From positions 27,709 through 60,216 of the forward strand of contig QHTX01000127.1 in the NCBI GenBank assembly GCA_003220975.1: 32,508 nt of DNA, written 5' to 3'. Shown here one piece after another: positions 1 to 32,508 of this stretch. The notes under the pieces are model-generated. The model was not told where the DNA came from. It did not search any database and worked only from the letters and a program-made list of their open reading frames with translations. The first letter of the stretch is position 1. Every line of letters starts with the position of its first letter. Both the position numbers and the translations under genes were made by a program. The DNA is from Gemmatimonadota bacterium. GTDB lineage: Bacteria; Gemmatimonadota; Gemmatimonadetes; Gemmatimonadales; GWC2-71-9.

Positions 1-1
1 C

Positions 2-265
2 TGGGAGGATTACGCCGGTACGCGGAGCCTGCGGGTCGCGGGCACCGTGTCATACACGGTAGCCGGCACGGCCCAGACTGCCAGGCAGCCCGTCCAGATT
101 GCGGGGCAGGGTACGGGCACCGGCGTCTCGTTCATCGCTGCCGACGGCCGTTTCATGGGCGCGGAGTCTCGGGACTCCGCCAACCTCACCTATCGCTTCC
201 TCAACGAGGGCGTGACGCTACCCGTGGTCCAGGTCACCCGGACGACCGTGGCGGTATTGCCCTAG
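2..265 (+). CDS. C-terminal fragment of a hypothetical protein (ORF open to the window start)
   Basis: Frame 2 has no stop from position 2 to the TAG at 263-265. The GTG at 47 in the track is probably internal. I recognise no family. Confidence 0.35.
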   Translation, partial: WEDYAGTRSLRVAGTVSYTVAGTAQTARQPVQIAGQGTGTGVSFIAADGRFMGAESRDSANLTYRFLNEGVTLPVVQVTRTTVAVLP

Positions 266-1065
266 TGCGACTCGGACTCCCGCTGGCGCTGCTCCTCGCC
301 GCGGCCAGCGCGTCCGCGCAGGTTGCCGCGAACCGGACCACGCTCTACCTGCACCCGACGGACGTCACCGACGCGCGGGCGCTGTGGGTGAATCCGGCCG
401 GTCTCGGCCGCTTCCAGGAAGCGTCGCTCCACCTCGATCTGACCGTGGGCGACCCCGGCGCGGCCGGCCGGCTGCGCCAGCTCACACTGGGGTTCAACTC
501 GCGTGGCTTCTCCTTCGGCTACCAGCGCGACGTGTTCGACGGCGGCGTGCGGGGCCACACCTACCGCCTCGGGTTCGCCGGCGGGCGCGCGGGACTGGCG
601 GCGGGCGTCGCGGCGGCGCTGTACCGCGGCGGCACGTCGGGGACGGGCTGGGACGCCGGAATCCAGTACGACGCGACGCCGCAGGTCACCGTGGGTGGGG
701 TGATCGAGAACGTGGGTCAGCCGACGGTGCGCGACTCGACGCTCCGGGCCGCGTACGTGCCCGGTGCGACCGTGCGGCTCTTCGCCGCCCGCGCCGCGCT
801 GTCGGTGCACGGGCGCTTCACGTCGGACGGCGTGGTGGGCTACGCCTTGGGCGCGCGCGGGGGGCTGCGGGAAGGCACCTCGCTGCCCGTCCGCGTGCTG
901 GCACGCATCGACACCGACCGTTCGCTGCACCGCACCGCCTTCACGTTCGGCCTGTCGCTCGGTGGACAGGACGCGGTCGGCGTCGTGGCCACGACGCCGG
1001 GCGACGCCGCGCACCTCGACGCACTCAGCCTCTACGGGCTCTCCACCCGGCGTTTCACGCGGTAA
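265..1065 (+). CDS. Putative secreted outer-membrane beta-barrel protein
   Basis: Signal peptide MRLGLPLALLLAAASASAQ. NPAGLG motif near the N-terminus, as in FadL/PorV-type barrels. Gly/aromatic-rich alternating segments. The GTG start overlaps the upstream stop (TAGTG). Confidence 0.5.
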   Translation: MRLGLPLALLLAAASASAQVAANRTTLYLHPTDVTDARALWVNPAGLGRFQEASLHLDLTVGDPGAAGRLRQLTLGFNSRGFSFGYQRDVFDGGVRGHTYRLGFAGGRAGLAAGVAAALYRGGTSGTGWDAGIQYDATPQVTVGGVIENVGQPTVRDSTLRAAYVPGATVRLFAARAALSVHGRFTSDGVVGYALGARGGLREGTSLPVRVLARIDTDRSLHRTAFTFGLSLGGQDAVGVVATTPGDAAHLDALSLYGLSTRRFTR

Positions 1066-2471
1066 CCGGGCTGCCGGATCTCGCCCTCGATATGGAACCC
1101 GACGCGCGGGTCGGCCGGCAATAGCCGGTTTACCCGGCGCGCCAGCGTCCAGAAGCCCCGCAGCGATAAGTGCGTAAACACCGTGTCGCGCCGGCCCCCC
1201 CGCGTGGCCGGCAGGAGCGCGAACAGGAAGTGCGGGCCGCCCCGCCAGCTCGCGAAGAACGTGTAGGTGACGCTGTCACGCCGGTACGAGCGAGTGCGGC
1301 GCGGTGCCGCCACGACGACGCGCCGCTGGCCGACGACGAGCAGGATCGAATCCTGGGGACCGTCGGGCATGAACGCGAGCTGCACCGTGTCGGACGGCGC
1401 GAGCGCCGCCCGGCGCCGCAGCGCGGTGGCCACGCTGTCCGGGACCGGGGCGACGGCGTCGAGCCGCGGCGGCCCGCTGAAGAGCGTCCAACTCACGACG
1501 ACGGCGCCCGCCACGAAGGCGGCGAACGCGAGACACCCGGCGACGCCGACGCCCACCAGCGACCGGATCGCGACCGCGCTGCCGCGCACCCGCACGCGCT
1601 CGCCCGCCGCGGCCGGGAGCGCCTCGACGAGCGCCCGGCTCACCTGCTCCGCGGTTTGAAAGCGCTCCGCCGGATCCTTCGCGAGCAGCCGCTCGATGAC
1701 GGCGGCGAGCGCCGGGGGGACGTCGCTCCGCAGCTGCCGGATCGGCACCGGGGTCGCGGTGGCCTGCTTCATCAGGATGGATTGGGCCGACTCGCCGTCG
1801 AACGGCGGCGAGCCCGCGAGCATCTGGTACAGCACGACGCCGAGGCCGTAGATGTCGGACCGCGCGTCCACCGCGTCGCCGGTGGCCTGCTCCGGGCTCA
1901 TGTACTGCGGCGTCCCGACGACCATCCCTTCCGTCGTGAGCTGGCTGGTGCCGGACGCCTCCTGGGCGGCCTTGGCGATCCCGAAGTCGGTCACCAGCAC
2001 GTGCCCCGAGGTGTCGAGCAGGATGTTGTCCGGCTTGATGTCGCGGTGCACGACGCCGAACCCGTGCGCGTAGTCCAGCGCGTCGGCCACCTGCCGCCCG
2101 ATGCGCCCCGCGTCGCCGACCGAGAGGCGCCCGTACTTCTCGAGCAGCTGCCGCAGCGACGGGCCGTCGAGGCAGCGCATCACGATGTAAAGCACTTCGT
2201 TCTTGTGGCCGCCGACCTTGTAGATCGGCACGATGTGCGGGTGTTCGAGCTGCGCCACCGTCCGCGCCTCGCGCACGAATCGCACGGCGAGCGACGGCGA
2301 GGGGGTGAGGCCCAGGTCGATGACCTTGACCGCCACGTCGCGGTTCAACGGCTGCTCGCGGACGCGGAACACCGCGGCGAATCCGCCTTCGCCGAGCAGG
2401 TCCCCCACGGTAAATTCCTTTCCCAGGGCCTGCTGCAGGCGGCGACGCAGCGTGACGGTATCGAGCGACAT
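1032..2471 (-). CDS. Membrane-anchored Ser/Thr protein kinase with an unassigned C-terminal domain
   Basis: Kinase motifs GEGGFAAVF, VAVKV, HRDIKPDNILL, DFGIAKA and SPEQ. One hydrophobic segment (LVGVGVAGCLAFAAFVAGAVVV). About 150 aa at the C-terminus match no family I recognise. Confidence 0.9.
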   Translation of the reverse strand: MSLDTVTLRRRLQQALGKEFTVGDLLGEGGFAAVFRVREQPLNRDVAVKVIDLGLTPSPSLAVRFVREARTVAQLEHPHIVPIYKVGGHKNEVLYIVMRCLDGPSLRQLLEKYGRLSVGDAGRIGRQVADALDYAHGFGVVHRDIKPDNILLDTSGHVLVTDFGIAKAAQEASGTSQLTTEGMVVGTPQYMSPEQATGDAVDARSDIYGLGVVLYQMLAGSPPFDGESAQSILMKQATATPVPIRQLRSDVPPALAAVIERLLAKDPAERFQTAEQVSRALVEALPAAAGERVRVRGSAVAIRSLVGVGVAGCLAFAAFVAGAVVVSWTLFSGPPRLDAVAPVPDSVATALRRRAALAPSDTVQLAFMPDGPQDSILLVVGQRRVVVAAPRRTRSYRRDSVTYTFFASWRGGPHFLFALLPATRGGRRDTVFTHLSLRGFWTLARRVNRLLPADPRVGFHIEGEIRQPGYRVKRRVESP

Positions 2472-3348
2472 GACGGACGCGAAACCTAGGAACGCGCGAC
2501 GGCTGGCGCTAGGGATTGTCGGCGCGGCGCTCGTGTGGCTGCTCGGCGTGTGGCCGCCGCCCGTGTGGTGGCGGGATCACTGGCCGCGCGAGACGGCGAT
2601 GATGCGAGAAGGGCGGCCGGAAGGTTGGAATGGCGGAAGGTTGGAACGTTCCAACCGTCCAACCGTCCAACCGACCGCCCTGAAGGACATCTCCCCGCTG
2701 CTCCAGCGCATGGTCATCATCGGCGAGGACTCGCGCTTTCGCACGCACCACGGGATCGACCCGGCGGAGATCGGAGACGCGCTCGGCCTGGGTCGGCGGA
2801 AGGACGCCTGGGGCACCATCGTCGCGGCGTGGCGGCAGCGCGACGCGCTCCGCGGAGCGAGCACGATCACGCAGCAGCTCGCCAAGAACCTGTACCTCTC
2901 GTCCTCGCGCAACCCGCTCCGCAAGCTCAAAGAGGCGATCACGGCGTTGCGGCTCGAGCTCGCGCTCTCGAAGGATCGCATCCTGGAGCTGTATCTGAGC
3001 ATGGCGCAGTGGGGGCCCGGGCTGTGGGGCGTGGACGCGGCGAGCCGCGCCTACTTTGGCGTGCCGCCGTCGCGCCTCGACGAGGCGCAGGCCGCCGCCC
3101 TCGCCGCGACCCTGCCCCACCCACTCACCTCCACCCCTACGTTCCGGCCCGACCGCACGCTGGCGCGGCGCGACCTCATCCTGGCTCGCTACCACGGCGG
3201 GGACGTGTACATCCCGCCGGAAGAGGAGGACACGGTACTGCTCGTGCCGCCGGTGATTGCGCCGCCCATCGAGTCGCTGAACGTTCAGCTGCGGGTGCAG
3301 GCCGACACAGCACAGGACACAGCGACCGTTCACAAGGACAGCAGCTAG
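2470..3348 (+). CDS. mtgA: Monofunctional peptidoglycan glycosyltransferase (GT51)
   Basis: ATG at 2470 (MTDAKPRNARRLALGIVGAALVWLLGV is a TM anchor). GT51 motifs IIGEDSRFRTHHGID, RGASTITQQLAKNLYL and RKLKEA. The track ORF from 2233 is an upstream extension. Confidence 0.85.
   Translation: MTDAKPRNARRLALGIVGAALVWLLGVWPPPVWWRDHWPRETAMMREGRPEGWNGGRLERSNRPTVQPTALKDISPLLQRMVIIGEDSRFRTHHGIDPAEIGDALGLGRRKDAWGTIVAAWRQRDALRGASTITQQLAKNLYLSSSRNPLRKLKEAITALRLELALSKDRILELYLSMAQWGPGLWGVDAASRAYFGVPPSRLDEAQAAALAATLPHPLTSTPTFRPDRTLARRDLILARYHGGDVYIPPEEEDTVLLVPPVIAPPIESLNVQLRVQADTAQDTATVHKDSS
2615..2680. repeat. Octamer-periodic inverted repeat element (type 2), inside mtgA
   Basis: GGCCGGAA GGTTGGAA TGGCGGAA GGTTGGAA cg TTCCAACC GTCCAACC GTCCAACC GACCGCCC. 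That is 4+4 octamers, 66 nt in total. The core GGTTGGAACGTTCCAACC is a perfect 18-bp palindrome. Confidence 0.85.
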
Positions 3349-3457
3349 ACGAGACGGGTAGACGGACAGACGGATAGCGGCGGGAAGCGAGAAGGGGTTA
3401 GGATCGAGCTCTCCTGACCCTACTCACTGGACACCGCTACCCGTCTACCCCGTCTAG
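3345..3457. terminator. Long imperfect palindrome filling the convergent mtgA/dnaN spacer; candidate bidirectional terminator built from octamer repeats
   Basis: Left arm: GACGGGTA GACGGACA GACGGATA (3353-3376). Right arm: TACCCGTC TACCCCGTC (3438-3454). Central hairpin GGGGTTAGGA-tcgagctc-TCCTGACCCT (3394-3421). The outermost CTAGAC / GTCTAG contain both genes' TAG stops. Confidence 0.55.
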
Positions 3458-4566
3458 TCCACTAGCCTTAAGGGCATGACCAACGCCATATAGCTCGCCG
3501 GGTCGTCCCAGCCGACGGGCTCGACGGTGGCCGCGCGCTCGGGGGCCTTGAAGGTGAAGCGCACCTCGTCGGTGGGCATGAATTTGAGGATCTCGAGCAG
3601 GTACTGGGCGTTGAACCCGATCTCGAGCGGCTCGCCCTCGTAGGTCACCGCGAGCTCGTCCTGGGCCTCACCCAGGTCCGGCGTCTGGACGGAAAACTTG
3701 GCCGCACCACCCGCGAACGCGAGGCGAATCCGGTGCGTCTGGTCGCTCGCCACGACGCTCATGCGCCGCAGCGCCGCCGCCATCGCCGCCTTGTCCACGG
3801 TGGCGGCCTTGTCGTTCTCCCGCGGAATCACCTGCTCGTAGTTCGGGTACGGCCCCTCGATCAGGCGCGAGAATACGAGCGTGCCGCCGGCCCGGAACCC
3901 GATGTGGTTGTCGCTGCGCGCGATCTCGATGTCGGCATCGGCGGCGAACAGCCGGCGGATTTGCTCGAGCGCCTTGGGCGGCACGATCAGATCGGCGGTG
4001 GAGCCCCCGCTCGCGGGGACATCCATCTTCGCGAGGCGATGCCCGTTGGTCGCCACCATGCGCATCCGGTCGGGCCGCAGCTCCCACAGCACGCCGTTGA
4101 GGATCGGCCGGCTCTCCTCCGTGGATGCCGCGAACGCGACGTGGCCCACGAGCTTGTGCACCACGCCCGCCGCGGCCTTCCACGCGCCGTCGAACTTCAC
4201 GGCGGGGAACGACGGGAACTCCTCCCGCGGCAGCCCTAGGAGCTTGAACTTGGAGCGCCCGCACTCGATCGCGACGCGCGACTCACCGGCGGCGGTAAAG
4301 CGCACCGGCCCGGAGGGCAACTCGCGCGCGATGTCGACCAGCTTCTTCGCGGGTAGCGTGACCGCGCCGTCTGCATCCACGTCGGCCGGTGCGGTCGTGC
4401 TCACGGCGATGTCGAGGTCGGTCCCCGAAAGGCGGAGACCGCCTCCCTGCTTCGTCGCCTCGACCAGGACGTTGGCCAGCACCGGCAGCGTCGTCTTGGC
4501 CGGGATCGCCGCCGCGACCGCGCCCAGGCCTTCCTGCAACTGCTCTCGTGTGATCGTGAACTTCAT
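3454..4566 (-). CDS. dnaN: DNA polymerase III beta sliding clamp
   Basis: 370 aa, MKFTITREQLQEGL...MPLRLVD, with typical clamp length and N- and C-termini. Lies directly downstream of dnaA. Confidence 0.95.
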   Translation of the reverse strand: MKFTITREQLQEGLGAVAAAIPAKTTLPVLANVLVEATKQGGGLRLSGTDLDIAVSTTAPADVDADGAVTLPAKKLVDIARELPSGPVRFTAAGESRVAIECGRSKFKLLGLPREEFPSFPAVKFDGAWKAAAGVVHKLVGHVAFAASTEESRPILNGVLWELRPDRMRMVATNGHRLAKMDVPASGGSTADLIVPPKALEQIRRLFAADADIEIARSDNHIGFRAGGTLVFSRLIEGPYPNYEQVIPRENDKAATVDKAAMAAALRRMSVVASDQTHRIRLAFAGGAAKFSVQTPDLGEAQDELAVTYEGEPLEIGFNAQYLLEILKFMPTDEVRFTFKAPERAATVEPVGWDDPASYMALVMPLRLVD

Positions 4567-4605
4567 CTGCCGCTATCGCCTCGCCGGGGTAAAGAAGCTA
4601 CTGCT

Positions 4606-4614
4606 ATACCCACA
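4606..4614 (+). promoter_or_regulatory. DnaA-box-like 9-mer ATACCCACA
   Basis: Matches TTATCCACA at 7 of 9 positions. Abuts the trinucleotide run. Confidence 0.4.
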
Positions 4615-4638
4615 TAGAAATACTAGTAGTAATAGTAG
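4615..4638 (+). promoter_or_regulatory. DnaA-trio-like phased trinucleotide array
   Basis: TAG AAA TAC TAG TAG TAA TAG TAG. All eight triplets are in one 3-nt phase with a central A, and six fit TA(G/A). Followed by the GC cluster AGCGCGGGG (4639-4647). Confidence 0.45.
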
Positions 4639-4742
4639 AGCGCGGGGAAATGTTCGCGAATCGGGCTAACCCATGGGCGGGGCGCGCATCGCGCTCGCGT
4701 GAGCACCTGACCCAAATGTTGGGACTGTTGGTATCCGGCCGC

Positions 4743-4794
4743 TTTCCCACGCTCCCCGCCCGTTCCCACACCCACCAACATGGCCCTTCCCACA
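4743..4794 (+). promoter_or_regulatory. Three direct DnaA-box-like 9-mers
   Basis: TTTCCCACG (4743-4751), GTTCCCACA (4762-4770) and CTTCCCACA (4786-4794). Each matches TTATCCACA at only 6 of 9 positions, but they share the core TTCCCAC. Confidence 0.4.
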
Positions 4795-4800
4795 TGTTGG

Positions 4801-6183
4801 CTAGAGTGCGGACAACTCCTGGCGCGCCATCTCGACGCGCTCCTTGAACGTCCGGTCCCGCATCATCTGCCGCTCCACCTTGTCCACTGAGTGGATCACC
4901 GTGGAGTGATCTCGCCCCCCGAATGCCTGTCCGATCTCGACGAGCTGCATCCCCAGCATGTCCCGCGCGAGGTACATCGCCACCTGGCGCGGGATCGTGA
5001 GCGTCTTGGTGCGCGCCTTGGAGCGCAGGCCCTCCGGGGTGACGCCCCAGCGCCGCGCGACGACTTCCTGCACGCGATCGATGCTCGGGGTCGGTTGCGT
5101 GTAGCTCGCGCCCTCCTCCCCCTGCCGGATCTTGTCCGACAGGGCCTCCCGCGCGAGTTCGATCGTCACCTCGCGGTTCTTGAGCGACGCGAACAGCAGC
5201 AGCTTGATGATGCACCCCTCGAGCTCGCGCACGCTCTGCCGGACGTGCTCGGCGATGAAGCGCAGCACGTCGTCGGGGATCGTGAGCTCGAGATGGTCCT
5301 GCTCGGCTTTCTTCCGGAGGATCGCGATGCGGTGCTCGAGGTCCGGATGCCCGATGTCGGCCACGAGCCCCCACTCGAACCGCGAGATCAGGCGGTCTTC
5401 CAGGCCCGGGATCTCCTTGGGGGGGCGGTCCGACGTGAGCACGATCTGCTTGTGCCCCTCGAACAACGCGTTGAAGGTGTGGAAGAACTCCTCCTGCGTC
5501 ATTTCCTTGCCTTCGAGGAAATGCACGTCGTCGACGAGGAAGAGGTCCACGTCGTTGCGGTAGCGGCGCCGGAACTCGGACATCGTGCGCGCGTGGATCG
5601 ACTCGATCACCTCGTTGATGAACTGCTCGGCGCCGAAGTAGTGCACGCGCGTCCCCGGGTATTTCTTGAGCACCGCATGCGCGATCGCCTGCATCAAGTG
5701 CGTCTTCCCCAGGCCGGTCGCGCCGTAGATGAACAGCGGGTTGTACGTCTTGCCCGGCGCCTCGGCGACGGCGTGCGCCGCGGCGGCCGCGAGCTCGTTC
5801 GACTTCCCGATGACGAAGGTCTGGAAGGTGTAGCGCTCGTTGAGCGGCGTCGTGGGCACGGCCGCCTTGTCGCCCCCCGCCCCCGGCTCGCGCGGCGCCA
5901 CGAAGAAGTCCATCTGCGGTCGTTGCTGCCGATCTTCCTGCACGCGGAACACGACCGCCGTGGGGCGACCGAACACGCGCTCGGCGGCGCGCGCCAACAC
6001 GCTGGCGTGCTTCGACTCGTTCCACTCGACCGCGAACTGGTCCGGTGCGCCGACAATCAGCCGGTCGTCGTCCAGCGCGATCGGCACCGCCGGCTCGAGC
6101 CAGGTGCGGACCGTCGCGTCGGGAAGTTCGCGCCGCGCTTCGTCGAGCAGGCGCTTCCAAGCTTCCTTAGTAGACTGCTCCAT
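4801..6183 (-). CDS. dnaA: Chromosomal replication initiator DnaA
   Basis: Walker A GATGLGKTHLMQAI, Walker B LVDDVHFL, and C-terminal DNA-binding region GGRDHSTVIHSVDKV. 460 aa. Confidence 0.97.
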   Translation of the reverse strand: MEQSTKEAWKRLLDEARRELPDATVRTWLEPAVPIALDDDRLIVGAPDQFAVEWNESKHASVLARAAERVFGRPTAVVFRVQEDRQQRPQMDFFVAPREPGAGGDKAAVPTTPLNERYTFQTFVIGKSNELAAAAAHAVAEAPGKTYNPLFIYGATGLGKTHLMQAIAHAVLKKYPGTRVHYFGAEQFINEVIESIHARTMSEFRRRYRNDVDLFLVDDVHFLEGKEMTQEEFFHTFNALFEGHKQIVLTSDRPPKEIPGLEDRLISRFEWGLVADIGHPDLEHRIAILRKKAEQDHLELTIPDDVLRFIAEHVRQSVRELEGCIIKLLLFASLKNREVTIELAREALSDKIRQGEEGASYTQPTPSIDRVQEVVARRWGVTPEGLRSKARTKTLTIPRQVAMYLARDMLGMQLVEIGQAFGGRDHSTVIHSVDKVERQMMRDRTFKERVEMARQELSAL

Positions 6184-6225
6184 CCGCGAATGACGAGAGG
6201 TGGGACGTCCAGCAAGGGCGGCCCG

Positions 6226-6254
6226 AAACTACGGCTCGCTTGTGGAAAAGTCAA
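6226..6254 (-). promoter_or_regulatory. Predicted sigma70-type dnaA promoter
   Basis: The minus strand reads TTGACT-17 nt-TAGTTT, about 36 nt upstream of the dnaA ATG. Confidence 0.45.
6241..6249 (+). promoter_or_regulatory. Near-consensus DnaA box TGTGGAAAA
   Basis: Matches TGTGGATAA at 8 of 9 positions. Sits in the spacer of the predicted dnaA promoter, which fits autoregulation. Confidence 0.55.
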
Positions 6255-6256
6255 CC

Positions 6257-6286
6257 TTGACCCGCGCGCCGACCCCGGTGTACGTT
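6257..6286 (+). promoter_or_regulatory. Possible rpmH operon promoter
   Basis: TTGACC-18 nt-TACGTT. Its -35 lies 2 bp from the dnaA -35 on the opposite strand. Confidence 0.35.
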
Positions 6287-6308
6287 TCCCGCCTCACGAG
6301 AGGAATTT

Positions 6309-6470
6309 ATGGGCCCGACCTATCGCCCGCGCAATCGGCGGCGCATCAATAAACACGGATTTCGGGCGCGGATGAAAACAGTATGGGGCCGCGCCGTCCT
6401 GTCCCGCCGGCGGAAGAAGGGCCGCAAGCGCCTCACCGTCCGCCTGCCGTCCAAACACCGGAGCCGGTAA
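6309..6470 (+). CDS. rpmH: 50S ribosomal protein L34
   Basis: Not in the ORF track (53 aa). My translation is [53 protein letters not shown]. It carries the L34 hallmark (YQP-like, RxHGFRxRM, GRKxL). SD GAGAGGA lies upstream. Canonical position before rnpA. Confidence 0.9.
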
Positions 6471-6493
6471 CGGCACAGCGGTTTCCGCGCCGC

Positions 6494-6808
6494 GTGCGCC
6501 TCGCCCGCGGCTCGGAGCTGACAGCCTGCTGGGATCACGGTCGCCGCTTGCGCACTCGGCATCTCGACCTGGCGTGGCGCTCGAATCGTGCGGGCCACCC
6601 GCGGATGGGAATCATCGTACCTCGCTTCCAGTTCACCGCGGTAGCCCGCAATCGGTTGCGCCGCCGCCTGAGAGAGATTCTTCGACGCGAGGCGCTCGCG
6701 TCGCTGCCCGCCGTCGACCTCGTCGTGCGCGCGAATCGCTCCACCTACTCCGCCGCGTTTACCGTCCTCCGCGCCGAATTGACGAGCGTCGTGAGCCGCC
6801 TCACATGA
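6494..6808 (+). CDS. rnpA: Ribonuclease P protein component
   Basis: Motifs [15 protein letters not shown] and LDLAWR..., with the expected position after rpmH. The start is uncertain. GTG 6494 avoids overlap with rpmH. The track ATG 6383 would overlap rpmH by 88 nt. Confidence 0.8.
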
Positions 6809-7032
6809 ACGTGCGTCGCTGGCCGCGGCTGGCGGTCATGGCACTGATCCGCGCGTACCAGCTGACGCTGTCCCATCTGGTGTTCACGCAATGTCGCTTC
6901 ACGCCTTCGTGCTCGCACTACGCGTTCGAGGCGGTGGAGCGCTATGGCGCGCTGCGCGGGTCGTGGCTCGGCGTGAAGCGCATCCTCCGGTGCCACCCGC
7001 TGCACCGGGGCGGCTACGATCCGGTGCCCTGA
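6805..7032 (+). CDS. yidD: Membrane protein insertion efficiency factor YidD
   Basis: MNVRRWPRL...[46 protein letters not shown]. The ATG overlaps the rnpA stop (ATGA). Confidence 0.9.
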
Positions 7033-7041
7033 GAGCGGCTC

Positions 7042-8712
7042 GTGGAACGACGCGTCATTCTGGCAATCGTCCTGATGCTCATCGTGGCCGTGCTGCCGAG
7101 CATCCTGGTTCCTCGGAAGAAGCAGCCGGTTAGTCGGATCGGCGGATCGGCGGATAGTACCCGTGCGGCTCGGGAGAGCGTGGCGGCGCCTCCGGCGACA
7201 GCCCAACGACCATCCGGCTATCCGCCTACCCGCCTATCCGCCACCAAGGCGGAGACCGTGTGGGTCACCTCCCCACTCTACCGCCTCGGGTTCAGCACAC
7301 AGGGCGGGGAGCTGGTGTGGGCGGAGCTCACGGGCTACCGGTCGTTCGCGCCTCAGGACTCGGGCCGCCCGGTGCAGCTCGTGCCCCAGGGAGTGCCGCT
7401 ACTCGCCTCCGCCCTGACGGCGGGCGGGGACACGGTGAGTCTCGCGGACTGGCACCTGATGCCGAGCGCGTCCGCGCTTCGGGTGGGCCAAGACACCGTC
7501 ACACTGAGGTTTACGGCGTCGCGCGGCGGGGCGGATCTGAGCCTGGAGTACCGCTTTTTCCCCGGGGAGTACGACTTCCAGGTGCGCGGCCAGGTTGCCC
7601 GGCCCGGGGGTGGCGGCGGCGCGACGCTGCTGGTCGGCTTGGGGGACGGCGTCCGCTCGGTCGAAGCCGATTCGATCGACGACTTCCGGCACTACGCGGT
7701 CGTGACGAAGGCGGCGAAGACGCAGAGCACCGCGTTCTTGAAGCCCGGCGAGCGCAAGGTGCTCGACGGGCCGTTCGAGTGGGCGGGCGTGAAGTCCAAG
7801 TACTTCTTCGTCGCCGCCCTGGCGATCGCGGAGAACCAACCACAGTTCGGCGGCGGCATCGCCATGGGCGGGCCGAGCAGCGTGACGGCCTCCTCGCTGT
7901 TCGGCAAGTCGGGGGTGGCGACGCGCACCGCCCTGGCGCTCACGCTCCCCGTCCCCCCCGCCGGGGCCTTCGGCTACGACGTGTACGTCGGCCCGCTCGA
8001 GTATCGGCGGCTCGCGCGTCTCGGCCACGACCTGGACGACGCCAATCCCTACGGCGGGTTCCTGCGGCCCATCATCCAACCGGTGTCCGTCCTGGTGGTG
8101 AACATCCTCATCTGGATGCACGACCGGTTGAGTCTCGCGTACGGCTGGGTGCTCATCATTTTCGGTGTCCTGATCCGCGTGCTCCTCTGGCCGCTCAACC
8201 AGAAGGCGATGGAGTCCAGCATCCGGATGCAGGCGGTGGCGCCGCTGCTCCGGGACGTGCAGCAGCGGTACAAGGCCGAGCCGGAGCGACTGCAGCGCGA
8301 GACCCTGCGGATCTACAAGGAGCACAACGTCAATCCGCTCGGCGGCTGCCTCCCGATGCTGTTGCCCCTGCCCGTCCTGTTCGCCCTTTTCTTCGTGTTC
8401 GCGAACACCATCGAGTTCCGGGGTGTGCCGTTCCTCTGGCTGCCCGATCTCTCGCGGCCGGACCCGCTCTACATCATTCCACTGGTGATGGGGCTCTCGA
8501 TGTTCGCCGTGTCGAAGCTCGGCCAGATTGGCGTGCCCCCCAACCCGCAGACGAAGACCATGTTGTACTTCATGCCGGCGTTCATGACGCTGTTGTTCCT
8601 GCGGTTCGCGTCGGGTCTGAACCTGTACTATGCGGTGCAGAACATCGTGAGCCTGCCGCAGCAGTACCAGATCGCGATGCGGCGCATGCGGGAGCAGGGA
8701 AAGCGAACCTAG
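7042..8712 (+). CDS. yidC: Membrane protein insertase YidC
   Basis: N-terminal TM, a large periplasmic domain, and a C-terminal Oxa1-like core (WPLNQKAMES..., NPLGGCLPMLLPLPVLFALF). 556 aa. Confidence 0.95.
   Translation: MERRVILAIVLMLIVAVLPSILVPRKKQPVSRIGGSADSTRAARESVAAPPATAQRPSGYPPTRLSATKAETVWVTSPLYRLGFSTQGGELVWAELTGYRSFAPQDSGRPVQLVPQGVPLLASALTAGGDTVSLADWHLMPSASALRVGQDTVTLRFTASRGGADLSLEYRFFPGEYDFQVRGQVARPGGGGGATLLVGLGDGVRSVEADSIDDFRHYAVVTKAAKTQSTAFLKPGERKVLDGPFEWAGVKSKYFFVAALAIAENQPQFGGGIAMGGPSSVTASSLFGKSGVATRTALALTLPVPPAGAFGYDVYVGPLEYRRLARLGHDLDDANPYGGFLRPIIQPVSVLVVNILIWMHDRLSLAYGWVLIIFGVLIRVLLWPLNQKAMESSIRMQAVAPLLRDVQQRYKAEPERLQRETLRIYKEHNVNPLGGCLPMLLPLPVLFALFFVFANTIEFRGVPFLWLPDLSRPDPLYIIPLVMGLSMFAVSKLGQIGVPPNPQTKTMLYFMPAFMTLLFLRFASGLNLYYAVQNIVSLPQQYQIAMRRMREQGKRT
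7125..7242. repeat. Octamer-periodic inverted repeat element (type 1), inside yidC
   Basis: Left arm: GCCGGTTA GTCGGATC GGCGGATC GGCGGATA (7125-7156). 54-nt spacer. Right arm: CATCCGGC TATCCGCC TACCCGCC TATCCGCC (7211-7242). Confidence 0.8.
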
Positions 8713-8745
8713 GGAAGCGGGAAGCGCGAAAGGGTAAGGGGCAGG

Positions 8746-10089
8746 GTGCTGTCGGATCCGATCGTCGCGCTGGCCACGCCGGCGGGTCGTTCCGCCCTCG
8801 CTCTCATCCGGCTGTCGGGGAAGGCCGCGTTCGACGTCGCCGCCCGCGCACTCCGTCCGTTTCGCCCCGACCCGCCTCGCGTCGTGCGCCGCGTCCGGCT
8901 CGTCCATCCCGACAGCGGCGAGCTCGTCGACGACGCGCTCGCGGCGGCGTTCCCCGGCCCGCGCACGTACACCGGCGATGACCTGGTCGAGATCACGACG
9001 CACGGCGGGCTGCTGGTGCCGGCGGCCGCCGTGGCCGCGCTCGTCGCGGCGGGCGCCCGGCCGGCAGCGCCGGGCGAGTTCACGCGACGCGCCGTGCTCA
9101 ACGGCAAGCTCGACCTGCTCCAGGCGGAGGCGACGGCGGACCTGATCGACGCGGGCGCACCCGCGCAGGCGCGCCGCGCGCTGCACCAGCTCGACCGCGG
9201 TCTGTCGGCGCGGCTCGAGCTGCTGCGGGCCGAGCTGCTCGAGCTCGAGGCGCTGATCGCCTACGAGATCGATTTCCCCGAAGAAGACGAGGGCCCCGTG
9301 GCGCCGGAGCGGGTGGAGCGCGCCTGGCGCGCGGCGCGCGACCGGATCGCCCAGCTGCTCGCGACCGCGCCTGAGGGTGAGCGGTTGCGCGAAGGCGCGC
9401 TCGTGGTGATCGCCGGGCGGCCCAACGCCGGCAAGTCCTCTCTCTTCAACGCGCTGCTCGGTACCGAGCGCGCGATCGTGACCGAGATTCCCGGGACGAC
9501 ACGCGACGCGATCGAGGCCCACGCCGTGATCGAGGGATTCCCGTTTCGACTGGCGGATACGGCCGGGCTGCGCGACAGCGGGGACCGCGTCGAGCGCCTG
9601 GGGATCGAGGTCTCGCGGAGGTATCTCGGAGCGGCGGACCTGGTTCTCTATTGCGAAGAGGCCGGGGACGAGTCCGCGCGTGAAGAGTTTCTGACGCGAG
9701 TCCATGCTCCCGTCGTCGTCGTCCGCACCAAGATCGACCTGCGCCCACGGTCCGACCGTCCGACCGTCCGACCGACCGTCGCGGTCTCGGTGGTGACGGG
9801 GGACGGGCTCGCGGAGCTGAAGCGCCGCCTCGCCCAGGAGGCGTTCGGGCGCTTGCTCGGCCTCGGCGACGTGGAGCCCGTGGTGACGCGGGCGCGGCAC
9901 CGCATGGCGCTCGAGCGCGCCCTCGCGGAGGTCGAGGCGTTCCACGGGGCGCGCGCGGGCGGGGTCGAGGCCGCGGCGGCGGCGACGCATCTCCGCGCCG
10001 CCGTCGGCGCGCTCGACGATCTGATCGGCGTCGTGACGCCGGACGACGTGCTGGACCGCGTGTTCGCGAGCTTTTGCGTTGGGAAATGA
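8746..10089 (+). CDS. mnmE: tRNA modification GTPase MnmE
   Basis: G1 GRPNAGKSSLFNAL, G3 DTAGLR, G4-like RTKIDL, and the C-terminal FCVGK tetrapeptide motif. Confidence 0.95.
   Translation: MLSDPIVALATPAGRSALALIRLSGKAAFDVAARALRPFRPDPPRVVRRVRLVHPDSGELVDDALAAAFPGPRTYTGDDLVEITTHGGLLVPAAAVAALVAAGARPAAPGEFTRRAVLNGKLDLLQAEATADLIDAGAPAQARRALHQLDRGLSARLELLRAELLELEALIAYEIDFPEEDEGPVAPERVERAWRAARDRIAQLLATAPEGERLREGALVVIAGRPNAGKSSLFNALLGTERAIVTEIPGTTRDAIEAHAVIEGFPFRLADTAGLRDSGDRVERLGIEVSRRYLGAADLVLYCEEAGDESAREEFLTRVHAPVVVVRTKIDLRPRSDRPTVRPTVAVSVVTGDGLAELKRRLAQEAFGRLLGLGDVEPVVTRARHRMALERALAEVEAFHGARAGGVEAAAAATHLRAAVGALDDLIGVVTPDDVLDRVFASFCVGK
9750..9781. repeat. Octamer tandem array (type 2 half-element), inside mnmE
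   Basis: GTCCGACC x3 then GACCGTCG. Nearly identical to the right arm of the mtgA element (GTCCAACC GTCCAACC GACCGCCC). The partner arm is only degenerate. Confidence 0.7.
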
Positions 10090-10093
10090 GGCG

Positions 10094-10119
10094 GCCCGCT
10101 CCGGGGGTGGCCAGCGGGC
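10094..10119 (+). terminator. Possible stem-loop downstream of mnmE
   Basis: GCCCGCT-12 nt-AGCGGGC, starting 5 nt after the stop. The following T tract is weak (tctatttc). Confidence 0.25.
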
Positions 10120-10210
10120 AGGAGAAGCGGTCTATTTCGGGCCCAACGACGGGCGCGCTCGCTCCGTAATCCCTGTGCAACCGCGCTCACACCCGGGAGG
10201 ACTCGAGCCG

Positions 10211-10753
10211 ATGGACACGCAGTCCGATGCCGCCTTCCCCATGCACCACCCCGAGCGCTGGCTCGCCGTGCTGCGGATCGCGGTGGGCCTGTGGTTCGCC
10301 AAGGCGATCGTCACCAAGCTCAGCGTGACGCTGGTGTGGGGCTTCCTCCCGCTGCCCACCGCCTCCGACCGCTGGCTGCACGTGATGCCGATCCTCGTGG
10401 GGAAGTACGCCGAAGGGAATCCCGTCGGCTTCTTCAAGACTTTTCTTCAGGACACCGTCATTCCGCATGCTTCGCTGTTCGCGCAGCTCACGGCCTTCGG
10501 CGAGGTCGCCGTAGGGCTCGGGCTGGTGCTCGGGTGTCTGACCGCGCTCGCGTCAGGGATCGGGCTCGTGCTGGTGCTGAACTACGGTCTCGCGGTCCAA
10601 TGGCAGGGCTCGGCGCAGCAGGGCTTCCACTACCTGCTGCTCACGAGCCTGGTCGTGATCCTGGCCGCGCGGGCCGGGCGTACCTGGGGGCTCGACGGCT
10701 GGGCCCGCGCCCGCCGCCCCGGGTCCTGGCTGGCGCGCACGCCGCTCGGTTAG
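10211..10753 (+). CDS. DoxX/DoxD-like integral membrane protein
   Basis: ATG 10211 with SD GGGAGGA. Four hydrophobic helices. LRIAVGLWF near the N-terminus and a GLDGW tail resemble the DoxX/DoxD family. The track start at 10079 is an extension. Confidence 0.5.
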   Translation: MDTQSDAAFPMHHPERWLAVLRIAVGLWFAKAIVTKLSVTLVWGFLPLPTASDRWLHVMPILVGKYAEGNPVGFFKTFLQDTVIPHASLFAQLTAFGEVAVGLGLVLGCLTALASGIGLVLVLNYGLAVQWQGSAQQGFHYLLLTSLVVILAARAGRTWGLDGWARARRPGSWLARTPLG

Positions 10754-11724
10754 GGAATGTACAGCAGGTCGTTGGGGCGCTCGCCCACGGGCACGGCGCC
10801 GACCACCTTGCGGATCCCGGTATCGATGACCGATACGGTGTTGGAGCGCCCGTCGGCGGTGTAGAGCCGGCGGCCGTCGGGCGAGAGCGCGATGCCCCAC
10901 GGACGTTTCCCCACCGGGATGGTGTCGAGTACGCGGCTCGTGGCCACGTCGATCACGCTGACGGTGGCGGCGGCGCCTTCGGTCAGATAGGCGAGCCGCG
11001 CGTCCGGGCTGAACGCGATGCGCACGGGCTTCGTCTTCCCGTCGCGGATCGGGAACTGCCGCAGGACGCTGTCGGTGGCCACGTCGATCACCGTGACGTT
11101 CCCGCCCGCCTCGGCGCTGACCCAGACATGTCGGCCGTCCGGGGTGAACGCCACGGTGCGCGGGTTGTCGCCGACGTGGATCGTCCGGAGGACCGCGCCC
11201 GTCTTCGCGTCGAGCACGGAGACATTGTTGCTGGTCTCGGCGGTGACGTAGACCTTAGTGCCGTCGCGCGTGATCCCGATCCCCTCGGGCTCCACTCCCA
11301 CCGGCGTCGAGAACAGCAGCCTCCCGGTCGCGACCTCGATGGCCGAGGCGTGGGCGATCTCCTCGTTGGACACGTACGCCGTCTTGCCGTCCGGGCTGAG
11401 CACCACCAGCTCAGGGTCGCGGCCCGCGGGGAGCGTCCCCCTCATCTTCGCTGCCGCGACGTCGATTACGCCGAGCGCGTTGTCTTCCCCGAGGGCGACG
11501 TAAGCGGTCCGGTGGTCGGGGCTCAGGGCCATGCCGCGCGGCCGGCGGCCGACGGCGATCGTGGCGATCGCGCCGACGCTGCGCGGCGAGATCACGGTGA
11601 TGCTGTTGCTGACCTCGTTGCTGACGTACAACACGGGCTCGGGCGTCGGCGCCACCAGTGCGGCACCAACGAGCGGCGCCACGAGCAGGAGGACGGCGCT
11701 CTCGCGCCATGAACCCGACGTCAT
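10750..11724 (-). CDS. YVTN-type beta-propeller protein of the kind associated with PQQ-dependent catabolism clusters
   Basis: Start ATG 11724 (MTSGSWRESAVLLLVAPLVGAALVA is a signal or anchor). Repeated units of the form P.G.A.SPDG...YV.....N.VSVID. Confidence 0.8.
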   Translation of the reverse strand: MTSGSWRESAVLLLVAPLVGAALVAPTPEPVLYVSNEVSNSITVISPRSVGAIATIAVGRRPRGMALSPDHRTAYVALGEDNALGVIDVAAAKMRGTLPAGRDPELVVLSPDGKTAYVSNEEIAHASAIEVATGRLLFSTPVGVEPEGIGITRDGTKVYVTAETSNNVSVLDAKTGAVLRTIHVGDNPRTVAFTPDGRHVWVSAEAGGNVTVIDVATDSVLRQFPIRDGKTKPVRIAFSPDARLAYLTEGAAATVSVIDVATSRVLDTIPVGKRPWGIALSPDGRRLYTADGRSNTVSVIDTGIRKVVGAVPVGERPNDLLYIP

Positions 11725-11737
11725 CGCTCCATCCCGG

Positions 11738-12493
11738 TCAATCGTGGAAGACCGCTTGATCGACGTTGACCGCCCGGTCGAGCCCCCGGATGCGGTCGCG
11801 CCCGCGGATGTCGCGCAGCACGGCGCCGTACAGGTCGGCGCCGGTGACATCCGCGTCCGTCAGGTCCGCGCCGGTGAAATTGGCGCGGCTCAGCAGGACC
11901 TTGCGGAGGTTCGCACCCGTGAAGTCCGCGCCGCTGAAATCCACGGCGGTGGCATCGACCCGCATGATGCCCATCGACTGATTTCCCGGATCGGCGCCGA
12001 GGTTGGCGCTGACGAAGCGCGCGCGGAGCGCCTTGGCGTTGCTCATCGGCCCGATGAGACGGGCGCGGGTGAGGTCGGCGTCGGAGAGGTCGGCGCCGTT
12101 CAGGATCACGGAGAACAGGCTGGCGTCGCGCAGGATGGCGTGACGCAGGTCGACGCGGTAGGCGACCGCCACGTCGAGGGTGGCGCCGGTGAAATTCGCT
12201 TCGCTTGCGGCCGCGTCGGTCAGCGTGGCCGAGAGCAACTGCGCCTTGGTGAAGTTCGTCCGCACCAGCCGGCAGCGTGTGAGGTTGGCGCGCTTGAAGT
12301 CCACGCCCGTGAAATCGAGCCCCGACAGGTCCGCGCCCGTGAAGTCCGCGGGGTGCTGCGGGGTGGCGGCGGCGAGCGCCGCGAGCACCTGCTCGCGCGT
12401 GAGCCGCTCCTGCGCGCGGGCCGGGTCGGGGGCGGGGACGGCGGCGAGCGCTGCGAGCACCACCCCCGCCGCCACGCGCGCGCCGGCGATCAC
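11738..12493 (-). CDS. Secreted pentapeptide-repeat protein
   Basis: The GTG at 12493 overlaps the upstream stop (GTGA). Hydrophobic N-terminus IAGARVAAGVVLAALAAVPAP. Many A(D/N)(L/F)xx pentads (ADLSGLDFTGVDFKRANLTRCRL..., ADFSGADFTGANL...). Confidence 0.8.
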   Translation of the reverse strand: MIAGARVAAGVVLAALAAVPAPDPARAQERLTREQVLAALAAATPQHPADFTGADLSGLDFTGVDFKRANLTRCRLVRTNFTKAQLLSATLTDAAASEANFTGATLDVAVAYRVDLRHAILRDASLFSVILNGADLSDADLTRARLIGPMSNAKALRARFVSANLGADPGNQSMGIMRVDATAVDFSGADFTGANLRKVLLSRANFTGADLTDADVTGADLYGAVLRDIRGRDRIRGLDRAVNVDQAVFHD

Positions 12494-12969
12494 TGAGGCT
12501 TGCTCTGCAGGTCGGACAGCCGGTGTGGTCGGCCCGGCTTGAGCCAACCGTCGCTCCGTGCCTTGACGTAGGTGTACAACTCGTAGATCGCCGAGGTGTC
12601 GAGCAGCACCTTCCACGCGGGCATGCCCTTGGCCGCGCGGCCGTTGAGAGCGGTGCTGACGAAGCTGTCGAGCGGGAAGCTGCCACCGGTGGGATTGAGA
12701 GCCCAGCGCAGGTCGGGCGCCGCCGGGTTCACGCCACCGATCGCGTCCTCACCGTGGCAGCGGAAGCAGTACACGTGGAACCACTTCCAGCCCTGATACA
12801 CGGAGTCGGACACGAGCAGGCTGTCCCGCACGGTGTCCCGCGCCGGCGCCGCGGCCGTCGCAGCGAGCAGCAGGAGGGGGGAGCTCCCGTGTGGCGCGCC
12901 CGCGATCGCGGCCGCGGCCATGACGCAGGCGCCGACCAGGCCGCCCCGCACGAAATGCTTGTTCCTCAC
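12490..12969 (-). CDS. xoxG: Mono-haem c-type cytochrome, XoxG-like candidate electron acceptor
   Basis: Signal peptide and a single CFRCH haem-binding motif. Positioned after xoxJ. SD GGGAGGGA precedes the GTG at 12969. Confidence 0.7.
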   Translation of the reverse strand: MRNKHFVRGGLVGACVMAAAAIAGAPHGSSPLLLLAATAAAPARDTVRDSLLVSDSVYQGWKWFHVYCFRCHGEDAIGGVNPAAPDLRWALNPTGGSFPLDSFVSTALNGRAAKGMPAWKVLLDTSAIYELYTYVKARSDGWLKPGRPHRLSDLQSKPQ

Positions 12970-13001
12970 GTACGTCCCTCCCTGAGCTTGACGGTGAACG
13001 G

Positions 13002-13826
13002 CTACGGGTGTGTAGCGAGCAGCGGCACGCTGTACTCGTTCAGGATCGCGACGATCTCGGCCCGCCGGCGCTCGATGACCGAATCGAGCTGCGCCTTCAG
13101 CTCCCTGTCGCGATGACGGACGCCCATCGCCATGTCAAACGCGAACGGCACGCCCGATACGGCGTCGGAGTCGGGCAGCGGCACCATGCTGAGCGGCACG
13201 GCCGCGCGCTTGACCCAGTACCCCGCCTTGGGCCCCCACACGATGGCGAGGTTGATCGAGTCCCGCGCGACCGCTTCCACGATGTCCTCGGGGTGGTCCG
13301 CCTTCGGATCCGCGTTCAAGAAGTTGCCGAACCCCACGAGACCGACGATGCCGCGCTGCGCCAGCGCGTGCGCCGGCGGCGTGTTGGTGTAGTCGTAGCC
13401 GATGATGTTCACCCCGATCTTCAGGTGCTTCAAGACCGTGTCATCGAGTGAACGGATCTGCAACCCGCGGTCGGCGCGATAGATGAAGTAGTACGTGGAG
13501 CGGTAGTAGGCCTTCGTCGTGGCGACCGCGTCGAGCCCGACGGGGGCTTCGATCATGACGTCGCAGAAGCCGCCGAGGATCGAGTTGCGCATGAAGCCGC
13601 GCCGGCTCGGCCACCAGTAGTTGATCACGCGCGCGTTGAGATCGCGCGCGACGACCAGGGCGATCTTGTTCTCGAAGCCCTCTTCCCGGTCGTTGGAGAA
13701 GGGCATGTTGTACGGGTCGGCGCAGACCCGGAGCTCCGAACTCGACCGTGGCGCACTCCCCATGAGCGCGACCGACGCGGCGGCGACGCACATCGCCCCG
13801 GTGAGCTTCACCCGAGTGAAATGCAT
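13002..13826 (-). CDS. xoxJ: MxaJ/XoxJ-type periplasmic solute-binding-fold protein
   Basis: Signal peptide. LRVCADPYNMPFSN and the rest look like a type 2 periplasmic-binding fold. Immediately downstream of xoxF. Confidence 0.8.
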   Translation of the reverse strand: MHFTRVKLTGAMCVAAASVALMGSAPRSSSELRVCADPYNMPFSNDREEGFENKIALVVARDLNARVINYWWPSRRGFMRNSILGGFCDVMIEAPVGLDAVATTKAYYRSTYYFIYRADRGLQIRSLDDTVLKHLKIGVNIIGYDYTNTPPAHALAQRGIVGLVGFGNFLNADPKADHPEDIVEAVARDSINLAIVWGPKAGYWVKRAAVPLSMVPLPDSDAVSGVPFAFDMAMGVRHRDRELKAQLDSVIERRRAEIVAILNEYSVPLLATHP

Positions 13827-13876
13827 GGTTCTCCCTGTTGATCCCGCAGAAGACGATGGAAGTGCCAGAGATACTA

Positions 13877-13914
13877 CACCCGGTGCCGGAGCACGTTCGC
13901 TCCGGCACCGGGTG
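13877..13914 (-). terminator. Perfect 16-bp stem-loop between xoxF and xoxJ (attenuator or mRNA-stabilising hairpin)
   Basis: CACCCGGTGCCGGAGC-acgttc-GCTCCGGCACCGGGTG. The arms are exact reverse complements. Begins 28 nt downstream of the xoxF stop. No clear U tract follows. Confidence 0.6.
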
Positions 13915-13941
13915 ACTACTGTGCTGCGTGCTGCTCCTGCC

Positions 13942-15711
13942 TCAAGGCAGGCCGAACACCACCAACGTGCCGCCTGCGTTGCTCATGTTGGTGTAATCGC
14001 TGAACGCGCCGATCGCTCCGAGTGCGGCGGTCGGATCTTCCGGACCGATGCCGAGCGCCACGCCGGCGCCCGCCCAGCCGCCGATGCCCGAGAGCACGGC
14101 GACGTACTGCTTGCCGTCCGGCCCGGTGTAGGTCATCGGGTTGCCGATGATGCCCGACGGGCACTTGAACCGCCACAGCTCCGTGCCGGTCCTGGCGTCG
14201 ATAGCCTTCAGCCAACCTTCCATCGTTCCGTAGAACACCACGCCGCCCGCCGTCGTCAGCACGCCGCCGTACGCCGCGAGGTTCTCCTTCAGGTCGAACT
14301 TCACCTTGCCGACCGTCGGATCCCACGCGATGAACCGGCCACGGTTGCCGCCCGGGCCCGGGAACATGCGCACGATCGCGCCGACGTAGGGCTGACCGGC
14401 CGAGTACTTCACTTCCACGCCCTCATAGTCCATGCAGATGTTGTTGACCGGGACGTAGAACCAGCCGGTTTGCGGGGAGTACGCCGACGGCTGCTGATCC
14501 TTGAAGCCGATCGCGGCCGGGCAGATCCCCTCGGTGTTCTTCTTCGACGTGGTCCCGTACTGCGGATTGCGCACCGGGACGCCCGTCGTCAGGTCGATGC
14601 TCTTGGCCCAATTCACCGGCCCGTAGGGCTCGGCCACCAGCACCTTCCCGTTCGTCCGATCGAGCGTGTAGCCGAAGCCGTTGCGGTCGAAGTGCGCCAG
14701 CGCCTTCACCGGCTTCCCGCCGATCGTCAGGTCGACCAGGACGTTCTCGTTGACGCCATCATAGTCCCACTCGTCGTGCGGCGTCATCTGGTACGCCCAC
14801 TTCACCTCCCCGTTGTCGGGATTGCGGGCGAAGATCGTCATCGACCACTTGTTGTCGCCGGGCCGCTGATCGGGGTTCCACGTCCCCGGGTTGCCCGAGC
14901 TGTAGTAGAACAGGTTCAGCTGCGGATCGTAGGAGTACCAGCCCCAGGTGGTCCCGCCGCCGTGCTGCCACTCGTCGCCCGTCCAGGTGCTGACGCCGAG
15001 ATCCTTGCCGCGGTGGGAGGCATAATTGGGGTTGGCATCGCCGGTGATCTTCACGTCGGCGTCGGGCCCGGTGGAATACCCGCGCCACAGCTCCTTGCCG
15101 GTGTTCACATCGTACGCCGTCACGCGGCCGCGCACGCCGAACTCACCCCCCGAGATCCCCGCGATCACGATGTCCTTGATCACGATCGGGGCGTTCGTCA
15201 TCGTCGAGCCGGTCTTGTAGTCGGCGTTGGGCACGCGCCACAGCTGCTTGCCCGACTTCGCATCCAGCGCCAGCAGGTCGCCCGCGAGCAGCTCGATGAA
15301 CAGCTTGCCGCTCGGGTGGTAGGCGAGACCACGGTTTACCAGGTCGCAGCACGCGATCGGCTTTGCTTCGTCGGGCTGCTTCGGCTGGAACCTCCAGATC
15401 ATCGGCGCGCCCGGCTTCGTCAGATCGAGCGCGAACACGATATTCGGGAAGGCGCTGTGCACGTACATCACGTTGCCGATCACCAGCGGATTCCCCTCAT
15501 GGCCGTTCAGGACGCCGGTGGAGAACGTCCATTTGGCGACGAGGTTCTTCACATTCGCCCGGTTGATCGAAGCGAGTGGGCTGTACCGCTGCAGGTCGTA
15601 CGTCCGACCTGTCATGGTCCACTCGCCCGGCGCCTGGGCGGCGGCGGACGCCGCGACGAGTACCATCAGACTCGCCGCGAGTCCACCGGAACACAGTTTG
15701 AAGCGGTCCAT
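13942..15711 (-). CDS. xoxF: PQQ-dependent methanol/ethanol-family dehydrogenase, lanthanide (XoxF) type
   Basis: Signal peptide, vicinal disulphide ACCD (KPIACCDLVNRG), and W-rich propeller repeats. Active-site stretch HDEWDYDGVNE carries the extra Asp (DYD) typical of XoxF, whereas MxaF has DYA. No small-subunit gene is adjacent. Confidence 0.92.
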   Translation of the reverse strand: MDRFKLCSGGLAASLMVLVAASAAAQAPGEWTMTGRTYDLQRYSPLASINRANVKNLVAKWTFSTGVLNGHEGNPLVIGNVMYVHSAFPNIVFALDLTKPGAPMIWRFQPKQPDEAKPIACCDLVNRGLAYHPSGKLFIELLAGDLLALDAKSGKQLWRVPNADYKTGSTMTNAPIVIKDIVIAGISGGEFGVRGRVTAYDVNTGKELWRGYSTGPDADVKITGDANPNYASHRGKDLGVSTWTGDEWQHGGGTTWGWYSYDPQLNLFYYSSGNPGTWNPDQRPGDNKWSMTIFARNPDNGEVKWAYQMTPHDEWDYDGVNENVLVDLTIGGKPVKALAHFDRNGFGYTLDRTNGKVLVAEPYGPVNWAKSIDLTTGVPVRNPQYGTTSKKNTEGICPAAIGFKDQQPSAYSPQTGWFYVPVNNICMDYEGVEVKYSAGQPYVGAIVRMFPGPGGNRGRFIAWDPTVGKVKFDLKENLAAYGGVLTTAGGVVFYGTMEGWLKAIDARTGTELWRFKCPSGIIGNPMTYTGPDGKQYVAVLSGIGGWAGAGVALGIGPEDPTAALGAIGAFSDYTNMSNAGGTLVVFGLP

Positions 15712-15770
15712 AGCTTACCTCATGAGGATGGTGAAAAACGATCTACGCTACTTTGCCCGTGCGAGTCCCA

Positions 15771-15797
15771 GGCCTTCGGGGACGTTCCCCGGAGGCC
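15771..15797 (-). promoter_or_regulatory. Near-perfect palindrome/hairpin in the xoxF 5' leader
   Basis: GGCCTTCGGGGAcgtTCCCCGGAGGCC, with one mismatch in an 11-12 bp stem. Confidence 0.4.
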
Positions 15798-15870
15798 CGC
15801 GCTCCCACCAGGCCACAGCCATCGTCCGAGTCCTCATACCGGATACCGGGATTGCAGCCTTGGGATAGTG

Positions 15871-15899
15871 GTTATATCCCGCGGCGCCGCCCCTGTCAA
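15871..15899 (-). promoter_or_regulatory. Predicted strong sigma70-type xoxF promoter
   Basis: The minus strand reads TTGACA-17 nt-TATAAC. This implies a leader of about 150 nt before ATG 15711 (SD GAGG). Confidence 0.55.
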
Positions 15900-15919
15900 T
15901 CAGCAGGGGAAACCTCGAT

Positions 15920-15932
15920 TTTCAGCCTGAAA
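15920..15932. promoter_or_regulatory. 13-bp palindrome TTTCAGCCTGAAA upstream of the xoxF -35
   Basis: TTTCAG-C-CTGAAA, centred about 30 bp upstream of the -35 centre. Overlaps the mptG stop codon. Confidence 0.3.
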
Positions 15933-16896
15933 CGGGGGCGTCGTCGCGCCACACCCGCGCTCCGGCGGCGCTGAAGCCCCCTTCGTAGACCATCCCCCCG
16001 CCCGCCTGCTCGAGCACGCCGCGCGCGCGCTCGGCCAGCGCCCGGGATGCCGCCTCCTCCCCCACGATGCCGTACACGGCGGGGCCCCACGAGCTCTGCC
16101 CCACGCCCACCGCCCCCCACTCCCCCAGCCGCGCCACCAGCTGCGCCGTCTCGCCCGGCGCGAACACCCCGCCCTGGACGGGCGCGAACCAGCCGCCCGT
16201 GATCCGCTGCACCTCGGCGAGCGCCGCGCCGAATGCCGGGAGATCGGCGTCGGCGAGGGCCGGGAGCAGTTGCATCAGGACGAGGTGCGCGACGCGCTCG
16301 ACTTCGCGGGCGGGGGGCGGGGGTAGCCGGGCGAAGGCCGCCGCCTCCTCGTCGCCCGCGAGCCCCGGCTGGCCGCGCGGCACGACCACCACCGAGCGCC
16401 ACGCCGGGGGCATGGGGAGCCGGGCGAGCAGGGGGGCGACGCCGTCGGCGCCCGGGCGGCGGCCGCCCTCGAGCACGAAGCCGCCGTACGCGAACGTCCA
16501 CGTCCCGATGGCGGAGCGCCGCCCGCGATCCACGGCGCGCGCCAGTGCCGACACCTCCGGCGAGAGCCCATGCAGTTCGGCGATCGCCCGCGCCACCGCG
16601 AGTGCGAGCTGGGTGCCCGAGCCGAGCCCGGCGTGCGCGGGGATGGCGCGGTGCACGCAGAAGCGAACCCGCGGCGCGATGCCGTGGTGGGCGGCGAACC
16701 GCCGGGCGAACGCGAGCACCCGCTCCGCTTCTGCGGGAGGTCCCTCGGCGTCCAGGGCGGCCGCCGGCCGGGCTTCGAGCAGCAGCGAGGGCGCCGGCAC
16801 CGCGGCGCCGATCCCGCCGAACCGCCGTCCCAGGTCGCCGCGCAGATCGAGCACGCCGAAGTGGAGGCGGGCCGGCGCCTCGACGAAGATCCTCAT
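15922..16896 (-). CDS. mptG: Beta-ribofuranosylaminobenzene 5'-phosphate synthase (first committed H4MPT step)
   Basis: MRIFVEAPARLHFGVLDL..., with the GHMP-like loop PAHAGLGSGTQLALAV. The ATG at 16896 overlaps the upstream stop (ATGA). Confidence 0.85.
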   Translation of the reverse strand: MRIFVEAPARLHFGVLDLRGDLGRRFGGIGAAVPAPSLLLEARPAAALDAEGPPAEAERVLAFARRFAAHHGIAPRVRFCVHRAIPAHAGLGSGTQLALAVARAIAELHGLSPEVSALARAVDRGRRSAIGTWTFAYGGFVLEGGRRPGADGVAPLLARLPMPPAWRSVVVVPRGQPGLAGDEEAAAFARLPPPPAREVERVAHLVLMQLLPALADADLPAFGAALAEVQRITGGWFAPVQGGVFAPGETAQLVARLGEWGAVGVGQSSWGPAVYGIVGEEAASRALAERARGVLEQAGGGMVYEGGFSAAGARVWRDDAPVSG

Positions 16897-17450
16897 CGCG
16901 CGGCGGGTGCGAGGCGCACGTAGTCCGTGAGCAGCGCCATCGCTTCGCGCTCGCGCGGGCCCGCGGTCTTGTCCACGATCACCTGCAACCGCGCGAACTC
17001 GTCGCGGATCTGGTCGGGCGGCAGGAGGTGGGTCCGCGTGGCGAGGATCGCCGCCTCGAGCACCGCGTTGCGCGCGCGGTTGAAGCCGAGAAACTCGCGC
17101 CGCACGCCGCGATGCACCACGCCCGTGACGACGCGCGCGCGGGGCGGCGTGGCGTCGAGCGAGCGGACCCGGACTTCCCGCCAGGAGCACGCCGCCTCGA
17201 GCACCACGCCGCGCACCACCGTGGCCGGCGCCGCCGGGAACTGAGCGTTGGAAATCGCGCCTTGGGCGAACAGCATCACGTCGTCGGTCAGGTTCACCAC
17301 CGCGGCACCGGTCGCCTGCAGGTTGCGAAAGGTCGTGGTCTCGAGGAACGGCTTGAGGACGATTTCTTCCTCGCCCCACTCCACGCCCATCGGGGCGAAG
17401 TTGACCGCTCCCCCCGCGTCCAGGGTGGTGAGGATCGATTCGATGATCAC
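16893..17450 (-). CDS. DUF447-like protein typical of H4MPT gene islands
   Basis: MIIESILTTLDAGGAVNFAPMGV..., the expected size (185 aa), and its context between pabA and mptG. GTGA overlap with pabA. Confidence 0.65.
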   Translation of the reverse strand: MIIESILTTLDAGGAVNFAPMGVEWGEEEIVLKPFLETTTFRNLQATGAAVVNLTDDVMLFAQGAISNAQFPAAPATVVRGVVLEAACSWREVRVRSLDATPPRARVVTGVVHRGVRREFLGFNRARNAVLEAAILATRTHLLPPDQIRDEFARLQVIVDKTAGPREREAMALLTDYVRLAPAAR

Positions 17451-18079
17451 GGGACCAGTTCGACTGCCAACCCCGCGCCGTCGGCGCGGTCGGGGAGGGC
17501 GTCGCGCCGCGAGGCCGCGCCGTGCAGGAAACGGTCGAGCAGGACGTAGCCGTGCTCGGTGAGCACGGACTCGGGATGGAACTGCAGCCCCGTGACCGGG
17601 TGACGGACGTGCTCCACGGCCATGATCTCGCCATCTTCCGCCGTCGCGGTGACGCGCAACTCGGCCGGCAGCCCCGCCCGGGCGATGGCGAGCGAGTGGT
17701 AGCGGGCGGCCGGGAACGGGTTCGGGAGCCCGGCGAACAGGCCGCGCCCGTCATGCGCGATGCGGGACGGCTTGCCGTGCACGGGGCGCCCGGCGCGCGC
17801 GATGCCGGCGCCGTACGCCGCCCCGATGCACTGGTGCCCGAGGCAGACGCCGAGGATGGGGATCGTGGGGCCGAAGCGGCGGATCACCTCGATCGAGATC
17901 CCGGCTTCGGCCGGCGAGCAGGGCCCGGGTGAGATGATGATGCGGGACGGGTCGAGCGCCGCGATCTCGTCCGGCGTCGTGGCGTCGTGGCGTCGCACGA
18001 CGGCCTCTTCCCCCAGCTCTCGGACGTAGCGGGCCAGGTTGTAGACGAACGAGTCGTAGTTGTCGATCAGCAGGATCAT
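17447..18079 (-). CDS. pabA: Glutamine amidotransferase, aminodeoxychorismate/anthranilate synthase component II
   Basis: MILLIDNYDSFVYNL, catalytic GVCLGHQ, and HPES. ATGA overlap with pabB. Confidence 0.85.
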   Translation of the reverse strand: MILLIDNYDSFVYNLARYVRELGEEAVVRRHDATTPDEIAALDPSRIIISPGPCSPAEAGISIEVIRRFGPTIPILGVCLGHQCIGAAYGAGIARAGRPVHGKPSRIAHDGRGLFAGLPNPFPAARYHSLAIARAGLPAELRVTATAEDGEIMAVEHVRHPVTGLQFHPESVLTEHGYVLLDRFLHGAASRRDALPDRADGAGLAVELVP

Positions 18080-19542
18080 GGCGTCAGAGCGGCGACGAGC
18101 CCGCGCGCCTTGTCGAGGGTCTCGCGGTACTCCTGCTCGGGATCGGAGTCGGCCACGATGCCGCCGCCGACCTGAAAATACACGTCGCGGCCGAGCACCA
18201 GGTAGGTGCGGATCACGATGTTCGTGTCGAGCGCGCCCGTGACGCTCACATAGCCGATCGCGCCGCAATACGCGCCGCGCGCGGTGGGCTCGAGCTCCGC
18301 GATGATCTGCATCGCGCGCACTTTCGGGGCGCCCGTGATCGAGCCGCCCGGAAAGGCCGCCCGCAGCAGGTCCACGCCATCGTGCTCCGGCGCGAGCTCG
18401 CCCACGACGGTCGAGACCATGTGATGCACCGTCGCGTAGTGCTCGATGGCGAACAGCTCGGGCACGCGCACCGTGCCGGGGCGGCACACCCGCGACAGGT
18501 CGTTCCGGAGGAGATCCACGATCATCACGTTCTCGGCCCGGTCCTTGTCGCTCTCGGCGAGCGCGAGGGCGAGGGCCGCGTCGTGCTCTGGCCCCACGCC
18601 GCGCGGCCGGGTGCCCTTGATGGGCCGGGTCTCGACCTGGCGGCCGTCGTGCACCCGCAGGAACCGCTCGGGAGACGAGCTCGCGATGACCACGTCGCCG
18701 CAGTCGAGGAATGCGGCGAACGGCGCCGGATTGCGTCGCCGCAGCCGCCGGTATAGGTCGAGCGGCGTGCCGGCGAGCGGCGCCTCGAGCCGCTGCGACA
18801 GGTTCGCCTGAAAGATGTCGCCCGCGAAGATGTACTCGATCACGCGGGCGACCGCGTCGAGGTAGCCCTCGCGCGTGAAGTTGGAGCGCACGCCGGGGAC
18901 GCCGGGGACGGGATACGAAGGGGCGGATAGGCGGTTAGCCGGATAGGCGGTTAGCCGGTTAGCAGTGCTGTTACTATCCGCCCATCCGCCTATCCGCCTA
19001 TCCCTCAGCCGCTCCTTCACGAATGTCAGCCGCCGCGCCGCGCGGTCGGTTCGAGCCGTCCCTCGCTCGGGGATCCCCGTCGAGATCACCCACGCCCGCC
19101 CGGCGGGATGGTCCCACGCGATCACCCAGTCATACAGGCCGAGCAGCACGTCGGGGAGTGCGTAATCGTCGTAGCGCGGGCGCGGCACGCGCTCGAGCGT
19201 CGCTCCCCAGTCGTATCCCAGGTAGCCCGCGGCGCCGCCCTGAAACGGGGGGAGGTCCGCCAGCGGCTCCGCCGCGTGCGGCGCGAGCAGCGCGCGAGCA
19301 TGCGTCAGGGCGTCCGGCTCCACGCGCACCCAGCGCCCATCCACGAGCTGCTGCGTCAGGAGGGCCTTCGAGCGGACGGCGCTCCAGGGGTCGGCCGTGA
19401 GAAACGAGTGACGGCCGAGGTGCTCCGCGTCGGTGGCGCTGTCCAGGAACACCAGGGACGGCAACCCTGCGAATCGGACGCACGTCTCGAACGGGTCGGG
19501 GGCGGGGACGAGCTCCTCGACGAGCGGCCGCGCGTCGCTCAC
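18076..19542 (-). CDS. pabB: Aminodeoxychorismate synthase component I
   Basis: Chorismate-binding motifs SPERFL, PGGSITGAPK and RGAYCGAIGY. GTG 19542 overlaps the upstream stop (GTGA). The track start at 19653 is an extension. Confidence 0.85.
   Translation of the reverse strand: MSDARPLVEELVPAPDPFETCVRFAGLPSLVFLDSATDAEHLGRHSFLTADPWSAVRSKALLTQQLVDGRWVRVEPDALTHARALLAPHAAEPLADLPPFQGGAAGYLGYDWGATLERVPRPRYDDYALPDVLLGLYDWVIAWDHPAGRAWVISTGIPERGTARTDRAARRLTFVKERLRDRRIGGWADSNSTANRLTAYPANRLSAPSYPVPGVPGVRSNFTREGYLDAVARVIEYIFAGDIFQANLSQRLEAPLAGTPLDLYRRLRRRNPAPFAAFLDCGDVVIASSSPERFLRVHDGRQVETRPIKGTRPRGVGPEHDAALALALAESDKDRAENVMIVDLLRNDLSRVCRPGTVRVPELFAIEHYATVHHMVSTVVGELAPEHDGVDLLRAAFPGGSITGAPKVRAMQIIAELEPTARGAYCGAIGYVSVTGALDTNIVIRTYLVLGRDVYFQVGGGIVADSDPEQEYRETLDKARGLVAALTP
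18910..19004. repeat. Octamer-periodic inverted repeat element (type 1), inside pabB
   Basis: GGGATAcgaagg. Left arm: GGCGGATA GGCGGTTA GCCGGATA GGCGGTTA GCCGGTTA. 13-nt loop. Right arm: TATCCGCC CATCCGCC TATCCGCC TATCCC. Confidence 0.85.
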
Positions 19543-20978
19543 CGGCGGTCCCCCCCTTTGGCGCGACGCGCGCGGGAGCGGGCGCGGGCGGAGGGGTGCG
19601 TCAGTTTCACGTGCTCGGGCCCGCGGTCGTCCGGCGGCGTCAGATAGCCCCACTGGAGGGCGCCCTCCTGCCGGTACGTCTTGCCGAGGGTGACGGCCAG
19701 CCGCGCCTTCATGAGCTCGCGGCCCAGGTAGAACGCGTGGGTCGCCTCCTCCACGCCGAGCCGCGAGAAGATCTCGTGGATGTCGGTGCCGCGGACGAAG
19801 GTCTCGCTGTTGAACACGGTGATCGTGTCGCGGTCGGTGAAGATCCGGAAGTTGGGATCGGTCACCGCGCGCTGCAGCTCGCGCAGCTCCGCTTCGGTGT
19901 AGGCCAGGATCGCGGGGTCTTTCACCGTGACGAGCCGGTCGTCCACCCCCTTGGGGGGCGTCTGCTGCGTCACGGCGTGATACATGAGACGCCGCGCGAT
20001 GTCGATCTCACGCACCGCGCCGCGGGCCCAAGGAATCACCTCCGTGGTGAGGACGGCGCGCACGCCCAGCTCCTGGCAGATCGCGATGAGCAGGGCATGC
20101 ACGCCCGTCGTGTCCGCCGCCGTGAGCTCGGTGAGGTTGCCGATGCCCATGAACAGCGGCGCCCCGGCATAGCGGCGGCGCACCTCGGCGAAGCGCTCGA
20201 GCGAGCGCATGAACCCGAACCCGATCGGCTCGATGACCGGGTCGATGAGGTAGGAGACGCCCCAGCGCTCGAGCGCGGTGATGCTCGGCTCGAGGGTCTC
20301 GATGCCCTGGCCGAAGTCGGGAATCACGACGACCCGGGCCTTCGTCCCCGCGAACTCCCGCGCGACGTCCAGGTTGGAGCCGTTCACGGACAGGACGAGC
20401 TCCGCACCGGCGCCCACGGCCGTGCGGATCTCGGTCGGGTCGAACGAGTCGACGCTCACCCGCGCGCCCGCGGCCACAAGCTCGTGCACCACGTCGCCGA
20501 GCTCGGGGAACTCGCGCCCGGGCGTGCAGCCGACATCGATCACGTCGGCCCCACTCGCGCGGTAGTGCTCGGCCTCTCGCCGCAGGGCGTCGCGCGCGAG
20601 CCGGGGGGCGTTGTTCACTTCGGCGACGATCTCGATGTCGTAGGACCCGTAGGTCCGCGCCGCCGCCGCGCGGCCGAAGTACTCGGGGATCTGCCGCAGG
20701 TCCTTGGGGCCCTTCTCGACCGCGATCCCCTCCCCGGCCGTTTCCGCGATCACCGCGGGGTCGCCCTCGCACAGGCCGGGAATCAGCACCAGGTCGGTGC
20801 CCGGCGGCACCTCGAGGAAGCGGGCGATCCAGGGCGTCGTCATCAGGGCGGCCACGGTGATCTTCATGACCGCGACCTCCCACGCGAACGTCGCGTCCAT
20901 CCCGGCGAGCGTGCGCCGCAACGCCGGCTCGGCCAGCTTGCCGGTGACGAACAAGACCCGTCGCGGCTCCGCGGTCAC
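19539..20978 (-). CDS. Dihydropteroate-synthase-like pterin-binding protein of the H4MPT pathway (MptH-like)
   Basis: The central region resembles a pterin-binding barrel (ADVIDVGCTPG..., SVDSF, LVLSVNG). About 479 aa with extra N- and C-terminal domains. GTGA overlap with the PCD gene. Confidence 0.7.
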   Translation of the reverse strand: MTAEPRRVLFVTGKLAEPALRRTLAGMDATFAWEVAVMKITVAALMTTPWIARFLEVPPGTDLVLIPGLCEGDPAVIAETAGEGIAVEKGPKDLRQIPEYFGRAAAARTYGSYDIEIVAEVNNAPRLARDALRREAEHYRASGADVIDVGCTPGREFPELGDVVHELVAAGARVSVDSFDPTEIRTAVGAGAELVLSVNGSNLDVAREFAGTKARVVVIPDFGQGIETLEPSITALERWGVSYLIDPVIEPIGFGFMRSLERFAEVRRRYAGAPLFMGIGNLTELTAADTTGVHALLIAICQELGVRAVLTTEVIPWARGAVREIDIARRLMYHAVTQQTPPKGVDDRLVTVKDPAILAYTEAELRELQRAVTDPNFRIFTDRDTITVFNSETFVRGTDIHEIFSRLGVEEATHAFYLGRELMKARLAVTLGKTYRQEGALQWGYLTPPDDRGPEHVKLTHPSARARSRARRAKGGDRR

Positions 20979-21334
20979 CGCGGATCGCCCGACCGGACGA
21001 ACTTGTTCGGCGTCCCCTCGAGCGCGCCGCCCTTGGGGCGCCACAGCACGGTGTCCTCGATCTTGCGCGCCAGCTCGAAGTCCTTGTCCGTGATCCCGCC
21101 CGCGGCGTGGTTCTTGAGCTTCACGATCACCCGCCCCCAGGTCACCGCGAGGTCCGGGTGATGGTACGCCGCCTCGGCGACGTAGCCGATCGTGTTCACC
21201 AGCATCAGCGTGGTCGGCCAACCGTCCGTCTTGTAGTTGCGCCGGATCCAGCCGTCCTCCAACCACCAGCCGGCGTAGTCCTTGAGCTTCTCTTCGACCT
21301 GCGCGTCGGTGTACGTGGGCTCTTTCGCTGCCAT
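20975..21334 (-). CDS. Pterin-4a-carbinolamine dehydratase-like protein
   Basis: 119 aa with AAYHHPDLAVTWGRVIVKLKNH (the HHPD core of the PCD/DCoH fold). SD AAGGAG. Confidence 0.8.
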   Translation of the reverse strand: MAAKEPTYTDAQVEEKLKDYAGWWLEDGWIRRNYKTDGWPTTLMLVNTIGYVAEAAYHHPDLAVTWGRVIVKLKNHAAGGITDKDFELARKIEDTVLWRPKGGALEGTPNKFVRSGDPR

Positions 21335-21351
21335 GGCTCGCTCCTTGAGGG

Positions 21352-22134
21352 CTAGATCACGCCCCCGCCGTTGATCAGCAACATCTGTCCGGTCACATAC
21401 GCCGCGGCGTCCGAGGCGAGGTACACCGCCGCGTAGGCGATGTCTTCGGGGGTGCCCCAGCGCCCCAGCGGGATCGTGGCGGTGATGCGCTGCTTCGTGG
21501 CCGGGTCGAGGCTGCTGCCGTAGGCCGTCTCGACCCAGCCCGGTCCCAGCACGTTGACCCGGATGTGCGGCGCGACCGAGCGGGCGAGCGCCCTGCTGAA
21601 GCTGTACACCCCGCCCTTCGCCGCGCAGAAGAGCTGCGCATACTCGCCTTTCATCCCGCCCGTCAGCACGTGGTCCCAGGACATGTTCAGGATCACGCCA
21701 CCGTCCGGCTGCTGCTGCATCAACTCGACTGCGGCCCACGAGGCGAGCATCGTACCCCGCAGGTCCACGGCGAGCAGCAGGTCAAGCTTCTCGGCGCGCG
21801 AGCGGGTCGCCGGCTCGCCCGTGAGAACGTCCGCGCCGGCGTTGTTGATCCACACGTCCACCCGGCCCAGGGCTCCCCGGGCGTCGGCGGCGAGGCGGCG
21901 GACGTCGTCCGCCTGACTCGCGTCGGTCGCGAACACCTCCGCCCGGCGGCCCAGCCCGCGGATCGTCCCTGCCACGTCGTCGGCGGCACTCCGGCTCGTG
22001 CGGTAGGTGACGGCGACGTCCGCCCCGGCGGCGGCGCAGGCGAGCGCGATCGCCCGCCCAATGCCGCGCGAGGCACCCGTCACGAGCACCATCTTACCGG
22101 CGAGCATCGCGTCGTCCGGCTGCTGTTTTGACAT
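21352..22134 (-). CDS. Short-chain dehydrogenase/reductase with a non-canonical Tyr-Lys spacing
   Basis: TGASRGIG, NNAG and NMS are present. The expected YxxxK instead reads Y-AQLFCAA-K, with Phe four residues before the Lys. Confidence 0.85.
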   Translation of the reverse strand: MSKQQPDDAMLAGKMVLVTGASRGIGRAIALACAAAGADVAVTYRTSRSAADDVAGTIRGLGRRAEVFATDASQADDVRRLAADARGALGRVDVWINNAGADVLTGEPATRSRAEKLDLLLAVDLRGTMLASWAAVELMQQQPDGGVILNMSWDHVLTGGMKGEYAQLFCAAKGGVYSFSRALARSVAPHIRVNVLGPGWVETAYGSSLDPATKQRITATIPLGRWGTPEDIAYAAVYLASDAAAYVTGQMLLINGGGVI

Positions 22135-22156
22135 CGGGTCTCCAACGGCCTAACCT
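22128..22156 (+). promoter_or_regulatory. Predicted sigma70-type mfnB promoter
   Basis: TTGACA-17 nt-TAACCT. The -35 overlaps the SDR start codon. A candidate opposite-strand -10 (TAGGTT, 22157-22152) shares the same bases. Confidence 0.4.
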
Positions 22157-22195
22157 ACCGGCACTTTTGGGAGAGCCACAAGGGAGCGGCCGTGT

Positions 22196-22909
22196 ATGAG
22201 GCTTCTGGTGAGTGTCGCGGACCCGAGCGAAGCGCGCGCTGCCCTCGAGGGCGGGGCCGACGTCATCGATGCGAAACAGCCCCGCCGCGGCGCGCTGGGT
22301 CCCGTGCGACCGGACGTGCTCGCGGCGATCCGACAGGTCGTCGGGGCGGCGCGGCCGGTGAGCGCCGCGCTGGGGGACGCGCGCGACGAAGCCGCCATTG
22401 AGCGCGCGGCCGGGGTCGCGGCCGGGCTCGGCGTGGCCTTCGTCAAGGTCGGCTTCGCGGGAGTGGTGACCGAGCAACGCGCGCGCCGGCTCGCGACGGT
22501 GGCGCGGCGCGGTGCCGGCGACTCGGGGCTAGTGCTCGTCGGCTACGCGGACTGGCGGCGCGCGGACAGCCTCGCCCCCGAGCGGTTGGTGGCCGTGGCG
22601 GCGACGGCGGCCGGGGCGGGGGTGCTGCTCGACACCGCGTTCAAGGACGCGCCCCTGTTCGCCCTGGAACCCCCGGAGCGCGTGGGCGCGTGGGTCGCCG
22701 CGGCACACGCGGCTGGCCTGTTCGCAGGTGTCGCCGGGAGCCTCTGGGGCTCGGACTTCGCGACCGCCCGGGCGCTCGGAGCCGATCTGCTGGGCGTGCG
22801 AGGCGCCGCCTGCGTGGGCGGGCGGACTGGACCAGTCTCCGCCGCTCGCGTGGCGGCGTTACGGGCGCTTGCTCACGCGGCGCGACGATCCCTCCCCGCC
22901 TTCGTTTAA
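22196..22909 (+). CDS. mfnB: (5-formylfuran-3-yl)methyl phosphate synthase-like protein (DUF556/MfnB family, methanofuran biosynthesis)
   Basis: MRLLVSVADPSEARAALEGGADVIDAKQP... fits the family N-terminus. 237 aa. SD AAGGGAG. Confidence 0.7.
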   Translation: MRLLVSVADPSEARAALEGGADVIDAKQPRRGALGPVRPDVLAAIRQVVGAARPVSAALGDARDEAAIERAAGVAAGLGVAFVKVGFAGVVTEQRARRLATVARRGAGDSGLVLVGYADWRRADSLAPERLVAVAATAAGAGVLLDTAFKDAPLFALEPPERVGAWVAAAHAAGLFAGVAGSLWGSDFATARALGADLLGVRGAACVGGRTGPVSAARVAALRALAHAARRSLPAFV

Positions 22910-23482
22910 CGCGACGTCCAGCTGCCCCAAGTCGTCGGCCGTGACGATCAGATGCTCCACGGCCGGTGGGAGCGTGCGGACGAACGCCGGGTCGACGAGC
23001 TTGCGCGCGTCGCCTCGGCCGCTCGCCGGCTTGATGAGCACGATCCGCCGCGCGCCGAGCGCGCCCGCGAACCAGGCGGCGATCGAGTCGCTGGTCACGT
23101 CCCACGAGTGGGGCAGTGGGTCCGCCGTCTTGAGCCAGCGATACGGTGCGAGCACCGGCAGCTGCCCGGCCGCGAGCGCCGCGGCGATGTCCTCGCGCTG
23201 CTCGACCAACGCGGCTCCCGGCGCGCGGGCGGCGAGGGCGTGCGCATATTGATCCATGCCGAGCACCGCCATCCAGTGCGCCGCGTCTGCTCCGATCTTC
23301 ACGCGCCGGAACATCTGGCGGACCGCGTCCGCGAACGGGCCGCCGCCCGGAATCACGACCAGCCGCCGCCCGGGCCGGAACGCCGTCAGCGCCTCGATGA
23401 CGTGGTCGAAGGCGCGCGCCTTGCCGAGCAGGCCGCCGCCGACCTTCAGCACGGTGTGGACGACGACGCGTTCGGGCGTCAC
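22859..23482 (-). CDS. Amino-acid-kinase-fold protein, MfnE-like
   Basis: N-terminal VLKVGGGLL glycine loop and VVIPGGGPFAD. GTG 23482 overlaps the upstream stop (GTGA). Confidence 0.65.
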   Translation of the reverse strand: MTPERVVVHTVLKVGGGLLGKARAFDHVIEALTAFRPGRRLVVIPGGGPFADAVRQMFRRVKIGADAAHWMAVLGMDQYAHALAARAPGAALVEQREDIAAALAAGQLPVLAPYRWLKTADPLPHSWDVTSDSIAAWFAGALGARRIVLIKPASGRGDARKLVDPAFVRTLPPAVEHLIVTADDLGQLDVALNEGGEGSSRRVSKRP

Positions 23483-24417
23483 GCGGAGCGCGCCTCGGCG
23501 GCCCGCTCCACCGCGAGAGGACGTCGGCGAAGTGCGTGACCGGAAGCCCGGCGCGCCGCGCCGCCTCCGCGCCGAGGAAGTCGCCCAGCCCCGCGACGAC
23601 GGCGCGGGACAGTCCGGGATGCCGGGCGCGCACGCGCTCGACGGCGTCCCCGATGCGCGTCACCTGCGCGTCCCACAGCGCGTCGGCGATCGCGCTGATG
23701 GCCGAAGCGTCCAGCATCTCCCGGTCGGCACAGACGACCCGCGCGAGCCGCTCGCCCGCGAACTCCCGGGTGCCGGGCCGCCCGTCGGGCGTTGGCGTCG
23801 CGTAGTCCGTCGGGTCGAGCTGGCCACGCCACACGTGCACGTCCGCGGCGAGGGCGAACCCTTCCGTGGAAACGCCGGTCGGGCGGCCGTCCAGCGGCAC
23901 CGTCGCGGCGATCGCTTCCGCCGGCGTGCGCAGCGCTCCGGTGTACACCAGCTCGCCCTCGCGCAGCCGCTCGGGGCGTCGTCGTCGAGCCGGTGTCGAG
24001 CAGCAGACAGTCGGAGAAGGAGCGGCCCACGATGCGCGCCGTGGCAGCCCAGTTCGCGGCGGCGACCGCGAGGGGATCGCCGCGTGCTTCCTCCGGCGTG
24101 CGCCAGCGGCCGTCCACGCCCCAGACATGCACGTCCGCCCCGGGGAATGCGGCCACGACAGCGTCGAGCACGAACGCGACGCCTTCCCGCTTGGTCCGGA
24201 ACAGCTGCGACAGCTCGGCCGTCATCGTCACCGCGTGCAGGCCCTCCTCCCCGCCCAGATCGCGCGCCAAGTGGCGCAGCAGCGGGATGAGCCCGGCGGG
24301 GTCGCGCTGGATCTCGTAGGGGACCGCCCGGGCGGCGAGGACATGCCCGCTCCCCCCCGCGACGCGCGCCGCCTTGGTGTTCACGCCGCCGATATCCCAA
24401 CCGAGGACGGTCGTCAT
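23479..24417 (-). pseudogene. H4MPT-linked C1-transfer-pathway protein (ASKHA/hydantoinase-like, MfnF-like) with two frame changes
   Basis: The N-terminal 144 aa (MTTVLGWDIGGVNTKAA...LLLDTGSTTT) are in the frame of 24417. The homologous continuation (RPERLREGELVYTGALRTP...AGLPVTHFADVL) is in the frame of track ORF 22641..24128. The only nearby stop (23479-23481, coupled to the next gene) is back in the first frame. Confidence 0.7.
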
Positions 24418-25178
24418 TGCGCGTGATCCCGGTGCTCGACCTGAAGGCGGGGCGTGTCGTGCTCGCGAGCCGCGGCCGGCGGGAAACGTACGCGCCGCTT
24501 CCGGCCTCGGTGCTGGTGCCCGCGGGTCCGGCGGACGACGCCGTCACCCTGGCCCGGGCGTTCCACGACCGTCTCGGGTGCGATGAGTGGTATGTCGCCG
24601 ATCTGGACGCGATCAGCGGCGCCGCGCCGCAGCGCTCGCTCGTCCGCGCGCTCGCCGCACTCGGCGGTCGGCTCCTGGTGGACGCGGGCGTCTCCGCTCC
24701 CGCGCGTGCCCGCGAGACGCTTGCGGACGCCGGTGGGGGGGGCGCCGCCCGCGTCGTGATCGGGCTCGAGACGCTGCCGTCGCTCGCGGCGCTCGGCGAC
24801 GTGGCCCGCGTCGTGGGGCGCGAGCGTCTGGTCTTCAGCCTGGATCTGCGGGAGGGCGAGCCGGTGCTGCCGCCGGGCGCGCCGCCTCAGGGGACACCCC
24901 TCGAGCTGGCGCGCGCGGCGGTGGACCGGGAGGGCGTCGCGGCGATGCTTGTACTGGATGTGGCGCGCGTCGGGAGTGGACTGGGTGTTGATTTGGACCT
25001 GGTCGCGGCGCTGCGGCGCGCCCATCCCGGCAGCGAGCTGCTGGCGGGTGGGGGGATCGGCTCGGTGCGGGACCTCGAGCGGCTGGCGGACTCGGGGTGC
25101 GACGGGGCGCTCGTAGCGACCGCGCTGCACGACGGCAGCCTGGCGAAGCAGCATATCGAGGCGGTGCGGCGCCGCTAG
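24417..25178 (+). CDS. HisA/HisF-family (beta/alpha)8 barrel protein of H4MPT/methanofuran islands
   Basis: (M)RVIPVLDLKAGRVV, VIGLETL and GGGIGSVRDLERL. Start is TTG 24417, or alternatively GTG 24423. Confidence 0.75.
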   Translation: MRVIPVLDLKAGRVVLASRGRRETYAPLPASVLVPAGPADDAVTLARAFHDRLGCDEWYVADLDAISGAAPQRSLVRALAALGGRLLVDAGVSAPARARETLADAGGGGAARVVIGLETLPSLAALGDVARVVGRERLVFSLDLREGEPVLPPGAPPQGTPLELARAAVDREGVAAMLVLDVARVGSGLGVDLDLVAALRRAHPGSELLAGGGIGSVRDLERLADSGCDGALVATALHDGSLAKQHIEAVRRR

Positions 25179-25687
25179 AGCGATTCGCGGTACGTCGCGG
25201 ACTGGCCGAAGTTCTCCTCCACTTCGACCTCGATGGCCCGCAGCGCTACTGTTCCCCCCCCCCACGCCCCCCCGCTAAGTTCGCGGCACACCCGCCCCGC
25301 GAGGTACTGTGCCAGCATCTCCACCGTGGTGTTGGGTATCGGCAGCAGCGCGCAGTCGCCGCGGGGAAACACGTAGCGCGGCCGACCCGCGACCGCTACG
25401 GCCACGGAGTCGCCCTCCTCGCGGACCTGGATCTTCGGGTTTTGTAGCGGGAGCAGCACCTTGTGGTCGATTTTGTCGGTCAGCCGCTTCATCAGGTGCT
25501 TGAGCTCGGCGAAGTCGAGCACGTAGTGCGCTTCGGGGTCCAGCCCGCCCTCTACGATGACACGGGTGCGATAGTTGTGCCCATGCAGGGTCTCGCAGCG
25601 GTGCCCGGCGAACGTGATGAAGTGGGCCGCCGCGAACACCAGGTTGTCCTTGGACACCGAGACCTTGAACTCCTTACGCGCGGACAT
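25175..25687 (-). CDS. 6-pyruvoyl-tetrahydropterin synthase / QueD-family protein
   Basis: FAAAHFITFAGHRCETLHGHNY (Cx3HGH zinc/catalytic motif). 170 aa. ATG 25687. Confidence 0.8.
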   Translation of the reverse strand: MSARKEFKVSVSKDNLVFAAAHFITFAGHRCETLHGHNYRTRVIVEGGLDPEAHYVLDFAELKHLMKRLTDKIDHKVLLPLQNPKIQVREEGDSVAVAVAGRPRYVFPRGDCALLPIPNTTVEMLAQYLAGRVCRELSGGAWGGGTVALRAIEVEVEENFGQSATYRESL

Positions 25688-26561
25688 CCCTTCCCCTCTC
25701 ACTCCATCCGCCCTCGAGCAGCGCGACGAAGATGGCAGCGCCGGTGAGGTCGGCCGTGGCACCCGGATTCCTGGTGTTGCGCTCGTCCCGCAGCTCGCGG
25801 TCGAGCGCCGCTATGTCCTGGCGTCCGGCGGCGCTCCGCACCCCGCCGGCGTCGAGCACCGCGCGGGCGCGCTGCGACACGGCGGCCGCGGCCTCCCGCC
25901 CGAGCTTGCGGGCGATGTGCGTGTCGGGCGCCGCCGCGAGCAGCGTGAGAAACGTCTCGACCGTGGCGTCGCGCCACGTGAGCCCGTCGGCGCGCGCCCG
26001 GGCAAGGGCCGGGGCGCCGATCGCGAACGTCGTCCGGAAGCCGGTTGCGTACTCGCGGGCGACTGCATCGCGCTCCTGGGCGAGCGTCATGGCGTCGCGG
26101 AGCGGCACCGTGGGTGTGCCTGCGACGTCTTGCTCGGCGGCATGACCCAGCCCGCCCGGCGCCGCCAGCCGGATGGCCGCGTAGGCCTCGCGCGCGTCGG
26201 CCACGGTCGTTGCGGCGAGCGTGGCCGCGAGGCGGGCGACGAGCGGTCGATCGTCGGGCTGGAATGCCGCCTGGGCGAGCGGGGCGAGGAGGAGCACGAG
26301 GCCGAGATTGGTGTTGGAGGGCGCCCACCGCGAGGTCGCTTCCACGGCGGCGCGGATGGTCTCGCCGAGTGGGCGCTCGGCCGCGGCGGCCAAGGCGGGC
26401 CCGATCGCCGCCGCGCTCGCGAGGAAGTCCTCATACCGGACATCGTGGAAGTCGGCGGCCGGCGACACGTTCCCGGGCTTGGGCGCGCTCGCCTCGAGCA
26501 GGCAGGCGAGCTGGGCAGCGACGGCGACGTCGGCCCCCCTCCCGTGGGGCGCGCGCGTCAC
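25674..26561 (-). CDS. Triphosphoribosyl-dephospho-CoA synthase (CitG/MdcB)-family protein
   Basis: LLEASAPKPGNVSP near the N-terminus, a helical Ala-rich body, and NPGATADL near the C-terminus. GTG 26561 overlaps the upstream stop (GTGA). Confidence 0.65.
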   Translation of the reverse strand: MTRAPHGRGADVAVAAQLACLLEASAPKPGNVSPAADFHDVRYEDFLASAAAIGPALAAAAERPLGETIRAAVEATSRWAPSNTNLGLVLLLAPLAQAAFQPDDRPLVARLAATLAATTVADAREAYAAIRLAAPGGLGHAAEQDVAGTPTVPLRDAMTLAQERDAVAREYATGFRTTFAIGAPALARARADGLTWRDATVETFLTLLAAAPDTHIARKLGREAAAAVSQRARAVLDAGGVRSAAGRQDIAALDRELRDERNTRNPGATADLTGAAIFVALLEGGWSERGRDVRA

Positions 26562-27439
26562 CGCGACGCCACGCGTCCGAGCACGCGCTCGACGATCGCC
26601 GCGGCGACGTCGATGGAAGTCGCTTCTTGCAGGCCGCGCCATCCGGGGATCCCGTTCACCTCGACTACGTACACCGTGCCATCGCGGGCGGGCAGCAGGT
26701 CGACGCCGGCGTACTCCGCCCCCACCGCCCGCGCCGCCGTGAGCGCCAGCTCCGCCCGCTCGGGTGCCAGCGTGACGGCGCGCGCCCGCCCGCCGCGCGC
26801 GAGGTTCGTCTTCCAGGCGGGGGCGGGCGCGCTGCGCTCGATCGCGCCGAGCACGCGACCGCCCACGACGAACGCGCGCACGTCGCACCCGCCGTGGTCG
26901 ATCGCGCGCTGAACATAATATACCCCCCGCAGCGTCTCCAGCGTGCGGAACACGCGGAAGGCCATCTCCTCATCGCTCACGCGCACCATGCCGAGCCCCA
27001 TCGAGCCGAACAGCGGCTTCACGATCACGTCGCCGAAGGCGTGGAACGTTGCCAGCGCTTCGTCCGGCTGCTCGCACACCACGGTCTCGGGCACCGCGAG
27101 CCCCGCCTGCTGGAGCAGGGCGGTGGTCCAGAGCTTATCCACCGTCCGCTCGATCGTGCGGGGCGAATTGATCACGGGAACGCCCCGCTCCTCGAGCGCG
27201 TGCAGCGCGTCCACGCGGAAGATGATCTGTTCGAGCGAGCCGGCGGGAATGATGCGCGCCAGCACGGCGGCGCACGCGGCGAGGTCCTCCCCGGCGCTCG
27301 CGAACCCGGCCGTCGCGCCGAGCCGCGCCACCAGCGCCTCGTAGGGGAGCACGCGCCCCTCGTGCCCCCGCTCGGCGAGCGCGCGGCAGAGCTGGTCGGT
27401 GTGCCAGCCCTGCCGCGCGGCGAGAATGGCGACGCGCAC
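26558..27439 (-). CDS. RimK-type ATP-grasp ligase (MptN/MfnD-like glutamate ligase)
   Basis: VIVKPLFGSMGLGMVRV, YVQRAI and AGVDLLPARDGTVYVVEVNGIPGW. Confidence 0.85.
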   Translation of the reverse strand: MRVAILAARQGWHTDQLCRALAERGHEGRVLPYEALVARLGATAGFASAGEDLAACAAVLARIIPAGSLEQIIFRVDALHALEERGVPVINSPRTIERTVDKLWTTALLQQAGLAVPETVVCEQPDEALATFHAFGDVIVKPLFGSMGLGMVRVSDEEMAFRVFRTLETLRGVYYVQRAIDHGGCDVRAFVVGGRVLGAIERSAPAPAWKTNLARGGRARAVTLAPERAELALTAARAVGAEYAGVDLLPARDGTVYVVEVNGIPGWRGLQEATSIDVAAAIVERVLGRVASR

Positions 27440-27445
27440 CGGAGG

Positions 27446-27850
27446 CTAGTTGGTCTTCGCCCCGATGAGCACGGTGACGCCGCCCGTGGCGAAGTTCGCG
27501 AGGTCCGCCGCCACCGCCTTCCAGCCGGGTGTGGCGATGCCCCTTTCAAGCGCGTCCCGCGAGGCGAAGCGAATGTCGGCCTCGCGATACAGCGTCGGCG
27601 CCTTGCCGTCGATCGTGACGGCGAACTTCACGAGCTCGGCCCGCGTCACGCCGATTTCCTGCGCGTGCGCTGCGAAGAGCGGCACGTGCTTCTCGGCGTA
27701 GTACTTCTCGAACGCCGCTGTGTCCTTGGGCTGGTTGTACAGCACGATGACCGCCCACTGCACGGCCGGTGGCGGAGGGGCGGCCTCCTTCGTGCACGCC
27801 GTCGCCACGACCAGCGCGGTGAGGGGGAGGGTGAAGAACGAGCGCGGCAT
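27446..27850 (-). CDS. EthD-like small protein with a lipoprotein signal peptide
   Basis: LTALVVATAC lipobox-like cleavage site. The mature part VIVLYNQPKDTAAFEKYYAEKHVPL resembles the EthD family. Confidence 0.55.
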   Translation of the reverse strand: MPRSFFTLPLTALVVATACTKEAAPPPPAVQWAVIVLYNQPKDTAAFEKYYAEKHVPLFAAHAQEIGVTRAELVKFAVTIDGKAPTLYREADIRFASRDALERGIATPGWKAVAADLANFATGGVTVLIGAKTN

Positions 27851-27878
27851 GTCGGTCTCCTCGGGTGTCGGGTTGCCT

Positions 27879-28796
27879 TCAACTCTCGAGCAACGACGCG
27901 CGCAGCACCTCGGCGGGACTGAAGAGCAGGGGGTCGATCTTGTAGAAGTCGCCGTCGTAGCGCTTGAAAGTGTCGTAGAACGGCGTGCCGTAGTCCTTCG
28001 ACGCCGAGGCCGGGATCTTCGGCACGAGCTCCGCGAGCTCCTGGTCGTCGGCGTTTACCGTGTAGCGCGCCCGCCCGCCGTACAAGATGCAATCGTTGGT
28101 GCGGCCGATGGCGCGGAGGTCGTTCTTCGCGACCGGGGGCAGCGGGGCGGCCCCGATCCCGCTCACGATCTTCTTCAGGTCGAAGCCGAGCGTGTCCATC
28201 TTGTGGAGCCCGGTCTCGAGGATGCGCGCGGCGATCTGCACGCCGCCGGCGAGGCTCGCCGTCGGCGCCACCACGAAGGTGAGCTGCCACGGCTCGAGAC
28301 TCCCTGCCTTCTCGGCCACCCAGGCGGCTACATCGTCCGTCGGCGCGGTGCGCGTTTCGAGCACCAGCACGCCGCGCCGCGCGGTCTCGGCGTAGCCGAG
28401 CTTCGCGAACAGCTCCTTCTCGACGCGCGCGTGGGCGCGCAGCGGCCCCGAGCCCATTGCGAAGTATTTCCCGACCTGGATCGCCCAGCCGGCGTACTGG
28501 GACGCCATGCAGCTTACCGCGGGATGGTCGGTCCAGACGCGTACCCCCGCCCAGTGATTGTCGCCGATCACCACGGGGGCGTAGTCGACGTGCCCCAGCC
28601 CGCCCATGCAGATCTCCGCCAGCGCGAGTCCGGCGGCGTACCCTCCCGGCGTCTCGATGCCCGCGTCGATCACCCGCGCGCCGCCGGGCAGCGTGCGCAG
28701 CGTGACCCGCAGCGCTTCAGCGTTCGTCGCCATGCGGTCGGCGATCTCCAACGCGCGACCGTTCAGGTCCAGCCCCCCGCTCAGTCCCCCACCCAT
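27879..28796 (-). CDS. mch: Methenyl-H4MPT cyclohydrolase
   Basis: 305 aa with GARVIDAGIETPGGYAAGLALAEICMGGLG, SGPLRA, and the expected length and context. Confidence 0.85.
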   Translation of the reverse strand: MGGGLSGGLDLNGRALEIADRMATNAEALRVTLRTLPGGARVIDAGIETPGGYAAGLALAEICMGGLGHVDYAPVVIGDNHWAGVRVWTDHPAVSCMASQYAGWAIQVGKYFAMGSGPLRAHARVEKELFAKLGYAETARRGVLVLETRTAPTDDVAAWVAEKAGSLEPWQLTFVVAPTASLAGGVQIAARILETGLHKMDTLGFDLKKIVSGIGAAPLPPVAKNDLRAIGRTNDCILYGGRARYTVNADDQELAELVPKIPASASKDYGTPFYDTFKRYDGDFYKIDPLLFSPAEVLRASLLES

Positions 28797-29545
28797 CGCA
28801 GGATCTCCCCCTTCCCGAGCTCCGCCATGTCGCCCGCGTAACGCTCGTAGCGGCCGGTGATGTGGCGGTCCGCGACTGCGAGCCCGTAACGCGCTCCCAG
28901 ATAGCGGAGCAGCACCGGGACGTACGGCGGGCGGTAGGTGCAGACGTAGCGAAACGTCGCCGGGCGCTCGATCGCGCCGAGGGCCACGATGGACCCACGC
29001 TTCAGGAACCGCCCCGCGCCTGGCCCCGCCGTCCCGAACACGACGACCGTGCCCGCGATCATCCCCCGACCCGTCCCTCGTCCTCCGTCGCCCGTCACCA
29101 CGACCAGCCCGCGCCGCATCCGCGCCCCGACGTCGGGCCCCGCCTTGCCGCGGATGACGATCTCGCCCCCCGTCATCCCGCGGGACGCCCCGGGCCCGGC
29201 GCCGCCCGCGTTGTCCCCGGCGTCGCCGTGCACGTCGATCCGGCCGCCCGCCATCTGCACGCCCAGGTCCCGGCCCACGCCACCCGCCACGACGATCTCG
29301 CCGGCCGCCATCCCGGTACCGATCCCTTCCACGTGGGCGAGCTCGCCCTCGATCCGGATCGTGGCTGAGCGTTCGCCTTTCACCTTGAAGAAGTCGCCCA
29401 GCTGCGCGGCGCGGCCGCCGTGCACCACGGGCAGCGCGGCGATCTCCGCGGCGCCGAGCGACGCGAGCCGGTCGGGCGTGATCGCAGCGGCGATCAGCGC
29501 GTGCTTCGGTTCCTCCCGAAGGGTGAGGACGACCGCGTCGCTCAT
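28781..29545 (-). CDS. fhcC: Formyltransferase/hydrolase complex subunit C (FwdC-like beta-helix)
   Basis: Repeated G-x-x-G units (GGRIDVHGDAGDNAGG..., GGEIVIRGKAGPDVG..., GTVVVFG). ATG 29545 overlaps the fhcD stop (ATGA). Confidence 0.85.
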   Translation of the reverse strand: MSDAVVLTLREEPKHALIAAAITPDRLASLGAAEIAALPVVHGGRAAQLGDFFKVKGERSATIRIEGELAHVEGIGTGMAAGEIVVAGGVGRDLGVQMAGGRIDVHGDAGDNAGGAGPGASRGMTGGEIVIRGKAGPDVGARMRRGLVVVTGDGGRGTGRGMIAGTVVVFGTAGPGAGRFLKRGSIVALGAIERPATFRYVCTYRPPYVPVLLRYLGARYGLAVADRHITGRYERYAGDMAELGKGEILRWVGD

Positions 29546-30438
29546 GCCATGATCTTCCGCAGGTGGAAATGATGCGGGCCGAGCTTCCCGCCGAAGTTCG
29601 CCGCGGTGATGGCCTTCACGCCTGGCCGACACGCCGCCCGGATCCCGGCTCGCATCGCGGCCTCGATGGACGACGGGTCGGTGCCGTCGAGCACGATCTC
29701 GAGCACGCTGTTCACCCCCTCGGGGACCTGGGACTCGGTCACCGCCCGGAGCGTGGGATCGAACGGGTCGTTGGTCGTGGCGACCATGTTCTTGTAGCGC
29801 TTCGAGCCCACCTTGCTGCCGCTTCGCACCACGCCGCCCGGAAACGGCAGGATCACGCCGCGGAGGTCCGTCATCGCCTCCACCGCGGCCTCCGCGGCCG
29901 CCAGCGCGGCATCCGCATCCGCGGCGAGGATCAAGAAGTTTCCGCCGCCCACGCCCTTCAGCATCCCGAACGTCTCCTCCACGAGGAACTCCCCCTCCAT
30001 GACCGGGAGGCGCCAGTAGCGCTTGCCGCCGATCACCTTACTTGCCTGGAAGCCGTCGCCGAACACCCGCAGCGCCTTCCCCACCGCCAGCCGATCGGGG
30101 GGGGGGACGTCGGGCAACCCGTCGAAGCAGGCCGTCGTGGGACAGGTGAGGACCGTCTGGCCGAGCCGTACGATGAGCTGCTGCGGCAGGCTCTCCTTGT
30201 CCATCGTGAGGAACAGCACGCTCACGCCCGGGCGCCCGTCGGGCGTCTCCTGCTCGGCGAGCCCGCGCTCGATCCCCGCCTCGCACTTGCATCCGATCAC
30301 CGACGTGGCGAAGCCCGTGAGCTTGACGGCGGCTTCCCGCGCCCATTTCGCGGTGCGCCCGGTGATGACGATGCGGGCGACGCGCATGGTGAACGCTTCG
30401 GCGAAGGTGTCTTCGATGGCGACGCCGTTGATGTTCAT
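29542..30438 (-). CDS. fhcD: Formylmethanofuran:H4MPT formyltransferase
   Basis: 298 aa, MNINGVAIEDTFAEAF...ITGRT...GFATSVIGC...GGGNFLI. Confidence 0.9.
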   Translation of the reverse strand: MNINGVAIEDTFAEAFTMRVARIVITGRTAKWAREAAVKLTGFATSVIGCKCEAGIERGLAEQETPDGRPGVSVLFLTMDKESLPQQLIVRLGQTVLTCPTTACFDGLPDVPPPDRLAVGKALRVFGDGFQASKVIGGKRYWRLPVMEGEFLVEETFGMLKGVGGGNFLILAADADAALAAAEAAVEAMTDLRGVILPFPGGVVRSGSKVGSKRYKNMVATTNDPFDPTLRAVTESQVPEGVNSVLEIVLDGTDPSSIEAAMRAGIRAACRPGVKAITAANFGGKLGPHHFHLRKIMA

Positions 30439-32054
30439 GCCACCGGCTCCGCCCCGTAGTTCTCGAACGACACGCAGGCGTAGTCGTCGAAGAAGCGCTT
30501 CAGGTCCCGCGTCACCGCCCGGTCGTGCTCGGGACGCACGCTCAGCCGCCGCCCCGCGGGCGCGCGTCGCAGCTGGCCGTCTTCGACCACCAGTGTCCCC
30601 GCCTTGAGTACGTGGCGCGGCGTCGCGAACATCTTTGCCCGGTCCGGCTCGTTCGCGTAGATCGTCACGTCCGCGTCCGCCCCGGGCGCGAGATGCCCCT
30701 TGCTCGTGAGGCCGAGCAGCCGCGCCGGCCCGGCGCGGGTGATGATCACGATCTCGCTCAGCGTGTACTCGCGCGCGAGCCCGTCAAGCAGCGCGCTCCC
30801 CGCCAGGAGCTTCTGGTTCACGCCCTTGAGCCGGTCGTCGCGGTACGCGCGGTCCATCAGCAGCCGGATCAGCTGCGGATAGGACAGGAACGTGCCGCCG
30901 TTCGGGTGGTCGGTGGAGAGCGCCACGCGCCAGGGGTCGCGCGCCAGCAGGAACAGCTCGAGCCCCACGGCCCATTGCAGCGCGGCGACCGCCGCCTTCT
31001 CCTTGTAGGCGTACGGCACGATGCCGCAGCCGGTCTCGAGCTCGATGTCCACGTTCACCCACTTGCGCCCGGTGCTCGAATGCAGCAGGTACTCGACCGG
31101 GCTGTCCGCGGTGACCGTCGTGGCCGCCCCGAACATCACCTGGCCCACGTCCACGCTCACTTCTGGGTGACTGTTGACGTATTCGATCACGTCGCGCGCC
31201 GCCGACTTCCATTCTTTCCCCCGCGCTCCGCCGTAGCTGTGGAACTGCAGGTGCGTGAAATGCGCCCGCTGACCCGCTACCGCCTGCATGCTCTCGAGCG
31301 TCGTCGCGGCGTTGCCCGCTTGGCCCAGGTTATTGCAGTGGACGTGCACGGGGTGCGGCAGCGCGAGCGCGTTCGCGGCACCGGCGAGGGTCTCGAGAAT
31401 CTTGCGCGGCGTGACCGCACTCGACCCGACGGGGTCGTCCAGCCCCGTCACGTTCCGCTCCGACCCGCCGCCTTTCCATCGGGCGACTCCGCCCGGGTTC
31501 ACGATCTTGATCGCGTAGCCGCGCGTGACGCCGAGCAGCCAGCCGGCGTAGTCGCGCGCGCGCGTCGCCTCGCCTGTCGCGATCTGGCGCAACAAGTAGT
31601 CGTCGTTGCCGAGCAGCACGAAGCATCCCGAATCCAGGATCGGGGTGTCGTCCAGCTCGGCGTGGGCGTGCCGGGCCGCGAGCGGTGCGACCGCCGCCTC
31701 CATGGCCGTCGTGTAGCCGAGCCCCGCGTAGCGGTATCCCGTGACGAACGTGCTCGGCAGCGTGCCGCCCGTGCCGGAGCGCCGGATGGCATCGCCCGGG
31801 ACGGGATCGGCCGCGTGCTCTTCGGGGAGCAGGCGCCGGGCGTGGTTCACGCTCGAGCCCGCCACGTGCGCGTGGATGTCCACGCCGCCCGGCATCACGA
31901 TCATGCCCCGCGCGTCGAGCCGCGGGACGCCGGAGGGCAGATCGGCGACGATGCGTTCGCCCTCGATGCAGACGTCGCGCACCACGCCATCCACCCCGTT
32001 CGCGGGGTCGTACACCGTGCCGCCGGTGATCCGCAACCGGGCCGCCGTGGTCAC
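30435..32054 (-). CDS. fhcA: Formyltransferase/hydrolase complex subunit A (FwdA-like amidohydrolase)
   Basis: GTG 32054 overlaps the fhcB stop (GTGA). RITGGTVYDPANG...MPGGVDIHAHV metal-binding start and a HVHCNNLG segment. Confidence 0.9.
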   Translation of the reverse strand: MTTAARLRITGGTVYDPANGVDGVVRDVCIEGERIVADLPSGVPRLDARGMIVMPGGVDIHAHVAGSSVNHARRLLPEEHAADPVPGDAIRRSGTGGTLPSTFVTGYRYAGLGYTTAMEAAVAPLAARHAHAELDDTPILDSGCFVLLGNDDYLLRQIATGEATRARDYAGWLLGVTRGYAIKIVNPGGVARWKGGGSERNVTGLDDPVGSSAVTPRKILETLAGAANALALPHPVHVHCNNLGQAGNAATTLESMQAVAGQRAHFTHLQFHSYGGARGKEWKSAARDVIEYVNSHPEVSVDVGQVMFGAATTVTADSPVEYLLHSSTGRKWVNVDIELETGCGIVPYAYKEKAAVAALQWAVGLELFLLARDPWRVALSTDHPNGGTFLSYPQLIRLLMDRAYRDDRLKGVNQKLLAGSALLDGLAREYTLSEIVIITRAGPARLLGLTSKGHLAPGADADVTIYANEPDRAKMFATPRHVLKAGTLVVEDGQLRRAPAGRRLSVRPEHDRAVTRDLKRFFDDYACVSFENYGAEPVA

Positions 32055-32508
32055 GGCTCGAGGGCCTCGCGCAGCGCGTGAATGGTGGCCGCGGCGGCGC
32101 GCGGCCCGGCGAGCACGGGCCGCAGCGGCAGGGGCACATCGTCCATCCGGAACGCCAGCCCGCCCTCGTGGATCCCGGCGACGCCTGTGTCGATCGCGAC
32201 GGCCGCCGGGAACGGCGCGGCGCTCGCCCGCGGACCGATCACGACCGTCGGGACTCGGCCGAGGCCTCGGGCGATACCCTCCGGAACGCTCGCCGCCGCG
32301 CCCACCACGAGCGCCGCGTCGACCTCCCCGGTCGCGACCAGCGCGGCCGCGCCCCCCCCATGTGGGCGGTACTCGGGGTAGCCGCGCGCGAAGTCCACGG
32401 CGCACGGGAACCCCGTCTGCCACGTGAGCACCTGCTCGGCGCCCGCACGGTTGCCCCCGCCCCGCAGCGTGGAGAGGGCGCAGCGCGTCGGCCCATTCAG
32501 CGCCTGGG
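32051..32508 (-). CDS. fhcB: Formyltransferase/hydrolase complex subunit B (FwdB-like), C-terminal part; 5' end lies outside the window
   Basis: The frame stays open to the window end (..QALNGPTRCALSTLRGGGNRAGAEQVLTWQTGFPCAVDF..). The track M at 32431 is an internal GTG. Confidence 0.8.
   Translation of the reverse strand, partial: QALNGPTRCALSTLRGGGNRAGAEQVLTWQTGFPCAVDFARGYPEYRPHGGGAAALVATGEVDAALVVGAAASVPEGIARGLGRVPTVVIGPRASAAPFPAAVAIDTGVAGIHEGGLAFRMDDVPLPLRPVLAGPRAAAATIHALREALEP

Follow-up and report, generated by a model that had tools for sequence, protein, structure and literature searches.

The question raised by this locus is what kind of element is formed by the inverted tandem octamers found in and between housekeeping genes of a 32,508-nt stretch of DNA (hereafter the window) from an uncultured soil Gemmatimonadales bacterium with a G+C content of ~70%. 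The analysis shows that the five loci listed in an earlier note are real members of a class of hairpins, spread across Gemmatimonadota, in which both arms consist of tandem 8-base repeats.

Octamer periodicity and hairpins in the window

In a scan requiring at least 14 of 16 self-matches, the window contains 7 period-8 arrays, where 200 triplet shuffles yield 0.07 on average and never more than 1, and the same scan returns zero arrays for periods 7, 9, 10 and 12. At the stricter level of 15/16 self-matches, with periods 4-15 tried, runs are obtained for period 8 alone. Tandem Repeats Finder reports period-8 arrays at all five loci (Table 1), and the view of them as one family, 8-nt periodic and imperfectly palindromic, is borne out. 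Inverted arms are present at four of them, the mtgA linker, the mtgA/dnaN spacer, yidC and pabB, which fold as long hairpins with RNA folding z scores of -5.2, -5.5 (on either strand), -2.4 and -4.8, respectively. The fifth does not have the two arms ascribed to every locus, since mnmE carries a single C-rich array (9750-9781) with no partner arm and no hairpin (z +0.07). Pfam assigns the window ORFs to a transglycosylase, DnaN, DnaA, YidC, MnmE and a chorismate-binding PabB-like enzyme, and, together with the comparison of orthologues, confirms that four copies lie in frame in variable linkers of mtgA, yidC, mnmE and pabB.

With a high G+C content and low-complexity linkers as hosts, the arrays might be suspected of being low-complexity sequence arisen by chance, products of misassembly or the outcome of selection for a repetitive peptide, but all three possibilities can practically be dismissed. 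Arrays are virtually missing from the shuffles, and the same sequences are recovered in independent JGI, ENA and NCBI assemblies. Selection on the peptide, moreover, cannot account for a downstream peptide that is the upstream one translated from the reverse complement, and the same architecture is found between genes.

Table 1. Host genes, repeat elements and period-8 arrays of the window.
Feature	Position	Strand	Basis
mtgA (monofunctional transglycosylase), host gene	2470..3348	+	Pfam PF00912
mtgA linker hairpin, in frame, directly after the N-terminal membrane helix	2610..2681	+	repeats, arms, fold
mtgA/dnaN hairpin, entire spacer of the convergent genes	3346..3456	.	arms, fold
dnaN, host gene, stop codon inside the C-arm of the intergenic hairpin	3454..4566	-	Pfam
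yidC, host gene	7042..8712	+	Pfam, orthologues
yidC linker hairpin, in frame, TM1-periplasmic domain linker	7125..7242	+	repeats, arms, fold
G-rich heptamer array, single arm, yidC-mnmE spacer, from the yidC stop TAG	8710..8733	+	Tandem Repeats Finder
mnmE, host gene	8746..10089	+	Pfam
mnmE C-rich octamer array, in frame, loop G4 (TKIDL) to G5 (VSVVTG)	9747..9781	+	repeats
pabB, PabB-like aminodeoxychorismate synthase component I (488 aa), host gene	18076..19542	-	Pfam, orthologues
pabB hairpin, in frame, linker between N-terminal and chorismate-binding domains	18910..19004	-	repeats, arms, fold
Period-8 arrays	2619-2673; 3352-3377; 7135-7155 + 7212-7242; 9750-9778; 18924-18963 + 18974-19003		Tandem Repeats Finder

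The elements consist of a G-rich unit array, a spacer and a complementary C-rich array. In the mtgA linker, the G-arm (2619-2647, GGAAGGTT/GGAATGGC/GGAAGGTT/GGAAC) is followed by the C-arm (2648-2676, GTTCCAAC/CGTCCAAC/CGTCCAAC/CGACC), with an outer stem in which GGGCGGC pairs with GCCGCCC and a folding energy of -42.5 kcal/mol. We place the mtgA start at ATG 2470, judging from the translation and from orthologues with MADAKPRN-type N-termini; database gene calls start later (212-245 aa). The linker is 12 nt shorter in a sister strain, with the frame kept, and orthologous mtgA linkers of 39-81 nt have a mean z of -2.5 vs +0.5 for controls.

The mtgA/dnaN element has units of the NNAGACGS flavour. 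Its G-arm (3346-3377, TAGACGAG/ACGGGTAG/ACGGACAG/ACGGATAG) and C-arm (3434-3456, CTACCCGT/CTACCCCGT/CTA) enclose a spacer with an inner stem of its own, and the outermost units are the stop codons of the two genes, TAG of mtgA (3346-3348) and, as the reverse complement of 3454-3456, that of dnaN, whose protein is identical on 25 contigs. One additional octamer, CGAGACGG, is present in L006. The spacer differs in length between species, from directly adjoining stops (TAGCTA) up to 151 nt, and the empty form is found in at least two clades, so that gains and losses do occur. The element had been taken for the mtgA/dnaN terminator; it indeed fills the convergent spacer, but as a terminator it is non-canonical, having no T-run, and no canonical terminators were found in the vicinity.

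The yidC linker pairs a G-arm (7129-7158, GGTTAGTC/GGATCGGC/GGATCGGC/GGATAG) with a C-arm (7212-7242, ATCCGGCT/ATCCGCCT/ACCCGCCT/ATCCGCC). For pabB, the arms on the + strand are GGCGGATA/GGCGGTTA/GCCGGATA/GGCGGTTA/GCCGGTTA (G-arm, 18922-18963) and CTATCCGC/CCATCCGC/CTATCCGC/CTATCC (C-arm, 18974-19003). Here the in-frame unit reads TGG/TAT in the window and in L127, the other units having TAG/TAA, and strain variants are shorter by exactly 24 nt, equal to three octamers and eight residues. This pabB site holds a GGCGGTTA-type hairpin in a species with 79% amino-acid identity, and in close relatives an unrelated palindrome instead, or a degenerate array only.

The mnmE array consists of 3.6 copies of GTCCGACC, and a sister strain has other units (CTAACCGS/CTGTCCGC) at this site. 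The outgroup MnmE has a short loop (SGGEG) there, and the array is therefore a lineage-specific insertion of 8-9 codons in a subclade. A related feature overlooked in the earlier note is the yidC/mnmE heptamer array (GGGAAGC, GGGAAGC, GCGAAAG; 8710-8733), which gives no hairpin (z +0.66) and has heptameric counterparts at this site in 11 of 52 orthologous loci. Single arrays such as these two, and many elsewhere, cannot act as hairpins. Five of the six elements lie in the first 10 kb of the window, a local excess near dnaA that was noticed post hoc.

Distribution across genomes and relation to stop codons

A scan of 185,579 genomes, with a pattern that favours stop-containing units, gave at least 119 loci, at least 58 of these from at least 32 Gemmatimonadota genomes. 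The units are G-rich (GGCGGWTA or GGNNGGAN), mostly 8 nt and sometimes 7 nt long, and are present in 3 to >12 copies per arm, separated by spacers that are unconserved from element to element. Among the matches listed, an inverted partner accompanies 45 of 112 Gemmatimonadota arrays vs 8 of 72 in other phyla, and all paired Gemmatimonadota elements (16/16; 16:0) have the order G-rich arm, spacer, C-rich arm. Since the G-arm always precedes the C-arm, single-stranded DNA or the transcript of either strand can fold, and the long stem tolerates register shifts. Many loci in other genomes are single arrays without a partner arm.

The elements are found at the ends of genes and also, in frame, within housekeeping genes. 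Among the matches listed, ~20 of 78 begin ~10-25 nt or less from a stop codon, the sense strand there being the G strand, and the reverse polarity is almost never seen in the same 78. At gene ends the stop codon is the TAG of the outermost unit, a rule to which the mtgA, dnaN and yidC stops of the window conform. Three copies of GGCGGTTA place stops in all six frames, and all six are closed in 43 of 112 arrays among the matches listed. The canonical form is intergenic because its units carry stops in all six frames. It is probable that the intergenic copies act as RNA 3'-end hairpins, for termination or as a shield against exonucleases, in a region without hairpin-plus-U terminators.

The position near dnaA had also suggested an origin-proximal protein-binding array. 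Such arrays could be sites for DnaA or a nucleoid protein, or for an oligomeric RNA or DNA binder that reads one motif per 8 nt in the way of TRAP or HutP, e.g., UAG-N5 repeats. The excess on the dnaA side of the window (binomial p ~0.012, post hoc), the unit type common to the whole phylum, the TAG every 8 nt in canonical units and the interpretation of paired octanucleotide sites in Geobacter as IHF/HU-type global regulator sites (PMC2700814) are consistent with this. We nevertheless regard it as very unlikely. The elements occur on many contigs unrelated to dnaA in the at least 32 Gemmatimonadota genomes, there is a single DnaA-box-like 9-mer near dnaA, and the units themselves are not DnaA boxes. 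One sequence-specific binder is also hard to reconcile with units that vary from site to site within a genome and from species to species at a given site, with coding copies that lack any TAG, and with an 8-bp spacing out of step with the helical repeat of DNA.

Fixed sites, turnover and pairing inside genes

In the comparison set of 80 orthologous yidC neighbourhoods, arrays recur at ~7 orthologous positions in ~14 kb across up to 52 loci, each site having its own unit flavour. The 753 kb of related loci contain 142 period-8 and 54 period-7 arrays, against 0 and 1 in triplet shuffles, and at most one array for periods 9-13. Among strains that are 97-99% identical, length variants of +8 nt occur between genes and of -12 or -24 nt inside them, and the repeat loci show 13-39 differences per 100 nt vs a mean of 2.4. 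The elements are currently immobile and are inherited vertically at fixed sites, namely gene 3' ends and permissive linkers within genes.

These observations bear on the earlier suggestion of MITE-style recent insertions, which is not upheld, the same orthologous sites being occupied in dozens of species. In a broader version, the hairpins would move non-autonomously, as REPINs and MITEs do, with the help of a transposase whose gene is located elsewhere. This enzyme, either a RAYT/TnpA-REP or an IS5-like transposase targeting CTAG/TA, would use the tandem units as multiple binding sites and insert the hairpin at gene ends and now and then within genes. A high copy number is indeed suggested by elements on many contigs per genome and several arrays at contig ends, and the TAG stops supplied by the repeat, the position downstream of ORFs and the in-frame copies are hallmarks of GTAG-tagged REPs (PMC3733652). 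Octanucleotide pairs in Geobacter have IS elements at a fixed distance (PMC2700814), and the lineage-specific mnmE array, the empty TAGCTA site of other species and the CTAG at both ends of the mtgA/dnaN element would also fit; these CTAG flanks, however, belong to the repeat unit and are undiagnostic of a target duplication. The yidC- and mtgA-site units are slightly more alike within a genome than between genomes (p = 0.017), a weak sharing that hints at a genome-wide force. Yet no scattered new insertions are seen in the ~14 kb of up to 52 loci, the site-specific flavours leave no genome-wide master sequence, the 8-nt unit is itself non-palindromic, spacers and per-arm copy numbers vary as described above, and no transposase was found in the window or the compared neighbourhoods. 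Mobility is thus an unlikely explanation, if the strongest of the alternatives.

Our preferred explanation, to which we give somewhat better than even chances, is that the hairpins are a vertically inherited, lineage-wide feature of Gemmatimonadota that turns over by slippage and arm-to-arm correction, the intergenic copies probably serving as RNA 3'-end hairpins and the intragenic ones being tolerated. Units are gained and lost in place, by +/-8 nt between genes and in frame-preserving steps only inside genes, presumably through replication slippage. Template switching inside the hairpin, or selection for pairing, may then correct one arm to match its partner, and such correction would explain why the octamer drifts between species with the arms still complementary. 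Slippage alone is insufficient, as it leaves the restriction to periods 7-8, the G-rich unit type shared by the phylum and the strict G-then-C order unaccounted for. The intragenic copies would be residents that have lost their in-frame stops by mutation and whose encoded peptide is a passenger.

Inside genes, what is kept across many species is the DNA/RNA pairing and not the encoded peptide, the peptide segments and the repeats occurring together in orthologues. The 48 distinct orthologous yidC linkers have a mean z of -3.9 (lowest -9.4) vs -0.12 for controls, and their octamer differs between orthologues while both arms co-vary. With a structure taken from one member, L143, 76.8% of the alignment cells are paired in register vs 26-51% with the partner slid, and two-sided changes (e.g., CG<->UA at 26:8, 27:9 and 23:11) amount to 99 cells vs 62 +/- 6 in shuffles, a value reached by 0 of 500, all these figures being inflated by relatedness. 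RNAalifold gives no single consensus structure because the registers differ.

Such covariation could also mean that the hairpins inside genes are under selection as mRNA or DNA structures with their own function, for instance in slowing the ribosome just past the YidC and MtgA signal-anchor helices to help membrane targeting, or in governing mRNA half-life or processing. In both proteins the hairpin lies ~5-20 codons past the first membrane helix, its potential lasts over 64-99% amino-acid identity with a freely varying peptide (RIGG...YPPTRLS vs RRTGG...RPPVRPS), and compensatory changes link the arms. We consider this improbable. The cytoplasmic MnmE and PabB have the same kind of element, that of MnmE being unable to form a hairpin; the yidC hairpin has decayed in several lineages that retain the linker (z near -1 in L161, L162, L175, L180 and L197); the pabB site is replaced or degenerate in close relatives; and template switching that perfects quasi-palindromes would, as a purely mutational drive, yield the same covariation without function.

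Comparison with known repeat families

We found no published description of octamer-repeat hairpins in the literature, and the Gemmatimonadota hairpins with tandem 8-base arms apparently form an undescribed class. The earlier proposal of REP and Rickettsia RPE in-frame palindromes as the nearest analogues agrees with our comparison. The REP/BIME/REPIN elements, including the GTAG- and CGTC-tagged REP super-families, are likewise short G+C-rich palindromic repeats, mostly downstream of ORFs or between convergent genes, often in inverted pairs with spacers of 20-100 bp; the repeat end is often a TAG stop codon, some copies lie in frame in housekeeping genes, and an RNA hairpin role has been proposed (PMC3733652). 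The REP unit, however, is 20-40 bp long and itself a stem-loop with a non-pairing GTAG/CGTC tag, whereas the Gemmatimonadota unit is a non-palindromic 8-mer that pairs solely between two arrays, at orthologously fixed sites and without a family-wide consensus or master sequence.

The cyanobacterial STRR heptamers form hairpins, e.g., between hupS and hupL, for which transcript stabilisation has been proposed (PMC2670836). They share a short tandem period not divisible by three (7 bp), a lineage-wide and intergenic occurrence and the capacity for hairpins, and heptamer arrays exist in Gemmatimonadota too, but the phylum and the units are different and the Gemmatimonadota period is mainly 8. A limited search of the STRR literature gave no report of a strict G-then-C order, a stop-codon rule or conserved, covarying in-frame copies in essential genes. 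In Geobacter metallireducens, octanucleotide or heptanucleotide sites have the same architecture, with 3-5 tandem 7-9-nt units per site; the sites come in pairs, one on each strand and a varying distance apart, with 8 to 24 such pairs in each class, and a related heptamer family, GGACCGG x4, is found within and between genes (PMC2700814). Those units are unrelated (GTTGCTYN, TCTCCGTS, MTYCTGA), have been reported solely as putative IHF/HU "global regulator" sites of one species, have the IS elements mentioned above, and come with no reported evolutionary or structural analysis (PMC2700814).

The Rickettsia RPEs and the intragenic REPs of Opitutus terrae are likewise palindromes tolerated in frame, which add ~20-50 residues in permissive regions of housekeeping genes. 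The RPEs, however, are 100-150 bp long, with a conserved consensus, and are dispersed by insertion, whereas the Gemmatimonadota arms are tandem arrays with a consensus no further than the unit type and with positions conserved across species. Eukaryotic foldback transposons have long inverted arms of short tandem repeats in variable copy number, but they are kilobase-scale, mobile and produce target duplications, and the window and the compared neighbourhoods hold no evidence of mobility for the present elements. In our best reading, the Gemmatimonadota hairpins resemble REP and cyanobacterial STRR elements.

Octamer arrays and hairpins in the window

The earlier note had described five loci of octamer inverted repeats, mostly within open reading frames. 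All five were found in place, Tandem Repeats Finder gives period-8 arrays at every one of them, and the host-gene assignments agree with Pfam. In a self-match scan, the window holds 7 period-8 arrays where triplet shuffling would predict 0.07 (no shuffle out of 200 had more than 1), and zero arrays with periods of 7, 9, 10, or 12; at a stricter threshold, period 8 is the only one among periods 4-15 to give runs. The two inverted arms that had been claimed are present at four loci, each with a complementary second arm and folding much more stably than shuffles, but at mnmE there is one C-rich array alone, which gives no fold. The MtgA and YidC repeats encode a linker peptide after a membrane helix, the MnmE repeat one in the G4-G5 loop, and the PabB repeat one between the two domains of the protein.

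The units, of type GGCGGWTA or GGNNGGAN, are mainly 8 nt long, sometimes 7, and are not self-complementary, pairing taking place only between two arrays, the G-rich one (G-arm) and the complementary C-rich one (C-arm). The intergenic units GGGTAGACGG contain GTAG and GACG, and both motifs recur in each unit and pair; other sites show ATAG, TTAG, or no TAG whatever. No gathering-score match to Rfam 15 was obtained anywhere in the window.

Positions and RNA folding z-scores (versus shuffled sequence) of the features discussed; L-numbers denote other contigs compared with the window
Feature	Contig	Position	Description	z
mtgA hairpin	window			-5.2
mtgA/dnaN spacer hairpin	window		both strands	-5.5
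mtgA stop codon	window	3346-3348	TAG
dnaN stop codon	window	complement of 3454-3456	TAG
dnaA flanks	window	4567-4800, 6184-6382	no DnaA-box cluster
DnaA-box-like 9-mer	window	6241-6249	within 1 mismatch of TTATCCACA
yidC hairpin	window			-2.4
Heptamer array after yidC TAG	window	8710-8733	G-rich, GGGAAGC x2.7
mnmE array	window			+0.07
pabB operon	window	15900-22200	also in L126-L129
G+C-rich segment	window	16001-17000	78% G+C
Heptamer-like run	window	16098-16125	C-rich
Heptamer-like run	window	16306-16326	G-rich
Period-8 run in GATase gene	window	17971-17997	GGCGTCGT x3	0.16
pabB hairpin	window			-4.8
Array upstream of the window	L001	17858-17882	GACGGAAAG-type
Replaced pabB palindrome	L126	~3520-3640	19-nt arms
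Array before ClC-type channel gene	L031	618-709	~eleven TAACCGCC units
Higher-order repeats	L055	6147-6450	~135-150-nt units
Higher-order repeats	L084	7595-7796	~135-150-nt units

A further period-8 run, at the N-terminus of a GATase (pabA-like) gene, was rejected as a member of the family, since it forms no hairpin, its unit is not G/C-skewed, and the run falls within a conserved coding region; it is probably no more than coding sequence. The two heptamer-like runs of the G+C-rich segment lie ~180 nt apart in the order C then G, the reverse of the family rule. It can also be mentioned that the conserved operon of pabB further comprises 4HFCP synthase (PF04476), pterin-4a-carbinolamine dehydratase, a DUF6513/pterin-binding protein, a GATase, DUF447, and a GHMP-kinase-like protein; this Gemmatimonadales gene set recalls the biosynthesis of methanopterin- or methanofuran-type cofactors.

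Five of the window's six elements, the heptamer array included, cluster towards dnaA, a pattern recognized post hoc, and an origin-proximal array of protein-binding sites had been put forward as an alternative. An oriC or DnaA-box cluster has multiple TTATCCACA-like 9-mers confined to the origin; the elements are instead dispersed over many contigs, and near dnaA there is one DnaA-box-like site. Because no DnaA-box cluster flanks dnaA, an origin is not evident in the window, and we have dropped the origin reading on account of the single weak site.

Persistence and turnover at orthologous sites

A YidC alignment scan of metagenomes yielded 80 orthologous neighbourhoods (64-99% YidC identity, 753 kb in total), which hold 142 period-8 and 54 period-7 arrays versus 0 and 1 in shuffles, periods 9-13 being nearly absent. 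The arrays are confined to about seven recurrent orthologous positions (up to 52 loci), among them the mtgA linker, the mtgA/dnaN spacer, the stretch just upstream of yidC, the yidC linker, the yidC/mnmE spacer, and the mnmE loop. Comparison of the YidC, MtgA, MnmE, and PabB sites with their orthologues shows that the nucleotide repeats recur at the same sites in relatives, in favor of the family proposed in the earlier note.

At the yidC linker, 48 distinct sequences have hairpin potential (mean z -3.9, best -9.4), compared with a mean z of -0.12 for a control stretch of the same length in the same gene. The unit varies by lineage (GGCGGATA, GGGCGGAC, GGTCGGAC, GGCGGACA), and the C-arm changes with it. 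Pair counting on the alignment, with the stem taken from one member and the sequences being related, both of which bias the statistics, finds in-register pairing in 76.8% of cells versus 26-51% once the partner has been shifted 1-3 columns. Changes on both sides occur in 99 cells versus 62 +/- 6 in shuffles (0/500 reach 99; the sequences are related), and several columns exchange CG and UA (26:8, 27:9, 23:11). An RNAalifold consensus of 37 yidC linkers predicts only 7 pairs, the register in which the arms pair being different from species to species. The complementarity of the arms could be upheld by selection for pairing or, alternatively, by template switching, which tends to perfect quasi-palindromes. 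The encoded peptide appears to be a passenger, as exemplified by RIGG...YPPTRLS in one lineage and RRTGG...RPPVRPS in another.

The mtgA linker behaves like that of yidC, with a mean z of -2.5 versus +0.5 for the control and a length of 39-81 nt. The mtgA/dnaN spacer ranges from abutting stops (TAGCTA) up to 151-nt hairpins and keeps its own site-specific unit, NNAGACGS, throughout. Compared with outgroups, in which the loop reads SGGEG, the mnmE array adds 8-9 codons as an insertion. In pabB, the canonical GGCGGTTA hairpin occupies this site in a species at 79% identity, with the in-frame stop replaced as in the window (TGG, TAT), and an 82% relative has a degenerate G-arm only. In a 92% relative (L126), remnants of the octamer arms enclose an unrelated palindrome (GGGACGCGCGGGGTCTCCC ... 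GGGAGACCCCACGCGTCCC); the site is still palindromic, with new content. Units at different sites within one genome are weakly alike (p = 0.017), and the spacers between the arms are unrelated from element to element.

The DnaN protein of the window occurs in identical form on 25 public soil-metagenome contigs and in one NCBI MAG, and the nearest PabB matches are annotated as Gemmatimonadetes or Gemmatimonadales. Four contigs match the window at 99.9% identity and two come from a sister strain at ~97.7%. When the strains are compared, divergence peaks at the repeat loci, with 13-39 differences per 100 nt versus a mean of 2.4. They also contain most of the regional indels, the exceptions being an insertion of 15 nt within mnmE and some indels shortly past the mnmE stop. 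The mtgA/dnaN element of one of these contigs (L006) has one additional octamer, the mtgA repeat has lost 12 nt in frame, and at the mnmE site the octamer has been exchanged for another, CTAACCGS. PabB variants at 97-98% identity are exactly 8 residues shorter, a difference of 24 nt, which equals three octamers in a single arm. We have also considered phase-variable simple sequence repeats (contingency loci), in which altered unit numbers turn a reading frame or promoter spacing on and off, and rejected them since the length variants within genes (-12, -24 nt) keep the frame and the hosts are housekeeping genes.

That the elements constitute a real, widespread, and evolutionarily persistent feature is well supported, and the mechanism is partly resolved. 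The comparisons fit vertical inheritance of tandem-repeat hairpins at fixed chromosomal sites, with fast turnover through the gain and loss of units.

Public gene calls on near-identical contigs (L001-L006) differ for yidC (484 versus 545 aa) and mtgA (212 versus 245 aa), the callers apparently placing the starts downstream of or within the hairpins. On L001, ~3.3 kb before the window begins, there is a further array close to where a 687-aa ORF starts, and the sister strains carry a diverged version of it.

Distribution across Gemmatimonadota and relation to gene ends

Scanning one genome per species (185,579 species) with the pattern CGGWTAGSCGGWTAGSCGG gave at least 119 loci, at least 58 of which, among the matches listed, come from 32 Gemmatimonadota MAGs; many further copies thus exist beyond the window. 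Among the same matches, the Gemmatimonadota arrays run well past the pattern, from 3 to more than 12 units, with GGCGGTTA as the dominant unit, and several sit at contig ends. An inverted partner lies within 200 nt for 45/112 Gemmatimonadota arrays versus 8/72 of the matches in other phyla, and the G-rich arm of the paired elements always comes first (16 to 0), again among the matches listed.

Several groups beyond Gemmatimonadota also have true tandem arrays, with GCCGGTTA, GCCGGATA, or GGCGGTTA as the unit (for example L008, L050, L060, L073, L085, and L117): Desulfobacterota, Omnitrophota (38-40% GC), Bacteroidales, Patescibacteria, Pandoraea, Streptomyces, and others. These arrays are mostly single arms, and their frequency may be no higher than the background of an arbitrary octamer. 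Viral contigs give only 5 matches to the unit pattern, too few to be informative. In the Gemmatimonadota MAG M8-44_Bin_155 (L055, L084), each ~135-150-nt tandem repeat comprises a TAACCGCC array and a conserved flank, which is a higher-order repeat built on octamer arrays.

Three GGCGGTTA units hold TAG in all three frames and their complement TAA in all three, and 43/112 arrays among the matches listed are for this reason closed in all six frames; the canonical form is untranslatable. ORFs were assigned with a GC3-based caller, with approximate 5' ends, which replaced cruder callers that were too noisy. With these ORFs, and among the matches listed, ~20 of 78 elements adjoin a stop codon (at up to ~10-25 nt) with the G strand as sense, almost no genes run into a C-arm, and intragenic positions and spacers of divergent genes account for ~8 elements each. 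The window fits the same rule: the intergenic hairpin has the mtgA and dnaN stop codons as its outermost units, and the yidC TAG is directly followed by the heptamer array, heptamers being present at this site in 11/52 orthologous loci.

More G-runs follow that heptamer array up to the mnmE start, and GGGAAGCGGGAAGCGCGAAAGGGTAAGGGGCAGGG in this region fits a G-quadruplex motif. On L031, a divergent promoter region contains an array whose end is 14 nt from the ATG of the ClC-type channel gene that follows. Start codons are also preceded, at 10-25 nt, by several other single arrays whose C strand is the sense strand; given the approximate 5' ends, these cases are anecdotal.

The position at stop codons, the presence in spacers between convergent genes, and the absence of nearby U-tract terminators suggest that the intergenic elements would act as RNA 3'-end hairpins, as proposed for REPs and STRRs. 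A consensus promoter/terminator scan gives nothing at the elements. The mtgA/dnaN locus had been called a terminator in the earlier note; a G+C-rich hairpin is present, but it has no T-run and is therefore not an intrinsic (Rho-independent) one. U-tract-independent termination may occur there.

A bolder proposal, which we consider unlikely, is that the hairpins, instead of being passive repeats, are upheld by a dedicated mechanism or selection general to Gemmatimonadota, as a register-tolerant G-then-C "punctuation" system. Gene ends would be marked with stops in all frames plus a terminator or 3'-end structure, and no C-rich RNA would be exposed to Rho before pairing. In essential genes such as yidC, the ribosome would have to translate through a conserved nucleic-acid structure, and the 7-8-nt step would be set by how much sequence a specific enzyme or binding protein covers.

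Although Gemmatimonadota abound in soil, little work has been done on the architecture of their genomes. The elements seem to set many gene ends, with the stop codon inside the repeat, and they break assemblies and mislead gene callers. The yidC, mtgA, and pabB linkers offer a clean natural case in which arm pairing is conserved and the amino acids are free to change, and a cultivable relative, e.g., Gemmatimonas, would provide an experimental handle on function.

Comparison with known systems

The repeat strings of the elements were not found in the literature searched, where no octamer, REP, or MITE repeats of such kind are reported in Gemmatimonadetes. CsrA-type GGA repeats, Chi/KOPS octamers, telomere-like repeats, and G-quadruplexes were also weighed as candidates, with nothing in their favor.

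REPs supply stop codons, lie downstream of ORFs, and have occasional intragenic copies (PMC3733652). The present elements resemble REP/REPIN sequences (GTAG-/CGTC-tagged) in lying downstream of ORFs, in having a repeat end that is the stop codon, and in their in-frame intragenic copies. However, the REP unit is a 20-40-bp imperfect palindrome with a 5-13 bp stem, whereas here the unit is a non-palindromic 8-mer. REPs also carry a conserved GTAG or CGTC tag at the end, outside the stem; GTAG and GACG are present in the intergenic units here, though in every unit and within the pairing. No RAYT (TnpA-REP) gene was seen in the window or the 21-kb loci. Rickettsia palindromic elements also share in-frame copies, but they have a ~100-150 bp consensus, whereas no full-length consensus exists here and the units differ between sites. 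In-frame elements of the REP and Rickettsia type, to which the earlier note had likened the loci, are still the nearest analogues, although the REP unit palindrome and the Rickettsia consensus are lacking here.

MITEs have terminal inverted repeats and a target-site duplication; here, inverted arms are present and CTAG stands on both sides of the mtgA/dnaN element, yet it is part of the repeat unit. MITE copies further share a conserved interior and show polymorphic, non-orthologous insertions; with unrelated spacers and recurrent orthologous sites, the elements were not assigned to this class.

The STRRs of cyanobacteria also combine a short tandem unit with a hairpin (PMC2670836), a resemblance in kind only, since those of heterocystous cyanobacteria fall into heptanucleotide consensus types, unlike the units and the Gemmatimonadales host described here. 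In Geobacter metallireducens, paired tandem octa-/heptanucleotide sites within and between genes have been noted only as putative regulator sites (PMC2700814); they are like the present elements in being paired arrays of tandem short units at both intragenic and intergenic positions. The elements join these scattered reports (cyanobacterial STRRs, Geobacter octanucleotide pairs, and intragenic REPs) into a possible general class, which may be that of hairpins with tandem-repeat arms whose period is not a multiple of three.

Follow-up and report, generated by a model that had tools for sequence, protein, structure and literature searches.

The Repeat Elements in yidC and pabB

How can a tandem repeat with an 8-nt unit, a length that is not a multiple of three, reside inside conserved protein-coding genes? 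This question is raised by two genes of the essential type in a 32,508-nt stretch of a Gemmatimonadales genome (GCA_003220975.1 QHTX01000127.1:27709-60216), hereafter the window. The window has a G+C content of 71% and spans dnaA-dnaN-rnpA-yidC-mnmE, with pabB ~10 kb further on. In both yidC (7133–7242) and pabB (18922–19004, minus strand), a G-rich array of GGCGGATN units is followed by a loop and then by the complementary C-rich array, all of which are in-frame throughout. The coordinates of these and related features are listed in Table 1.

Table 1. Genes and repeat features in the window (positions counted from its first nucleotide).
Feature	Position	Strand	Remark
Transglycosylase ORF, 5' part, GGTTGGAA/TTCCAACC octamer hairpin	2615–2680	+	Almost loopless; same class
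dnaN-3' spacer, intergenic AGACGGNT arrays in hairpin	3346–3457	.	Same class
YidC gene	7042–8712	+	Start at 7042 sets the frame
yidC G-rich arm, GTCGGATC GGCGGATC GGCGGATA G	7133–7157	+	In-frame product SRIGGSADS
yidC in-frame TCG codon, TAG in the canonical unit	7147–7149	+	CAG, TTG or TCG in orthologues
yidC loop (..TRAARESVAAPPATAQRPS..)	7158–7211	+	Loop peptide related among orthologues
yidC C-rich arm, ATCCGGCT ATCCGCCT ACCCGCCT ATCCGCC	7212–7242	+	GYPPTRLSA (within SGYPPTRLSAT)
yidC-mnmE spacer, period-7 GGGAAGC array	8712–8730	+	No inverted partner
mnmE in-frame GTCCGACC array	9750–9778	+	Same class
PabB gene	19653–18076	-	
pabB G-rich arm, GGGATA GGCGGATA GGCGGATG GGCGGATA G	18974–19004	-	RDRRIGGWADS
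pabB in-frame TGG codon in place of would-be TAG	18982–18984	-	W, S, Q or R in orthologues
pabB loop, short (10 nt)	18964–18973	-	
pabB C-rich arm, five units (CTAACCGG/CTAACCGC/CTATCCGG/CTATCCGC)	18922–18963	-	
Extra 24 nt (three units) in pabB C-rich arm	18934–18957	-	Placement within repeat ambiguous

The yidC array is read as GTT AGT CGG ATC GGC GGA TCG GCG GAT AGT (VSRIGGSADS), and the pabB array, on the minus strand, as AGG GAT AGG CGG ATA GGC GGA TGG GCG GAT AGT (RDRRIGGWADS). The C-rich arm of pabB (18963–18922) is translated into ANRLTAYPANRLSAP. The arm boundaries are common to the two copies (GGCGGATAGTA ... CTATCCGCC), while the loops are unrelated and differ in length (54 nt in yidC versus 10 nt in pabB). 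Relative to the Pfam domains, both elements map to the linkers between them. The YidC element is located after the first transmembrane helix and before the periplasmic domain, and the PabB element after the N-terminal region and before the chorismate-binding domain.

A long hairpin is predicted for both copies, with folding z-scores of −2.1 (yidC) and −6.5 (pabB). The GG-C-GG-ATA-GG tracts of the G-rich strand could at best form two-tetrad quadruplex structures. TRF reports a period of 8 with 2.6–5 copies and 81–100% match, and a separate array scan agrees. Taken alone, the number of 9-mer matches in the window lacks significance (17 matches versus 9.9 ± 3.3 expected); 13 of the 17 matches fall within the yidC and pabB hairpins.

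Selection on the Reading Frame

A preliminary description of this locus stated that both copies are read in the same frame, with the would-be in-frame TAG replaced. The replacement is confirmed at the two codons in Table 1. It is also true that both genes read the G-rich arm first, but this holds by symmetry. Any inverted repeat of this kind shows its G-rich arm first from either strand, and the G-arm-first reading is thus uninformative. The phases are indeed equal, as both arrays end with GCG GAT AGT, but two copies agree with a chance of 1/3. Because 8 and 3 are coprime, every frame of an 8-nt array gives one 8-residue periodic peptide, so that the similarity of the YidC and PabB peptides is automatic. 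Only the phase of the array end carries information on frame sharing; "same frame" and "G arm first" are largely arithmetic. A frame bias is not demonstrable from two copies. A post hoc count, in which five of six independent coding hairpins have the same end phase (P ~0.02), is suggestive only.

The proposal that selection keeps the ORF open is supported. The yidC clade with TAG-containing units comprises 12 distinct sequences, none of which has TAG in the in-frame unit. Instead, the window has TCG there, as do L137, L149 and L155; CAG is found in five sequences and in L132, and TTG in two. The out-of-frame units of the same clade are TAG in ~31/36 cases, as read by eye from the alignment. 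In an automated table of all loci, interior units are TAG in 39/42 noncoding, 30/32 antisense and 13/13 sense out-of-frame cases (82/87 altogether), versus 0/3 in-frame. The GGCGGACA-type yidC relatives likewise have CAG. In several lineages, therefore, a C-to-T change seems to have swept into every unit except the would-be stop.

Three states are seen in pabB DNA. In the window, only the in-frame unit is altered; in L202, three units have GATC; in L203, GGCGGATG is found throughout. Both arms of L203 are converted together, with GGCGGATG in every unit of the G-rich arm and matching CATCCGCC in the C-rich arm, which indicates that a stop-free variant took over both arms of the element.

The preliminary description proposed intergenic copies as a control, a test that has to be rephrased. 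Whole arrays of GATC or GATG units do occur in noncoding DNA. These arrays, together with the GATG sweep in one pabB lineage, mean that the meaningful signal is a single odd unit in an array of the TAG type.

Expansion of the repeat, as had been suggested, is supported by length changes, and so is contraction. The C-rich arm of pabB in the window and in P0121 is longer by 24 nt (three units) than in ~20 sequences of 97–98% identity, including a 98%-identical relative. Compared with L122, the coding copy in the transglycosylase gene has a 12-nt indel, and the intergenic copy (indel at 3354) differs by one 8-nt unit. The length changes seen in coding copies are multiples of 3 nt only. A search for frameshifted yidC alleles found none, and the loci missed by the motif search are all intact. 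Editing of the element by host-gene selection, in which stops are removed and only frame-preserving length changes are allowed, is supported.

Orthology and Covariation of the Arms

A segment of similar length is present at this place of YidC in 120 of the 120 best homologues (72–96% identity). From 80 orthologous yidC loci in metagenome DNA, 76 segments were recovered, with 69–99% identity. All 76 have arrays at the identical site and in the identical frame. The orientation of the loop is also identical in all of them, and an intragenic inverton is rejected on this ground. The loop peptide is recognisably related inside sub-clades (..ARES.. or ..APES..). The octamer is specific to the lineage, with both arms differing together: GGCGGATA (window, L121–127), GGCGGTTA/GGTA, GTCGGACG, GGCGGACA/G, ACGGAACG, and GGCGGTCC.

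Pairing of the arms was counted directly in an alignment of 47 distinct yidC sequences, in which column i was paired with column 183-i. In this alignment, 80.1% of the cells are paired, versus 28–46% when the pairing is slid. Changes on both sides are seen in 117 cells, versus 64 ± 7 in shuffles, and 0 of 500 shuffles reach this number. The arm-arm helix is absent from the RNAalifold result on the same alignment. Among the arm mismatches, G.U was looked for in excess of A.C and is not so (51 G.U versus 75 A.C); the complementarity of the arms is therefore not a property of the sense RNA in particular. Throughout these 47 sequences, the yidC element has invariant G and CGG with a spacing of 8 nt. 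As this periodicity spans all three codon positions, selection on amino acids cannot be its cause.

In pabB orthologues at 63–67% identity, GGCGGACG-type arrays are present at the matching place and phase. In the sister lineage L195, 99 nt of pabB including the element are missing. This empty site represents a deletion, since extra flanking codons are gone too and L195 is nested in the clade that bears the element. The natural loss indicates that the pabB element is dispensable. The elements are old residents of their sites and not recent insertions. The notion of an invading repeat, also raised in the preliminary description, is not supported, given the occupation of one site in 76 of 76 yidC orthologues and the orthology across the sampled clade.

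Rapid Turnover between Close Relatives

Over 18.8 kb, L122 and the window are 97% identical. Between the two, divergence amounts to 24.8% in the yidC element and 1.3% in the rest of yidC; the element thus appears to evolve ~19-fold faster than the remainder of the gene. The mnmE element is 32.8% divergent, with flanks at 1.5–2.7%. Its C array consists of GTCCGACC in the window, versus CTAACCGC/CTGTCCGC in L122. In L122, a period-7 G-rich arm faces a period-8 C-rich arm in mnmE, and the two arrays are not complementary, which means that pairing is not always maintained. Two types of loop alleles are seen in yidC, their distribution is incongruent with the overall similarity, and L121 looks mosaic. 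The incongruent loop alleles and the difference of the mnmE C arrays indicate replacement by recombination or conversion besides slippage. Divergence of this degree is suggestive of replaced segments rather than of faster point mutation.

A Wider Class of Period-7 and Period-8 Arrays

In 1.03 Mb around yidC, there are 88 period-8 and 53 period-7 tandem arrays, and at most 9 of any other period. Shuffling in 3-nt blocks gives expectations of 0.0 and 0.7 arrays for periods 8 and 7, respectively. Orthologous array sites recur in the 5' part of the transglycosylase gene, the dnaN-3' spacer, upstream of yidC, within yidC, the yidC-mnmE spacer, mnmE and pabB. The site just upstream of yidC has no array in the window. 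In the dnaN-3' hairpin (3346–3457), the outermost units provide the TAG stops of the convergent transglycosylase and dnaN genes, and its orthologous sites carry AGACGCAC or AGACGCCG units. In mnmE, relatives have a partner G array ~60–100 nt upstream that the window has lost. L130 and L172 have one unit common to three sites.

The unit families differ by site: AGACGNNN is found at the dnaN-3' and yidC-upstream sites, and GNCGGWYN in yidC. Homogenisation to one unit per genome was considered and rejected, since orthologous sites each retain a unit family of their own.

A pattern scan of reference genomes finds the architecture in Gemmatimonadota, Vicinamibacterales and Bacteroidota, both in noncoding DNA and in-frame. 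In-frame arrays are also present in radA-like and meaB-like genes and in the gene for a xanthine-dehydrogenase FAD subunit. The "loops" in mnmE and the dehydrogenase gene encode conserved protein, and that of mnmE includes the TKxD nucleotide-binding motif. In these two genes, therefore, the arms are two arrays that bracket native sequence. Judged by gene-like codon GC, ORFs contain 63 of the 98 distinct arrays of period 8 near yidC and 27 of the 85 arrays in the pattern scan, neither sample being genome-wide. Against Rfam, no family is matched at the gathering threshold; the sole sub-threshold match is ASdes, inside dnaN. The hairpins are not followed by a U-tract, whereas the related genome L001 shows a canonical U-tract terminator.

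The G-rich array is placed 5' of the C-rich array without exception (58 arrays to 0). In an unbiased scan, 18 of 18 independent hairpins are G-first, with a probability of ~4e-6. This polarity is a genuine asymmetry, because a C-first palindrome would make an equally good hairpin.

Comparison with Known Repeats

Ogata and coworkers are said to have described, in 2000, Rickettsia palindromic elements (RPEs) that lie in-frame inside protein genes and are tolerated at permissive parts of the proteins. RPE copies are homologous over their entire 100–150 bp and behave like insertions. The elements described here resemble them as palindromic repeats that are in-frame in ORFs without disruption. Unlike RPE copies, they have only the octamer arms in common. 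Their arms consist of tandem units, the loops of different copies are unrelated, and the elements are orthologous instead of newly inserted. Assignment to RPEs is rejected, as there is neither homology over the whole element nor insertion polymorphism: 76 of 76 yidC sites are filled and the lone empty pabB site is a deletion.

REP/REPIN sequences, which are mobilised by RAYT transposases, are extragenic and non-tandem, with a fixed family consensus. They share with the present repeats their shortness, abundance, hairpin formation and frequent inverted pairing. The present repeats, however, form tandem arrays, mostly within genes, and their unit varies. REP/REPIN is rejected because the location is not extragenic. 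Neither is the yidC or the pabB element a MITE, as inspection reveals no direct repeats flanking them and the arms are internal tandem arrays.

Long simple sequence repeats (SSRs) have units of 5–11 nt, with heptamers the commonest (Mrazek et al. 2007, as summarised in PMC4679880). According to the same summary, polymerase slippage was proposed for them, and only multiples of three are frequent in genes. In Xanthomonas, 70–75 pairs of GGGAATC arrays per genome are arranged "with convergent orientation" (Rehm et al. 2015, PMC4692102). The position of these repeats is conserved while the length varies between species; they are under-represented in ORFs, and no function was assigned to them (PMC4692102).

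The present arrays are likewise head-to-tail iterations of a G-rich unit of 7–8 nt, paired with one array per strand in convergent (G-first) orientation, such that a stem-loop is possible. As in Xanthomonas, related genomes share the loci, length and sequence are variable, and slippage is the attributed process. Whereas the Xanthomonas unit is a heptamer, most units here have 8 nt, and the sequence of the unit depends on site and lineage. Many copies are in-frame inside conserved genes, in contrast to the ORF-poor Xanthomonas repeats. Covariation of the arms and repeat editing by ORF selection, both found here, are not described for them. Among the features of long SSRs, head-to-tail iteration, excess over chance, differences in unit number between close relatives and convergent pairs are all present; a mostly intergenic location is not. 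The elements fit the kind of the Xanthomonas repeats and long SSRs in anatomy, polarity and dynamics, but not in unit; their common occurrence inside conserved genes and their visible interplay with the frame also set them apart.

Long perfect palindromes are reported in coding sequences of mitochondrial genes of Nematomorpha (PMC6649704). As presented in that source, they are similar in that inverted repeats lie within coding sequence and both arms are translated, but they are long perfect palindromes of organelle genes, whereas the present elements are arrays of short units. A literature search returned nothing specific on hairpin repeats of Gemmatimonadetes or on octanucleotide inverted tandem repeats.

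Origin and Maintenance of the Elements

The observed anatomy, orthology, covariation, hypervariability, stop avoidance and polarity belong to elements that are probably long-unit simple-sequence-repeat hairpins. They are old residents of protein linkers, and what slippage, copying and recombination generate there would be filtered by selection on the host ORF. In each element, an 8-nt unit (consensus G-N-C-G-G-W-Y-N) is iterated in two convergent tandem arrays, located in DNA for a dispensable linker of the host protein. With the inverted-repeat arrangement, either DNA strand or either transcript can fold into a hairpin. Judging from the products, replication slippage may add or remove units, and copying from unit to unit and from arm to arm, by template switching or gene conversion, may spread changes and keep the arms complementary. 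Recombination, ectopic or allelic, probably swaps segments among lineages or arrays. Under purifying selection on the ORF, the unit with the in-frame TAG would survive only with a one-base escape or with the ancestral CAG, and the length changes that persist would be multiples of 3 nt, such as three units (24 nt). A stop-free variant could afterwards sweep the entire element.

Neutral self-renewal does not obviously account for the G-CGG invariance (47/47 distinct yidC sequences) or for the G-first polarity, and the two could indicate a selected function. In such a case, the G-first hairpin, or a G-quadruplex of the G-rich arm, would be a cis-acting device kept for its action in DNA or RNA. 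Possible roles are a structure formed only upon uncoupling of translation and transcription, a stabiliser or terminator of 3' ends, and sites for a protein that reads steps of 7–8 nt. The conservation of G-CGG in yidC at the nucleotide level with period 8 across all codon phases is in keeping with this, as are the persistence of arrays at at least five orthologous sites, the covariation of the arms, and the strict polarity across phyla (58 arrays and 18 independent hairpins, with no exception in either). So is the bracketing of conserved gene segments, rather than filler, in mnmE and the xanthine-dehydrogenase-like gene. Nevertheless, the lack of a G.U excess (51 versus 75 A.C) leaves no sign of selection on the sense RNA, and neither the unit family nor even the period is constant at the pabB and mnmE sites. 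Natural deletion has removed the element from L195, the hairpins lack the U-tract of the canonical terminator in the related L001, and no Rfam family is matched. On balance, a selected device seems unlikely. It is likewise doubtful that polarity-constrained array hairpins of 7–8-nt units are, instead of a neutral slippage product, a selected element kept in essential genes across Gemmatimonadales and occurring in several phyla. If this were true, selected hairpins might form only when ribosomes lag behind RNA polymerase, or might mask a C-rich Rho-loading tract.

The agreement of the yidC and pabB copies of one window in unit, arm boundaries and end phase is reminiscent of a mobile palindromic element, like RPEs, MITEs or REPINs, inserted in-frame into both genes. 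The identical octamer in many genomes and phyla, and the wholly different mnmE C arrays of 97%-identical genomes, could be read in the same way. But every sampled orthologue is filled at one site with a related loop, the loops of yidC and pabB are unrelated to each other, and no target-site duplication was seen when the flanks of these two copies were inspected. Across genomes, unit families stay with their sites, in some genes native segments lie between the arms, and the sole empty site (pabB of L195) is a deletion inside the element-bearing clade. Mobility of this sort is very improbable. Hardly credible is a last alternative, in which the repeats are kept for the flexible linker they encode, rich first in Gly/Arg/Asp and then in Pro/Ser/Ala, with an incidental DNA periodicity. 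It would explain the location in interdomain linkers and the roughly conserved length of the YidC linker. It conflicts with the invariant bases every 8 nt, and hence in three codon positions, with the same arrays in noncoding DNA, with the widely different peptides of different lineages, and with the deletion in L195.

For the polarity, two tentative ideas can be put forward. Fold-back copying might be set off once the nascent strand has completed the structured G-rich array. Alternatively, the C-first order might be selected against, since a C-rich, G-poor tract would face Rho before its partner is transcribed. The strict G-first polarity, seen in the Xanthomonas heptamer pairs as well and extending from Bacteroidota to Gemmatimonadota, stands out as a regularity.

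In the favoured interpretation as simple-sequence-repeat hairpins filtered by the host ORF, the collision between repeat homogenisation and purifying selection on the protein is visible at the resolution of a single codon. A unit change sweeps all repeats in both arms save where an in-frame stop would arise, and stop-free variants may then take over. Tandem repeats with units that are not multiples of three can last long inside conserved genes such as yidC, mnmE, pabB and radA, a persistence not predicted by general surveys of bacterial repeats. Being 25–33% divergent between 97%-identical genomes, such hypervariable segments can mislead alignment, strain typing and recombination analyses.

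Alleles of the yidC loop and the intergenic hairpin

The loop of the in-frame hairpin of yidC (window positions 7158-7211) occurs as two alleles, ESVAAPPATAQRPS-like and ESIPGPVATPSPLP-like, when the window is compared with the related loci L121-L127. The distribution of these alleles is incongruent with the overall identity of YidC. L121 appears to be a mosaic: its 5' half resembles that of L122, a locus 97% identical to the window over 18.8 kb, and its 3' half is exactly the sequence of the window.

The hairpin between the transglycosylase and dnaN genes contains an inner stem, GGGGTTAGGA...TCCTGACCC, and its outermost units supply the TAG stop codons of the two genes. Between the window and L122 this hairpin shows 0 substitutions and a difference of one 8-nt unit. 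Another octamer hairpin lies directly 5' of the transglycosylase domain; the long transglycosylase ORF overlaps a kinase gene on the opposite strand, which makes its start codon tentative.

Repeat arrays and inverted repeats of the window
Feature	Window position	Location or partner
GGTTGGAA/TTCCAACC octamer hairpin, loop nearly absent	2615-2680	directly 5' of transglycosylase domain
AGACGGNT-array hairpin, intergenic	3346-3457	between convergent transglycosylase and dnaN genes
Purine-rich period-7 array (GGGAAGN)	8712-8730, and orthologous loci	right after yidC stop, upstream of mnmE start
mnmE array pair	9600-9800 (L122: 12560-12770)	flanking TKxD-encoding segment
Perfect inverted repeat, 16-nt arms CACCCGGTGCCGGAGC / GCTCCGGCACCGGGTG, 6-nt loop	13877-13914	between two minus-strand ORFs
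GGCGTCGT x2.9 array	17973-17995	partnerless

Other arrays and RNA-like features

The G array of the mnmE pair has been lost in the window. In L122, the period is 7 in the G arm and 8 in the C arm, and therefore the arms are non-complementary there. The GGGAAGN array has no inverted partner, and its position is kept in many relatives. It occupies the expected place of a ribosome-binding site. At the place corresponding to the GGCGTCGT array, the related locus L130 contains a similar array, AGCGTCGT. The perfect inverted repeat looks like a terminator. A search against Rfam gave a sub-threshold match to the ASdes sRNA inside dnaN (4253-4320, minus strand; 35.3 bits, gathering score 40), which is probably spurious.

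Divergent tract and the neighborhood of pabB

Compared with L122, window positions 10200-10900, covering a DoxX/DoxD-like gene and its surroundings, carry 10-27 substitutions per 100 nt; in the flanks, this count does not exceed 5. This stretch may be a recombination tract. In L201 (positions 1-7443), a 98% relative, pabB is apparently in an operon with genes for DUF6513/pterin-binding, 4HFCP synthase, GATase, DUF447 and GHMP kinase proteins, a gene set reminiscent of methanopterin-type pterin biosynthesis.
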